Shown here: piece by piece, positions 1 through 64,000 of the stretch
How positions within the stretch are numbered: the stretch's first letter is position 1
Layout of the letters: each line of letters starts with the position of its first letter
Assembly (NCBI GenBank): GCA_965215565.1
Contig: CBDCDZ010000004.1
Span: 2,560,001-2,624,000 of the forward strand
Length of the DNA: 64,000 nucleotides
Reading direction: 5' to 3'
DNA from: Trueperaceae bacterium
Lineage (GTDB): Bacteria; Deinococcota; Deinococci; Deinococcales; Trueperaceae
Notes under the pieces: generated by a model
Seen by the model: the letters and a program-made list of their open reading frames with translations, nothing else
What the model was told of the DNA's origin: nothing
The model's database searches: none
Made by a program: the position numbers and the translations under genes

Positions 1-940
1 CCCACGTGCCCGCGTACGACACCGCAACTTTCGGCACAATGCCCCAGACCGGCACGAGTCCGATGAGCTGCCGCGCCACCTGCCGAAAGAGAAAGCCGCC
101 CCCCAGCACGCCGATAAGTTCGCCCATGACCTCTTGCGGCTGCCCTTTTTTACCCGCAACAAGCGCGATTTTATACGCCATGATGAGCTGATTTTTAGTC
201 AGCACCACCATGTCGGCGGCGCTGATGGGGATGTTTAAGATAGGGACGACTTGCGCGAGGCCCGTCGAGGTGGCGTAGACGGCGTTCGCGCGGGAGGTCT
301 CGTCGATGAGCGCGCGCATCACCGCGTCTCGGAAGCGGGGCAAGTGGCGGGCAAAGGAGAGGTGATACCTAGAGGGTAGAGCGCTCAGAACCGCCGGGAC
401 GAGCACCGCTTCGACGTCACCTCGCCACGTGGGGACGCTCGGCCTACCTAAACGGACCCGCGCTGCCTCACGCTTATGGGGAACCTCTTCGGCCGCGCTT
501 TCTGCGCCTATGAAAACGACGACAGCGGGCACACCGCGCCGCGCTAGATTCTCGAGGGCTTGCGTCGCCGCCTTGTCGAGCGTCGGCGCTGTATAAGTTT
601 GTGGGGATTGAGTAGATAATTCTGTAGACCTTGCAGAAAGTTCGGTGGACTTAGCGGGCGCGGCGACGAGGAGAAGCGCCAAGTCAGTGTCTAAGTTATC
701 CGTGTCGTCCGCGCCGAAAGGCGCTTGAGTGAGCCAGGGGTGGACGTAGCCCGCCCGCTCCTCACCTTTCGCGACGCAGAGCGTCTCGGCGACGAGTTGA
801 GTGAGGGCATAGTCGCCTAAAATCAGCAGGGAGAAGCGCTGCTCAGCCTCGAGCTGCACCGCTCTTAAGTCCACCTCACGGAGGATGTTGAAGAGCCCGC
901 CCGTGGTGCTGATGTTCCTGAGACTGTCTAACGCCTTCAT
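1..940 (-). CDS. YcjF/DUF697-like protein, runs off the window edge
   Basis: Manual translation from ATG at 940 gives MKALDSLRNIS...ANAVYATSTGLAQVVPILNIPISAADMVVLTKNQLIMAYKIA...GGGFLFRQVARQLIGLVPVWG. The upstream gene's TAG abuts this ATG. Confidence 0.7.
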   Translation of the reverse strand, partial: MKALDSLRNISTTGGLFNILREVDLRAVQLEAEQRFSLLILGDYALTQLVAETLCVAKGEERAGYVHPWLTQAPFGADDTDNLDTDLALLLVAAPAKSTELSARSTELSTQSPQTYTAPTLDKAATQALENLARRGVPAVVVFIGAESAAEEVPHKREAARVRLGRPSVPTWRGDVEAVLVPAVLSALPSRYHLSFARHLPRFRDAVMRALIDETSRANAVYATSTGLAQVVPILNIPISAADMVVLTKNQLIMAYKIALVAGKKGQPQEVMGELIGVLGGGFLFRQVARQLIGLVPVWGIVPKVAVSYAGTW

Positions 941-1486
941 CTAAAACTCGAAGTCGTCGTTTCTGGAGCGGATAAAGTCTTCGAAGGCGTCGCTGCTGCG
1001 CTTCTTGGTCGTTGCGGTGCTAGGCGCAGGTGTACGCTTTGCGTCCTCGTTTCTCGCCTCAGTATCTCTCTCGGTGTCCCTTGTTCCCGCATCCCTCGTT
1101 TCAGGGTTCCTCGCCCGCGTGTCTCTCGTTCTAGTTCTTGCGCCGGTATTCCACGCCCGCCTGCTCGTCTCAACCTTTTCCCTTCCGGTCTCGCTCGCCC
1201 TATTCGCTTTTGCGTTTGCGCCGCGCACCTCGTCGTTGCTGGAGCCCGCGTAAACTCGAGCCGAGCGTTTCGCACTCCGCTCCTCCGCGCGCGTAGGTCT
1301 CTCCCGCTGAAGGTTCCAAAATTCAGCCTCGTCCTGCTCGGCGTTTTGCACGTCCTCTCGTACGTTTTCCTGTGTGTCGGGCTTGCGCCCCGGCGAGAGG
1401 ATGAACCACAGCGTCAGCACGACGCCGAGAAATAAGATATAGACGAGGAGCATGAGGGTAACGAGTGGACCGAAAGGCATATGCAA
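941..1486 (-). CDS. Hypothetical membrane-anchored protein with a charged low-complexity tail
   Basis: N-terminal TM helix, R/T/E-rich region and acidic C-terminus (DAFEDFIRSRNDDFEF). TATAAT lies just upstream. Confidence 0.65.
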   Translation of the reverse strand: MHMPFGPLVTLMLLVYILFLGVVLTLWFILSPGRKPDTQENVREDVQNAEQDEAEFWNLQRERPTRAEERSAKRSARVYAGSSNDEVRGANAKANRASETGREKVETSRRAWNTGARTRTRDTRARNPETRDAGTRDTERDTEARNEDAKRTPAPSTATTKKRSSDAFEDFIRSRNDDFEF

Positions 1487-1549
1487 CGATTATAGTACGC
1501 CTCTACCACTTCATGTGTTAAGACTCTGGACGGGCTCGAGTTCTAACCT

Positions 1550-1940
1550 TATCTCTCGCATTGACTCATCAACTGTCAGAAGTTTCAACATCGAGCCATT
1601 AGTCCCTGGCTTTTAGCCGTTAGCCAAAGCTTTTAAGCCAAGACCTAACCGCTAAGAGCTTTGGATAAAGAAATGCGTTCGTTCACAGTGGGTCTATGTG
1701 TTTCTGCAAATTAACAGCAGTTCCACGCTTCGCTGCACCAAGTGAGGGCGTTGCTTCGCAGAACTTCGTACACTATTTCTTCAAGGCTTGCGCGTCACTT
1801 CGCTCCCACTGGCGACTTCGTGAACGCATCCGACAAGCACGTTTCATTGCTACAGCAATGAAACGTGGAGATGCTATAAGTACACTTAACCGAATCCGCG
1901 ATAGCCCGTCAGTGTTTGAAGCAGTTAGAAAGCAAGACGC
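1550..1940. repeat. Composite intergenic repeat mosaic
   Basis: The start (CGCATTGACTCA...TTTCAACATCGAGCCATTAG) matches 59964-60010. It contains heptamer-like TTAGCC units, MITE right-end-type sequence (CAGCAGTTCCACG at 1715; GCAATGAAACGTGGAGATGCTA ending 1876) and CTTCG hairpins. Confidence 0.65.
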
Positions 1941-1945
1941 GCGAG

Positions 1946-2929
1946 CTACCCACTTAGAATATCAGCTAGCCTCGCCGGGTCCACGTTGCCGCCGCTCACG
2001 AGCAGAACGGTCGGTCCCTCCTTCAGACTGAGACCGTCTACCGGACCCTCCAAAAGCCGCCGATACGCTGCCAAGGTAATCGCGCCGGTCGGCTCGACAA
2101 CGAGTTTGACGTCGGTGAGGTAGTCCCTCGTCGCCTCTAAAATCGCCTCTTCGGACACCGTAACGATACCCGCCACTTTCTCCCGAATAATTGCAAAGGT
2201 GTGCTCGCCTAAGCTCTGCGTTCTCACACCGTCCGCCACCGTCCGCGAAGTGAGCGCCATATCCCACGTTTGTAGCGCGCCTGAGTCGAACGACGCCTTG
2301 CCGTCAGCGGCGAGTTCGGGCTCGACACCGATGATTTGCGCGTCGGGGCAGCGTTCGCGGAGAGCGGTTACGATACCTGACAACAAACCGCCGCCACCTA
2401 AACAGACCAAGACGTTGGCAACTCGGGGCAAGTCCTCGGCGATTTCTAAGCCCACTGTGCCTTGCCCTTCGATGATCCAGGGATGGTCGAAGGGGGGCAC
2501 GAGCGTCTTGCCCGTCTTTTGGGCGAGTTCACGCGCCACGCGCTCACGCTCGCCGCTCCGACTTTCACAGCGCACCACCTCCGCGCCCCACGCTTCAGTG
2601 CGCTGCACCTTGGTGCCCGGTGCGTTATCGGGGATGACGATGGTCGCGCTCACGCCGAAGAGGTGCGCGGCGCAGGCGACGCCCTGGGCGTGGTTGCCGC
2701 TCGAGAACGCCACCACCCCCCTCTCTCGCACTTCACCCAACGACGCGAGAAAGTTGTACGCCCCGCGCAGCTTGAACGAGCCCGTGAGCTGCAAGCTCTC
2801 CGCTTTGGCGTAGACGTTTTCATAGAAGGGTAAACGGATGAGCGGCGTGCGCACAGCGGTTCCTTCTAAACGCTCCGCTGCCTTTTGGATACCTGCAAAG
2901 CTTGCGTGCTCGGATAATACAGAAGTCAT
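1946..2929 (-). CDS. PLP-dependent threonine/serine dehydratase family protein
   Basis: Motifs KAESLQLTGSFKLRGA, SSGNHAQG, GGGGL, EPTGA and SGGN. Confidence 0.9.
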   Translation of the reverse strand: MTSVLSEHASFAGIQKAAERLEGTAVRTPLIRLPFYENVYAKAESLQLTGSFKLRGAYNFLASLGEVRERGVVAFSSGNHAQGVACAAHLFGVSATIVIPDNAPGTKVQRTEAWGAEVVRCESRSGERERVARELAQKTGKTLVPPFDHPWIIEGQGTVGLEIAEDLPRVANVLVCLGGGGLLSGIVTALRERCPDAQIIGVEPELAADGKASFDSGALQTWDMALTSRTVADGVRTQSLGEHTFAIIREKVAGIVTVSEEAILEATRDYLTDVKLVVEPTGAITLAAYRRLLEGPVDGLSLKEGPTVLLVSGGNVDPARLADILSG

Positions 2930-3184
2930 AAGTTCATTAAACGCCCTTTGGACGCCCTAAAACAAGGTTTGACCGAATTTGAAGTAGGAAGATATGGGTG
3001 TGAGGGCTCGAGCCTAAGCGACTCGGCTGCAACTTGAAACCCAAATGAAACTAAGTCAAGTCTGTTCAGAACGGTGAAAACCGCTTCGGGTTCTTAGAGA
3101 GGTGATTTCTCTGTCTCTAAAGAGGTCGTTGGGCAAATCTGAAAAGTGTTATGCAGCCTTCTGTCCAGGTTCGGGTGCAACCTC

Positions 3185-3213
3185 TTGACGAATAGCGCAT
3201 ACGGGTGTATACT
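3185..3213 (+). promoter_or_regulatory. Near-consensus sigma70 promoter
   Basis: TTGACG-N17-TATACT. Confidence 0.75.
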
Positions 3214-3219
3214 TAAACT

Positions 3220-3274
3220 ATATACGCGCTGAGGACGTTGCAAAGAACTGCAAAAGGTCCCTGGCGATTTTTTT
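3220..3274 (+). ncRNA. Candidate ~55-nt small RNA or orphan attenuator
   Basis: Follows the promoter. Stem CGCTGAGGAC...GTCCCTGGCG is followed by T7, and no intact ORF lies downstream. Confidence 0.4.
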
Positions 3275-3324
3275 GTCCCCTATAGTTTGAGGCTCGAGTC
3301 CAAGCCGCCACTCACAAGAGGTGT

Positions 3325-3420
3325 ATGGTAGAGTCACGGCGCTCCTCAAAGACCGACGGGTGAAGTTGTTACGCCGCAGGAACCCCGGAGGTTTGGCTCT
3401 TCAACCTCGCAGAGAAGCGT
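3325..3420 (+). pseudogene. Frameshifted Uma2 endonuclease remnant
   Basis: Reads ...LKDRRVKLL / YAAGTPEVWLFNLAEKR across a frameshift, matching the Uma2 DRxxK..YAxxGxxExW motif. Confidence 0.55.
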
Positions 3421-3505
3421 TCCGCGCTCCGACGCTCTCCTAAACAGACCCCAAAATGGCTGAGCGAAGCGGTTGTAGTTAAAAGCTCGAGGCGAACTTG
3501 TCACC

Positions 3506-5212
3506 TCACGCAAGGTGGTAGACTCGAGCTTCGAACGCCCGCAACTTCACTTCGCGAATATCCTCACTCGGCTCGACCTCATAGTTGCTGATTAGACACG
3601 TCTTCTCCGCAAACTGTACGTCGCTCGGTAGCTTAAACGTGGGCGTGTTCTCCGAGACGTTCAAGATAACGAGCAAGCGCGTTCCTTCTAACGTCCTGGT
3701 AAACGCATAAATCTCCTCGTGCTCCGCTAGCAGCAGATCGTACGCGCCGTAGATGATGACGGGATGCGCTCTGCGCAGTTCGATGAGCGTTTTATAGAAG
3801 GCGAGAATGCTTTCGGGGTCACCGAGAGAATTCTCTACGTTGATATCTTTAGCGTTCGGGTTGACCTCTATCCAAGGCGTGCCCTCGGTGAAGCCCGCGT
3901 GACGCGAGGCGTTCCACTGCACCGGCGTACGGGCGTTGTCGCGGCTCTTTGCCTGGATGAGCGCCAGCACCTCTTGAGGGTCCGTCCCCTTTTCAACGAG
4001 TTCTTGGTACATGTTGAGCGTCGCCACGTCTCGGTAGTCGGAGATGGAGTCGAAGGCGGCGTTCGTCATGCCGATCTCCTCGCCTTGATAGATGTAGGGC
4101 GTCCCCTTGAGCATATGCGTGAGCGCGGCGAGAAGTTTGGCGGATTGGACGCGGTACGCGCCGTCATCGCCGAAGCGGGAGACCGCGCGGGGCAGGTCGT
4201 GGTTGTTGAAGAACTGGGCGTTCCAGCCCCCGTCTAGCTCGAGCTGCCAGCGTGTCAGCACCTCTTTTAACTCCACGAGGCTCCAAGGTACTTGGCTCCA
4301 GTCGGGCGTGTCGCTGCTGCTGTCTTTATCGAGTTCTAAGTGCTCGAACTGGAAGAGCATGTTGAGCGAGCCAGTCTCCTCATGGGTCAGCTCAATGGCG
4401 TGCTCTACCGTGATGAGCCCCGTTTCGCCGACGGTGAGTACGTCGTAGTGGCTGAGCACCTCCTCTTTCATCTCCCGCAGAAACTCGTAGAGCCGGGGTC
4501 CGTTAAAAACGAGCGAGCCGGGAAACTGGTAGCGACTCTCGCTCGTGGCGGGCGCATCAGGCAGCCCCGGCGCTTTAGAAATGAGGTTGATAGCGTCTAG
4601 GCGAAACCCGTCGATGCCCCTGTCCAGCCACCACCGCATCATCTCATAGATGGCGCTACGGACCGCCGGATTCTCCCAGTTGAGGTCAGGCTGCTTCGCA
4701 GAAAAGAGGTGGAGGTAGTACTCGCCCGTGGTTTTGTCATACTGCCACGCCGAGCCGCCGAAGAGTGAGCGCCAGTTGTTGGGTTGCCCCTCTCGACCGG
4801 AACGCCAGATGTAAAAGTTGCGGTAGGGGTTGTCTTTAGATTTGCGCGACTCTACGAACCAGGGGTGCTCGTCGCTGGTGTGGCTGACGACTAAATCCAT
4901 GATGAGCTTCATGCCGCGCCCGTGCAACTCGCTGAGGAGTTCGTCCAGGTCGTCCAGCGTGCCGAACTCCTCAGCGATAGCTCTGTAGTCGCTGATGTCG
5001 TAACCGTTATCGTCGTTGGGCGACTCGTACACCGGGCACAGCCAGACCACGTCGACGCCCAAATCTTGGACGTAGTCGAGCTTCTGAATGACGCCGCGCA
5101 AATCGCCGACGCCGTCACCCTTTGAGTCATAGAAGCTGCGCGGGTAAATCTGGTAGACGACGCTCTCCTTCCACCAAGTCGGGGTGGGCGTCCGGGTTGT
5201 GTCCTTATCCAT
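3506..5212 (-). CDS. GH13 oligo-1,6-glucosidase / alpha-glucosidase
   Basis: Motifs WWKESVVYQIYPRSF, DNGYD, QPDLNW, GFRLDA, NHD and YQGEEIG. Confidence 0.92.
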   Translation of the reverse strand: MDKDTTRTPTPTWWKESVVYQIYPRSFYDSKGDGVGDLRGVIQKLDYVQDLGVDVVWLCPVYESPNDDNGYDISDYRAIAEEFGTLDDLDELLSELHGRGMKLIMDLVVSHTSDEHPWFVESRKSKDNPYRNFYIWRSGREGQPNNWRSLFGGSAWQYDKTTGEYYLHLFSAKQPDLNWENPAVRSAIYEMMRWWLDRGIDGFRLDAINLISKAPGLPDAPATSESRYQFPGSLVFNGPRLYEFLREMKEEVLSHYDVLTVGETGLITVEHAIELTHEETGSLNMLFQFEHLELDKDSSSDTPDWSQVPWSLVELKEVLTRWQLELDGGWNAQFFNNHDLPRAVSRFGDDGAYRVQSAKLLAALTHMLKGTPYIYQGEEIGMTNAAFDSISDYRDVATLNMYQELVEKGTDPQEVLALIQAKSRDNARTPVQWNASRHAGFTEGTPWIEVNPNAKDINVENSLGDPESILAFYKTLIELRRAHPVIIYGAYDLLLAEHEEIYAFTRTLEGTRLLVILNVSENTPTFKLPSDVQFAEKTCLISNYEVEPSEDIREVKLRAFEARVYHLA

Positions 5213-5374
5213 GAACGTTCCTTTGGAATTCGAAGTAGGTTAAGCCGAGTGAGAAACCACAAAAAATGAGCCCACGAGCGAGATGCCCACGTGTCTAGGT
5301 GCCTACGAAACGCGGCGGCGTCAGCGAAGCGCAACCTCGTGTGGTCCAATCAGTGACGATAACCCATGAGCCAC

Positions 5375-5528
5375 TAGCACTTCCAAAACATATTGAGATA
5401 GGGTGCCGCAGGTCTCAGCGAAGCTAGCGGGATTTCACCTCACAACGTGCGTGCTAATTACGAAGTTTTCACGCAGTGAAACAGTGTTTTCTACAGTGAG
5501 GGTGTTTCAGACCAGATAATACCTGCTA
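5375..5528 (-). mobile_element. MITE-like element copy 1 (111-bp unit plus 23-nt and 20-nt inserts)
   Basis: Reverse complement starts TAGCAGGTATTATCTGGTC and ends TGGAAGTGCTA. It is nearly identical to 11412-11565. Confidence 0.8.
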
Positions 5529-5609
5529 CATGTAACAAGGGCTTACTGAGTATCGCTCACTGTTCCTCGCACCGCCTTCTTCGCCCGGTAAAACAGCGAC
5601 AATAGCGCT

Positions 5610-5978
5610 ATGTCTTTCAACCTCTTCTTTATCCTCCACGGAATCGTCACGCTCCTAACCGCCGTTACCTTTTTATTTGCGCCGGGCGTCATGCTCGTCC
5701 TCTTCGGCACGCCCGCGAACCCCGCCATCAACCTCGTCACGCAGCTTTTGGGCGCGGCGTTTTTGGGCATCGGCGGCGTCGCGTTAGCGGCGGGGCGCAT
5801 CGGCAGCGCTGAGTTTAAGCGCACCGCCGCACTGGTTCTACTCGTCGCCAGCGTGATGGGCTTTATCGTCAGCATCATCGGGCAGTTTCGCGGCGTGACG
5901 GGTCCGGTGGGCTGGGGCGCGGTGCTGATTTACGGAACGCTCACGGTGGGGTACAGCATATTTCTAATGAGAGACTAA
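5610..5978 (+). CDS. Small integral membrane protein (4 TM)
   Basis: 122-aa hydrophobic ORF. Confidence 0.65.
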   Translation: MSFNLFFILHGIVTLLTAVTFLFAPGVMLVLFGTPANPAINLVTQLLGAAFLGIGGVALAAGRIGSAEFKRTAALVLLVASVMGFIVSIIGQFRGVTGPVGWGAVLIYGTLTVGYSIFLMRD

Positions 5979-6328
5979 CCTCTCGCCCAGGTCCGCGCCT
6001 GTCCCTCTTCCTCCGGCCCAAAGGTTTTCACTTTGGCTTCGGTAAGAGGTGAAGCAAGCTCAGTTGCCGCGTCTTCCCAGCTTTCGTCTCCGACCACGGC
6101 GACTTTCTCGAAATCGTTCAGGTGCTTCGCGTCGAACTTGAGGTCTTCCCATAAGGCTCCGGGCGTTGCGCCTTCAAACTGGGTGATGTCTAAAAGTAGC
6201 CTGACCTTGCCGTGCTCTTGGATAAGCTCCTCGAGCCTCGGCACCACCCGTTCGTAATCCTCTTCGCTCACCTTACCGTCGGTGCGAATCACCGCGAGTT
6301 TAGGCGCTTCGATACTGAGTTCGTACAT
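5975..6328 (-). CDS. SpoIIAA-like (STAS/SEC14) protein
   Basis: ALWEDLKFDAKH..FEKVAVVGD..W pattern, with SD GGGGAG before ATG 6328. Confidence 0.8.
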   Translation of the reverse strand: MYELSIEAPKLAVIRTDGKVSEEDYERVVPRLEELIQEHGKVRLLLDITQFEGATPGALWEDLKFDAKHLNDFEKVAVVGDESWEDAATELASPLTEAKVKTFGPEEEGQARTWARG

Positions 6329-6415
6329 ACTCTCCCCTTTCGTACTCATGTTAAAGCGCCGCCACTGACTTGACTGCGGCGCAAACGTAGAAGCGTCAGG
6401 CGGAGCGTTCTCTCG

Positions 6416-6766
6416 TTACGAACGGATAGGTTTGTTAGCTGGGCTCGCCAACGTCTCTATCTGGTCAGCGTCACCGCAGGTTTGGCCTATTTCAGCGAGC
6501 CGCACCTGTACCTCGCTGACGAGGCGGGCAAAACGGTCCACTTCGCCTACGACGCGCTGTAAGTTGCGCTCGGGGCTCGAGTCGCCGCTGTAGTTTTGAA
6601 GAATGATGTTGACCAGGCACCGCGCCGCTTCCTCTTCTAAAGAGGCGGCGCGGCTTGGGTCAGGACCTACGTCATCGTAGGCGCATCTAAAAAAATCACT
6701 CGGGTAGGTTTCGTCGATAAGGTATATCAGCGTATCTAACAAATAGGTATTGTGGTACTTACGCAT
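6416..6766 (-). CDS. Hypothetical protein
   Basis: 116-aa ATG-initiated ORF with no recognisable motif. Confidence 0.5.
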   Translation of the reverse strand: MRKYHNTYLLDTLIYLIDETYPSDFFRCAYDDVGPDPSRAASLEEEAARCLVNIILQNYSGDSSPERNLQRVVGEVDRFARLVSEVQVRLAEIGQTCGDADQIETLASPANKPIRS

Positions 6767-6821
6767 AGCCCTAAGTCTGCCATTTTTGGTGCGGAAACGA
6801 TGTTCTCTTTCTTACTTTGTA

Positions 6822-6954
6822 TAGCAGGTATCATCTGGTCAGCTACACTCTATACTTACAGGAACATCGTTTCCTAACGGAAAACTGCGTAATTAGCACG
6901 CATTCTAAGGGATGATATCTGCGAAAAGTGTAGCAATGAAACGTAGAAGCGCTA
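6822..6954 (+). mobile_element. MITE-like element copy 2 (with 22-nt insert)
   Basis: TAGCAGGTATCATCTGGTC...GCACGCA...GATGATATCTGCG...GAAGCGCTA. Confidence 0.8.
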
Positions 6955-7057
6955 GTAATTAGATTCACATAAAGACGAGGGGCTAGAGCGCCACAATCTC
7001 TCGCGGCAATGTCAGTACTGCTCTAATCTCAACACTTCAAATCGCCTAAAGTTGGGC

Positions 7058-7711
7058 ATGACGAAACTTTTGGTAACAGGCGGCAATGGGTTTATCGGCG
7101 GTGAAGTCTGCAAAGTTGCGCTACAAAGAGGGTGTGAGGTCATCGGCGTAGCGCGGAGCGGTGGACCTGACCTAGACGAGCCCTGGGTAAAAGAGGTCAC
7201 GTGGGTCAAAGCGAACGTCTTAGAGCCCAACCTCTGGCGAGCCCACCTAGCGGGTTGTGACGCGGTAGTCCACTCTATCGGCATCCTCAAAGAGCAGCCG
7301 GATAAGGGCGTGACCTTCGAGCGCATCAACGGCGACACCGCTATCGTCGCAGTAGAAGAGGCGGAGCGAGCGGGCGTAAGCGCGTTCGTGTTCGTGTCCG
7401 CCTCCACCACGCCGCCGACAGTGGACGGAGCCTATCTAGAGCATAAGCGCCGCGCCGAAGAAGAGATCGCGAAAAGAAGTCTGCGCCCCGTCATCTTACG
7501 CCCGTCGCTCGTGTACGGCTCTAGACGCCCTCTCTCCAACGTCGTCGGCAAGGCAGTTGAGTTCGCGCAAAAAATCCCTGGCGTTTCCAAAGAGGACAGC
7601 CCAATGTCAGTCGAGACCTTGGCGAAGGCGGCAGTCAACGCCGCACTTCGAGAAGAGGTCAGCGGAATTCTGGATGTGGGCACAATTGAGGCGTTGGGGA
7701 AAGATAGTTAA
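7058..7711 (+). CDS. NAD-dependent epimerase/dehydratase (NDUFA9-like SDR)
   Basis: Motifs TGGNGFIG, YxxxK and RPSLVYG. Confidence 0.85.
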   Translation: MTKLLVTGGNGFIGGEVCKVALQRGCEVIGVARSGGPDLDEPWVKEVTWVKANVLEPNLWRAHLAGCDAVVHSIGILKEQPDKGVTFERINGDTAIVAVEEAERAGVSAFVFVSASTTPPTVDGAYLEHKRRAEEEIAKRSLRPVILRPSLVYGSRRPLSNVVGKAVEFAQKIPGVSKEDSPMSVETLAKAAVNAALREEVSGILDVGTIEALGKDS

Positions 7712-7712
7712 A

Positions 7713-7780
7713 AGCAACGAGCAATGAGCAATGAGTCTAAAGATTTTTACTCATTGCTCATTGCTCGTTACTCATTGCTC
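7713..7780. repeat. Inverted heptamer array (GCAATGA)n / (TCATTGC)n
   Basis: GCAACGA GCAATGA GCAATGA...CTCATTG CTCATTG, between convergent genes. Confidence 0.85.
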
Positions 7781-7782
7781 TT

Positions 7783-8607
7783 TTATGCAACTACCCGCTT
7801 ACGCATCCGCCACACGCTAAAGGCGCAGAGCGCCGCGCCCACCCCTAAGAGGTACAGCGCACTCCAGGCGAGCCCCGCCACCTCGCCGTTCACGACGCCG
7901 CGCAGAAGCTGAACACCGTGATAAAGAGGCGTCGCTTTGGCGAACGCCACCAAAAAACCGGGGAAACGCTCCTCGACGGGGAAGAAGATATCCGAGAAGA
8001 GAAAGGAGGGCGTGACGAACATGATGAAGAAGTAGGTGAAGAGGTCGATGCTTTTCACGACAGACGTAAATGCCAGACCGATGGCGGAGAAGCAGAAGCC
8101 CGTGAGGATGATGGCGAAGGGCGCGAGTAAGAGCCAGGGCGTGAGCGGTACGCCGAAAAAGAGCGTGATGAGAAGGAAGATGCCGCCGTACATCGCCGAG
8201 CGCGTCGTCGCCCAGAGCGTCTCCCCGATGACGACATCTTCCATATTCACACGAGTCGCCACCACCGCGTCATAAATCCTGTGAATATCGAGCTTGACGA
8301 AGACGTTATACGTCGTTTCGAAGACCGCACCGTTCATCGCGGAGGCGGCAACCAAACCGGGCGCGATAAAGGCGACGTAGCCGTTCTCAAAGGTGCCGCC
8401 GCCCGACACGTACGCCCCTAAGCCCACCCCGAGACCCAAGAGGTAGAAGACCGGCTCGAAGAAGTTCGGCACGAGCGAGTACATCCAGCGGTGCTTGTAG
8501 ACGCGGGCGTTGCGCTCCCAGACGCGCCACGCGCCCGTTAGAGAGATGAGCTTGCGGGAGCCGTAGCCGCCCTTTCGACTTGCCGAACCGAGTGAAGATT
8601 GTGCCAC
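7783..8607 (-). CDS. ABC-2 permease (NodJ-like)
   Basis: Motifs EPVFYLLGLGVGLG, YVAFIAPGL and TPLYHGVQLLR. A GTG start at 8607 has SD GAGG; the longer ORF-track start overlaps the next gene. Confidence 0.85.
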   Translation of the reverse strand: MAQSSLGSASRKGGYGSRKLISLTGAWRVWERNARVYKHRWMYSLVPNFFEPVFYLLGLGVGLGAYVSGGGTFENGYVAFIAPGLVAASAMNGAVFETTYNVFVKLDIHRIYDAVVATRVNMEDVVIGETLWATTRSAMYGGIFLLITLFFGVPLTPWLLLAPFAIILTGFCFSAIGLAFTSVVKSIDLFTYFFIMFVTPSFLFSDIFFPVEERFPGFLVAFAKATPLYHGVQLLRGVVNGEVAGLAWSALYLLGVGAALCAFSVWRMRKRVVA

Positions 8608-8674
8608 TTGATACCTCTTTAACTTCCGTGCAATTTTGTTACTTCTCAATACCTCTTGACCTCGCTCAACGAAT

Positions 8675-9235
8675 TCACAGATTGAACGACCTATCTCCGA
8701 ACAGATACGTCGGCTTACCGTCCAAACTGACCTCATTCTTTTCGCGCCTATAGTCTACGAGCTTCGCCTCACCCTTGCGCTCTGCCCACCGGATGAGGTC
8801 ATCGCGCTCACTCACGTAGTCGAAGAAGGGAACGCTCATTCCGCAAGAGGTCTGCACCAAGTCAACGTTCAGGTCGAAGATTTGGCGCGTGCCGGGCAGG
8901 TCAGGAAAGAGGCCCGCGAGGTCAGACCAAGCCGCGTCTCTAGGATGAACTACCTCAGCCTGTCCGTAGAGCCGTAAGATCATCGGGCGGCCCTCAAAGG
9001 CGCAAAACATGAGGGTCATGCGGTTGGTTTCGGCGACGTGCGCGGCGCTCTCATTGCCGCTGCCCGTGACGCTGAGCCAGACCACGCGGTTTGGACTGAG
9101 TACACGCAGAGAGTCCATCCCCTTGGGTGAAATGTTGACGCGCCCGTCACAGCTCGCTGTGCCGACAAAGAAGAGGTTTTGCGCCTCGATAAAGGTTTGG
9201 TGGACGCTGCTTATCTGCTCATACTGCTTACCCAT
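8675..9235 (-). CDS. Pyridoxamine 5'-phosphate oxidase-like FMN-binding protein
   Basis: Motifs VNISPKG, TGSGNE, MFCAFEG.P.ILRLYG and VQTSCG. Confidence 0.85.
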   Translation of the reverse strand: MGKQYEQISSVHQTFIEAQNLFFVGTASCDGRVNISPKGMDSLRVLSPNRVVWLSVTGSGNESAAHVAETNRMTLMFCAFEGRPMILRLYGQAEVVHPRDAAWSDLAGLFPDLPGTRQIFDLNVDLVQTSCGMSVPFFDYVSERDDLIRWAERKGEAKLVDYRREKNEVSLDGKPTYLFGDRSFNL

Positions 9236-9246
9236 GATGCCTCCTT

Positions 9247-9314
9247 AGTTGAAAGCAATGAGCAATGAGCAGAAGGTTCTAGACTCGTTGCTTTCAACTC
9301 ATTGCTCATTGCTA
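9247..9314. repeat. Inverted heptamer array
   Basis: AGTTGAAAGCAATGAGCAATGAG...CTCGTTGCTTTCAACTCATTGCTCATTGCT. Confidence 0.85.
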
Positions 9315-9315
9315 T

Positions 9316-10290
<975 letters not shown>

Positions 10291-10432
10291 TTTAGCACCT
10301 CGAGCCTCATCATAAGACCTCTTCACGGCTTGCGGGTGTAGGCGAGAGCGCACCCGCTCGCCCCGAAAAACCGTGTGCTGACGCGCTATCCTCACGCGCT
10401 TTCTCTTGCTACGTTCTTTATGGAGGGTAGAT

Positions 10433-10651
10433 ATGGGTAGCTATAACAAAGGCGACACCGTTTCTTGGTCTTGGGGCAACGGCCGCGCCTCGGGTAAAAT
10501 CACCGAGAAGCATAAGGACGACGTGACGAAGACGATCAAAGGTAGCGAGGTCACGAAACACGGCACCGAAGACAACCCCGCCATCCTTATCGAGCAGGAC
10601 GACGGAACGCAGGTCTTAAAACTCGAGAGTGAAGTCGAGAAGGAGTCTTAG
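10433..10651 (+). CDS. DUF2945 (Hva1 TUDOR-like) small protein
   Basis: GDTVSWSWGNG..G and IEQDDG..VLK pattern, with SD GGAGG. Confidence 0.75.
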   Translation: MGSYNKGDTVSWSWGNGRASGKITEKHKDDVTKTIKGSEVTKHGTEDNPAILIEQDDGTQVLKLESEVEKES

Positions 10652-10924
10652 ATGGCAGACAGCAAAACCACCACGGATCACGACACCATCAAGAAGTGGG
10701 CGGAAGAGAGGAACGGGCACCCCGCCACCGTAGAGCGCACCGCCGAAGGCGACGAAGCGGGCATCTTGCGCATCGAGTTTGAGCAGGGCGACAGCAACGC
10801 GCTTACTGAGATAAGCTGGGACGAATTCTTCAGCAAATTCGAAGAGGAGAACTTGGCGTTTTTGTACCAAGAGGAGACGAGTGACGGCGAGACGAGCCGG
10901 TTTTTTAAGCTGGTAAGCCGCTAA
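10652..10924 (+). CDS. Conserved acidic hypothetical protein
   Basis: TTDHDTIKKWAEER.G.PA...ISWDEFF.KF..LAFLYQ, coupled to the previous gene. Confidence 0.75.
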   Translation: MADSKTTTDHDTIKKWAEERNGHPATVERTAEGDEAGILRIEFEQGDSNALTEISWDEFFSKFEEENLAFLYQEETSDGETSRFFKLVSR

Positions 10925-10937
10925 CTTTTCAGGTATA

Positions 10938-11047
10938 TAGCAAGTATCATTTGGTTTGAAACGCTCTCACGATGTAGAACACTGTGCAGCACGCACATTT
11001 GAGAATGATACTTGCGCTATTCCAATCAGTACTCATGTTAATTGCTA
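10938..11047 (+). mobile_element. MITE-like element copy 3 (no insert)
   Basis: TAGCAAGTATCATT...AATGATACTTGCG...TCAGTA...AATTGCTA, with a compensatory CAAG/CTTG change. Confidence 0.8.
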
Positions 11048-11068
11048 TAACTAGCGCGAGGAGGCGTT

Positions 11069-11323
11069 ATGGGTATCATCTTGTGGATCATCTTCGGAGC
11101 GCTTGCGGGCTGGGTTGCCAGTCTTATCGTCGGCACAAATGACCAACAGGGCTGTTTGATCGACATTATCGTGGGCATTATTGGGGCGTTCATCGGCGGC
11201 TTCGTGTTCTCACGGCTTATCGGTGTAGGCATCTCGGGGTTTAATTTCTCGAGCCTGCTTGTAGCCATTGCCGGTGCGGTGATTCTGCTCTTTATCGTCA
11301 AGGCGATTCGAGGGCGGACCTGA
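11069..11323 (+). CDS. GlsB/YeaQ/YmgE transglycosylase-associated membrane protein
   Basis: WIIFGALAGWVAS...DIIVGIIGAFIGG, with SD GGAGG. Confidence 0.88.
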   Translation: MGIILWIIFGALAGWVASLIVGTNDQQGCLIDIIVGIIGAFIGGFVFSRLIGVGISGFNFSSLLVAIAGAVILLFIVKAIRGRT

Positions 11324-11411
11324 ACGCATTGAATTAAGAGGTACAGGAAGTTTAAGAACGTGTAGGGGCACATATTTATTACTGTATGAATCGCCCCTAC
11401 GCCGCATTAGA

Positions 11412-11565
11412 TAGCACTTCCAAAACATATTGAGACAGAGTGCCGCAGGTCTCAGCGAAGCTAGCGGGATTTCACCTCACAACGTGCGTGCTAATTACGA
11501 AGTTTTCACGCAGTGAAACAGTGTTTTCTACAGTGGGGGTGCCTCAGACCAGATGATACCTGCTA
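11412..11565 (-). mobile_element. MITE-like element copy 4 (two inserts)
   Basis: About 6 mismatches over 154 bp relative to copy 1. Confidence 0.85.
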
Positions 11566-11590
11566 AGAGACGCTACGGTTTCGTTTTGAA

Positions 11591-12208
11591 CTAGGCGTGT
11601 TCTTTTAGCACCTCACCTACCGTTTGCAACATATAGTTCATCGAGACTGCCCCAGGATCGAGATGTCCCTCTCCCCGGCCGACTTGCGCCGCGCGCCCCT
11701 TCTCGCTCTTCATCTCTTTAGTCGCTTCCATCCCCTCTTTCGCTGCGGGCAGGGCGCTCTGCCACGCCTCGGCGAGCGGTTTATCCTTCTCGCCTTCCAA
11801 CGCCTCTAAAAAGGGGTGCAGCGTGTCGAGCATCGTCTTCTGCCCCGGCTCGGCGTTGCCTAGCTTTTTCATGCGCTCGTAGCCTAAGCGCATCGCCCCA
11901 AGCACGCCCGCCGTCGTCACCTCTTCGGGGAGCTTGTTGCCGGTGGTGATGATCAAGATGCCCACGAGCGCCCCCGACGAGCCGCCCGCTGCGTCCGAAA
12001 AGGCTGCGCCCGCGTCGCTGATGACGTCGGCGACACCTTTACCCTCGGTTGCGTCCGCTGAGCGCCGCGCCGCCCTAAGCCCCCGCACCATGCCGACGCC
12101 GTGGTCGCCGTCGCCCGCCACCGAGTCGAGCTTACCGAGTTCGTCCTCGTGCTCGCTAATCACCCTGTAGACCTCTTGAAAAATCGCTTTGACGACGTCA
12201 ACTGACAT
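11591..12208 (-). CDS. dhaL: Dihydroxyacetone kinase subunit L (Dak2)
   Basis: Motifs LDSVAGDGDHG, GGSSG, KTMLD, GRA and DPGA. Confidence 0.9.
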   Translation of the reverse strand: MSVDVVKAIFQEVYRVISEHEDELGKLDSVAGDGDHGVGMVRGLRAARRSADATEGKGVADVISDAGAAFSDAAGGSSGALVGILIITTGNKLPEEVTTAGVLGAMRLGYERMKKLGNAEPGQKTMLDTLHPFLEALEGEKDKPLAEAWQSALPAAKEGMEATKEMKSEKGRAAQVGRGEGHLDPGAVSMNYMLQTVGEVLKEHA

Positions 12209-12210
12209 CT

Positions 12211-13212
12211 CTAACCTCCGGTGTGGGTGTAAGCGGGCGTAGACGCTGGCGCTTCGACAAGCTCCTGCAACTCGTCGTCCAACCAGAAGAGCGTCAGCGA
12301 GCAGCCTGCCATGTCGAGCGAGGACACGACTTGGTTGACGATGGGACGGTAGATTTCGAAGTCGCCGCTGAGCTTTTTGTGCACGCTCCCGTAGAGGACG
12401 AACAGCTCTTCGGGGCTCGTGCGTCCGAGCGTATTCACGATGACGCCGACGCGGTTGCCCTCGACTCGGGGTGCGTCCGCTAAGATGCGTTGAATCATCA
12501 GGTCAGCGATTTCGTGCGCGGGGCGCAGCTCGCCCGTCTCGACACCGGGCTCGCCGTGAATGCCCAAACCGAGTTCCATCTCGCCCTCGTCCACGGTGAA
12601 AAGCGGTTCGCTCTGACCGGGCAGCGTACAGCCCGCAAACGCGACGCCGTAGGTACGGATTCTCTCGTTGACCTTGTCGCCAATGTGTTTGACCTCTTTA
12701 AGACTGTCGCCTCTCGCCGCGCTTGCGCCCGTACACTTGTAGACGAAAAACCCGCCCGCCACGCCGCGCCGCTTCTCACGCTCGTCCGGTCCGCCCGACG
12801 CCACGTCGTCGGTAATCAGCACACTGTCGACTTGGGTGCCGTCGTCCTCTAAGCGCATCCCCGCCATGTTGAAGTTCATCACGTCGCCCGAATAGTTAGC
12901 GACACAAAAGAGGATGCCCGCGCCCCCGTCCACTGCTTTGGAGACGCGGTAGACTTGCTCACCCGATGGGCTGGTAAAAACGTCTCCGATAACTGACGCG
13001 CTCAGCATCCCCTCGCCCACGACGCCCGCGAACGTCGGGTAGTGCCCCGAGCCGCCCCCGTTGATGACCGAGACGTGGCCCTTTTTCGGTGCGCCGTGCG
13101 CCATCACGCCCGCCGCGTTCGGCACACGCTTCCAGTAGCGGCTATACGCCGCCGCCATCCCGGTAATAAGTTCCTCCTTGAAGTCCGTTGGGTCGTTAAC
13201 AAGATTCGCCAC
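12211..13212 (-). CDS. dhaK: Dihydroxyacetone kinase subunit K (Dak1)
   Basis: Motifs GGGSGH.P, FTSP, NYSGD, RRGVAG and GIHGEPG. Confidence 0.9.
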   Translation of the reverse strand: MANLVNDPTDFKEELITGMAAAYSRYWKRVPNAAGVMAHGAPKKGHVSVINGGGSGHYPTFAGVVGEGMLSASVIGDVFTSPSGEQVYRVSKAVDGGAGILFCVANYSGDVMNFNMAGMRLEDDGTQVDSVLITDDVASGGPDEREKRRGVAGGFFVYKCTGASAARGDSLKEVKHIGDKVNERIRTYGVAFAGCTLPGQSEPLFTVDEGEMELGLGIHGEPGVETGELRPAHEIADLMIQRILADAPRVEGNRVGVIVNTLGRTSPEELFVLYGSVHKKLSGDFEIYRPIVNQVVSSLDMAGCSLTLFWLDDELQELVEAPASTPAYTHTGG

Positions 13213-13304
13213 GCGCTACTCCTCTCATTCGTTTATAGGTTGTTCATAGAGTGTAACGTATAGGCGAGGCGTCTACCGGGGTTAGGCGGATACGCGCTTA
13301 CGTT

Positions 13305-13460
13305 TAGCAGGTATCATCCGGTCGGAGACACTCTCGCTTTGTAAAACGATGTTTCCTGCGGAAAACTGCGTAACTGGCACGCACTTTGAGGGATGAAATC
13401 CCGCTAGCTCTGCGAGCTGAGACCTGTACTCATCCGTCTCAGTATGTCTTGGAACTGCTA
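13305..13460 (+). mobile_element. MITE-like element copy 5 (21-nt and 24-nt inserts)
   Basis: TAGCAGGTATCATCCGGTC...TGGAACTGCTA; 111+21+24 = 156 bp. Confidence 0.85.
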
Positions 13461-13530
13461 GTTAATGCGAATCTATGCAGACCGTTGAGTTATAGAAAAT
13501 GCCTCGAGCACACGCTGCAACCCTCGAGCC

Positions 13531-14292
13531 CTAATCTATTTCGCGGTAGTGGTAGGCGTACAGCGTCTTAAAGCCCAACTGCGTGTAGAGCGCCCTTGCC
13601 GCCCTATTCTCCTCAGCCACTTGCAGATACATCACGCCCGCGTCCCTTTGCGCCCCCCAAATCGCCAGCGCGTGGACGGCAGAGCGCGCCGCGCCGCGCC
13701 TGCGCAAACTCGGCAGCGTCGCCATGTTGAAAAGCCCGAGTTGACCGCGCTCCAACACACCTAGACCTACCGCCGCCGGGATGCCCGCAAGTTTCACCGT
13801 GACAAAAGCTGCGTGCGAAGGAATGCGCTGGAAGAGGATACGTTTTGCCTCGAGCTTATACCCCTCTACCCCCGCACTCTGCGCGAAGAGGTTGAGCCAG
13901 TCAGCGGTGAGGCACAGGTCTATCACCGCGTCCGGCACAGCTTGCTTCACCACGCGCCCCAACACCTTGGTAAGCGGCGCACGCTGAATAATTGCGCCGC
14001 TGCTGGCACGGTAGCCTCTCGCGGCGAGCGCGTCGTCCAGATTTTGCGGCTGCGATACGGGGCAGAGTTGAAACCGCGCAGGCTTACCTAAGCGTTCATA
14101 AAACGCCTCGGCGCGGTCTACCTTCTCGTTCAGCGGCGTATCTGGTACATCATATTCCGCCAGCACCGAATTCGCTCTTCGCGTTCCGCCTCCATCAGCG
14201 CGGAGCCGCCAACCCTCGTCCAAGCGAAGTAGCGAAGGGGGTAGGGCGTTAGCGGCGGCTTGCTCGAGGCTTTGAATGTCTTTCATCACCAT
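13531..14292 (-). CDS. GNAT family acetyltransferase
   Basis: Motifs TRRANSV, RRRGAA and YLQV..N..A.ALY..LGF. Confidence 0.85.
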   Translation of the reverse strand: MVMKDIQSLEQAAANALPPSLLRLDEGWRLRADGGGTRRANSVLAEYDVPDTPLNEKVDRAEAFYERLGKPARFQLCPVSQPQNLDDALAARGYRASSGAIIQRAPLTKVLGRVVKQAVPDAVIDLCLTADWLNLFAQSAGVEGYKLEAKRILFQRIPSHAAFVTVKLAGIPAAVGLGVLERGQLGLFNMATLPSLRRRGAARSAVHALAIWGAQRDAGVMYLQVAEENRAARALYTQLGFKTLYAYHYREID

Positions 14293-14300
14293 AAAATATA

Positions 14301-14335
14301 GAAAAAGCGCTCAACCTCTTCGCTGAGCGTTTTTC
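14301..14335. terminator. Hairpin, probable intrinsic terminator downstream of slyD
   Basis: GAAAAAGCGCTCA...TGAGCGTTTTTC. Confidence 0.5.
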
Positions 14336-14345
14336 AAGTGTAATA

Positions 14346-14456
14346 GAACGCTCTTTAGAGTCGCTGAGCTTGAATCACGCAGGTATCATTCTATCGCTTG
14401 CGAGCTAAACAATACTTTATCTGCTGGGAGCGTTGATGACCAGATGATACCTGCTG
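14346..14456 (-). mobile_element. MITE-like element copy 6 (no insert)
   Basis: Reverse complement CAGCAGGTATCATCTGGTC...AATGATACCTGCG TGATTCAAGCTCAG; the tail is shared with copy 11. Confidence 0.8.
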
Positions 14457-14460
14457 TACT

Positions 14461-14889
14461 TTAGACGATTTCGACGAGTTCAATCTCGAACATGAGGTCT
14501 TTACCCGCTAATGGGTGATTCGCGTCGAGCGTCACCGTGTTGTCCGAGAGGTCTGTGACCGTCACCGAAACGGCTTGTCCGCTCTCTTGGCGTACCTGCA
14601 GTTGCTGACCAAGTTGGAGTTCAATCTCGTTTGGAACTTGCTCGCGGTCGACTTCCATCACCATGTCGTCGCGGCGCGGACCGTAGGCTTTATCGGCTGG
14701 GATGCGCTCGAGCTTCGTCTCCCCCGTCTCCATCCCCGTGACAATCTCTTCAAAGCCCGCGATGATGTTGCCGCCGCCCAGCGTGAATTCTAAGGGCTCG
14801 CGGTCCTTTGACGAATCGAAAACGGTGCCGTCCTCTAAAGTTCCTTGATAATGCACCTTGACGGTGTCGCCATTCTGTGCTTGTGCCAT
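14461..14889 (-). CDS. slyD: FKBP-type peptidyl-prolyl isomerase (SlyD-like)
   Basis: Motifs VKVHY.G.LEDG.VFDSS, AYG and DANHPLAGK.L.F, with SD AAGGAG. Confidence 0.88.
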   Translation of the reverse strand: MAQAQNGDTVKVHYQGTLEDGTVFDSSKDREPLEFTLGGGNIIAGFEEIVTGMETGETKLERIPADKAYGPRRDDMVMEVDREQVPNEIELQLGQQLQVRQESGQAVSVTVTDLSDNTVTLDANHPLAGKDLMFEIELVEIV

Positions 14890-15006
14890 GTGCTGCTCCT
14901 TCCCGATATTGACCCTATCGGTATGAGGAGCCAATACCCTATCCATTTAGGGTAACGCAGATGCGTGAGATGTCTGTAGTCTGACCCAAAACGGAACGCG
15001 CTCATA

Positions 15007-15699
15007 TCACGCCGAAGAAGTCGCTCGAGTCTCAGCCATCTCTTGTCCCTCTTTTTTAACCCACCGCTTCGGCGCTTCGGTTTGGGGCGGCGCACCGAAG
15101 AACGTATCTTCGTTCCACAGCGCGACGGGCACCGAGACCGCAGAGGCGAGAACAAGCCAAGGGACGAGCGTAGAGAGCGACGCGACAACTTTGGGGTCCT
15201 CGAGTTTCTCGAGCGCAACGTAAACACTCGCTATACCTAGCCCAAGGTCTGCCACCGACATCGCTGCACCCAGCCTCGGCGAACGAAGCCCGAAATAAGC
15301 CGCATTAAAAGAGGCGTAATTCAGCAACGAGGTTCCCTGTAAGGCGAGGTATGCGCTGCGCCCCGGCGTCTCTTCAGGCTTGTTGAGGACGCGGATTAAG
15401 CCAGAGACTCGAGCCGTATTGTTCACCGCCCACGCAACGGGAAACGCCAGACCCGGCGGCGCGTAGACAGGCTGCTTGAGGCTCTCGTAGAAGGGGTCTT
15501 GCGCCTTTCTATCTGTTCTATTACCCGTCGAGCGTTCCGCGAGCTTACCGAGCCCATAGCTTATAGCTTCAGTAGCGGCGTAGGCGAGCAGCCCGTGATA
15601 CCAACGCCAGCGCTTTGGCTTCTGGTCCTCGAGATGCTCTACGCTGACCTCTTCTTGCCGCGTGACCTCTCGCGATACCTCTTGTTTTGTAACGTCCAT
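15007..15699 (-). CDS. TspO/MBR tryptophan-rich sensory protein
   Basis: Y.SLKQP.YAPPG.AFP.AW and L.PW motifs. Confidence 0.78.
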   Translation of the reverse strand: MDVTKQEVSREVTRQEEVSVEHLEDQKPKRWRWYHGLLAYAATEAISYGLGKLAERSTGNRTDRKAQDPFYESLKQPVYAPPGLAFPVAWAVNNTARVSGLIRVLNKPEETPGRSAYLALQGTSLLNYASFNAAYFGLRSPRLGAAMSVADLGLGIASVYVALEKLEDPKVVASLSTLVPWLVLASAVSVPVALWNEDTFFGAPPQTEAPKRWVKKEGQEMAETRATSSA

Positions 15700-15796
15700 C
15701 TTCTAACCTCCTCAACCTTAGATTGACACCCTCTTGTCCTATTCCTTCTCTGCGAAGTTGAGGCTCGAGCCCTTCCCAAACCTCTATAATGATTGT

Positions 15797-16267
15797 ATGA
15801 CAAAGAAGCTGCAAAATCAAGTTACTGCACAAAGCAGAAACATAGATGAAGAGGTACAAGCAGCGTTTCAGAGACTTAACGCGATGCTCCTCACGATGAG
15901 CGCCAAAGTTGCTGAGGACACAAGTTTCACCCTGACTGAAATTTTGGTGTGCGAGCACTTGCGTTTATACGGACCGCTTACACCTAAAGAGGTTGGTGAG
16001 CGCGTCGGGCTCAGTTCGGGCGCGGTGACGCGGCTTTTAGACAGATTGGAGGAAAGAGGGTTTACCAACCGCGCCCCTCATCCGAGTGACAGACGCAAAG
16101 TTTTAGTGCACTATGTCGAGCAAGATGCCCAAAACGTGAAACGACCTCTCGCCCTTTTTGAAAGACTGGGGCAGATACTTGATACGCTAGAGACGTCTGA
16201 AAAGCAAATGGTTTTGACGTTTATGAATGAGATGATTGGGGCGGTTGAGGAGAGTTTAGACGGATAA
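15797..16267 (+). CDS. MarR family regulator (leaderless)
   Basis: SSGAVT.LLDRLE.RG...R..HPSDRR; TATAAT-N6-ATG. Confidence 0.88.
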   Translation: MTKKLQNQVTAQSRNIDEEVQAAFQRLNAMLLTMSAKVAEDTSFTLTEILVCEHLRLYGPLTPKEVGERVGLSSGAVTRLLDRLEERGFTNRAPHPSDRRKVLVHYVEQDAQNVKRPLALFERLGQILDTLETSEKQMVLTFMNEMIGAVEESLDG

Positions 16268-16280
16268 AGGTCAGTAGTTT

Positions 16281-16835
16281 TTACGATACGTTGATGCTTA
16301 TGTATAAGTACCAGGGACCGTCAATGTGTCTGAATCTTAAATCATTATTGTATAACGAGCTACTTTCTAATTTATCTTCAAGCCTGCTAGGGTCTACGGG
16401 CTCTGTAGAGTAAAGATAGCCCTTTACTGCGTAGCTCGATTCTGTATCGAAAAGCGTCATCTCCCTCCTTTTGGATCGACTTATATAGACCTCTTTATAG
16501 TTACCGCGTTCCATGTTGAGAGACGCAAGGTCCAGAGTGTTCATGATTTCTGACGGATTACCGAATCCGGTTTCAACCCTTTTGCCGTCTTCTAAGATGG
16601 CATAGTAGGTTTCGGTTGCTCTATTTCGGTAGCACGGTGGACCGTCACAGGACCTCAAAATTTTTAGATCATTCGCCCGCAGAGCGCTTGTCGCTAATTC
16701 ATTGAATAGCTGTTCGTTCTTCTGAAAGTGTCGAATCATTGCCTTGTCACTATAGTTGATGTCAACAGAGCAACCTGATAGAGCACTTAAAAGCGTGAGG
16801 TACAGGAAAACGATAGCGAACCTTCTCGGATACAT
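16281..16835 (-). CDS. Hypothetical lipoprotein, AT-rich
   Basis: Lipobox LSGC after a hydrophobic signal when started at ATG 16835. Confidence 0.6.
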   Translation of the reverse strand: MYPRRFAIVFLYLTLLSALSGCSVDINYSDKAMIRHFQKNEQLFNELATSALRANDLKILRSCDGPPCYRNRATETYYAILEDGKRVETGFGNPSEIMNTLDLASLNMERGNYKEVYISRSKRREMTLFDTESSYAVKGYLYSTEPVDPSRLEDKLESSSLYNNDLRFRHIDGPWYLYISINVS

Positions 16836-17105
16836 AAGACTTCTCAACTCTTTTTTACCACTCTCCACAATTATCATCCGTGACGAAAAACCATCACCTT
16901 ACTCCAAAGTGTTCTGTTATTCAGTGCCGCTTCCGCGCCTTCCATGTCCCACCATACACATACGTCGGCTCATCCTCTTTGAACTTAGGCAAACAGTCAA
17001 TACAAACGAATATCCACCCGTCCGTCTCACTGTTCTGGATGCGGTAGAACGTATCTCTTTCCCTTTCACAGTTATCACACCTCTTCGTGCGGACGCGCTT
17101 CGCCT

Positions 17106-18689
17106 TCAGAAGCCCACCGCCTGCCCGTCTTTGCGACTGTCAGAAGCGGCTAAGTAGCCATCCCCCAACCGATAAACAAGCTGCGCCCCACCAAAACCGC
17201 CGAACGCCGAACCCTCTACCACAACCTCATGCCCACGGCTGCGCAACTCATCTAAGACGTCAGGCTTGAAACCCGGCTCTACGTGAACCTCTCGCCCGCC
17301 CGCCACGCGCCAACGCGGAGCGTCACTCGCCGCTTGTGGGTTCTGTCCATAGTCACACAGCCGAATCACCATCTGCGCGTGACCCTGAGGCTGCATCGGT
17401 CCGCCCATCACACCGAAGCTCATCAGCGGTTGTCCGTTTTGCGTCAGAAAGCCAGGGATGATGGTGTGAAAGGGACGTTTGCCGCCCGCCACTTGATTCG
17501 GATGCCCCTCTTCTAACGTGAAGCCCGCGCCCCGATTCTGCAAGCTGATGCCCGTGCCCGGCACGACGATGCCCGAGCCGAAGCCGTAATAGTTCGACTG
17601 GATAAACGAGACCATCATGCCTTCCGCGTCCGCCGCCGTGAGGTAGACCGTGCCGCCACGTTTAGGAATTCCGTAGTTTGGGTCTTCAGCGCGTTTCATG
17701 TCAATTTCTTTGGCGCGTTCTTTCAAGTAATCACTGTGAAGCAGGCTTTCCAAGCTCATATCCATCGTGTCCGCGTCGGAAACATAGCGGTAGGCATCGG
17801 CGAAGGCGAGTTTCATCGCCTCGAGCTGCACGTGCAAACTGTCTGCCGAATCCACCGGATAATCCGCCACTGGATGATGCTCTAATATTCCTAGCATGAG
17901 GAGCGCCGCTAAACCTTGCCCGTTCGGGGGAATCTCGTGGAGCGTGACCTCTCGGTAATTCTGAGAGATGAGGTCAACCCAATCCACTCGGTGCTCCGCT
18001 AAATCCTCTTCGGTGAGTAGGGCGTTTGATTTGCTCGAGTGCGCCGCTATCCTCTGCGCCAAGTCGCCTCTATAAAACGCTTCACCCTTCGTTTCAGCGA
18101 TGCGCTCCAAAGTTTTCGCTTGGTCTTCGTATCTGAAAAGCTCGCCCGCATGGGGCGCACGTCCGTTCGGCAAGAACTTAGCCGCGAATTCAGGAAAGTC
18201 ACCGAACACTTTAGGCGCGACGGACCAGGCTTTAGCTGTGATGGGCGAAACGAGATACCCTTCTCTTACGTAGCGAATCGCAGGTTCGAAGAGGTTTTCA
18301 AAGGGAAGTTTGCCGTAACGTTTTGACAGCGACACCCACGACGAGACCGCACCAGGTACAGTAACCGCGTCCCAACCGCTAAGAGGTACAGCGTCCAAAC
18401 CCGCGAAACGCTCTTTCGTAAGCGCTCTAGGCGAGCGTCCCGAAGCGTTAAGCCCGACGAGTTCTTGACCGTCCCAAAGAATCGCGAAAGCGTCCGAGCC
18501 GATGCCGTTCGAGGTTGGCTCAACCACAGTTAAAGCGATTGCCGCCGCGAGCGCCGCGTCTACGGCGTTGCCGCCTTTGCTGAGCATCTGCAACCCCGCC
18601 TGCGCTGCGAGAGGTTGCGACGTCGCCACGACGTTACGCGCCAGCACGGGCATCCGCTGTGAGAAATAGGGAAAATCATAGGTGAACAT
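17106..18689 (-). CDS. ggt: Gamma-glutamyltransferase family protein
   Basis: Motifs GGNAVDAA, GTVYL, QSNY.GFGSG, KRPFHTI and SDSRKDG. Confidence 0.92.
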   Translation of the reverse strand: MFTYDFPYFSQRMPVLARNVVATSQPLAAQAGLQMLSKGGNAVDAALAAAIALTVVEPTSNGIGSDAFAILWDGQELVGLNASGRSPRALTKERFAGLDAVPLSGWDAVTVPGAVSSWVSLSKRYGKLPFENLFEPAIRYVREGYLVSPITAKAWSVAPKVFGDFPEFAAKFLPNGRAPHAGELFRYEDQAKTLERIAETKGEAFYRGDLAQRIAAHSSKSNALLTEEDLAEHRVDWVDLISQNYREVTLHEIPPNGQGLAALLMLGILEHHPVADYPVDSADSLHVQLEAMKLAFADAYRYVSDADTMDMSLESLLHSDYLKERAKEIDMKRAEDPNYGIPKRGGTVYLTAADAEGMMVSFIQSNYYGFGSGIVVPGTGISLQNRGAGFTLEEGHPNQVAGGKRPFHTIIPGFLTQNGQPLMSFGVMGGPMQPQGHAQMVIRLCDYGQNPQAASDAPRWRVAGGREVHVEPGFKPDVLDELRSRGHEVVVEGSAFGGFGGAQLVYRLGDGYLAASDSRKDGQAVGF

Positions 18690-18698
18690 AGATAGCTC

Positions 18699-19244
18699 CT
18701 AGCGAAATAAGGTGATACCCACCACGCCACCCACAACGATCAGGAGAGCAGGGTGAACATCGAAGCGAACTGCCAATACAAACGCGCCGATGGCGAGCAG
18801 CCAAAACGCCCAGTTGCCAAGCCACTCAGAAGGCGAGCCAAACGCGCGCGGGGCAAACTCATAGACAACGAGCGCTAAAAGGGCAATGACCACAGGACGC
18901 ACCCCTTTGAGGAAGTTCTCAAAGATAGGCGCGTCGCGGTAGCGCAAGTAGAGCGCTCCGAGCGCAATCATAGCGATTACAGTCGGCACAGTCACACCGA
19001 CGACACCCGCCGTCGCACCCGCCACGCCCGAGACCTTGTAACCGACATAGCCTGCCATCTTCGTCGCGATCGGACCGGGTAGCGTGTTGCCGAACGCAAA
19101 AGCGTCCAAGAACTCCTCTTGGCTGAGCCAACCTTGCACGTCTACGACCTCTTCTTGGATAAGAGGAATCATCGAAGGACCGCCGCCGAAGCCGAAGAGC
19201 CCAACTTTGGTAAAAGACCAAAAGAGCGACCATATTTCTGTCAT
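18699..19244 (-). CDS. Short-chain chromate transporter (ChrA family)
   Basis: Motifs FGFGGG and LPGP. Confidence 0.85.
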   Translation of the reverse strand: MTEIWSLFWSFTKVGLFGFGGGPSMIPLIQEEVVDVQGWLSQEEFLDAFAFGNTLPGPIATKMAGYVGYKVSGVAGATAGVVGVTVPTVIAMIALGALYLRYRDAPIFENFLKGVRPVVIALLALVVYEFAPRAFGSPSEWLGNWAFWLLAIGAFVLAVRFDVHPALLIVVGGVVGITLFR

Positions 19245-19264
19245 GCTTCGCTTTTACCATGTTT

Positions 19265-19365
19265 TAGCAAGTCTCAGCCGTGAGGCTAGCGGGTTTTCCT
19301 CTGGTCACAAAGGCCCTTAGCCGTTAAAGTACTGCAAGAACACGCACTATTAAATGATACTTGCG
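19265..19365 (+). mobile_element. MITE-like element copy 7 (insert in left arm, tail diverged)
   Basis: TAGCAAGT[CTCAGCCGTGAGGCTAGCGGGTT]...CTGGTC...CACGCAC...ATGATACTTGCG. Confidence 0.7.
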
Positions 19366-19439
19366 AAATTTTCATAGTTTTTCAAAGCTAGCGTTTTTTA
19401 CGCTAGCCTCATAGCGTAAGACTCGAACCCGCCTCAATT

Positions 19440-19943
19440 CTAAGATTCAACTTTTTTCTTTCTATCCGAAAGCGCCATCTGCGTATAAGACCCTGCAAAT
19501 AAAAACCCGAGCAGATAATAAAGCCCGAGTATCGCTAGCAAAAGGATAAGGGTGCGCAGTTCTGCGCCGACGAGCCACGCGAAAAGCGCGAACCAAGCAG
19601 GCGTCGAAAGGATAACCCCTTGCGCAATGACAGCAGCGAGGGCTCCGCCTTTGCCTTCTTGTACATTGGTGTGGCTACTTTTGGCTCGAGTATTTTGAGC
19701 AGCAAATCGGCCCAAAAGGAGTGCCACGAAGAGTTGCAGGCTGGCAAGTCCTATTAAGGCTTGACTGGTGAAGGGGAGGGGGGACTTGAGCGGTTCCACG
19801 AAAAGTAGCAGCGCCAACCAAAGCAGCAACACCACACTAAGCTGCCCCCAAAACGCAAGCGCGAAGACGAAGCGCAAGCTAAGTGACGCCTGAGACTTCG
19901 TCGGCGCGTCACTCTTGATGAATTGTTGAACAGTCTGAAACAC
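19440..19943 (-). CDS. Hypothetical membrane protein
   Basis: Four hydrophobic segments. Confidence 0.65.
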   Translation of the reverse strand: MFQTVQQFIKSDAPTKSQASLSLRFVFALAFWGQLSVVLLLWLALLLFVEPLKSPLPFTSQALIGLASLQLFVALLLGRFAAQNTRAKSSHTNVQEGKGGALAAVIAQGVILSTPAWFALFAWLVGAELRTLILLLAILGLYYLLGFLFAGSYTQMALSDRKKKVES

Positions 19944-19959
19944 GCCGTACTACGCCAAT

Positions 19960-20091
19960 TTAGTGCGCATCCTCCGGCTCTACCGCTTCTTCTGCTAGGA
20001 GATGTCCCACATAGACAAACGCCGCCGCCGTCGCCGTGATACCGCCAAAGACCAACGTGCTGTAAAACATGATTTCGATGAACGTTTCCAC
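19960..20091 (-). CDS. Small single-TM protein (43 aa), not in the ORF track
   Basis: SD AGGAGG-N5-GTG; METFIEIMFYSTLVFGGITATAAAFVYVGHLLAEEAVEPEDAH. Confidence 0.6.
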   Translation of the reverse strand: METFIEIMFYSTLVFGGITATAAAFVYVGHLLAEEAVEPEDAH

Positions 20092-20161
20092 AATGTCCTC
20101 CTCTTGCTAGCTTACCGTAAATGAAAAGGATTGAAGAGAGGAGATGAAAGTGTCCAAACAC

Positions 20162-20191
20162 AAAAAAAGGCTCCGTCGAAAACGGGGCCTT
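20162..20191 (-). terminator. Intrinsic terminator of the rRNA-tRNA operon
   Basis: Reverse complement AGGCCCCG...CGGAGCC-T7. Confidence 0.8.
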
Positions 20192-20198
20192 GATTCTT

Positions 20199-20274
<76 letters not shown>

Positions 20275-20408
20275 GAGATTGGTATCATCAATCAACAAAC
20301 GCAACCACTTGAAACAGCGGCGCTTGCTATTCTCAGATACCATGTCGTTCTTACGTATAAATAAGAGGCGCTACCCAAAGGGCAACACCTCATTAGTTTT
20401 GAAATAAA

Positions 20409-20526
<118 letters not shown>

Positions 20527-20612
20527 AAAAAATAAGAGAGGTATCATCTCATACCAGAAACCTCAGAGTTGCGACAATGACGAATAAGAGTGATTGAAAA
20601 TTAGTCCAGAAT

Positions 20613-23538
<2,926 letters not shown>

Positions 23539-23660
23539 TATTTCGATAAAAGCTATTCTAGACACGCTTTTGAGCCTAAACTCAATTACGTTTTTGGATG
23601 CTCAATCACTCTTATTCGCTTGTCATTGTTCGCTGTCGGCTCTTTCGAGCGACAAAAAAT

Positions 23661-23690
23661 AGTGTACACCTACATCCCGAGACGTGTCAA
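23661..23690 (-). promoter_or_regulatory. Promoter of the 23S-5S operon
   Basis: Reverse complement TTGACA-N18-TACACT, about 120 nt upstream of 23S. Confidence 0.85.
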
Positions 23691-23958
23691 CCCCCTAGTT
23701 ACATGATTTCGAGGTTTTCTCCACTTCAGGGCTCTTTGGCGAGAGGTTTATCACGAACTTTTGCTGTGAGGGACGCTAGAATTGAGTTTTGGGAAAGAGG
23801 TGGGGTTGGCTCGAGAGAATGGCTGATTTTCTTTGAAAAGCGCTCTACGTAAGGAAAAGTGGCTGCTTATTCCAGGCGAGATCAGCACATTAGAGGGAAG
23901 CCGTAAGAATCTTGTAAGAGTTGAACCTCTACACTACCTTCGCACAGGGAGGTGCAGG

Positions 23959-24584
23959 ATGAAAATTTGTCTCAGTGTCGTTACCTTGATGCTTAGCTTG
24001 GCGTTCGCTCAAAGTAGCACTTACACTTTTGCTGATATTCCTTGGTTGTCCTCGAAAGAAGAAGTCGTGGATGCTATGGAAGCTCGAAATTACACTGTAA
24101 ATTCAATTCTTAAAGCTTATCAAGAGCGCTCTAGTATATGAGCAGCACTGAGCTAACTATATTCAATACAAAGGAAAACCTCTTAGGACGCACCATTGCT
24201 ATATTTGCCAGCTTTAATCAAGGCGAGCAGCTTGTAAGAATGGGGGTTTACCTTTTTCCAAATCACGATCTCCCTCAAGATCAACTTCGCCGTGACACCG
24301 AAGAAGTTTTCTCTAACTTGAAAGAGCTTCTCAAAGAGAAGTATGGATACACTGCTTATGATTTTGAATTTCCTCCAAAACTACACGATACAGGTAGTAG
24401 CTTTGAGGAATTGATTGCCGCTGGCGATGAAATAACTGCTATAACGCACTGGTTTAGCGATACTGATTCAAGTGAACTCTATGTATCTGCAAAGCAAAAT
24501 TCGATAATAACTGTTGCCTATCTGTCACCTCACTGGGAGGCTGAGCCTAAACGTCGTCAAGGACCTCTTGCAAATGACCTCTAA
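23959..24584 (+). pseudogene. Probable frameshifted exported protein (ORFs 23959-24141 and 24138-24584)
   Basis: SD GGAGG, signal peptide and an F.DIPW..S.EEV start; it continues in another frame via an ATGA overlap. AT-rich. Confidence 0.5.
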
Positions 24585-24677
24585 GTAACTCGAAAGTTTA
24601 GCAAAGCGAAAGTAATAAAAGTACAGCTCGAGAAAGGTCTTCAAGGCTTAGCTCGAGCTTTTACTTTTGCCTCGAGC

Positions 24678-24920
24678 CTATCCCGTAAACATCCTCAAGA
24701 GGTCTTCAGGCAACTCGTCAAAGTCCTCCGCCATCCACACCTCACCCTCCCAAATGCGGACGCTCATATCGCGGGGGCTGATGTCGCGTTCATAAGCTAC
24801 GAGCTTGACCAGCGGCTCGCCGCGCTTGCTGATGATGACCTCTTCCCCTGCTAGGGCTCTTTCAATCAGCTTGGATTGGGCTTTGGCATCCGAGATGTTG
24901 ATGGTGTTCACTACTTTCAC
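24678..24920 (-). CDS. Phd/YefM family antitoxin, orphan
   Basis: NISDAKAQ-SKLIERA.AGEEVII.KRG.P.VKLV...EDFDELPED; no toxin gene follows. Confidence 0.8.
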   Translation of the reverse strand: MKVVNTINISDAKAQSKLIERALAGEEVIISKRGEPLVKLVAYERDISPRDMSVRIWEGEVWMAEDFDELPEDLLRMFTG

Positions 24921-25289
24921 CTAAGGATAAATACGCAAGTCCTCTGTAAACCCAATCAGCTCACCGTCTTCTAGCACGACTGCCATCCGTCCCACAAAGC
25001 CTCCTGTCATATATGTATCCGTCATCTGCCATTCGGGACGGCCCGCGTGTCGAACAGATAAGCTCGAGTCGCCCAAAACGTCAATGCCTACAACTGCGCT
25101 TTCTCTGGGTAGGATGTCGCCAACGGGATAGCTCGCTTGGTCCGTACCTATAACGACGTTCTCGAGCGTGCCCGGTCCAAGGTTATGCACCGTAACTTCG
25201 ATGTCGCTACCGTCCGTAAAGAAGATGGTTAGCGCTACAGCTACGACTGCCGCTACAGATAGAGGTAGCCAAACTATTCTTCGTCTCAC
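24921..25289 (-). CDS. Hypothetical exported or membrane-anchored protein
   Basis: N-terminal hydrophobic segment followed by a beta-rich domain; SD GAAGGA. Confidence 0.55.
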   Translation of the reverse strand: MRRRIVWLPLSVAAVVAVALTIFFTDGSDIEVTVHNLGPGTLENVVIGTDQASYPVGDILPRESAVVGIDVLGDSSLSVRHAGRPEWQMTDTYMTGGFVGRMAVVLEDGELIGFTEDLRIYP

Positions 25290-25420
25290 ACTATCCTTCC
25301 GTCAGCGTCTTCTTTAGGGAGACGGTTATCTCGAGCCCTAACCTCTTAGTTCCGTCAGGATAAGCCTCTCGCAAATTAGATAGAAACAGGGCCCGTGAGC
25401 GAATTGCCGTACACTAAAGC

Positions 25421-25636
25421 ATGAAAGCCGTCGCTCTGATCGCACACGACAAGAAGAAGTTAGACCTTGCCATCTTCGCCAAAGACCACGCCGATATCTT
25501 GCGCAAGTTCCCTCTCATCGCCACGAGCACCACGGGCGGCATGTTGGAAACGAAGAGTCACCTCAAGGTGGAGCGCCTGATGTCAGGTCCGCAAGGGGAC
25601 GACTTGCCGGTAGGCGCACGCATCTCTACAGTTTGA
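25421..25636 (+). pseudogene. mgsA: Truncated methylglyoxal synthase
   Basis: ALIAHDKKK, ATSTTG and SGP.GD present. It stops at 71 aa, before the DP/PH(E/D).D motifs. Confidence 0.75.
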
Positions 25637-25905
25637 CACAGCTTCTCCTACTTTCGCTGGAGGTCTAGTGAATGGAGCAGGCTCGAGTTCGTAATTATGA
25701 GTACAACTACTTCGTTTACCATTCAGGTCTATCGCTACTGTATCTAGCACGCTAGCCTTGGAGCACGAAGTTCTCGACTTTCGGGCGCGCTTGGCACGCT
25801 GTCTCCAGCAACTGATAAGCAAGATCATAAAACTTAATATTTACATCTTTAGCCCCTTCAACAAGATAAACCCAATTGTTAGGATAGAAATGCTGAGTGG
25901 GCTAC

Positions 25906-25954
25906 TTGGCTTTACCCCTTGCGGCATGTATACTGAAACTCGGAATAAGTCCGA
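25906..25954 (+). promoter_or_regulatory. suf promoter with a palindromic operator
   Basis: TTGGCT-N17-TATACT followed by TCGGA-N5-TCCGA at 25940-25954. Confidence 0.55.
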
Positions 25955-25955
25955 A

Positions 25956-26066
25956 TAGCAGGTATCATCTGGTTATAAACGCTCCCACTGAGATTGGCGC
26001 AAATTGGCACGCAAATTAAGGGATGATGCCTGCGCTAACCTGTCCCGGTAGAAGCGCTAACCGCTT
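25956..26066 (+). mobile_element. MITE-like element copy 8 (no insert), in the suf leader
   Basis: TAGCAGGTATCATCTGG...GCACGCA...GATGATGCCTGCG...AACCGCTT; 111 bp. Confidence 0.8.
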
Positions 26067-26167
26067 CAAAAGCTCGCCGAAGGGGTGAGCCAAGTCTTCC
26101 AACTTTCTGCTACACGTTTCCACAAACACTACATTTTCATAAGCAGTCTATAAGCAATGAGGTGTCT

Positions 26168-26923
26168 ATGAGTAACCAGCTAGAAATCCGCAACCTGCAC
26201 GCCGAAATCAACGGTGAGCCCATTCTGCGCGGTATCGACTTAGTCGTGCCAACGGGCGAAGTTCACGCGCTGATGGGTCCGAACGGCTCGGGTAAGTCCA
26301 CGCTCGCCAAAGTCATCGCAGGCGATCCTGCCTATGAGGTCACTGAGGGTGACATCTTAGTGGACGGCGAGAGCGTCATGGAGATGGAGCCCGACGAGCG
26401 GGCGCGCGCAGGTCTCTACTTGGCGTTTCAGTATCCTGTCGAGGTTCCTGGCGTTTCCATTGCCAACTTTTTGCGCCTAGCCGTCAACGCTCGCCGCGAC
26501 GATGACGATGAGATCGGCGTGATGGAGTTTTACAACAAGCTCCAGGGCGCGGTCAAAGCGCTCAATTGGGACGACTCGATTATCGAGCGCAACCTGCACG
26601 AGGGCTTCTCCGGCGGCGAGAAGAAGCGCAGTGAGGTCTTGCAGCTTCTCGTCTTAGAGCCTAAGTACGCCATCCTAGACGAAACCGACTCCGGCTTAGA
26701 CGTGGACGCGCTTAAAACTGTCTCGCAGGGCGTGAACGCCGCGAGAGGTGAGAACTTCGGCGCACTCGTCATCACCCACTACCAGCGGCTTCTCAATTAC
26801 ATCGTCCCCGACAAGGTTCACGTGATGTATAAGGGCAAGGTCATCAAAGAGGGTCCGAAAGAGTTGGCGATGGAGTTGGACCAGAAGGGGTATGACTGGT
26901 TGCGCGAAGAGGTAGCGGCGTAA
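26168..26923 (+). CDS. sufC: Fe-S assembly ATPase SufC
   Basis: Motifs [34 protein letters not shown] and ITHYQRLL. Confidence 0.95.
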
Positions 26924-27040
26924 AGCAGGTAGTATCTGGTCACAAACGCGCTAAGTGGTCAAAGCATTGACATAAGAATTATCTTTTAGGTTCTAGCTAA
27001 CGGCTAAAAGCTAATCGCCAGCCAGCTAAGTAAGCATTAG
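26923..27040 (+). repeat. Partial MITE-like copy 9 plus (GCTAA)-type heptamers
   Basis: AGCAGGTAGTATCTGGTCACAAACGCGCT, then GCTAACG GCTAAAA GCTAATC. Confidence 0.55.
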
Positions 27041-27077
27041 CAATATTCTCAGTTACAACCTCCCGAAAGGAGCCCGC

Positions 27078-28487
27078 ATGTCTGACGCAGCCAACCTGCA
27101 AGGAATGCAGCACGAAAAGCAGTACCAGTTCAGCCTACCCGAAGAGTACTTCTTCCGCTCGGAAAAGGGCTTGACCCGCCGCGTCATCGAGCAGATTTCG
27201 TACTACAAAAACGAGCCGGAGTGGATGCTCGCGTTTCGCCTCAAGGCGCTAGAAATCGCTCAGAAGAAAGGCCGCCCCAAGTGGGGACCCGACCTCAACA
27301 ACCTCAACTTTGACGACATCTACTTCTACATCCGCCCGCAGGATAAAAAGGGCACAAACTCCTGGGACGACGTGCCCGAAGAGGTCCGCGAGACGTATCG
27401 CCGCTTAGGGATTCCCGAAGCGGAGCAGAAGGCCTTAGCGGGCGTCGGCGCGCAGTACGAAAGTGAGATGGTCTATCACTCGCTCAAAGAAGAGTGGGAG
27501 AGAAAGGGCGTCATCTTTATGGATACGGATACGGGTCTGCAAGAGCACCCCGAGCTGTTCCGTGAGCACTTCGCGACAGTTGTGCCGCCCGAAGACAACT
27601 ACTTCGCTGCGGTGAACTCGGCGGCGTGGTCAGGCGGTTCGTTCGTGTACGTGCCCGCAGGCGTCGAAATCGAAGTGCCGCTCCAAGCGTACTTCCTCAT
27701 TAACGCGCAGAGCATGGGACAGTTCGAGCGCACGCTCATCATCGGCGAAGAGGGCTCGAAGTTTCATTACATCGAGGGCTGCACCGCGCCCACCTACAAC
27801 TCGGACTCGTTCCACTCGGGCGTTATCGAGATCATCTGTAACGGCAACTCGGACGTGCGCTACTCGACGATTCAAAACTGGTCACATAACGTCTATAACC
27901 TCGTCACGCAGCGTGCCCTAGTTTACAAGGACGCTTCGATGGGCTGGTTGGACGGCAACCTGGGCTCGAAAGTCACGATGAAGTACCCCTCTTGCTACCT
28001 TTTAGATGAGGGCGCAAGAGGTGAAGTCCTGTCCATCGCCTTTGCGGGTGAAGGGCAGCATCAAGACGCGGGCGCGAAGATGGTCCACGCTGCGCCGCAC
28101 ACCTCTTCCTCGGTCGTCTCGAAGTCCATCTCGAAAGATGGCGGGCGCTCCTCGTATCGCGGTTTGGTGGATATTCACGAAGGCGCACGCGGCGCACGCT
28201 CGAACGTCGAGTGCGACGCCCTTCTCCTGGACGACAGCGCGAAGACCGACACTTACCCCTACATCCAGATCAATGAAAAGACTGCGCACGTCGGTCACGA
28301 GGCGACGGTCTCGAAGCTCAACGACGAGCAGATTTTCTACCTGCAGTCGCGCGGACTAGAAGAGGCTGAAGCAGCGGCGCTGATTGTGCGCGGTTTCTTG
28401 GAGCCGGTGGCGAAAGAGTTACCGCTCGAGTACGCCGTCGAACTCAACCGCTTGATTGAACTCGAGATGGAAGGGAGTGTGGGGTAA
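27078..28487 (+). CDS. sufB: Fe-S assembly protein SufB
   Basis: Motifs [28 protein letters not shown] and KYPS. Confidence 0.96.
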
Positions 28488-28496
28488 GAGCAGTTG

Positions 28497-28552
28497 AAAG
28501 GACTGAGGTAAAAGAGGAAAGAGAAAGTCAGAAACTTTCACCTCAGTCCTTT
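28497..28552. repeat. Intercistronic inverted repeat
   Basis: AAAGGACTGAGGT...ACCTCAGTCCTTT. Confidence 0.7.
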
Positions 28553-28568
28553 TCTCTCGCGAAGCATC

Positions 28569-29891
28569 ATGGCAGACTTAGTCGCAAACCCCACCCTATC
28601 CGAAGGCACCGTCGAAGCGCTCATTCAAAAGCATGACGAACCCGCCTGGCTCGCCGAGGAGCGCCGCGCGGCGTTTCGCACCTATGAGGCGACGCCTTTC
28701 CCGACCCGCCGCGATGAGGTGTGGCGCTATACGCAGCTCGAGAGGTTCTCGCTGGAGGGTTTAGAGCCAGTAGGCGCACCTAAGAGCCGCGACGTCTCCG
28801 AGCGCATCCAAATGCGTATCGAGGACTCGGACGCCGAAGGCGTCTTAGTCCACAAGGGCAACGAAATCGTCCACCGCGACAGCAAAATCGGCGAAGAGGG
28901 CGTCATTTTTACCGATTTGCGCACCGCGCTACGCGAGCACGAAGACCTCGTTAGAGAGCACCTCTTCAGTGTTGTCAACGCGCAGCAGACGAAGTATACG
29001 GCGCTCAACGCCGCTTTTTGGGAGAACGGCACGTTCGTTTATGTTCCCAAGAATGTCGAAGTGAATTTGCCACTAGGTGCGTTCAACTCCGCCGACGCGG
29101 GCGGCATCACCGCGCCGCGCACACTGATTATCCTGGAGGCGAACGCCAAAGCCACCTTTATTGACGAATACACTAGCGAAGAGTTCGGCGAGCGGCTGTT
29201 CGTCTCGGGCGGCGCGGAGATCATCTTGGGCGACGGCGCGAAACTCCGCTACGTGAGCTTGCAGAACTGGAGCCGCAGCGTCGTTCATCTCAACAAGATT
29301 CGCGCTAAAGTCGGGCGCAACAGCCGCTTAGAGTCGCTGACCGTCTCACTCGGCGCGGACGCGGCGCGCGCCGAAGTCGAGTCTGTCCTGTCCGGTCCCG
29401 GCTCCGAGTCCGAGATGTTAGGTCTTTATTTCGCAGATAAGGGTCAGCACTATAACCAGTACACTTTGCAGCACCACGCCTCGGACCATGCGTTTTCCGA
29501 CCTCTTGTTCAAGGGCGCGCTGCGCGACTCTTCCGAGGCGGTCTACTCGGGCAACATCGTCGTAGACGAAAACGCGCAGAAAACCGACGCCTATCAGACG
29601 AACCGCAACCTGCTCTTAGACGAAGAGAGCGAAGCGGTCTCGATTCCGCAGCTTGAAATCGCTGCAAATGACGTACGCTGTTCGCACGGCTCGACGGTTT
29701 CCCCCGTACCCGAAGACCAACGCTTCTACCTGATGAGTCGCGGTCTCAAACCTGAAGTCGCTGAGCACGTGCTCGTGACGGGCTTCTTGCACGAGGTTAC
29801 GAGCCGCGTGACGCTACCCAAGGTAGCGGAGTATGTGGAGCGTGTGGTGCAGGCGAAGCTGGGTGTGCCGGGCGTGGAAGAGAAACTTTAA
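28569..29891 (+). CDS. sufD: Fe-S assembly protein SufD
   Basis: Motifs E.WRYT, AQKTDAYQ.NRNLLL, PQLEI.ANDV.CSHG and FYLMSRG. Confidence 0.95.
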   Translation: MADLVANPTLSEGTVEALIQKHDEPAWLAEERRAAFRTYEATPFPTRRDEVWRYTQLERFSLEGLEPVGAPKSRDVSERIQMRIEDSDAEGVLVHKGNEIVHRDSKIGEEGVIFTDLRTALREHEDLVREHLFSVVNAQQTKYTALNAAFWENGTFVYVPKNVEVNLPLGAFNSADAGGITAPRTLIILEANAKATFIDEYTSEEFGERLFVSGGAEIILGDGAKLRYVSLQNWSRSVVHLNKIRAKVGRNSRLESLTVSLGADAARAEVESVLSGPGSESEMLGLYFADKGQHYNQYTLQHHASDHAFSDLLFKGALRDSSEAVYSGNIVVDENAQKTDAYQTNRNLLLDEESEAVSIPQLEIAANDVRCSHGSTVSPVPEDQRFYLMSRGLKPEVAEHVLVTGFLHEVTSRVTLPKVAEYVERVVQAKLGVPGVEEKL

Positions 29892-29895
29892 GAAG

Positions 29896-29990
29896 TAGCG
29901 AGCAATGAGTAACGAGCAATGAGCAAAAGCCTTTAGACTCACCGTTCGTCCAGCTTGACTGGATTGCTCGTTGCTTTCAACTCATTGCTC
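29896..29990. repeat. Inverted heptamer array with a 22-nt insert
   Basis: GCAATGA units; CTCA[CCGTTCGTCCAGCTTGACTGGA]TTGCT. Confidence 0.85.
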
Positions 29991-30005
29991 CTCCGTAGGA
30001 GGATT

Positions 30006-30323
30006 ATGACTACAGCTAGTTTAGAAGTCGGCAGCGTCGCCGACTTCCCCAATGATTCTATGCACCCCTTTCAGATAGGTGGCAAACCTGTGCTGCTCGT
30101 CCGTCAAAAGGATGAATTTTACGCTCTCGAGGACCGTTGCACCCACGACAACGGTATTTTGCATGACGGCGAACTCTTGGCGGGCGCGGTCAAGTGCGAG
30201 CGGCACGGCGCGAAGTTCAACCTTAAAAATGGACGTCCGACGATGCCCGCCGTTAAAAAAGTGCGGCTTTACCAGACGAGGATAGATGACGGCAAAGTCT
30301 TTATCGATTACCAAGAGAGCTGA
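30006..30323 (+). CDS. Rieske-type [2Fe-2S] ferredoxin
   Basis: CTH...CERH motifs, with SD AGGAGG. Confidence 0.9.
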   Translation: MTTASLEVGSVADFPNDSMHPFQIGGKPVLLVRQKDEFYALEDRCTHDNGILHDGELLAGAVKCERHGAKFNLKNGRPTMPAVKKVRLYQTRIDDGKVFIDYQES

Positions 30324-30746
30324 CGGTGCACCTCATGTGGATTCCATATCAGACGTTTAGCGCCGCCCTCAGCGCGCAGTAGCCAGTTGTAAGCTATTTC
30401 ACTCGTCTTTGCCTGAGCCACCTCAAAAAGGTGACACCGCCGCACCTTTGTAGGGTAGATTAGTGTTGCGCTGTGACGCGGTTGTTAGGTTTGGGAGGGA
30501 CATGAGCCGTTGTTTCGGTACTTTGTCGGAGCGATGGCGAACCTGAGCGCGCTGGTCTGCACCGTCTCCACCCTGTCACTACTGTAGGGCATGACTCTCA
30601 CTATTTCTTCATCACATGTTTGAGTAACTGTGTAAGACTACCGTGCGAGTTTGCGCTTCACATGCGAACGACTTGAAAGGGGGTTGATGAGCCTCAGCAA
30701 GCTCAGATAGACGCACTTCAACCTAAGTTCAACGAGAGAGGATGAT

Positions 30747-31796
30747 ATGAAGAAATTTTTACTAACAATGCTAATCGTGGCGTTCGTGGGCAGTGTTCAC
30801 GCCCAAAGCACGGACTTCCCCGATGTGCCAGCAGGTTCTTACGCTGAGGACGCCGTAGCGCGCCTTTCGGATCTAGGCATCATTCTGGGTTTTCCGGACG
30901 GCACCTTTGGCGGCAACGAGAGCTTCACGCGCTACCAAGCCGCGCTCGTTATCAGCCGCGTGCTCGACTACATCGACGAGAACTACGCCCAAGCCGGTGC
31001 GGGTAGCGAAGAGGACATCGCCTCGCTACGCAACGCCGTACAGGAAGTCTCCTCTGACCTCGACTCGCTCAGCAGCCGCGTCTCCTCGTTAGAGGATACG
31101 GTATCGCAAGGTGGCGACAGCGAAGCGCTGCAGCAGCAAGTGGATCAGCTCAGCGCCGAGTTAGAGTCGCTCCGCGCCCAAATCGACTCGGGCGCGCTGC
31201 AAGGTCCCGAAGGTCCGCAGGGTCCCGAAGGTCCGCAGGGTCCGCCAGGCGAACAAGGTCCGCCAGGTGAGCCGGGCGTCGCAGACGTTACGCCTCAGCC
31301 CGAAATTACCCCAGTTCAGCCCGAACAGGTTGAAGTCGCCCGCGCTGACGATGGCGGCGGTCTCTACTTCGGTGTGGCTGCGCTCAATGAGTTGAACCTA
31401 GAGGACTTCGGCATTCGCGGCGTTCTCGGTGTTGACAAGATTGTCGGCGGTTTCGGCCTCCGCGCCACAGCGGATTATAACCGTCAGTCAGGCGACCTCT
31501 TCGACGGTGGTACGAGCACGTTCATCGGTCACCTTACCTACACGCTCGGCGGCCCAAGGATCAGAGCCTACGTGGGTGCAGGCGCAGGGTACCAGTTTGC
31601 CGATCTCGTCTTCGAAACGGATTCGGATCAGGACGTACTTTTCATCAGCGGACTCTTAGGCGCTGAATACGGTCTCTTCGGTAGCGTTGGCATCTTCGTT
31701 GAAGGTATGGTTGACTATTACCTCGACGATACCGGTTTCGATGGCTACGACGACATCTACCCGACGGTTGCGGCTGGTCTTAACTACCGCTTCTAA
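30747..31796 (+). CDS. SLH-domain outer-membrane protein with coiled coil, collagen-like repeat and C-terminal beta-barrel
   Basis: Signal peptide, SLH motif (FPDVP...GFPDGTF.G....TRYQ), heptads, (GPX)n, amphipathic strands and a terminal YRF. Confidence 0.85.
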
Positions 31797-31809
31797 GTCA
31801 AATTTAAAC

Positions 31810-31843
31810 GAAAAGACCCCCTCCGAAACGAGGGGGTTTTTTT
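31810..31843 (+). terminator. Intrinsic terminator
   Basis: GACCCCCTC-CGAAAC-GAGGGGGTT followed by a T run. Confidence 0.85.
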
Positions 31844-31889
31844 GGTGGTAGCTCTTTCTCTAAAACACTCACCGAATATGAATAAGGGA

Positions 31890-31919
31890 CTAAACAAGGG
31901 GTTGAAACCCCTTGTTTAG
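31890..31919. repeat. REP-like palindrome
   Basis: CTAAACAAGGGGTTGAAACCCCTTGTTTAG. Confidence 0.8.
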
Positions 31920-31957
31920 CCCGAGTCCCAGTTCAGAGAGTTGCCAAACTTCAACAG

Positions 31958-32416
31958 TTAAAGCTTCTTCAACTCCGTCAAGATGTCACCCGCGTGGAGC
32001 GTAAAGTCTCCCGGCGTCTCCTCGACGTGCTTAAAGCGCAGCACGCCCTCTTTGTCGATGATGAACACAGCTCGCTTGCTGATGCCGCGCTCGCTCAGGT
32101 ACACGTCGTACGCTTTCGCTGCGTCGCCCGTCATATCCGCTAGCAGCGGCACCTCGATGTTGAACTCCTTAGACCACGCCTTGTGTGTATAGACGCTGTC
32201 GCGGTTCACACCGATGACCTCGGCGTTCATCTCCGCGAAATCGTCCTTGCGCCCCGAATATTCGGGCAGTTGCATACTGCACGTCGGTGAGAAGTCGAGC
32301 GGGTAAAAGACCAGTACGACGTTCTTTTCTCCCCGGTAATCCTCTAAACTGACCTCTTTGTCCAAAGTGGATTTTAGCGTGAAGTCCGGTGCGCTTTCTC
32401 CAACCGTTACACTCAT
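31958..32416 (-). CDS. Peroxiredoxin (AhpE/BCP-like, 1-Cys)
   Basis: FYPLDFSPTC and RAVFIIDK.G motifs. Confidence 0.9.
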   Translation of the reverse strand: MSVTVGESAPDFTLKSTLDKEVSLEDYRGEKNVVLVFYPLDFSPTCSMQLPEYSGRKDDFAEMNAEVIGVNRDSVYTHKAWSKEFNIEVPLLADMTGDAAKAYDVYLSERGISKRAVFIIDKEGVLRFKHVEETPGDFTLHAGDILTELKKL

Positions 32417-32437
32417 GGGTAAACCTCCTAGCTGAGT

Positions 32438-32908
32438 TTACGACGGTGGATGAAGGAGAACGGTTGCCCTTGCTTGAATGTGCTCCGGCGCAAGCCCTTC
32501 ACTCGTCTTGAAGCCGACGCCAACCTCTTGCGGGTTTATCCCTAAGAGGTCCGCGACGTTCTGTTGGATTCGCTCCCGGTAAGCGCCGAGCTTGGGTTTG
32601 TCGAGGGTGACAACGATAGCAATGTTGCCTATTGCAAGAGGTCCACGTCGCAAGAGGTCTAGCACACGCCGCACGATGTCGGCGCTGTCTAAATCCTTAA
32701 ACTCGGGGTTGGATGGGGGAAAGTAGAGACCGATGTCGCCGAGAGCAAGCCCCGAGAGCAGCGCGTCTGCCAACGCATGTAGGAGCACGTCTCCGTCACT
32801 ATGTGCCACTGCGCCGCGTTCGCTTTCAATCTCCACCCCGCCAATTACAAGAGGTCGCCCTGCGGCTAATTTGTGCGCGTCTTCGCCAAAACCGATACGA
32901 ATATCCAT
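32438..32908 (-). CDS. ispF: 2-C-methyl-D-erythritol 2,4-cyclodiphosphate synthase
   Basis: Motifs [23 protein letters not shown] and KT.E.L; leaderless TAGAAT-N6-ATG. Confidence 0.93.
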
Positions 32909-32983
32909 AGGTCTATTCTATGGCATGACCGAACGTTCACCGTGAAGCGACAGCCCCCGTACGAACGTGCCACAATTCTCTCT

Positions 32984-33877
32984 ATGTCTCCCGCGCTCGG
33001 TATCCTCACGCTCGTTTTTATCACCTTGGTTTGGGGAACGACGTTCGTCGTCGTTAAAGACGCCTTGGAGACCATCTCCCCTGCGCTGTTGCTCGCACTC
33101 CGTTTCAGCGTGGCGGGGCTGCTCTTTAGCTGGGTGAGACCGCCGAGGCGGACGCTCGTACCCGGTTTGATTTTAGGACTACTCACCTTCGCGGGTTTCG
33201 CGACGCAGACGCTCGGGCTGGTGAGCACGACAGCCTCGAAAGCTGCCTTTATCACAGGTCTCAGCGTCGTGCTTACCCCTTTAGTCAGCGCGGTGTGGTT
33301 CGGCAACCGCGTCCCACCGAAAGCCTTTCTCGCTGCCTTCGTCGCGCTCGCAGGGTTGGGGCTGATGACGTTGACGGGACCGGTCGGCGTCACAACGGGG
33401 GATATCTGGGTGCTCGGCACAGCATTAGCGTACGCGCTCTATATCGTCTATCTAGGAGAGGTCGCAGCGCAGCATAGTGTGTGGGCGCTCAGCGCGGTGC
33501 AGCTCTGGCTCATGGCGGCGCTCGCGTGGGTCTGGGCACTGCCGCAAATCGGTACGCTCGCGTCGGTTCCACTAGGGACGTACGGCGCAATTCTCTATCT
33601 CGCCGTTGTCGCCACGGCGCTTATCTCGGTGCTGCAGGTGTCGGCGCAGCGGGTGGTGCCCGCCTATCTCGCCGCGCTCATCTTCGTTTTAGAACCCGTC
33701 TTCGCGGCGATTTTTGCCTATTTTGTGCGCGGTGAGACGCTCGGGCTATTAGGCTGGTTGGGCGGCGCTCTCATCGTCGTTGCGATGCTGATAAGCGAGG
33801 TGCGGTGGAAGTCGGCTCAACCGCAAACGGGTCAAAAAGAAGGTCAAAGGATGGTCAAGCGATCCTCTGACCTGTAA
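32984..33877 (+). CDS. EamA/DMT transporter
   Basis: Motifs WGTTF, ALRF and LEPVFA; 10 TM. Confidence 0.9.
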   Translation: MSPALGILTLVFITLVWGTTFVVVKDALETISPALLLALRFSVAGLLFSWVRPPRRTLVPGLILGLLTFAGFATQTLGLVSTTASKAAFITGLSVVLTPLVSAVWFGNRVPPKAFLAAFVALAGLGLMTLTGPVGVTTGDIWVLGTALAYALYIVYLGEVAAQHSVWALSAVQLWLMAALAWVWALPQIGTLASVPLGTYGAILYLAVVATALISVLQVSAQRVVPAYLAALIFVLEPVFAAIFAYFVRGETLGLLGWLGGALIVVAMLISEVRWKSAQPQTGQKEGQRMVKRSSDL

Positions 33878-33981
33878 GTTTTGTTTTGAGTGCGGAACTT
33901 GTGGGGGGCTCGAGTAGTGCCTCTCTCTATCCACAACGCTTCTGAATATCAAACTAGGGGTAGTAGCTTCTAAAGGGGGTG

Positions 33982-34005
33982 AACAAGGGGTTGAAACCCC
34001 TTGTT
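33982..34005. repeat. REP-like palindrome
   Basis: AACAAGGGGTTGAAACCCCTTGTT. Confidence 0.8.
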
Positions 34006-34045
34006 TAACGTCCACGTCATTCCAAATGAAGACACTCCCAACCTG

Positions 34046-35989
<1,944 letters not shown>

Positions 35990-36245
35990 AACTTACCTCC
36001 AAAACTCGAAACTTTAATTGACGATGTAAAAGCTAGCATAACGCGGCGGTTCTAAACAAGGTGTCTGAGTACTCTTTCGCGCCTAAGCGTCCTTGACGCG
36101 CCGCAAAGTGAAGCGATAAGATTACCTCTAAGTTCAGTTTTTATACCTAATTCTGACGTTCGGCGCATCCTGAAGATGAGGTCGGTTTTGCACTGCACTT
36201 CTCGGTGGGCAGCATACGGGCGAGAAGAGATGAGGTGGTGGGCGC

Positions 36246-36506
36246 GTGGCGCAAGAGGCACTTCTACAAGGGGTCATTTTCAAGTCGTTCAGCACAGTGA
36301 GAGAACGTGCTGCTCTGCAAGATTATGAGGCAACCGAGAGAGACTTTATACACCACGTTCACTATGGACGTGGTCCGACCGCAATCCCTCTGGAGGTGAC
36401 GTTTGTAGAGGAACGCCCGAAGACGCGGAGCGGCAAGATTACACGCCGACTCCTCAAAGCCCAGACGCTAGGGCAAGACCCCGGCGACACGTTGACGCTG
36501 AATTAG
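36246..36506 (+). pseudogene. C-terminal remnant of an acyl-CoA synthetase
   Basis: [22 protein letters not shown]...G.D.GD..TL; the rest of the gene is missing. Confidence 0.75.
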
Positions 36507-36579
36507 ACGTCAGAAACGTAAGTTTCGGCGATACGAATACTCATAATGACGGTACGGGGTTATACCCTTAGGAGGCGGA

Positions 36580-36957
36580 GTGAGCACGAAAAGCAAGAAA
36601 AAGAGAAAAGAGGGCGTCGTCAGCGTTCAGCGCGGCGGTGGAGACAAGGATGGCAACGAGGCGAAAGGTAAGGCGGGCTCGTTCAGCAGCGAGAACAAGG
36701 AGATGCTTCAAAACTACTGGAAGCGCAACATCCGCTTGACGCTAAGCCTCTTAGCGGTTTGGTTTGTGGTTGGCTACATCATCTCCATCATCCTCGCACC
36801 CTGGCTCAATAACTTCACCTTTTTGGGTGCGCCCCTGGGCTACTGGATGGCACAAAACGGCGCGATTTACGTCTTCGTGCTGCTGATTCTCATTTACGCG
36901 CTGCGCATGAATAAGTTGGACGAAGAGTTCGGCGTGGAAGAACAGGACGGAAACTAA
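36580..36957 (+). CDS. DUF4212 small membrane partner of a solute symporter
   Basis: YWK.N.RL...PLGYW.AQ.G.I.VF, directly before the SSS gene. Confidence 0.85.
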   Translation: MSTKSKKKRKEGVVSVQRGGGDKDGNEAKGKAGSFSSENKEMLQNYWKRNIRLTLSLLAVWFVVGYIISIILAPWLNNFTFLGAPLGYWMAQNGAIYVFVLLILIYALRMNKLDEEFGVEEQDGN

Positions 36958-38631
36958 ATGGACCCCATCTTTCTCTGGACGCTCATCTTCGTTATCAGCA
37001 CCTTTAGCCTCTATATCGGCATTGCAGTGTGGGCGCGGGTTTCGTCGACAGCAGGCTTCTACGTCGCGGGTCAGGGCGTCCCCTCGGTCCTAAACGGCAT
37101 GGCCGTCGGGGCGGACTGGATGAGCGCGGCGTCCTTTATCTCGATGGCGGGGCTTATCGCCTTAAACGGCTTCGACGGCGCGATTTACCTGCTCGGCTGG
37201 ACGGGCGGTTACGTGCTCTTAGCGCTCCTTTTAGCGCCTTACCTGCGTAAATTCGGTAAGTACACCGTGCCCGAGTTCGTCGGCGACAGGTACTACTCGC
37301 GCACGGCGCGCATCGTCGCGGCGGCGTGCGCTGTAACCGTTTCCCTCACCTACGTCGCCGGACAGATGCGCGGCGTCGGCATCGCCTTTAGCCGCTTTTT
37401 GCAGGTGGATATTACCGTCGGCATCATCATCGGTATGGTCATCGTCGCCATTTACGCCATTCTAGGCGGCATGAAAGGCATCACCTATACACAGGTCGCC
37501 CAGTACGTCGTCTTGATGATCGCCTACGCGATTCCCGCGATTGCGATTGCGGCGGCGCTCACAGGCAACCCCGTGCCGCAGCTCGCCTTCGGTGAGGTCG
37601 CCACGAGGCTCAACGGCATCCAAGAGGAGTTGGGCTTCGGCGTCTACACTTCACCTTTTACGAATATAAGTGGTCTCAACGTCTTTCTCATCGCGATGAC
37701 GCTCATGTGCGGTACGGCGGGTTTACCTCACGTCATCGTCCGCTTCTACACCGCTAAGTCGGTCAAAGGCGCACGCTGGACGGGCTTCTGGGCGCTGGTC
37801 TGCATCGGGCTTCTCTACACGACCGCGCCCGCTGTCGCCGTGTTCGCTAAAACCAACCTCATCGAGGGCGTCAACGGCGTGCCCATCGCCGAGCTTCCCT
37901 CCTGGACGCAGACCTGGGGCGAGTCCGACGCGACGCTTTTCTCCGTCAATGACCTCAACAATGACGGTATCGCCCAATACACCAACGGTGAAGACAACGA
38001 AGTCACGATTAGCCCTGACATCTTGGTGCTTGCGAATCCCGAAATCGCGGGCTTGCCCGCCTGGGTTGTGGGCATCGTCGCGGCGGGGGGGTTAGCGGCG
38101 GCACTCTCGACCGCGTCAGGGCTTCTCTTGGTGGTAGGCTCGTCATTCTCGCACGACATCTATAAACGCCTCATCAAACCCGACGCCTCGGAGCAACACG
38201 AGTTGGTCGTCGCTAGGGTCTCGGTGCTGGTTGCGGTCTTTATCGCGGGCTACTTTGGCGTCAATCCGGGAGGGTACGTCGCGGAGGTTGTAGCGTTTGC
38301 CTTCGGCTTGGCGGCGGCGAGCTTCTTCCCCGTCATCGTCATGGGGATTTTCGACAAACGCGCCAATAAAGAGGGTGCGATTGCGGGGATGGCAGTGGGC
38401 CTCATCTTCACGGGCACCTATATCATCATGACGGCTGACCGGATGCTCGACATCGAGCCCTTCTTGTTCGGCATCACCGCGCAGGGCATCGGTGCTATCG
38501 GGATGCTCATCAGCTTCATCGTGATGTATGTGGTCTCGAGGGCAACAGCGGAGCCGCCCGCCGATATTCAGGAGTTCGTGGAAGATATACGCTATCCGAG
38601 AGGTTCGGTGTCGGCAACCGCGCACGACTAG
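36958..38631 (+). CDS. Sodium:solute symporter, ActP-like (probable acetate/monocarboxylate)
   Basis: Motifs DWMSAASF, GTAGLPH...RF and AAALSTA.GLL; adjacent to acsA. Confidence 0.9.
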   Translation: MDPIFLWTLIFVISTFSLYIGIAVWARVSSTAGFYVAGQGVPSVLNGMAVGADWMSAASFISMAGLIALNGFDGAIYLLGWTGGYVLLALLLAPYLRKFGKYTVPEFVGDRYYSRTARIVAAACAVTVSLTYVAGQMRGVGIAFSRFLQVDITVGIIIGMVIVAIYAILGGMKGITYTQVAQYVVLMIAYAIPAIAIAAALTGNPVPQLAFGEVATRLNGIQEELGFGVYTSPFTNISGLNVFLIAMTLMCGTAGLPHVIVRFYTAKSVKGARWTGFWALVCIGLLYTTAPAVAVFAKTNLIEGVNGVPIAELPSWTQTWGESDATLFSVNDLNNDGIAQYTNGEDNEVTISPDILVLANPEIAGLPAWVVGIVAAGGLAAALSTASGLLLVVGSSFSHDIYKRLIKPDASEQHELVVARVSVLVAVFIAGYFGVNPGGYVAEVVAFAFGLAAASFFPVIVMGIFDKRANKEGAIAGMAVGLIFTGTYIIMTADRMLDIEPFLFGITAQGIGAIGMLISFIVMYVVSRATAEPPADIQEFVEDIRYPRGSVSATAHD

Positions 38632-38638
38632 GTTAAAG

Positions 38639-38658
38639 CAAGGGGTTGAAACCCCTTG
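38639..38658. repeat. REP-like palindrome
   Basis: CAAGGGGTTGAAACCCCTTG. Confidence 0.8.
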
Positions 38659-38766
38659 TTGAATTCACTGAGGAGTTGGCGGTGAGCCGGCTCCTCTTTC
38701 TTTGTTTGACTCGAGCCCCCGATACAAACGTGAAACCTACAGGCGCAAGGTCTATAGTAAAACAAG

Positions 38767-39009
38767 ATGGCACCCCGCAAACGTCGCATGATGCTAGGAT
38801 TAGCTGCCCTCGTCCTCGCCGTGTGGCTCGTCGCCATCCTCGTCTTCGCCGTCACCAACAACGTTCAAACTGACGTCAGCGTTCAAGCGGGAGAAGCCTC
38901 GGCGGACGTGACACTAGGCAACTTGCAGTGCAAAAAGACGCTCAGCCAGTCGTTTCCGTTTTTCGAGATGGTCTGTGAAGAGGTCGAAGGTGCAGAAGCA
39001 GAACCTTAG
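38767..39009 (+). CDS. Small membrane-anchored hypothetical protein
   Basis: TM helix and two Cys residues. Confidence 0.55.
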   Translation: MAPRKRRMMLGLAALVLAVWLVAILVFAVTNNVQTDVSVQAGEASADVTLGNLQCKKTLSQSFPFFEMVCEEVEGAEAEP

Positions 39010-39512
39010 AGGAAATTAGAGGTTCTCGCCTCGCCTGTTTTTTTCTCTAAGAACTCGAGCAACCCCTCCACATCCTCTATGCTCCGCTTAGGCAAGAGGT
39101 CCGCGCTCCCCGTGCGCCGCAAGAGGTAAATCCCCCGACGAGAGGTCAGCACGTCCACCTCATCGTAAGCGACGGGCGTCTTTTTGCCGCCCTCTTCTAA
39201 GAGGTACGATTTCTCCTTGAAAACGTAGCGCTTGGGCTCGCGAATCATCGGAAAGCGCCGCCACGTCAGCCACGCGCTCAGCCAGACGAAGAGCGTGTAG
39301 CCTACGAGCGGGATCATCGCAGCAAAGGCGTAGAGGCTGCCCGTAGGCCAGAGTCCGGTGAGGCTCACCAGGACAAGCGCCGTAAAGGTGTAGATGAAAA
39401 AGGGGAGGATGGGGCGCTCTAACGCCGACGTCCAGGTGTAGTACATGAAGTCGCCGCGCTCCAAGGTGACGCTAATAGACTTGTCTTCCTTAGTGAGGTT
39501 TGCCTGGGTCAT
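39006..39512 (-). CDS. YcxB-like membrane protein
   Basis: Two TMs plus a C-terminal ..LLPKR domain. Confidence 0.6.
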   Translation of the reverse strand: MTQANLTKEDKSISVTLERGDFMYYTWTSALERPILPFFIYTFTALVLVSLTGLWPTGSLYAFAAMIPLVGYTLFVWLSAWLTWRRFPMIREPKRYVFKEKSYLLEEGGKKTPVAYDEVDVLTSRRGIYLLRRTGSADLLPKRSIEDVEGLLEFLEKKTGEARTSNFL

Positions 39513-39528
39513 AGATAGCTATATAGTA

Positions 39529-39684
39529 TAGCAGGTTACTTCGTATAGCTTCGCTCAATCATCTGGTCAGCGATACTCTCACCGTGCGAGCTGCTGTCTA
39601 GCACGCACATTATAAGATGAGGTTCCGCTATTGCTGCGCAATGAGAACTGCGGCATCCTGTCTCAGTATATTGTGGAACTGCTG
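39529..39684 (+). mobile_element. MITE-like element copy 10 (21-nt and 24-nt inserts)
   Basis: TAGCAGGT[TACTTCGTATAGCTTCGCTCA]ATCATCTGGTC...GTGGAACTGCTG; 111+21+24 = 156 bp. Confidence 0.8.
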
Positions 39685-39722
39685 GTAAAACGTTTTGTGC
39701 TCGCTACGCACCCTCCGCCTCT

Positions 39723-40634
39723 TTAGTTTGTCACACCTTCACGTTTTAACGTAACGAGCGTAAGCTCTGGTGCTGCGTTAAATCTCATGGGGATCACGCT
39801 AAAGCCGATGCCCCGGTTCACGTAAAGGCGGTTGTTCGCCGCGCCGTAATTGTTGACCCAACCGTCCGCGTGGACGGTGTCTTCCTCGAGGTACGCCATG
39901 TAGCTCCACGAAGGCGTAAAGGGCAGGCTAAGCTGTCCGCCATGTGTGTGCGCTCCGAACGCCAGAGGCGCAGTGCCTGCTGGAAACTGCGTGAACGAGG
40001 CGGGGTGGTGCATCAGCGCGAGGCGGGGTGCGCCGTCAGGTAGTTGTGAAAGCGCCGCTTTGGGATTGCTCTCGTCCGCGATGTGAGGTCCGATGCCGAC
40101 GAGGTAGAGGGGGGACGAAGCGTTGCCTGTGGAGGACGCTAGCGCCACCGCCTCATTCTGGAGAACCCGCACGCCCACCCCCTCTAACGCCGTGCGCACA
40201 TCCTCAGCCAGCGCCTCGTCCTTGCGCGCTTTGGCGGTAGGCATTCCGTAATCGTGGTTGCCCAAAACTGCATAAATAGGGATACCCGCACTTACTAGAG
40301 GTCTGAGAAATTCAGCCGCTTTCGCTGATTCGTTGTTCTCGCTCGTGCTGGGATGATAGACGAAGTCGCCTGCAATGAGCACGGCTGCGGGTTGGTCTTC
40401 AATAAGCCGATTTACAATGCGCTCAATTGTCCAGGTGTTATCCAGCCACATCCCCACTTGAAAGTCGGCGAGCACCGCGACGCGCTCGCCCTCCCACGCT
40501 TCGGGAAGATTGGCTAGGGAAACGCTCAGCGTCTCCTCGTTGATGACGTAGGGCTCGGCGAGCGACCACACGAGCAGGAGAGCAACGACCGCGAACAGCA
40601 CGAGAAGACTACGTTTGAGGACGACCATCCTCAA
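39723..40634 (-). CDS. Metallophosphoesterase (YkuE-like)
   Basis: Motifs AD.Q, GDF, GNHD, HHP, HTHGGQ and NRGIG. Confidence 0.88.
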   Translation of the reverse strand: MRMVVLKRSLLVLFAVVALLLVWSLAEPYVINEETLSVSLANLPEAWEGERVAVLADFQVGMWLDNTWTIERIVNRLIEDQPAAVLIAGDFVYHPSTSENNESAKAAEFLRPLVSAGIPIYAVLGNHDYGMPTAKARKDEALAEDVRTALEGVGVRVLQNEAVALASSTGNASSPLYLVGIGPHIADESNPKAALSQLPDGAPRLALMHHPASFTQFPAGTAPLAFGAHTHGGQLSLPFTPSWSYMAYLEEDTVHADGWVNNYGAANNRLYVNRGIGFSVIPMRFNAAPELTLVTLKREGVTN

Positions 40635-40692
40635 CTGTACCTTAAAGCGCGGGCGCGCTCAGGTACGGCTCGCACTCCCTTCGCGCTTAAAA

Positions 40693-41115
40693 CTACGCCG
40701 CTCTAGGCAGCGTGAAAAAGAAGGTGCTTCCCTCCCCCAGCGTGCTCTCCACCCCTACAGTCCCGCCCATCGCCTCAATCAAACCCTTCGCCACCGTCAG
40801 ACCTACGCCCATCCTCTGGCGGCTGCGCCCGGCGTCGGCACGGTAGAACCGTTCGAAGAGGTGGGACTGATGCTCGGCGGGGATGCCGGGACCGTCGTCG
40901 GCGACGAAGAAGCGCACGCCGCCCTCCTGCGCTTCAGCGCCGACTTTGACTGTGCTTCCTTGCGGCGTGTAGAGGAGCACGTTGGTGAGCAGGTTGCCGA
41001 AAACCTGACCGACGCGCTCACGGCCCGCGCGAATCGCCCCTAGCGCGTCCGCAACCTCCCAGCGCAGCGTCTTGTCGCGGTCCTCCTCGTCCTCGTTAAG
41101 ATGCTCTACGTTCAA
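40693..41115 (-). pseudogene. Isolated HATPase_c fragment of a sensor histidine kinase
   Basis: N, G1 (DDGPGI), F (FERFYR) and G2 boxes present, but no HisKA or sensor domain. Confidence 0.7.
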
Positions 41116-41153
41116 GATACGTTGGGGGACGAGACCGAGTTGCCGGGAAGTTC

Positions 41154-42614
41154 CTAAGGAGAGCGCCGCCCAAATGTTCTCCTTTTAGGCAAACTCCAGA
41201 AGTCACGGTTGAAAATGATGAAAACCGTGACGACTTCTAAGCGCCCCGCGTACATCGCGAAGATGAGCAGTGCGCGGCTCACGGGGTGAAGGTCAGCGTA
41301 GTTGAGCATCGGACCTACCTCGCCCAACCCCGGACCGACGTTGCCCAAACAGGCAATCGACGCGGTGAGCCCCGTAACGATGTCCGCGCCAAGCCAGATG
41401 ACGACTCCGGCGATCACGGCGAAGAGACTCAAGTAGAGCGTCAGAAAGGCGGCGACAGCGCGGAGCACCTCCTCTTCGACCGGGCGTCTCCCGACGCGCA
41501 CGGGCAGAACCGCTCTAGGACGAAGCGCCCGCTGCACCTCGCGGTTCATATTGTGCGCGATGATGATCCAGCGGATCACCTTCACGCCGCCCGCCGCGCT
41601 GCCCGCGCTGCCGCCCACGAACATGAGCACCAGGAGGACCATCTGCCCCTGCTGCGACCACTCGATGAAATCCACAGAAGCGTAGCCCGTCGTCGTCATG
41701 ATGCTGATGGCTTGAAAGAGCGCGTGGCGCAGCGCCTCGGCGAGAACGTAGTCGCTCCTCAACGTAAGGGTTAGGAGGAGCGCGGCGACGGCTAAAATGC
41801 CCAGGTAGACGCGGAATTCCACGTCGTGTAGGAGGTCTTTAGGGCGTCCCGCAAAAAACTGATACTGCAGCGCGAAGTTCACTCCGGCGATCGTCATGAA
41901 GAGGATGGCGACCCACTGGATAGCCGGGTTGAACCCTTGGTAGGACAGAGGTTCCGGGCTAAAGCCGCTCGCCGCGAGCGTCGTAAAGGTGTGCGCTACC
42001 GCGTCATAGGGCGTCATGCCGGCGAGCCAGTACGAAAAGCCGCAGAGAACGCTGAGCCCCACGTAAACGATGAGCACAGCGCTCGCCGTGCTGCGCAAGC
42101 GTGGCGTGAGCTTCTCTTCAGAAGGACCGGGCGCTTCGGCGAAGAAGAGCTGCCGCCCCGCAATGGCGAGCTGCGGAAACACCGCGATAAAGAGCACAAT
42201 GATGCCGATGCCGCCCAACCACTGTGAGAGAGAGCGGTACAAGAAGAGGCTGCGAGACACCTCGCTGAAGTCGCGCAGCGCCGTCGCACCCGTCGCGGTA
42301 AAGCCGCTCGTCGATTCGAAAAGTGCGTTGAGCGGCGTGAACGCTTCCGACGCGGCGTAGGGGATCATCCCGACGAGCGGCAAGACGAGCCAGAGCAGCA
42401 AAACACCCGTGAGCGCCTCGCGCCGCGTCGGTCCGGCGTCGCTCGTGCCGAGCCACACGAGGACGCTGCCCATAGAGGCGGACAGGGCACACGTCACCGC
42501 GAAGCCTGAGACATTCTCGCCGAGCAGAAGGGCGTAAACGCAGAAGAAGAGCGTGATAACCGCCAGACCTAGTAAACCGAGACCGACGATGTAGGGAGCG
42601 AAACGTCCGCGCAC
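41154..42614 (-). CDS. trkH: TrkH K+ uptake channel, paralog 2
   Basis: Four pore motifs (TATG, ASGF, TTGY, NVGPG) and GRLE; TAATCT-N5-GTG. Confidence 0.92.
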   Translation of the reverse strand: MRGRFAPYIVGLGLLGLAVITLFFCVYALLLGENVSGFAVTCALSASMGSVLVWLGTSDAGPTRREALTGVLLLWLVLPLVGMIPYAASEAFTPLNALFESTSGFTATGATALRDFSEVSRSLFLYRSLSQWLGGIGIIVLFIAVFPQLAIAGRQLFFAEAPGPSEEKLTPRLRSTASAVLIVYVGLSVLCGFSYWLAGMTPYDAVAHTFTTLAASGFSPEPLSYQGFNPAIQWVAILFMTIAGVNFALQYQFFAGRPKDLLHDVEFRVYLGILAVAALLLTLTLRSDYVLAEALRHALFQAISIMTTTGYASVDFIEWSQQGQMVLLVLMFVGGSAGSAAGGVKVIRWIIIAHNMNREVQRALRPRAVLPVRVGRRPVEEEVLRAVAAFLTLYLSLFAVIAGVVIWLGADIVTGLTASIACLGNVGPGLGEVGPMLNYADLHPVSRALLIFAMYAGRLEVVTVFIIFNRDFWSLPKRRTFGRRSP

Positions 42615-42684
42615 GTCTCAGATTACCTTGTGAGGGGGAGGCAGTAGGCGCTTTCGTACCCCAACAAGGACGAGCGAACGTGCT

Positions 42685-44148
42685 TCACAAGCGCCGCCGC
42701 TGAAAGGCTCCGCGTTTGGGCAGCCGCCAGAAGTCGCGGTTAAAGATGATGAAAACCGTTACAACCTCCAAGCGCCCCGCGTACATTGCGAAAGCGAGCA
42801 GCCCACGGCTGACCGGGTGCAAGTCCGCGAAGTTGAGCATCGGTCCCACCTCGCCCAGCCCCGGACCAACGTTGCCCAAGCAGGCGATAGACGCGGTGAC
42901 GCCCGTGATGATGTCTGCACCCAGTAAAATAACGATCACCGCGATAACAGCAAAGAGGCTCATGTAGAGCGTCAGAAAGGCGGCGACGGCGCGGAGCACC
43001 TCTTCGGAGACCGGGCGGCCGCCGACCTGGACGGGCAGAACTGCCCTGGGGTGGAGGGAGTGACGCACCTCTCTCGCCATGTTGCGCGTGATGATAAGCC
43101 AGCGGACCACCTTCACGCCACCTGCCGCGCTGCCCGCGCTGCCGCCTATGAACATGAGCACCAGGAGAACGGCTTGCCCCTGCTGCGACCACTCGACGAA
43201 ATCCACGGAGGCGTAGCCCGTCGTTGTAGCGATGCTGATCACCTGAAATAGGGCGTGACGCAGCGCCTCGAAAAACGCATAATCCTCCCTCAAGATAAAG
43301 GTGAGCAGCGCTGAAGCGCCCAGCAGGATCGTGAGGTACGCCCGGAGTTCGGCGTCGCGAAAGAGGTCACCGGGGCGTCCCGCGACTGCCCGGTACTGCA
43401 GCGCGAAGTTCGCCCCAGCAAAGGTCATAAACAAGATCGCGACCCAGTCAGTAGCAGCGCTGTCAAACCCCTCGAACGAGAGCCCGTTCGGGCTGAAGCC
43501 GCCCGCCGCGAGCGTCGTGAACGAGTGCGCCACCGCGTCGTAGGGCGTCATGCCGACGAGCCAATAGGCGAGCGCGCAGAGCACGCTAAGCCCGACATAT
43601 ACAATAAGCACCGCGCCCGCCGTGTTGCGCAGCCTCGGGGTGAGCCGCTCATCGGTGGGACCGGGCGCTTCGGCGAAGAAGAGCTGCCGCCCTGCGATGG
43701 CGAGCTGCGGAAACACCGCGATAAAGAGCACAATGATGCCCACACCGCCGACCCACTGCGTCAGGGCGCGCCACATGAAGAGGCTTTTAGGGAAGTCGTC
43801 GAAACTGCGCAGCACCGTTGCGCCCGTGGTGGTAAAGCCGCTCATGGATTCGAACATCGCGTCCAGCGGCGAAAAGCCACCAGAGATGATATAGGGGACT
43901 GCGCTGAACGCGGGCACAGCGAGCCAGAGCAGCAGCACGCCGATGAGCGCCTCGCGCCGCGTCGGTTCGGCGTCGCTCGTGCCGAGCCAGATGAGCACGC
44001 CCCCGAACGCGGTGGATAGCGCCAACGTCACCGCAAAGCCCGCGATACTTTCATCTAAAAGCGCCGCGTAAACGCAGAAGACGAGCATGACTGCAGCCAG
44101 GTTCAAGAGACCGATGCCGACGATGTAGGGAGCAAAGCGTCCGCGCAC
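42685..44148 (-). CDS. trkH: TrkH K+ uptake channel, paralog 1
   Basis: Pore motifs TTTG, AGGF, TTGY and NVGPG; TAATCT-N5-GTG. Confidence 0.92.
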   Translation of the reverse strand: MRGRFAPYIVGIGLLNLAAVMLVFCVYAALLDESIAGFAVTLALSTAFGGVLIWLGTSDAEPTRREALIGVLLLWLAVPAFSAVPYIISGGFSPLDAMFESMSGFTTTGATVLRSFDDFPKSLFMWRALTQWVGGVGIIVLFIAVFPQLAIAGRQLFFAEAPGPTDERLTPRLRNTAGAVLIVYVGLSVLCALAYWLVGMTPYDAVAHSFTTLAAGGFSPNGLSFEGFDSAATDWVAILFMTFAGANFALQYRAVAGRPGDLFRDAELRAYLTILLGASALLTFILREDYAFFEALRHALFQVISIATTTGYASVDFVEWSQQGQAVLLVLMFIGGSAGSAAGGVKVVRWLIITRNMAREVRHSLHPRAVLPVQVGGRPVSEEVLRAVAAFLTLYMSLFAVIAVIVILLGADIITGVTASIACLGNVGPGLGEVGPMLNFADLHPVSRGLLAFAMYAGRLEVVTVFIIFNRDFWRLPKRGAFQRRRL

Positions 44149-44248
44149 GCACTAGATTACCTTATGGGAAGCGCGTGTGCACGAAGAAGGTATTTTGAGC
44201 CTCGTTTATGTGATCAAGAGCGACCTCACAACATCTCGATTCAGTCCT

Positions 44249-44575
44249 CTAAGCCCGACTCGTCAACCTCAGCCCGATAATCGCAACGAGAAGAAGGGCG
44301 AGAAAGAAAACTCGAGCCGCCGACAGCGGCTCGTCAAAAAGCACCACCCCCAGCACCGCTGCCCCCAACGCCCCGATGCCAACCCACACCCCGTACGCCG
44401 TTCCGATAGGCAACGTGCGAACCGCTACGCTCAGCAGCACCATACTGAGTGCAAGCGCCGCGAGCGTCACCACGCTCGGGACGAAGCGCGTAAAGCCCTC
44501 TGAATATTTAAGCGAGAGCGCCCACGTGACCTCGAGCAGCCCCGCCAGTAGCAACCACACCCACGCGAGTGACAT
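44249..44575 (-). CDS. sugE: SMR family exporter, SugE/Gdx-like
   Basis: AW..L..AG..E..WA..LK.SEGF and LPIGTAY.VW.GIG motifs. Confidence 0.85.
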   Translation of the reverse strand: MSLAWVWLLLAGLLEVTWALSLKYSEGFTRFVPSVVTLAALALSMVLLSVAVRTLPIGTAYGVWVGIGALGAAVLGVVLFDEPLSAARVFFLALLLVAIIGLRLTSRA

Positions 44576-44753
44576 CTCGACCTCCCAGCGCTTACCATTT
44601 GGATGAGCGCAACAGACTCGAGCCTAGCTCATCCAGCCAACTTCGCATGTTGCTACCTTTCAAAACTGGACCAACCTTTTTCTTATCGACCACTGGATGT
44701 GAAACGTCTCAAATCACCGCGCTTCTCACCCTAGCGCGTGATAAATTGGCGAC

Positions 44754-46361
44754 GTGTTTAGCAGTCTCTCCAGGTGGTTTCACGCTTTAACTCAGCCCCA
44801 GGCTACGCCAGAAACAACGGCTGAAACGCGAGCGGAAGGTGCGCGCGAGGCTATGTTCTGGCAGCGCGTTCTCGTCTGCGTGGGCTGCGGCGCGCTCCTT
44901 AGCGTGGCGCTACCCACGCCGAACCTCTGGATTTTCTTCACCATGCTCACGCCGCTCTTTATCTTGGTGGCGCATAGTTGCCGTGTCGGGGCGGCGTTCG
45001 GCTACGGCTTCTTCTTCGGCGTCGCCTGTTTCGCGCTGCACATCATCTGGTTGCCGCAGAGCTTCGCGGACCCCGAGGTTTATGGCCCCTTCTTCTGGGT
45101 GCTCTATCCCTTTTTGCTCACTATCTTGGGTTGCTTTTGGGGCGTTGTTACGGGTCTAAGTAGGCTCACCGGGCGAAGAGGTGCGGGCACGCTCGTGATG
45201 CTTCCCGCCCTATGGGTCTTGATGGAGTGGGCACGCTCGCAGGGGCTCTTCGCCTTTCCTTGGGGGACGCTCGGGTATATCTGGACGGATACGCCGCTGG
45301 CGCAGCTTACAGACGTTGCCGGTGTTTACGGGTTGAGCTTGTTGACGGCTAGCGCCGCGTCGCTGCTCGCGGTTCCTTTTGTGGTGCGTTCCGAGATGCC
45401 ACAGGTAGCTCGTTGGCTTCCGCCCGCGGGTGCAGCGCTACTCCTCGTTACCGGACTCGTTTACGGCTTAGTTAGGCTCGAGCCTCTTCCCCCAACACAC
45501 CAGAGCGCGTTACTCGTCCAGGGCAACACTGACCCCTTGAGCCGCGTTACGACGCCTGGTGGCGAGGTGGCGCTTTACGAGAGCCTGACGCAAGGGGGGG
45601 TGAGAGAGGCAGAAAACGTTCCCGACTTAGTGGTTTGGCCCGAAGGGGCGGCGCTCGAGGTTGACCTCTCGCAAGACGCTACCGCCGCCGCGCAGATTCA
45701 GCGGAGCGCGCTTCAGGCGAACGTCATCGCGGGGGGCGGGGCGAGAGACCCCAGACCGCAGTTCAGCTCCTATAACAGCGCCTTTAGCATCGCGGACGGT
45801 GAGGTCATAGACCGCTACGACAAAGTCTACCTAGTCCCTTTCGGCGAGGTCTTCCCTTTCATCGGTCCTTTGGAACCTCTTTACCGCTTTATCTTCGCGC
45901 AGCTCGGTCTACCCCTTTTGAGCAGCCGCCCGCCCGGTGACGAAGTTAGCGCTTTAAGGCTGCCCGATACAGATGCCGCCGTCTACATCTGCTACGAGTC
46001 GGTCTTTCCGCACGTCACGCGGCAGATGGTAGCGCAAGGGGCGGAGGTGTTAGTCAACATCTCCAACGACGCCTGGTTTGGGCGCGGGCAGGGGGCACGG
46101 CAGCACTTCGAGATGGGGAACATGAGGGCGATCGAGACGCGGCGCTACCTCTTGCGAGCGGGGAATGACGGGATTACCGCGCTCGTCAACCCTTTCGGGG
46201 AAGTAGAAGCCCGACTCCCAAGGGGTGTGCAGGATACCTTACTAGTGGATTACCGCTTGCGTGAAGGGAAGACGCTTTACGTGCGTTTCGGCGACGTACT
46301 CATCATCTTGCTCGCTGTTTTTGCACTTGGATTTGGCGTGTTGCAGGGAAAGAAGCAATGA
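44754..46361 (+). CDS. lnt: Apolipoprotein N-acyltransferase
   Basis: Motifs QGN, VWPE, YDK..LVPFGE, ICYE, SNDAWF and RA.E. Confidence 0.93.
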   Translation: MFSSLSRWFHALTQPQATPETTAETRAEGAREAMFWQRVLVCVGCGALLSVALPTPNLWIFFTMLTPLFILVAHSCRVGAAFGYGFFFGVACFALHIIWLPQSFADPEVYGPFFWVLYPFLLTILGCFWGVVTGLSRLTGRRGAGTLVMLPALWVLMEWARSQGLFAFPWGTLGYIWTDTPLAQLTDVAGVYGLSLLTASAASLLAVPFVVRSEMPQVARWLPPAGAALLLVTGLVYGLVRLEPLPPTHQSALLVQGNTDPLSRVTTPGGEVALYESLTQGGVREAENVPDLVVWPEGAALEVDLSQDATAAAQIQRSALQANVIAGGGARDPRPQFSSYNSAFSIADGEVIDRYDKVYLVPFGEVFPFIGPLEPLYRFIFAQLGLPLLSSRPPGDEVSALRLPDTDAAVYICYESVFPHVTRQMVAQGAEVLVNISNDAWFGRGQGARQHFEMGNMRAIETRRYLLRAGNDGITALVNPFGEVEARLPRGVQDTLLVDYRLREGKTLYVRFGDVLIILLAVFALGFGVLQGKKQ

Positions 46362-46420
46362 GCAATGAGTAAAACCCAGAAGCTTTTCCACTCATTGCTC
46401 GTTGCTTTCAACTCATTGCT
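46354..46420. repeat. Inverted heptamer array that supplies the lnt stop codon
   Basis: AGCAATGAGCAATGAGT...ACTCATTGCTCGTTGCTTTCAACTCATTGCT. Confidence 0.85.
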
Positions 46421-46423
46421 GTC

Positions 46424-47080
46424 TTACTCCAGATGATTACGCAAGTTCTCGATAGACTCAGTTTCGCCGATCAGCACAACCCTGTCACTCGGACGGATTT
46501 CGAAGTCCGCCCGTGGGCTCACCTCTAACTTGCCGTCCCGGTTGACTGCGACGACTTGCACGCCGAAGCGGTTGGTGAGCTTGAGCTTGTCTAAGCGCCC
46601 GCAGAGCTTACTCTGCGCCTCGAACTCGATGACTTCATGGTCATCCCCTAAGTTAAAGGCGTCTACGATGCCCGGCGTGGCGAGCTGTTTGGCGAGGCGC
46701 ACGCCCATATCGTGCTCGGGGCGGATGACCTCATCTGCGCCGACTTGCGAAAGGACCTTCGCAGCCATATTGCTCGTCGCCTTGCTTACGACGCGCTTTG
46801 CGCCCTGGTTTTTCGCCGCGACGGTAGCTAAAATATTCGCTTCAAAGTTGTTGCCTATAGCGACGATGACCTGGTCAAAGGTGTCTAAACCGAGCTTCTT
46901 TAACGCCTCCTCGTCCGTCGCGTCTAAGATAGCGGCGTGCGTCACGCTGTTCATGATCGTCTCGATGGCGTCTTCTCGAGAGTCCACGACGACGACCTCA
47001 TGACCCAAATCGTAAAGTGTAGTGGCGAGCGCCGAGCCGAAGCGACCCGCGCCGATGACGAGAAACTGTTTAGCTTTCAT
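46424..47080 (-). CDS. ktrA: KtrA-type single-RCK K+ channel regulator
   Basis: GAGRFG, RCK-N plus RCK-C, and PE.DMG. Confidence 0.88.
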   Translation of the reverse strand: MKAKQFLVIGAGRFGSALATTLYDLGHEVVVVDSREDAIETIMNSVTHAAILDATDEEALKKLGLDTFDQVIVAIGNNFEANILATVAAKNQGAKRVVSKATSNMAAKVLSQVGADEVIRPEHDMGVRLAKQLATPGIVDAFNLGDDHEVIEFEAQSKLCGRLDKLKLTNRFGVQVVAVNRDGKLEVSPRADFEIRPSDRVVLIGETESIENLRNHLE

Positions 47081-47138
47081 GATTATAGATACCTCGAGAC
47101 CTTTCCTTACGCTTCATATCCAACCGAAGTATAAATTT

Positions 47139-47261
47139 TAGCAATGAGCAATAAGCAATGAGTTGAAAGTGAAAAGCTTTTGGGGTTCACTCACCGTTCG
47201 TTCCTTCGGAAGCTAAAGCCACCAGCTCGACTGGATTGCTCGTTGCTCGTTCCTCATTGCT
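47139..47261. repeat. Inverted heptamer array with nested inserts
   Basis: CTCA[CCGTTCGT{TCCTTCGGAAGCTAAAGCCA}CCAGCTCGACTGGA]TTGCT. Confidence 0.85.
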
Positions 47262-47266
47262 TCCTT

Positions 47267-48610
47267 CTAGCTAATCAACACCTCTTCCTCTGGATGCTTG
47301 ATGTCGCCTCCCCTGGGTTCTTGCACGATCGCAAGCGCGAACGTTAGAGGACCGACGCGCCCCAGATACATCAGCGCGATAACCACGAGCTGACCTATAA
47401 CGCTCAGCTCGCCCGTCGCGCCCATTGACAGCCCCACCGTGCCGAAAGCGGACATCGTCTCAAAGGCGAGCGGCAAAAGTTCGATACTTTCGGTGATGCT
47501 GAGCATAAAGAGCGCCGCGATGACGATACCGCTACTTAGCAAAACGACGGTGTCCGCTTTCATGGCGGTCTGCGTGCTGACGCGCCGTCCGAAAATAGTC
47601 AGCTCGCCGTAACCACGGACCATGCTCCAGGCACTCGCCGCGAGCACGAAGAACGTCGCCGTTTTGATGCCGCCCGCCGTCGAGCCCGGCGAGCCGCCGA
47701 TGAACATCAGCAGCATAGTGAAGATGAGCGTGGGGTTTTCCAGCGCGCCGATATCGACCGTGTTAAAGCCCGCCGTGCGCGGGGTGACGCCCTGGAAGAA
47801 CGCGCCCCAGAGTTTCGCGCCTAAGGGCAACTCGCCTAGCGTAGCGGGGTTGTTCCACTCGAGCGCTGCCACTACCCCAAAACCCAGCAAACAGAGCACC
47901 GCCGTCACGACCAAAACGATCTTGGTGTGCAGCGTCAGGCGGTTATGCCGCCTATTTCGCGCGTAGCCGATCAGGTTCACCTGCACGATAAAACCGAGCC
48001 CGCCCAAGATAAAAAGCCCAGTGATGACGATGTTCACAAGCGGATCGCCGACGAAGCGCGATAAGGAGTCGCCGTAAAACGCGAAGCCCGCGTTGTTCGA
48101 GGCGCTGATGCTGTGAAAGAGGGCGTAGAACGCGCCCGCGCCTGCGCCCTCCTCGGCGGCGAACGCGGGGTAGAGGAGCAGCGCACCGATGACCTCCACG
48201 CCCAGCGAGAGCAAGACGATATTGCGCACCAACTCCACCACGCCGCCCACCTGAAAGGCTTTGACCTGCTCCGCGACGCGCATCCTTTCGCCGAAGCCGA
48301 CGCGCCGCCCCAGCGCCAGCGCGAAGAGCGTGCCAAAGGTGATGAGCCCCAAACCGCCCAATTGAATCAAGATCATGATGACGCTCTGACCGAAGGGGCT
48401 CCAGGCGGTGCCCGTATCCACGACGATGAGCCCGGTGACGCAGAGCGCACTCGAGGCGGTAAAAAGCGCGTCCAGAAAGGTTAAATCTTCGCCCGGCGCG
48501 TGCGACCAGGGCAGCCACAAGAGGAGTGTGCCGATAAGCCCGGTGACGCCGAATGAAAGCGCGATGACCGTGGCGGGCGAGAGGGTTCTGCGGCGGGGAC
48601 GCCCGCTCAT
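47267..48610 (-). CDS. ktrB: KtrB-type K+ transporter membrane subunit
   Basis: Motifs CVTGL, NAGF, RTAGFN, GTVGLS and GR.GPLT. Confidence 0.9.
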   Translation of the reverse strand: MSGRPRRRTLSPATVIALSFGVTGLIGTLLLWLPWSHAPGEDLTFLDALFTASSALCVTGLIVVDTGTAWSPFGQSVIMILIQLGGLGLITFGTLFALALGRRVGFGERMRVAEQVKAFQVGGVVELVRNIVLLSLGVEVIGALLLYPAFAAEEGAGAGAFYALFHSISASNNAGFAFYGDSLSRFVGDPLVNIVITGLFILGGLGFIVQVNLIGYARNRRHNRLTLHTKIVLVVTAVLCLLGFGVVAALEWNNPATLGELPLGAKLWGAFFQGVTPRTAGFNTVDIGALENPTLIFTMLLMFIGGSPGSTAGGIKTATFFVLAASAWSMVRGYGELTIFGRRVSTQTAMKADTVVLLSSGIVIAALFMLSITESIELLPLAFETMSAFGTVGLSMGATGELSVIGQLVVIALMYLGRVGPLTFALAIVQEPRGGDIKHPEEEVLIS

Positions 48611-48875
48611 AGGAGGGTCCGTTTGGTGATGTAATTCAGATAGAGGCGCAGCACAGCACGTAGCTTATCACCTAACGGCTCAGAGGCGTTTACGTGGTTG
48701 GTAGCTCGAGCGTCGTTTCGGTATGACGCATCCCTCACCAAGCGGTCACCTAGGGCCAACTGTAAGAGTTTCGTAGTGCAAGTAACGAGCAAGAGCGCTA
48801 CGAACCTCTTCATCATTCTTTACAGGTGGCGCTTGTAACCCGGCGGGACCTCGCAGAATCGTGTATGCTTAGCCC

Positions 48876-50225
48876 ATGAATGTCGTGCTCGTTGGTGGCG
48901 GTGAAATCGGCTCGCAGGTGGCGGAGGCGCTGCAACACGCGCATAGCGTCACGGTGATTGACACGGACGCGGAGCGCTCGAGCGCCTTCGAAACGATCGA
49001 CGTGCGCTTTATCCAGGGTAACGGCGCAGACCCCAATGATCTGCGCGCTGCGGGCGCGGACAAGGCGGACGCCTTTATCGCCTGCACTATCAATGATGAC
49101 ATCAACGTGCTCGCGTGCTTAGCCGCGAAGGGTCTAGGCGCAAAGGAGACGATGGCGTTCGTGACGCGCAAGCGTTACGTCGAGGCGTTCGCCGAGTCGG
49201 GCATGATGGAGGGCGTCGGGCTGATGATTGACAGGATGCTCTGGCCGCAGCGCATCTTGGCGAACCAGATCGCGGACATCGTGCAGGTGCCGCGCGCAGT
49301 GGACAGCACCTTTTTTGCGGGCAAGAAGATTCAGCTTTTGGAGTACAAACTAGAAGAGGGCGACCCCTTTACAGGTAAGCCCTTGAGCGACCTCACGCTA
49401 CCTAAAAGTGCACTCATCGTCGGCTCGATTCGCGGTGAGTCCTTTATCATCCCCTCGGGTAAGACGGTGCTCTGCCCCGGCGATAAGGCTGTCTTTATGG
49501 GAACCGTACCGAGCATGAAAGAGGTGGAGGCGCGCTTTGCGCCGCGCAAACGTCGCCCGAATGTGACCATTGTCGGCGGCGGCAACGTTGGTTTTATGGT
49601 GGCGGAAAAGCTCCAGGAGAGCCAAGCCCGCATCACCGTCATCGAAATGGACGAAAAACGCAGCGAGGATTTGGCGCGGTTTCTGCCCAAAGTGCTCGTG
49701 CTGCGCGGCGACGGCACCGACTTAGAGCTTTTAGAGCAGGAACGCGTCGAAGACGCCGACGTGCTCGTCGCGGTCACGAACGACGACAGCAAAAACCTGC
49801 TCACCTCGCTCTTGGGCAAGCAGTTGGGCATCCCTAAAGTCATCACGCGCGTCGCCAGGGCGCGCAACCGCCGCCTTTTCGAGCGCGTCGGCATCGACAC
49901 CTCTTTAGCGCCGCGCACTGCCGCCGTGCAGGAAGTCTTGAACTGGTTAGAAGCAGACGCCGTCGACCACTTAGCCAGCATCGAGGACCGCGCCGAAGTG
50001 ATGGAGGTCTCGTATCCGTACCAGTGCGAAACCGGGCGCATCCGCGATTTGGGCGCGCCGCCTGACAGCCTCATCGGGGCGGTGCTGCGCAAGAACGACG
50101 TGTTCATCCCCGACGGCGAGACCAAGATTCAGCACGGCGACCACCTCTTTATCGTCACCACGCCCGACAACGTGAACGCGGTGCACGACTGGCTGGAGGC
50201 GAAGCGCTTAGCCGAGGCACGGTAG
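48876..50225 (+). CDS. trkA: TrkA double-RCK regulator
   Basis: Two GxGxxG RCK modules; TATGCT-N6-ATG. Confidence 0.9.
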   Translation: MNVVLVGGGEIGSQVAEALQHAHSVTVIDTDAERSSAFETIDVRFIQGNGADPNDLRAAGADKADAFIACTINDDINVLACLAAKGLGAKETMAFVTRKRYVEAFAESGMMEGVGLMIDRMLWPQRILANQIADIVQVPRAVDSTFFAGKKIQLLEYKLEEGDPFTGKPLSDLTLPKSALIVGSIRGESFIIPSGKTVLCPGDKAVFMGTVPSMKEVEARFAPRKRRPNVTIVGGGNVGFMVAEKLQESQARITVIEMDEKRSEDLARFLPKVLVLRGDGTDLELLEQERVEDADVLVAVTNDDSKNLLTSLLGKQLGIPKVITRVARARNRRLFERVGIDTSLAPRTAAVQEVLNWLEADAVDHLASIEDRAEVMEVSYPYQCETGRIRDLGAPPDSLIGAVLRKNDVFIPDGETKIQHGDHLFIVTTPDNVNAVHDWLEAKRLAEAR

Positions 50226-50240
50226 GGATTACACTAAGTT

Positions 50241-51230
50241 ATGGCTCAACCCGCCTGGCTCCACCTCTTCGAGCGCACCTTTCCGAGCGCCAACATGGTT
50301 TTAGTAAGAGGCGAGACCCCCGTGCTCATCGACACGGGTTTCGGCAGCGACGCCGCGAGGACGCGGGCGCTGCTCTACAGCGCGGGCGTGCCGGCTGAAC
50401 GCCTAGCGCTGATTGTAAACACGCACTATTACAGCGACCACGCGGGCGGTAACTTCGACTTGCAGTCGCGTTACAGCCTGCCCATCGCCGCGCACCGCTG
50501 GGAAGCAGGCGTCGTGAACAGCCGTAACAAGGAGGCGTGCGGCGCGAGGTGGCTGCGTCAACCTGTTGAACCTTACACGGTGAACCGGCTTCTCACCGAT
50601 GGCGACGAGATTTCAGCGGGCGGCGTGATGTTGCGCGTACTGCACACGCCAGGACATACGCTTGGGCATATTTCGCTCTTCGAAGAGCGCGAAAAGGTCC
50701 TGATCTGCGGCGACGCGGTGCACGGCGACGACGTGGCGTGGCTCAACCCCTTTCGGGAGGGCGTCGGCGCGATTGAGCGGGCGATGGACTCTCTAGAGCG
50801 GCTTTTGCGGTTGCGCGCGCGCTGGGCGTGCTCGGGGCACGGCGCGCCGATGACGGACCCCAGCGCGGCGCTCAAGGTGGCGCTGCGGCGCTACGAGCGG
50901 TGGTTGAGCGAGCCCGAGCGCGTTGCCTGGCACGGCATGAAGCGCATCTTCGCTTACGCGCTCATGCTCAGCGGCGGACTTTTAGAGGACGAGGTGGCGG
51001 CGTATCTGGGCTCGAGCCCCTGGTTTAGAGACTACAGCGCGCACGTGTTCGAGTTAGCGCCCGAAGACCTCGTTGCGCCGTTTTTAGAGGAGATACAGCG
51101 TTCCGGGGCGGCGTCCTGGCACGAGGAGGGTGGGAGCCGCCGCTTGGTAGCGCAAGCGCCACATAACGTTGCGTCAGATTGGTGGCCCAAGCACACCCGC
51201 CCCGCCGCCTGGCCCAAAGTGGCCCCTTGA
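50241..51230 (+). CDS. MBL-fold metallo-hydrolase
   Basis: Motifs IDTG, TH-YY-SDH, PGHT.GH, GD and GHG. Confidence 0.85.
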   Translation: MAQPAWLHLFERTFPSANMVLVRGETPVLIDTGFGSDAARTRALLYSAGVPAERLALIVNTHYYSDHAGGNFDLQSRYSLPIAAHRWEAGVVNSRNKEACGARWLRQPVEPYTVNRLLTDGDEISAGGVMLRVLHTPGHTLGHISLFEEREKVLICGDAVHGDDVAWLNPFREGVGAIERAMDSLERLLRLRARWACSGHGAPMTDPSAALKVALRRYERWLSEPERVAWHGMKRIFAYALMLSGGLLEDEVAAYLGSSPWFRDYSAHVFELAPEDLVAPFLEEIQRSGAASWHEEGGSRRLVAQAPHNVASDWWPKHTRPAAWPKVAP

Positions 51231-51361
51231 ATGTAGCTAAGAACCGTCTGACCATGAACGCACCTAGAACGAGCGTGAAAAACTTCATAAAACCTTAAAA
51301 TAAGCAGGGATACCCCTCCATCCTTACGCCCTTTTCACCTCGGCGCGGTATAAGCTAGAGC

Positions 51362-52174
51362 ATGACGCGCACGCTCGAGATGATGTGGAACAGCGTCGTC
51401 TCCTTTTTCTCCAACCTCTGGAACACGCTGCTGCCCACCTTGCAGTCTTTCTTGCAGGGCCTGGACCCGCTGATGTGGGGCATCATCGCCGCCGGGCTCC
51501 TCATCCTTTTGCTCCTCCTGATGCTTCTGCGCGGACGCCGCCCCGAGGAGAGCGCCCCGAGCAAACCCGAGCTGCTCGTGTCGCTGGGCGAAATTCGCGT
51601 GCTCGACGACTACGTCGACAAAAGCGGGGAGGATAACCGAGGCGGGCTCATGCGCCCCGTGAGCCACGCGCTGCGCATGACGGTCAGCAACCTCAACACC
51701 TACCCCGTGCAGCTTTTAGAAGTCGCCCTGAAAACGCCCGAGATGGACGCGCCCATCACCCTCGAGACCGCGCAGATCGTCGCGCCCGAAGCCTCGGTCA
51801 TGCTCAAGGAGAAGCTGCCGCAGTTCAGCGGCGAAGAGGGCAAGCTCACCCTGTACTTCTACCTTTCGGGTAGCGGCAAGCGCTACGTCTCGCTGAGCGC
51901 GAACTTCGAGTTCGAGCCCTGGGACGCCCGCTACAAAGTCTCGCCGCTTGGTCAGACGCTTACCCCTTTCCGGCAGCTCGCGAGCGCTCACGTCAGCAGA
52001 CTGCGCGAGCGCTCCTGGCAGGAGCGGCAGGCGCAAGAGGCGCAGCGCGAGCGCCGCGAAAAGGTAGCCGCGTTTGCAACTCGTGACGGCTGGCAAGAGG
52101 AACGCTCTGCAGAGCGCGCGGACCCGGAGCGGGAACGCCCCGCGAACGGCTTTAACTTTCCTGATGAATTCTAA
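51362..52174 (+). CDS. Hypothetical membrane-anchored protein
   Basis: Single TM, with codon usage like neighbouring core genes; TAAGCT-N5-ATG. Confidence 0.65.
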   Translation: MTRTLEMMWNSVVSFFSNLWNTLLPTLQSFLQGLDPLMWGIIAAGLLILLLLLMLLRGRRPEESAPSKPELLVSLGEIRVLDDYVDKSGEDNRGGLMRPVSHALRMTVSNLNTYPVQLLEVALKTPEMDAPITLETAQIVAPEASVMLKEKLPQFSGEEGKLTLYFYLSGSGKRYVSLSANFEFEPWDARYKVSPLGQTLTPFRQLASAHVSRLRERSWQERQAQEAQRERREKVAAFATRDGWQEERSAERADPERERPANGFNFPDEF

Positions 52175-52333
52175 TAGCAGGTTAAGGGCGTCTGTTACCC
52201 TCTGCCTATAGTGCTCTTTGAGAGACTGTTCAAGGGCGCGGCGGTAGAGTTCGCTACGGGAGATGCCCAAATCTTTAGCAACCTCTTCCGCCTCTTCGAA
52301 GGTTGTCTCGGGAATAGAAATCGCTGTTTTTAT
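52175..52333 (-). pseudogene. RHH/CopG (MazE/ChpI-like) antitoxin remnant
   Basis: Manual translation (ATA)KTAISIPETTFEEAEEVAKDLGISRSELYRRAL...TDALN. The start is ATA, the 3' end is lost, and there is no toxin gene. Confidence 0.7.
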
Positions 52334-52339
52334 ACCTTA

Positions 52340-52450
52340 TAGCAGGTATCATCTGGTTTGAGCCAATCTCACTAGGTAAAACGTCGCGTAGCACGCACTT
52401 TAGGAGATGATATCTGCGTGATTCAAGCTCAGTACTTCTGATAACCGTTA
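52340..52450 (+). mobile_element. MITE-like element copy 11 (no insert)
   Basis: 111 bp, TAGCAGGTATCATCTGG...AACCGTTA. Confidence 0.8.
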
Positions 52451-52605
52451 TAGTTAAAGCGCACACTGAGACTAATAAGCGCAGATTTCACAGCTACTGT
52501 AACGGAACCTCATCCTTAAAGATGGCGCGTTAAGCGATTGTTTTTACAGTAAGCGCGTTTGTGACCAGCTCCGAACGTCAGTAGGACAGACTTTGATACC
52601 TGCTG
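52451..52605 (-). mobile_element. MITE-like element copy 12 (two inserts), tail-to-tail with copy 11
   Basis: Reverse complement CAGCAGGTATCA[~25 nt]CTGGTC...GATGA[GGTTCCGTTACAGTAGCTGTGA]AATCTGCG...TCTCAGT. Confidence 0.72.
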
Positions 52606-52625
52606 TGAGCCGCTATACTACCCTC

Positions 52626-53186
52626 ATGGGTGAAGCCGTCCTCAAGCTCCAACCTCTCTCCGAAGAGGCGTACCTCAGCCACGAACTTCACAGTGCGCTC
52701 AAGCATGAATATGTAGACGGGCAAATCTACGCCCTTGCAGGCGCAGCCGACCGGCACAACCTCGTCAGTATGAATGTCGCGGGCTACCTGTGGGGAGCGA
52801 GTCGCGGCGGTCCTTGCCGTGTCTACTCGAGCGACATGAAAGTGCGCGTTCAAACCGACCTCACGAACCGCTTCTACTATCCTGACGTGATGGTCACCTG
52901 TGACCCCAATGACACCGAGGATTACTTCAAAGTTTCGCCCTGCCTTATCGCCGAGGTGCTTTCGCCGAGCACCCAGGGCACCGACCGGCGCGAAAAGCTC
53001 TTCGCGTATCAGCGCATCCCTAGCCTAGACTACTACCTCATCGTCGAGCCGAATGAGCGTTTTGTCGAGCTGTACCGCCGTGACGAACGAGGTTGGTGGT
53101 ATCACGAATTTCGCGGTGACGGCGTTTTGAAGTTGGGGTGTCCTAAGCTCGAGCTGAGCCTAGAACAAATCTACGAAGGGCTCTAA
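52626..53186 (+). CDS. Uma2 family PD-(D/E)XK endonuclease, copy 1
   Basis: Motifs EYVDG...AG...H, YPD, EVLSPST...DR.EK..Y; TATACT-N6-ATG. Confidence 0.92.
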   Translation: MGEAVLKLQPLSEEAYLSHELHSALKHEYVDGQIYALAGAADRHNLVSMNVAGYLWGASRGGPCRVYSSDMKVRVQTDLTNRFYYPDVMVTCDPNDTEDYFKVSPCLIAEVLSPSTQGTDRREKLFAYQRIPSLDYYLIVEPNERFVELYRRDERGWWYHEFRGDGVLKLGCPKLELSLEQIYEGL

Positions 53187-53224
53187 GGTCATGAGGCGAA
53201 CCACAGCAGGTATATACTACCGTC

Positions 53225-53785
53225 ATGGGTGAAGCTGTCCTCAAGCTCCAACCTCTTTCTGAAGAGGCGTACCTCAGCCACGAACTTCACAGTGCGCTCA
53301 AGCACGAATATGTGGATGGACAAATTTACGCCCTCGCAGGCGCAGCCGACCGGCACAACCGTATCTCAGGCAATATCTTCTTTCGGTTGCGCGGCGCTGC
53401 GGGCGTTGAGCCTTGCCGCGTTTACATGAGTGACATGAAAGTTCGCATCCAAACCGACCTCACCAGCCGCTTCTATTACCCCGATGTGATGGTCACGTGC
53501 GACTCAGAAGATATAGAAGACTTCTTCAAAACTTCGCCTTGCCTCATCGCGGAGGTGCTTTCGCCGAGTACTCAAGGCACAGACAGGCGCGAAAAGCTCT
53601 TCGCGTATCAGAGCGTTCCTAGCCTGGACTACTACCTTATTGTAGACCCAGATGAGCGCTTTGTTGAATTATATCGGCGTGACGAAAGGGGCTGGTGGTA
53701 TCACGAGTTTCGTGAGGATGGCGTTTTGAAGTTGGGGTGTCCTAAGCTCGAGCTATCTTTAGAACAAATCTACGAAGGGCTTTAG
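53225..53785 (+). CDS. Uma2 family endonuclease, copy 2
   Basis: Same length and motifs as copy 1, with the same leaderless promoter. Confidence 0.92.
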   Translation: MGEAVLKLQPLSEEAYLSHELHSALKHEYVDGQIYALAGAADRHNRISGNIFFRLRGAAGVEPCRVYMSDMKVRIQTDLTSRFYYPDVMVTCDSEDIEDFFKTSPCLIAEVLSPSTQGTDRREKLFAYQSVPSLDYYLIVDPDERFVELYRRDERGWWYHEFREDGVLKLGCPKLELSLEQIYEGL

Positions 53786-54088
53786 ATGGCAACCAAACTC
53801 ACCTATCCGTATATAAGCACCAACCCCGAGATTGCCGACGGTGCACCGCTCATTGGAGGCACGCGCGTCACGGTTCGCACGGTGGCGGGCTACTATCAGA
53901 TGGGTATGACGCCCGACGAGATTCTCTTGTCGCTCCCTCACCTCACGCTCTCCCAGGTTCATTCCGCTCTGGCGTACTACTTTGACCATCAGCAAGAGGT
54001 GGATGAGGGTTTGAGGGCGGCGAGTGATGAGGAATACTGGAAGGGGCGAGTTAAAAGGCATCCTAAGTCAACGTCCGCCGACTTTTGA
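53786..54088 (+). CDS. DUF433 antitoxin-like HTH protein
   Basis: G.P.I.GTR..V..V......G.T.DEI....P.L....V..ALAYY. Confidence 0.9.
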   Translation: MATKLTYPYISTNPEIADGAPLIGGTRVTVRTVAGYYQMGMTPDEILLSLPHLTLSQVHSALAYYFDHQQEVDEGLRAASDEEYWKGRVKRHPKSTSADF

Positions 54089-54423
54089 ACGTCAAACTTC
54101 TTTCAGATGAGGACGTTCACGCCAGCTTAGCTGAAGCGTTGCGTAAACGTGGTTACGACGCAGTTCATTTGCAAGAGCTAGACCGTAAAGGATTGTCGGA
54201 CGCCGAGCAGCTTGCCTACGCTGCAGCGCAAGAGCGCTGCTTTATCAGCTTCAACATTAAAGACTTCGTACTTCTGCATAACCTTTACGTAACTGAGGAA
54301 AAGGAGCACTGGGGCATCTTAGTTTCTAAACAGCGTCCTGTTGGAGAGGTGCTGCGCCGCCTTCTCGCTCTTCTGCAGCCGCTCTCCGGTGAAAACACGG
54401 AAAACCATTTGGAGTTTTTGTAG
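54085..54423 (+). CDS. DUF5615 PIN-like (VapC45-type) toxin
   Basis: Motifs DE.V, D.EQL.YA....R...S.N..DF and H.GI; 4-nt overlap with DUF433. Confidence 0.85.
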   Translation: MNVKLLSDEDVHASLAEALRKRGYDAVHLQELDRKGLSDAEQLAYAAAQERCFISFNIKDFVLLHNLYVTEEKEHWGILVSKQRPVGEVLRRLLALLQPLSGENTENHLEFL

Positions 54424-54426
54424 AGG

Positions 54427-54465
54427 CTCGAGCTGAGCCTAGCGCAAATCTACGAAGGGCTCTGA
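54427..54465 (+). repeat. Third copy of the Uma2 3' end (39-bp direct repeat)
   Basis: CTCGAGCTGAGCCTAGCGCAAATCTACGAAGGGCTCTGA, matching 53148-53186 and 53747-53785. Confidence 0.88.
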
Positions 54466-54550
54466 TTAGCTGACCTAAAACACTACGCAGCTTGAGCCCG
54501 TTGATCTTTTAAGCCACTTGATCCATAATGCCGATCTTGGAGGTCTCAAG

Positions 54551-54847
54551 ATGGCTGATTTAACAGCAGTGGTTTACGAAGACGAGGGCGTGGTTTCTTG
54601 GGTCGAAGTCTACACGAGCGAAGAAGCGGCATATCAAGAGGTCATCATATATGTGCTGAGTCAGCTCGAGAAAGGATTTTATGTAGATTGGCGCAAAGAA
54701 TTAGAGGGGCGAACGCAGCATCCCGAGGATTTCCTCGACTACTTCAATGAAGTACAGCACATGGCAGACAAGTTCAGTTTTATCCACATAGAACCCGTAC
54801 GAAACAATCCTTTTGAGTCTACTAAAAGTAATGAAGAGGTTGGCTGA
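54551..54847 (+). CDS. Acidic hypothetical protein
   Basis: SD GGAGG before ATG 54551; 98 aa. Confidence 0.55.
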   Translation: MADLTAVVYEDEGVVSWVEVYTSEEAAYQEVIIYVLSQLEKGFYVDWRKELEGRTQHPEDFLDYFNEVQHMADKFSFIHIEPVRNNPFESTKSNEEVG

Positions 54848-54867
54848 GCGTCTTAGAAGCTCAAATG

Positions 54868-55635
54868 TTAATTTTTTACGTAGTGACCTCTCGAGAGAAA
54901 CGAGATATATCCCTTGTCCCGCAAAAACTGTAACTGCTGCCGAATCTTATCGCGGACGAAATTATTCTCAGGGTGAAGGGCTTGCAAATGCTCCTCGAAA
55001 GCGTAGACTTCTTCAAGTCGAAACTCTTTGTGAGGAATTTTCTCGAGACAGTCTAGTACATCTAGTAACCAACCTCTACTCTTCTGCGTTGCCTGTCTCA
55101 AAAAGGCTGTCTTTTGCCACTGGCTCAAAACATCTGCTTTAACTGCAACGTCCCGGTCCTTAATGTAGAAAATCCTGCCGCTCTCAGGAATAGCTTCAAT
55201 GACGATGTTGCAACCTTCCCAGCCTGCCCTTTTTGCGGTAAGAGGTAGCGGGTTTCTTTTTTCGATAATTCTCGAGGTGAAAAAGTGCTTGGGAATGATG
55301 AGGAAGTTTTTTACGTCGTAGCGCTGCATGTCGTAGGTCAGGAAGAAGAAGTTGGGGTTATCGTCCGAAGAGATGCGTTCAATCATGGACGCATATGCGC
55401 CATCTACGATTTTCTTGCCGGGGTTGCCCTTTTTGCTCTTTAGCTCGAACTGTTCCGCGCAACGAGCACAATAAAAATCTGCAACGGGGCGGTTGTTCGC
55501 GAAGTCGTTCAGATAGTCCTGTCCGCAGTTGGGACAATACGCATTACTCTGCACCCAAGCCTCGGTTAGCACTCGAGCAATCTGAGCTTTGCTTTTATAT
55601 CCTTCGGCTTTTCGCAAATCGAGTTGTAGCTTCAC
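54868..55635 (-). CDS. DpnI / Dam-replacing (Drp) family methyl-directed endonuclease
   Basis: Motifs YKS..Q.ARVLTE.W, CPNC, NN.PVADF.C..C..ELKSK, DGAY..M, RAGW.GC, and a winged helix with KIRQQLQ.LRD.G. Confidence 0.9.
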   Translation of the reverse strand: MKLQLDLRKAEGYKSKAQIARVLTEAWVQSNAYCPNCGQDYLNDFANNRPVADFYCARCAEQFELKSKKGNPGKKIVDGAYASMIERISSDDNPNFFFLTYDMQRYDVKNFLIIPKHFFTSRIIEKRNPLPLTAKRAGWEGCNIVIEAIPESGRIFYIKDRDVAVKADVLSQWQKTAFLRQATQKSRGWLLDVLDCLEKIPHKEFRLEEVYAFEEHLQALHPENNFVRDKIRQQLQFLRDKGYISFLSRGHYVKN

Positions 55636-55763
55636 GGATAAGGTCCTCAGAGTATCTTAACTAGAAACCTATTCCATAAAGAAGTGACATTTCTGACTTC
55701 CGCAAGCCCAAACCGGGGGAAGACCTCTTCAAACTCCGCTACAGCGTGGCGCTGTAAATCCAC

Positions 55764-55790
55764 AAAAAAGGACGAACCTAAGTTCGTCCC
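55764..55790 (-). terminator. trxA terminator
   Basis: Reverse complement GGACGAAC-TTAG-GTTCGTCC followed by a T run. Confidence 0.75.
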
Positions 55791-55810
55791 TAAAATGTGC
55801 AGGCTCGAGG

Positions 55811-56146
55811 CTAATTAACGCCCGCTCCCACATACTGGTTGATGCGCGACTCGTACGCGCCTTTGGGCTGCGCGCCTACCATCGTCTCGACGGGCTCGCC
55901 GTCTTTGAACAAGATGACCGTGGGGATGCTCATCACGCGGTAGCTCATCGCGGTCTGCTGATGGTCGTCCACGTTGAGCTTGCCCACTTTCACTTTGCCT
56001 TCGTAGTCGCCAGCGATCTCTTCGATAACGGGTCCAACCATGCGGCAAGGACCACACCAGGGAGCCCAGAAGTCTACCAGGACCAAGCCCTCTTGGGTCT
56101 CGTCTTTGAAGTTGCTGTCGGTGAATTCAACTGTGTTTTCTGCCAT
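55811..56146 (-). CDS. trxA: Thioredoxin
   Basis: WCGPC active site, with SD AGGAGG. Confidence 0.95.
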   Translation of the reverse strand: MAENTVEFTDSNFKDETQEGLVLVDFWAPWCGPCRMVGPVIEEIAGDYEGKVKVGKLNVDDHQQTAMSYRVMSIPTVILFKDGEPVETMVGAQPKGAYESRINQYVGAGVN

Positions 56147-56213
56147 GTTTCCTCCTGCCTATAGCGTAGATGAGGTGACTGAGAAAGTATGTCTTGCACT
56201 CTACGAAGCAGGA

Positions 56214-56360
56214 AGCAATGAGTTAAAAGCAATCCAGTCAAGCTGGTTATGTAATTTTGCGAAGCAAACGATTACGAAGTTTTCGCGGAGGCGAAACGGT
56301 GAGCAATGAGTAAAAGGCGTAGGTTTTCTACCTTCAACTCATTGCTCGTTGCTCATTGCT
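56214..56360. repeat. Inverted heptamer array with three nested inserts, overlapping the amidohydrolase 3' end
   Basis: Reverse complement CTCA[CCGT{TTCGCCTCCGCGAAAACTTCGTAA}TCGT{TTGCTTCGCAAAATTACATAA}CCAGCTTGACTGGA]TTGCT. Confidence 0.85.
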
Positions 56361-57500
56361 GTCCCAAATATGAAGCTTCGAAGCGTCGTCCCCTCTTGTA
56401 AACCGAGGCGGCGTGAGCGACAAGGCGCGGCAACCTCCCTTGACAGCGGCGCGCACGAGCGCGAGGTCACTCGCCTTGCCGCCGTGCAGCGCCCGCGCCG
56501 CCATGACCTCTTGTTCGACGGACAAATCGGGTGAAGACCCCTTGGAATCGGTGCCGAACGCCACTTCGATGCCGTGTTTCATGTACAGTTCCCAGGGAAA
56601 GCGTCCGCATTCTAGCGCCACGTTCGAACGTGGGCAGTGCACCACCACGCAACCCGAACGCTGCACCTCGAGCACGTCCTCTTCGCTCACGTGAACCATG
56701 TGGATGAGGGTCGGTTGCGCGTCCAAAACACCTAAGTTTTTCAAGTATTGCACGGGTGTTAGACCAGAGGGCTGCCAGTGGGGGAGGAAGCTGCGCATCC
56801 TTTCCATCAGTGGACCCGTACCGTCTCTATGTAGGGCGATTTCGCCTGCGCTTTCTGCCACGTGAATCTGTATAGGCAACGCTGAGCGCTTCGCCAAGGT
56901 CGCGAGCTTCTGCAAGAGGGGTGCACTCACCGTGTGCGGTGTGTGGGGTGAAAGCCCGAGTTTGACGCCGCTGGGACGCTCCCAAGCGCGGAAGGTGCGA
57001 AGTTTTTCTACGGTCTCGTGGAAGATTTTATCGGCGTCTTCAGGGTTGGGTCCGAGCACTTCCCAGTAGGCGACGCCCTGCAAATCGGGCGCTTTGAGCA
57101 GAAGCTCCATGACCGCTTCGCTCGTGACGATGTCGCCGAGCGTAGTGACGCCTTTTGAGCGCAACTCTAAGAGCCCCGCCTTCGCCGCCTCTAAACCTCT
57201 TACGCGGCGTTCTGGCGAATAAGCGATGACTTTGGCGATAAAGGCGTCGTAGCTGCCCGCTGCAAAGGGCATGTAGGAGAGGTCTAGATGCGTATGAGCG
57301 TTGACTAAAGGCGGCGAAATGGCGAAGCCGACGTGCTTCTCTTGCGCATCTGGGAAGTTCTGCCGCGCGGTTTCCGCGTCTTCTACCGCGATAATCTGCG
57401 CCGCTTCGCCCTCCGTTTGGATGACGACTGCGCCGTTTGCTCTCGGCGTACCCATACCGTTATAGATCACGTCTGCTGTGAGGAGGTGACGCTGCAACAT
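56334..57500 (-). CDS. Amidohydrolase (nucleoside deaminase-like)
   Basis: Motifs NAHTHL, SPH, H.AES..E, HCPRSN and GTDS. Confidence 0.88.
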   Translation of the reverse strand: MLQRHLLTADVIYNGMGTPRANGAVVIQTEGEAAQIIAVEDAETARQNFPDAQEKHVGFAISPPLVNAHTHLDLSYMPFAAGSYDAFIAKVIAYSPERRVRGLEAAKAGLLELRSKGVTTLGDIVTSEAVMELLLKAPDLQGVAYWEVLGPNPEDADKIFHETVEKLRTFRAWERPSGVKLGLSPHTPHTVSAPLLQKLATLAKRSALPIQIHVAESAGEIALHRDGTGPLMERMRSFLPHWQPSGLTPVQYLKNLGVLDAQPTLIHMVHVSEEDVLEVQRSGCVVVHCPRSNVALECGRFPWELYMKHGIEVAFGTDSKGSSPDLSVEQEVMAARALHGGKASDLALVRAAVKGGCRALSLTPPRFTRGDDASKLHIWDSNEQRAMS

Positions 57501-57516
57501 GCTCTATCATACGGTC

Positions 57517-58026
57517 ATGCCGCTAGAGAGGTTGAAGTCGGAGCGTTTAGAACTGCTGGCGCTGAGCCGTGCTGAGCTTGGGGGGTTGCTCGAGCGGCAG
57601 GTGTTAGGGATGGAGCTAACCGACAACCTCTTATCCCTAAACGTTGAACGCGCGGTTCACATCAAATTGGAGAAAATGGCGCGTTCAGACCCAAAAGACC
57701 ATCTTTGGTTCACCTACTGGCTCATCATTTTGCGAGACACTGAGTGCGGTATCGGTTTAGTAGGTTTCAAGGGCGTGCCAAACGAGCGCGGCGAGGTTGA
57801 GATTGGCTACGGGCTCGCGCCCGAATATGAGGGGCAAGGCTACATGACCGAAGCGGTGTGCGCGCTTACCGAGTGGGCATTTTTGCGTCCAGACTGTAGG
57901 GTGATTGCGCCTAATACGTCTAAGACGAACCTCGCCTCACAGCGGGTGCTGGAGAAGGTAGGGATGAAGGTCTATAAGGAGACGGTGGGGGAGCGGTTTT
58001 GGCGGCTAGAAAAGGGCGAGGGGTAG
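57517..58026 (+). CDS. GNAT acetyltransferase (RimJ/RimL-like)
   Basis: EIGY...Y.GQGY.TEA and N.ASQRVLEK.G motifs; TATCAT-N6-ATG. Confidence 0.88.
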   Translation: MPLERLKSERLELLALSRAELGGLLERQVLGMELTDNLLSLNVERAVHIKLEKMARSDPKDHLWFTYWLIILRDTECGIGLVGFKGVPNERGEVEIGYGLAPEYEGQGYMTEAVCALTEWAFLRPDCRVIAPNTSKTNLASQRVLEKVGMKVYKETVGERFWRLEKGEG

Positions 58027-58077
58027 GTCTGAGGCTTGACTTCGTCTCGCTTAGCGCTGTACGCTGAGTGTCCCTTA

Positions 58078-58149
58078 GGGCGGTTAGCTCAGTGGGAGAG
58101 CACTCGCTTCACACGCGAGGGGTCACTGGTTCAAATCCAGTACCGCCCA
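58078..58149 (+). tRNA. tRNA-Val(CAC), CCA not encoded
   Basis: GGGCGGTTAGCTCAGTGGGAGAGC..CTCGC-TTCACAC-GCGAG..GGTTCAAATCC..ACCGCCCA; promoter TTGACT-N18-TACGCT. Confidence 0.95.
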
Positions 58150-58180
58150 TACTCAAGAACAGCGTGCAGCACGTGATAAA

Positions 58181-58215
58181 CTGGAATGCCTAAGGGGCGT
58201 TCCGGTTCTCTTTTT
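58181..58215 (+). terminator. tRNA terminator
   Basis: CTGGAATGCC...GGCGTTCCGG followed by a T-rich tail. Confidence 0.7.
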
Positions 58216-58245
58216 GCTCGGTGGCAACTTTAAGGATGTTAGTCC

Positions 58246-58356
58246 TAGCATTTCCACGTTTCATTGCTACACTTCTCCGCAGATATCATCCCTTAGAGTG
58301 CGTGCCAAACAATGTTCTTATAGGTAAGAGTGTAGCTGACCAGATGATACCTGCTA
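58246..58356 (-). mobile_element. MITE-like element copy 13 (no insert)
   Basis: Reverse complement TAGCAGGTATCATCTGGTC...GATGATATCTGCG...TGGAAATGCTA; 111 bp. Confidence 0.85.
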
Positions 58357-58504
58357 TCCCTATCCACCATTAGCAAAGGCAATGACCCGAACCTCGGTGC
58401 TCGCCCAGACTGCCTAGTTTAGTGTCGTTCTTCAAGCGCCGTCCTTTAGTGTTTGCGAACAACGTTGAGGTTGGCGTCGGCAGTCAGCGTGCCAAAGCGC
58501 ACTG

Positions 58505-59887
58505 CTACTCCTCGTCTACACCCCCTCGAGGAGAGGGTTCCAACACCTCTAGGACGCGCTGCCCGACACATGCCCCCTGCACCAGCCCGTTTTCAGCCGC
58601 AACCCGGTAGTGCACGCCGCCCAAAAGCCGCGACAGCGCGTTCTCCTGGGCGGCGTCATGGAACGAGTTAAAGGTGCGGGTCATCGCCTCTTGGTCGTGC
58701 GCGGCAAACGCGCCCCTGGGGTTTCTTACACCGTAAGGGTCGTCGAAAGCGGTCTCACCGAAGAAGTGGGTCAAGACCTCCGCCGCCGCCGCACCAACTA
58801 CGGCGTGACCGGACGGGTACTCAGGGAAGTTCGGCGTTTGCAAAAGAGGTCGCCAGTCGGGGTCTAGGGACTCACGAATGAGCGTTTCAGGGCGGACGAG
58901 CATGGTCTCGTACTTCGACCACCACGCCGAGATAAAGGCGTCGTGTAGGGCTGCGCCAAGGACCGCGTAGACCTCTGCGGCGTCCGCTAAGCTCAGTTCC
59001 TGCCGCTCTATCATCAGCGCCCCGATCATCAAAAAGTGTCCGCCAATCGTGCCCGTCTCGACGGGCTCATCATCCCAGAAATACGCCGTTTCGAGCGCGT
59101 CTTCACTCAGACGCTGCGAGGTCTCGTAGACCTCTATGAGCTGCGCGTGAAACGCGGAGCCGGGGGTGAGGTCAAAGGGGATGTCCAAAGGAACGTGGCA
59201 CTGTTCAGGTGTGGTGAGGTTGAGCGATCTCAAGCGTCCCCAGAACGGTTGAATCGGCGCGCGCCCTGCCCCGCGTGAGACCCAGCGCGAGGCGTCCTCG
59301 GTACGGGCGGCGGTGAGTTTAGCGGCGGAGGCGTACATGGCGTCTCTCGCTCCCTCAAACCCGTCGGTTTCCGCCCACGAGAGCACGGCGCGTCCGACCT
59401 CAGTTCCTAAATCCAACGACGCCGACAGCACCTCGCTATTCACGCTTGCCCGCCTCTCCGCAACCTGTTCCGCGTGAAGCGCAGACAGGGCGCGTTTGGT
59501 CTCTAAAGCGGAGGAGGCAAAGGGCTGCCACATGTCGCTGTTCTCTCGCATCAGTTCGCTGGTGAGCATGTGGAGGGCGGCGCTCGAGGTGGCGAGGGTG
59601 TCGTAGGTTTTGCCAGGATCAGCTTGGGGAAGCTCGAGCTTTCCACCCACCCCTCCCGCAAGTGAAGACGCTTCACCCAGCACCGCGAGCGTCTCGTTCA
59701 TAGTGAGACCTGCGTAGGCGAAGATGCGAGCGGCGACGGGCGGCGTGACGCTCTCTCCCTTGACGCGGGCGTAGAGCGTCTCCGTCCAGGCGTTGAGGGG
59801 CGCGGCGTCCTGCGCAAAACTAGGGAGCGTAAAAAATAGCGCGAGCAGCGTTAGGCTTACAACTGCCTTCTTCGCGGAAACGTTCAC
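58505..59887 (-). CDS. Secreted vanadium-dependent haloperoxidase / PAP2 superfamily protein
   Basis: Signal peptide; KY.....RP, P.FPEYPSGH and SR..GGVHY motifs. Confidence 0.85.
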   Translation of the reverse strand: MNVSAKKAVVSLTLLALFFTLPSFAQDAAPLNAWTETLYARVKGESVTPPVAARIFAYAGLTMNETLAVLGEASSLAGGVGGKLELPQADPGKTYDTLATSSAALHMLTSELMRENSDMWQPFASSALETKRALSALHAEQVAERRASVNSEVLSASLDLGTEVGRAVLSWAETDGFEGARDAMYASAAKLTAARTEDASRWVSRGAGRAPIQPFWGRLRSLNLTTPEQCHVPLDIPFDLTPGSAFHAQLIEVYETSQRLSEDALETAYFWDDEPVETGTIGGHFLMIGALMIERQELSLADAAEVYAVLGAALHDAFISAWWSKYETMLVRPETLIRESLDPDWRPLLQTPNFPEYPSGHAVVGAAAAEVLTHFFGETAFDDPYGVRNPRGAFAAHDQEAMTRTFNSFHDAAQENALSRLLGGVHYRVAAENGLVQGACVGQRVLEVLEPSPRGGVDEE

Positions 59888-59963
59888 CGGTGACTCCTCC
59901 TTAAAGCACCCCAGAACGAGGGCTCTGGGGTGCGGTATGAGCTAAGTGGCTAATCGCTAATCA

Positions 59964-60079
59964 CGTCTTGCATTGACTCATTCGCTGTATTTCAACCTCG
60001 AGCCCTTAGCAGAGGTTGAGCTAACAGCCTTCGAAGAGCCAACCGCGTTTAGGACAGCGTGATGCAGTTTTGTAAAACG
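59964..60079. repeat. Second MITE-like family member, related to 1550-1940
   Basis: CGTCTTGCATTGACTCA...TTTCAACCTCGAGCCCTTAG. Confidence 0.5.
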
Positions 60080-60093
60080 GTAAGTAAAAGCTA

Positions 60094-61275
60094 TTAGAGG
60101 AAGCGGAAGACGATGGGGCAATTCACGATGATGCCGACTGACCCGTAAGGCTCGCCGCCCGGCCCCGTCACCCAGCCCTGCTCGACGAAGCCCAAAATCT
60201 GAAACTCCTCGATCAAACGGCTACGGTAGCCCGCGTCAATCGCCTCTTGCGTCCACTCGCCCAAGTTCATGTCCCAGAGCGGGCTATAGTCCGTCGCGAT
60301 AGTCGGGATACCGCCCAAGATATTCAAGGCGCTTCTGCCGTCGCTAATGGCGCTATTCAAACCCTGGCGGTGCGGGTTGTCCGTGCCCGTATGTCCGTTG
60401 GTGAAGACGAAGATGCGCTCGACGGCGGAGAAGGCGCTGTCGTCGCGGCCCACCGTGATGTCCTCTAAGCCGGGGGCGAGCGTGACTGCCTCTAAGGTAG
60501 CGGCTAGGGGGTGGCTCGAGTCCGTGGATAAGTAGAGGTTCGGACGGGCAAACGAGAAGCCGGGGGTCAACTCCAACGTCACGGTGCCTTCTGACGGGCA
60601 GATCGAGATGACCTTATCGTGCAGAATGCTGTGGTCGGCGTCGCCGTTGCAGAAGAGTTCTAGGGCTTCGGCGCTCTTGTCGAAGGCAATCATGGGCGCG
60701 TTGTAGACGTGACCGCCCGCGTTCTCAACCTTGACCAGCGGCGTGTAGTTCTCGTCGCCCACCGAACCAGGTTGAAACTCAGAGGGCGGGAAGAAGTTGG
60801 GCGCGTCGCCGGGGGTGAGCATCCGCTCGGGAGTGAAGTCCACGGTGCCTTGCATGAAGGTTAAGGTGGCGTCGTTCTCCAGCACGGCGGTGCGTGCGCC
60901 ACGCCCGACTGCGCCGTACGTCAGCTTAGGCGAGTGGTTGAGGCCCAGGGCGGCGGCGTTCGCTTCGTCGTCGGTATCCGTGATGATGTACCAAACGGAC
61001 TCGCCCGATTCCATTTGCCCTTCGTAAAGAGGCAATGTGACTGTGCCCGCATCCTGGTCCACTTGCCCTGCTTTTAAGAGCTGATAGGGACCGATGAGTT
61101 CGCGCTGCACCTGTGAGGGGGCAGGGCCGAAGTAGGTCAGGGGGATGTCAGCGCCGATAGAAGGCGGCGCAGGCGCGACGTCGTCGTCGTTGCCGCCCTC
61201 CTCTTGCGCCAACGTGAGGCCCAGAAAAAGCAGGCTGAGAAGCAGAAGGGTGAAGCGTTTCGAGGTTAAGCTCAT
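60094..61275 (-). CDS. Secreted acidic protein of unknown function
   Basis: Signal peptide; Pro/Gly-rich with YSPLW/YTPL motifs and a terminal VNCP. Confidence 0.75.
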   Translation of the reverse strand: MSLTSKRFTLLLLSLLFLGLTLAQEEGGNDDDVAPAPPSIGADIPLTYFGPAPSQVQRELIGPYQLLKAGQVDQDAGTVTLPLYEGQMESGESVWYIITDTDDEANAAALGLNHSPKLTYGAVGRGARTAVLENDATLTFMQGTVDFTPERMLTPGDAPNFFPPSEFQPGSVGDENYTPLVKVENAGGHVYNAPMIAFDKSAEALELFCNGDADHSILHDKVISICPSEGTVTLELTPGFSFARPNLYLSTDSSHPLAATLEAVTLAPGLEDITVGRDDSAFSAVERIFVFTNGHTGTDNPHRQGLNSAISDGRSALNILGGIPTIATDYSPLWDMNLGEWTQEAIDAGYRSRLIEEFQILGFVEQGWVTGPGGEPYGSVGIIVNCPIVFRFL

Positions 61276-61424
61276 GGTGTCTCTCCTATTCGCATCGGGG
61301 TAGGCGTGGGCGGCGTTCGGCAGCGATGGCAGTCGCGTTTAGGAATGCCGCCTTTTTTACGGGATGACGCTACAACCTCCTCTATGTCAAACTTGCCCTG
61401 AGTGTAACGCTTAGTAAAATGACC

Positions 61425-61442
61425 GTCTTGAATAAACTTGCG
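61425..61442 (-). promoter_or_regulatory. Putative activator box at the -35 position
   Basis: Reverse complement CGCAAGTTTATTCAAGAC-N18-TACACT; twin at 62712-62729. Confidence 0.6.
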
Positions 61443-61538
61443 TTCACCTAGCGAAAATAAACCGAAAAAGCTTACAGCTTCCGTTGTGTGTTTTACGCCA
61501 CCATCGTCTACCTCGGTATTTGAGACGCTAAACGCGAC

Positions 61539-61564
61539 GTAAGGGGATTTATAAATCCCCTTAC
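61539..61564. repeat. REP-like palindrome variant
   Basis: GTAAGGGGATTTATAAATCCCCTTAC, a perfect palindrome. Confidence 0.65.
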
Positions 61565-62001
61565 TGGCATTGACCTCTTTCCACGACTTTTTCAGCGTGG
61601 TCTACCCATATACTTTTGGCTGTGTGCTAGTGCACGCTACCGGAACGGTGAGGCGTCGTCATCCTCGTCATTCTCTTTGAAAGGCTGCGCGATAACCGGG
61701 CAGTTGATGACGCCTGAAGCCTTGAGTCCCGCCACAAAGCCGTTCTCGCGCCCCGTGCTCCCCTCGAAGCTCGTGACAAGCCCCGCGTCCATTAGCTCGC
61801 GCAAGTCTTCGAAGCCGGTGATGCGGCGTGAAATCTTGAATAAGTAGCGTTTCTACTTGAAGCTGCTGTAGCAGCTTCAAGTGTGCGCGGAAAAGAGCCT
61901 TGAGCTGGAGGTAGCCTTCTCCCGGAGGAGGGCGACGCAAACGGGCAGCCGCTTTGCCGTTGCATCTTCAAATAAAAGCAGCGCGCTACACCGCCGCGCC
62001 C

Positions 62002-62667
62002 TCACAGTTTCATCCAGTAGCGCCCCCTCGAGCCCTTCAAAAGGCCCTCTTCGCGAAGCTGAGCGAACACGTACGAGACCGTGACCCGCGTGGCGTTGAC
62101 TAGAGCCGCTACGTCCTCGTGCGTCAAGAGCAGGTCGAGCTTGACCCAGCAGCCGTGCTCGCCTCCATATTTTTCCCTGTATTCGTTAGGATGCGCCGCG
62201 CCGAAGCGCGGCGCGAGCCAAGCAAAGAGCCACCGGACGCGAGTGTCCGTAGCGTAAGTTGACAGCGCGACGTGCATCTCCGCTGAGGCGAGCTGCCGCG
62301 CTAACTGAGCCAAGAGGTCTGAAAACGCGCCCTCGCCCTGCCCCTCCAACAAGGACTCACGGGGCGTGTAGTCGAGCGTCACCTCGGTCACGCAGCGCGC
62401 GTCGGCGGTGTGGCAGGCGCGCTGCCCCAGCGCACTAGGTCTTAGCACGTCGCCCGGTCCGGCTAAACGCACGGTAATCTCGCGCCCCTCTTCGGTGAGG
62501 TGCACGAGCCGCACCAGGCCCGACTTCACCGTGTAGAGCCCCGCCACCGGATCGCCGCAGTGAAAAACCGGCTCGCCCCTGGTGAAGTGGCGAAAGAGGT
62601 TCGGTGCGCCGTAAGGCGCGGGGGGTGGAATTTTGTCAGGCGTTGGCGTCAACGTCAGCGTTTTCAT
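62002..62667 (-). CDS. Crp/Fnr family regulator
   Basis: cNMP-type beta roll and HTH LTHED.A..VNATR.TVS; SD AGGAGG before ATG 62667. Confidence 0.85.
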   Translation of the reverse strand: MKTLTLTPTPDKIPPPAPYGAPNLFRHFTRGEPVFHCGDPVAGLYTVKSGLVRLVHLTEEGREITVRLAGPGDVLRPSALGQRACHTADARCVTEVTLDYTPRESLLEGQGEGAFSDLLAQLARQLASAEMHVALSTYATDTRVRWLFAWLAPRFGAAHPNEYREKYGGEHGCWVKLDLLLTHEDVAALVNATRVTVSYVFAQLREEGLLKGSRGRYWMKL

Positions 62668-62711
62668 GGTGTGCCTCCTATAGTTGAGGCTACGGCGCAG
62701 CACCTCTTAGC

Positions 62712-62729
62712 GTCTTGAAAGAAGTTGCG
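62712..62729 (-). promoter_or_regulatory. Putative activator box at the -35 position
   Basis: Reverse complement CGCAACTTCTTTCAAGAC-N19-TAGCCT. Confidence 0.6.
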
Positions 62730-62849
62730 GGTGGCTCTCCTTTGGCGTATGTCTACGCACCCTTACACCGACCTGAATATCTTGTAAGGGACGTGTAAGA
62801 CCCCTGTAAACCCGCTTCGTCAAGACTGTCTCCACAAAGGAGGAGACAG

Positions 62850-63680
62850 ATGACAGACGCTTCCAGAGCATCAAAAACATCTTTTTTGCATCCCCCAGGT
62901 TTTAGCGGTTTGGAGCTAGAACGTGTGGATGGCGCAGCGCAGCCGCTCGCGCCGCAGCTTTTGGGCGACTACTGTCTGTCACTCTGCACGCGAGGGCCCG
63001 CCACCGCCCGCTACCGTGGGGAGACGCACGCGCTAAAAGATGCGACCTTTCAGAGCTACGGCGCGGGCGAGACCCTCGCCGCCGCGCCCCGCAAGGGCGG
63101 GCGCTGGAGCTACCAGACGGTGCGTCTCAGCCCCGAACTCATGGGCGACTTAGCGGCGACGACAGGTCAGAAACTGCCGCGCTTCACGGTGCCTATTCCT
63201 ACAGATGGCGTGGTGCACGGGCAGCTCGCGGCGCTCTTCAAGGGGGCGTTCTCGAGCCTCGAAAGGGACGCGACTGACCAAGAGGAAAAACTCGTCACGT
63301 TGACGCGCACCTTGCTAGCGCATCAAGCCGAGCAACCGCGCTCTATGCGCGTCACCCCCAGAGTCGAGCGTGCGATTGAGACCGCTAAAGCGTACCTTAT
63401 AGACACCGTTTACAGCCCGGCGTCGCTCGAGCAGACCGCCGAACACGCGGCGATGAGCAAGTTTCACCTGAGTCGGCTCTTTAAGCAGGTCGTCGGGGTT
63501 TCACCTAGCGTCTTTCAGATGTCCTTGCGCGTCCGCGAGGCGAAGCGTCTGCTCAGGCGGGATGAACCTCTCGCCCACATCGCCTTCGACTTAGGCTTCG
63601 CCGACCAAGCGCACTTCACAAGGACCTTTAAGCGCTTTGTGGGGGTGACGCCGGGGCAGTATCAGGGGTCTAAGCGCTAG
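62850..63680 (+). CDS. AraC family regulator
   Basis: SKFHL.R.FK..VG.SP and GFADQAHFTR.FKR..G.TPG.Y motifs. Confidence 0.92.
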   Translation: MTDASRASKTSFLHPPGFSGLELERVDGAAQPLAPQLLGDYCLSLCTRGPATARYRGETHALKDATFQSYGAGETLAAAPRKGGRWSYQTVRLSPELMGDLAATTGQKLPRFTVPIPTDGVVHGQLAALFKGAFSSLERDATDQEEKLVTLTRTLLAHQAEQPRSMRVTPRVERAIETAKAYLIDTVYSPASLEQTAEHAAMSKFHLSRLFKQVVGVSPSVFQMSLRVREAKRLLRRDEPLAHIAFDLGFADQAHFTRTFKRFVGVTPGQYQGSKR

Positions 63681-64000
63681 CCGCGCGGGTTTGCTGCAGC
63701 TCGTCCTGCACGCTCCGCACCAGTTGGCGAAACTCACCCGGTTGAGGTGCTGCTCGTTCGGAAGGCGACGCGCCTACAGCCGCCAGGACCGAGCCAGCGT
63801 CACGTCGGTCGATGGCGTAGGTAGCAGGATGACGCCAGACCGCGTCAGCCAACCGAGTGGCCTCTGCTGTGCGAGTCTGGGCAAGGCGAATCTCAGCGAG
63901 CGCGAGTAGGGCGAGCAGGGTGGTAGAGACCAACTCGCCCTGCTGACTCAAGGTGAGGGCTTCTCGAACTTCACTTGCGGCTGCCCCGAAGTTGCCGAGC
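63670..64000 (-). CDS. C-terminus of a helical-repeat (TPR-like) protein, partial
   Basis: Open frame entering from the window edge, with Ala/Leu-rich helices. Confidence 0.5.
   Translation of the reverse strand, partial: LGNFGAAASEVREALTLSQQGELVSTTLLALLALAEIRLAQTRTAEATRLADAVWRHPATYAIDRRDAGSVLAAVGASPSERAAPQPGEFRQLVRSVQDELQQTRAASA

Follow-up and report, generated by a model that had tools for sequence, protein, structure and literature searches.

How can DNA elements of about 20 bases move, when they code for nothing and lack inverted ends? The question is long-standing since the small dispersed repeats (SDRs) of Nostoc, and it is raised again by a Trueperaceae genome. In a stretch of 64,000 nucleotides (the window), the initial annotation had noticed tiny hairpin insertions that invade other repeats and also nest in one another. 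The observation was real and extends genome-wide: ~500 intergenic copies were found across four families, in addition to six smaller families. The units are 17–27 bases long, form hairpins, and are located at exact sites in other repeats and within each other. They are a variant of the Nostoc SDRs, new in their phylum, in their additional families and in the replacement of a target base.

Mini-hairpin units and their hosts

All inserts previously named in the window were found in their places (Table 1). Strict patterns for types A, B, C and E had 5, 4, 3 and 2 copies there, the means of 100 dinucleotide shuffles being 0.01, 0.01, 0 and 0.09. Types A, B, C and E add 20–25 nt to their hosts, D 17–27 and F 27. 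The length sums proposed for the MITE copies of 154 and 156 bp hold, type C was seen with zero, one and two further inserts, and type B in the MITE arm as well as in the mirror arm. The A-like inserts that the initial annotation listed at other positions of the window are classed here as type E. Other details had to be revised. A preceding GT is not universal for type A, which also enters CC-T-GCG, TT-T-GCG, CA-T-GCG and CC-T-TCG. The true 5' end of type B is longer than first drawn, and the supposed tail of A and E contains a second small hairpin.

Genome-wide, the fixed host sites lie in a 111-bp MITE, heptamer arrays, REP-like repeats and other units, with nesting several levels deep. The MITE has terminal inverted repeats and a target duplication: from 273 complete copies, 144 had a 3-bp repeat, 75 only a 2-bp (TA) repeat and 54 none. 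No autonomous partner with the same ends was found among repeated elements >350 bp, the sole long element with MITE ends being a MITE copy interrupted by an IS110. Four-helix-bundle genes have the heptamer hosts at their flanks; we take this family to be related to the diversity-generating retroelement (DGR) accessory protein Avd.

The main carriers were the genomes G000, G001 and G002, and records with repeated unit matches were titled Trueperaceae, not Nostocaceae. A natural control is offered by G210, where the same MITE end occurs 73 times and the E pattern matches once, versus 60 E-pattern matches in G000. G005 and G235 likewise carry this MITE with few E units or none. Viral contigs gave 30 pattern matches, taken as chance because none had an extended stem. 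Rfam matches in the window were confined to rRNA and tRNA. From the public runs, two from one sample contained units, in contigs where paralogous copies are a confounder; no RNA run was listed.

Table 1 Mini-hairpin units and host repeats located in the window.
Feature	Coordinates	Strand	Remarks
MITE host with one A and one B	5375..5528	-	111 bp, ends TAGCAG..CTGCTA; 111+23+20
Type A double-hairpin unit	5458..5481	-	counted including restored T; strand as initially annotated, GNA loops on other strand
Type B unit	5414..5434	-	replaces T at MITE position 72
MITE host with one A	6822..6954	+	
Type A unit	6870..6892	+	
Empty MITE	10938..11048	+	TA-duplicating subfamily; locus in G001 without MITE
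MITE host with A and B	11412..11565	-	A 11495-11518, B 11451-11471
MITE host with A and B	13305..13460	+	A 13352-13373, B 13397-13421; 111+21+24
Empty diverged MITE	14346..14456	-	far end approximate
Type B unit in mirror arm	19273..19296	-	decayed MITE starting 19265; replaces A at MITE position 9
Empty diverged MITE	25956..26066	+	far end approximate
MITE host with E and B	39529..39684	+	E 39536-39557, B 39621-39645
Empty MITE	52340..52450	+	
Type B unit, CCGTTA variant	52487..52509	-	truncated MITE ending 52605
Type H unit	52569..52593	-	replaces T at MITE position 13; overlooked initially
Empty MITE	58246..58356	-	
Type E unit	1751..1772	+	in another repeat host
Empty inverted heptamer array	7705..7780	.	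AGCAATG family
Empty inverted heptamer array	9246..9313	.	
Type C unit without inner insert	29942..29963	+	heptamer array 29892-29989
Empty inverted heptamer array	46346..46420	.	
Type C with one E-like unit	47194..47235	+	E-like 47201-47221
Type C with E-like unit and A	56233..56299	-	E-like 56247-56268, A 56272-56296

Repeated gain, junctions and loops

The units were gained repeatedly. On the host tree, occupancy changed 43–57 times at each of the three main sites, counts that may be too high if host copies converted one another; this tree has little depth, and with shuffled labels just slightly more changes were needed than observed. Between sister species, units differed at matching loci, with ~10 empty/filled pairs. 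Type A was present in at least 20 flank clusters, 7 of its 31 multi-copy variants occurred in two or more unrelated clusters, and one A unit lay within a transposase reading frame. Most copies sit at a handful of MITE sites. The initial annotation would have abandoned mobility had the inserts followed the host phylogeny, never entered unrelated targets and shown no significant covariation. Occupancy departs from the host tree, the same units occur in unrelated hosts and stems covary, which supports the mobility interpretation on all three counts.

Most families insert without target duplication. The insertions had been called precise, and on the face of it this stands for C and K, which have flush junctions, and for most A, D and E. 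It fails for five families, B, G, H, J and L, which replace exactly one base of the target, a T. This T was kept in 0/76 filled sites and present in 108/115 empty sites, and the interspecies B pairs had the one-base loss in 4/4 cases. At MITE position 76, five of the nine un-nested A copies depart from precise insertion, and a 2-base repeat borders F on both sides. A T-to-G change was found at the B site in 4/115 cases, versus 0/805, suggesting scars of slippage-type loss. A rare G allele as the general explanation of B was rejected because loss of the T recurs in several contexts that are unrelated to one another. Junction rules differ by family and may call for more than one enzyme.

Types A, D and E are double hairpins. 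Of 67 distinct A/E units, 63 had both pairs of the second hairpin Watson–Crick (130 of 134 cells; mean 103 and maximum 112 in 2000 shuffles), and the closing pairs covary around a three-base loop, in line with the stem covariation first described. Read on the opposite strand, the loops of this hairpin were GNA or GNNA in 65/67 variants (~7% by chance), the first hairpin of A being looser (36/69). The loops of type B were GNA/GNNA in 51/87 variants and the reverse in one (background ~7% per loop length); 13 of its 23 four-base loops were GNNA, yet outside the RNA GNRA type. The E layout consists, after a T, of 3 bp with a TNC loop, one base, 3 bp with a TNC loop, and two bases ending in A. Among sequences with this layout and T..A ends, both loops were TNC in 61/191 and both GNA in 0, placing the signature on one strand. 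Type B folded better with its own flanks than with permuted ones (0/60 permutations as stable), and A and E had no guide-like pairing with their flanks beyond permutation. A reading as UNCG RNA tetraloops was ruled out, the C-G closing pair missing in most units, as was integron attC likeness, the motif order being reversed.

The loop motif is common to the units and to mini-hairpin DNA, d(GCGNAGC)/d(GCGNNAGC), as presented in PMC13037366. There, a GCG-NNN-GC screen yielded mini-hairpins with GNA loops alone; these were exonuclease-resistant, bound SSB poorly and melted at 76.5 °C as DNA versus 39 °C for the RNA counterpart r(GCGAAAGC). Mini-hairpin DNA is described there for origins of phages and plasmids and for the N4 promoter, rather than as the body of a mobile element. 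Read on the opposite strand, family E has exactly the heptamer GCGAAGC as its first hairpin. The initial annotation had left open whether the intermediate is ssDNA or RNA; the loops, being of DNA type, favour ssDNA.

Known elements and the search for a mover

SDRs of Nostocaceae, including SDR5 in HIP1 (PMC5861425, PMC4390886 and PMC3116915), were reportedly described by Elhai et al. in 2008 (Genome Res 18:1484). Nostoc SDRs are 21–27 nt long, lie in heptamer arrays or miniature transposons, and are nested; SDR4–6 have a common two-hairpin fold with compensatory changes. Size range, lodging and nesting are all matched here. The 21-nt HIP1 units on Nostoc plasmids have the layout of family E, and in the plasmid DNA that we fetched their two loops were GNA/GNNA in 16 and 15 of 18 distinct units. 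The suggested Nostoc precedent thus holds for type E, by direct test on this DNA. From their site, we infer that these HIP1 units are SDR5 (PMC4390886). The units described here differ in phylum, in the lack of a HIP1 target and in having at least ten families, and B, G, H, J and L have a layout unlike the two-hairpin Nostoc units. SDR5 is described as inserting precisely, whereas five families here swap a base; a search of 0.8 Mb of Nostoc plasmid DNA showed none that does so.

REP/REPIN elements with their RAYT (TnpA-REP) are likewise short strand-specific DNA hairpins with no target duplication and a proposed single-stranded intermediate (PMC8266576 and PMC3116915). In contrast, our units have no linked RAYT gene, enter other repeats at a fixed base, nest, and lose one base. 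Their counterpart of the REP GTAG tag is not fixed, as GAAG, GCAG, GTAG, GGAG and others (GNAG) alternate; these four bases before the first hairpin form a loop and pair as a second hairpin. IS200/IS605 and their non-autonomous derivatives also insert flush without duplication, and their element-target pairing is hinted at for B. They differ from our units, whose flanks vary where a set target of four or five bases would be expected, whose left and right ends are not distinct, and which in two of the three carriers have no TnpA in the genome. The units do not resemble non-autonomous IS110 derivatives, the 2-base repeat being found in F alone.

Among the gene families searched, no candidate mover was specific to G000, G001 and G002. 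Co-occurrence had been proposed with HUH/Y1 transposases, reverse transcriptases and IS110; neither of the first two occurs in more than one of the three carriers, and IS110 is in all three. Y1/RAYT had no match in G001 and G002, and the single match in G000 was one domain of a restriction-modification gene, and the repeats behind this gene belong to another family than the units. Reverse transcriptases were detected in G001, and none in G000 or G002. Candidates rejected as not carrier-specific were IS110 (13/41 genomes), the four-helix bundle (14/41), tyrosine integrases and HNH (both in all five genomes searched), and Uma2, expanded also in G005, G018 and family f5. DUF559 was absent from G000 and RtcB from G002. 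A small GIY-YIG gene proved ordinary, keeping one and the same neighbour in all three carriers and occurring in non-carriers too. IS91 Y2 gave no match in a search whose positive control gave none either. The 28 genes flanked by units were mostly ordinary-looking by sequence, none being flanked as RAYT is by REPs, and none of the G000 proteins resembling Nostoc plasmid proteins was suggestive. The Pfam scan covered 40 of the window's ORFs.

How the units may move

We give an even chance to the units being single-stranded DNA micro-transposons, moved in trans by a putative nick-and-join enzyme. The unit would fold as a nuclease-resistant ssDNA mini-hairpin during travel, the GNA strand probably being the one that moves, and the enzyme would link it to an exposed target strand, with the donor presumably restored through replication. 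Other hairpin-forming repeats may be the targets because they expose single strands. Joining would cut away or exchange the target base, which is A when read on the GNA strand, and host transposition and gene conversion would then add copies. HUH-type chemistry may be the closest known model; the reactions as covered in PMC8266576 offer no mechanism for one-base loss. A more specific and tentative proposal is a base-swap insertion, in which a new enzyme would exchange a 20–26-base ssDNA mini-hairpin for one nucleotide of a folded target, loss leaving the T-to-G scar; the same chemistry would then lie behind the Nostoc SDRs and same-layout tandem units in Clostridia. If true, no smaller transposable DNA would be known, the units would be the product of a natural site-specific oligonucleotide-insertion reaction, and an enzyme swapping a short oligonucleotide for one base would represent new chemistry. 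With hundreds of copies, at least ten families, matched empty sites, the control genome G210 and two mechanistic clues (the one-strand DNA mini-hairpin signature, also in Nostoc, and the exact one-base loss), the enzyme can be searched for by genome comparison and the reaction tested with oligonucleotides.

A dedicated enzyme might be dispensable if host replication or repair switched template at a stalled target, copied a donor mini-hairpin and resumed on the target one base further on. No searched mover is both common and special to the carriers, the targets are structured repeats, a one-base skip would be natural in lesion or gap bypass, and the T-to-G scars suggest slippage. Nevertheless, we regard this route as rather unlikely: unit ends are fixed across unrelated targets without common flanks, the layout is strictly strand-asymmetric, and G210, rich in the MITE and poor in E, points to a lineage-specific factor. 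True insertions could also have been few, each site being colonised once or a few times and then spread by gene conversion or homing between host copies. The concentration at a handful of MITE sites would fit, and free exchange would also yield the shallow tree on which shuffled labels are barely worse. This remains unlikely: every new context still requires a non-homologous step, and the A flank clusters with their shared variants, the deep nests and the unit in the transposase reading frame also speak against it.

An RNA intermediate, with units cut from host-repeat transcripts and rewritten into DNA, is a direction reportedly suggested for the Nostoc SDRs. The hairpins would form in RNA too, G001 has reverse transcriptases, and the heptamer hosts adjoin four-helix-bundle genes. 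We consider this route improbable, since two carriers have no reverse transcriptase, the GNA/GNNA loops are of DNA type, the apparent UNCG mostly lacks its C-G closing pair while pairs covary around a three-base loop, and orientation had no clear bias versus neighbouring gene direction. Movement by the resident IS110 bridge recombinase is very improbable. It is present in all three carriers, the G000 IS110 targets the same MITE, and the 2-base repeat of family F resembles the IS110 core; against this, IS110 is also found in 10 other searched relatives, the inspected copies of G001 and G002 occupy other targets, and predicted donor guides match, by inspection, the ends of IS110 itself and not the units. 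Twenty base pairs are too short to form a double-stranded circle. Such a circle, matching the bridge RNA, is the donor that IS110 requires according to bioRxiv 10.1101/2024.01.24.577089.

Against the preferred ssDNA reading, and in a further difference from IS200/IS605, replichore bias was absent for A (99/184), B (74/150) and E (66/111). Family D was the lone family with a signal (27/34), on a weak GC skew.

Insert families and their host repeats

The genome holding the window (G000; 4.49 Mb, 58% GC) was essentially complete, and gene identity of its same-genus relatives, G001 and G002, to it was mostly about 75–88%. The inserts named in the initial annotation were all present in the window, far more than in shuffled sequence, and one additional family, H, was found there. 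In the whole genome, the detector counted 200 A, 176 B, 120 E and 36 D units, compared with 30, 53, 3 and 6 in the reversed genome. After removal of coding hits outside the hosts, 189, 154, 116 and 35 remained. The further families were C (at least 37 units), F (40), G, H, J, K and L. The chromosome carried 659 of 660 element hits.

Families A, D and E (class I) had a common layout: a T followed by hairpin 1, a spacer of 0–3 bases, hairpin 2, which is small, and a tail whose last base is A. Their fold was assessed, with loops unconstrained, on 67 distinct un-nested units (144 copies) from the MITE alignments. In 63 of the 67, both pairs of hairpin 2 were Watson-Crick, with pair types changing on both sides (AC/GT 50, GC/GC 8, AG/CT 3, AT/AT 1). 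Paired cells numbered 130 of 134, against a mean of 103 and a maximum of 112 in shuffles, a comparison that overstates the significance because the copies are related.

The 111-bp MITE had 387 left ends in G000, among them 298 good copies, of which 154 held one to four inserts each; the insert positions were fixed, lying near 8, 13, 23, 48, 72, 76 and 88. The target duplication, in 273 complete copies, was 3 bp in 144 and TA in 75. Two MITE copies on contig C4 carried, at positions 48–49, a second miniature element of about 103–104 bases with TAAGTA..TACTTA-like ends.

Inverted heptamer arrays were the second host type, and the remaining hosts were several REP-like families and the insert units themselves. 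Such arrays flanked four-helix-bundle genes in G001, G002 and another genome, G024; in G002, a type C unit lay inside the array downstream of the gene. The window's own heptamer arrays lack a gene and resemble such cassettes left empty. Six records (L012, L013, L014, L016, L017 and L021) had PF05635 (four-helix-bundle) genes with inverted short-tandem-repeat arrays on both sides. No paper on four-helix-bundle genes flanked by inverted repeat arrays was found in our literature search.

Features located in the window and elsewhere on contig C4 of G000
Feature	Location	Strand	Remark
tRNA-Gly, 5S and 23S rRNA genes	window 20199-23537	minus	no 16S gene reported within the window
Palindromic repeat family	window 31884, 33973, 38628		translated copies of this family follow the Y1/RAYT-like domain at C4 3784709-3788675
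Three TrkH potassium-transport genes	window 41154-44148 and 47267-48610		two form a tandem pair, about 80% identical
Family H unit	window 52569-52593
DUF5615 gene, DpnI-family gene, two Uma2 genes in tandem	window 52593-55635		Uma2: 33-35 matches per genome across the genus
Tandem repeats of the MITE left end	C4 179865-179946, 1994360-1994432, 546674		19-27 bases, up to 4 copies
Empty MITE	C4 2000069		in apparently coding sequence; site uninterrupted in G001
Seven near-identical IS110 copies	C4 639261, 682174, 1227558, 1291539, 2530746, 3106157, 4135953		one shared site in the 111-bp MITE, TC core on either side
Y1/RAYT-like domain	C4 3784709-3788675		in frame within a 1322-codon restriction-modification gene

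Gain of units and loss of one target base

On a host tree of 238 insert-free MITE backbones (junction columns masked, 60 of 298 copies excluded by length), occupancy required 45, 43, 57 and 10 changes at four sites, the shuffled means being 49, 52, 62 and 18. Among the 105 MITE pairs whose backbones differed at two positions or fewer, occupancy was unlike in 47, 35, 49 and 1 at these sites.

For the interspecies comparison, G000 was aligned with 2.0 Mb from G001 and 0.4 Mb from G002, giving 1.78 Mb of aligned columns with 262 clean indels; 117 flank tests were made on 0.8 Mb of these. Presence/absence differences, which the initial annotation proposed to look for between strains, were found here between species as empty/filled pairs: four for B, two for E, one for G and about four for A. 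A single base present in the empty genome was absent from the filled one in all four B pairs, and the empty base of the G pair was not T. One more A unit lay within a transposase frame, and another was common to G000 and G001, unchanged. By inspection, none of the 33 coding indels of 16–30 bases was a unit. Host repeats at matching loci were mostly not the same between species.

At MITE position 72, empty copies had T in 108 of 115 cases, G in 4 and C in 3, and none of 76 filled copies had T at either junction. The mirror site, where 114 of 115 empties had A, and position 13, the site of family H with T in 115 of 115, showed the same kind of loss, as did B inside reversed B and families G, J and L, each in its own context. 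Across 333 short-insert loci of the genome, a set containing tandem-repeat noise, one lost base was the sole possible reading in 96, and the base was A or T in 76 of them. Families A, D and E look flush because their units begin with T; at position 76, the first base was C in 5 of 9 un-nested A copies, and T was present in 113 of 115 empties. The rule is not universal, since C and K insert flush and a 2-base repeat flanks F. The G at position 72 (4 of 115, vs 0 of 805 over seven other invariant T positions, p = 2e-4) would be expected from a loss of B in which its last base stays behind.

Loop signature and route of movement

Scored on the strand opposite to that of the initial annotation, the loops were GNA or GNNA in 65 of 67 cases for hairpin 2 of class I, in 36 of 69 for hairpin 1, and in 51 of 87 B variants, with the reverse motif in one B variant. 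In the intergenic background, the motif occurred in 203 of 3074 loops of three bases and in 204 of 3027 loops of four bases. Of the four-base B loops, 13 of 23 were not GNRA. According to PMC13037366, only GNA formed mini-hairpins in a triloop screen, and these were exonuclease-resistant and bound SSB poorly. From the loop signature and these published properties we infer, on structural grounds rather than from a detected intermediate, that the GNA strand is active in the form of single-stranded DNA.

Our comparisons demonstrate repeated site-specific gain, a strand-asymmetric mini-hairpin design and one-base loss. As to the route, the chances are about even that the units travel as a single-stranded DNA intermediate, which a trans-acting nick-and-join enzyme would join to the target. 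No mover was found among the candidate enzymes looked for in the main carriers (G000, G001 and G002). Template switching by host machinery is unlikely. Conversion could contribute to the occupancy differences between MITE copies and is unlikely to account for most copies; 7 of the 31 A variants with multiple copies were found in at least two of 20 flank clusters. An RNA route is improbable, and the RNA counterpart of the GNA mini-hairpin is, according to PMC13037366, far weaker than DNA. Movement by IS110 is very improbable.

B alone folded better with its own flanks than permuted pairs did. Of the 16 variants at the mirror site, 4 had an arm variant that would pair with that site, against 0 of 50 variants at the main site, all related copies; the two observations hint weakly at target pairing.

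In the upstream non-coding stretch of the G000 IS110, some segments match the left target or the ends of the element itself and others are complementary to the right target, as would be seen in a bridge RNA. The IS110 copies inspected in G002 lay within another repeat family.

Relation to Nostoc SDRs and range

The precedent proposed in the initial annotation, the small dispersed repeats (SDRs) of Nostoc, holds for E. In 0.8 Mb of Nostoc plasmid DNA, HIP1 sites held 28 units (18 distinct), each placed after GCGAT and identical in layout to E. On the opposite strand, their two loops were GNA in 16 and 15 of the 18 distinct units. A further 18 E-layout units, selected by TNC loops, lay outside HIP1 sites, each after T. 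E appears to belong to the same structural class as SDR5, to which the HIP1 units are assigned by their site. No base-replacing unit was seen in these limited 0.8 Mb. The comparison draws in part on PMC5861425, PMC4390886 and PMC3116915; base loss or a loop bias may have been noted earlier by Elhai et al. 2008. A literature search covering few subscription papers found neither an account of such elements in Deinococcota nor one of one-base replacement. The insert units are real, mobile and SDR-like, and the base-replacing families are a variant for which that search found no description.

Among the matches listed by a GTDB pattern scan (80 of at least 97 stretches), the records that gave true hits more than once were titled Trueperaceae, which fits the Deinococcota named in the initial annotation. 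The A tail was enriched in the window's genus only (130, 60 and 84, controls 1–3; 41 genomes). The E pattern was found in 6 of 301 genomes of the phylum (60, 18, 16, 5, 1 and 1 copies), and three copies inspected outside the main carriers were all at the same MITE sites. The end of the MITE occurred 73 times in G210 and 13 times in G005, so this host predates the burst of inserts and has a broader distribution. Class I layout was found as tandem units in two Clostridia records. In other phyla, tandem or nested units with the layout of a hairpin plus a small hairpin occurred in the Clostridia records L119 and L181 and in a Spirochaetaceae record, L182.
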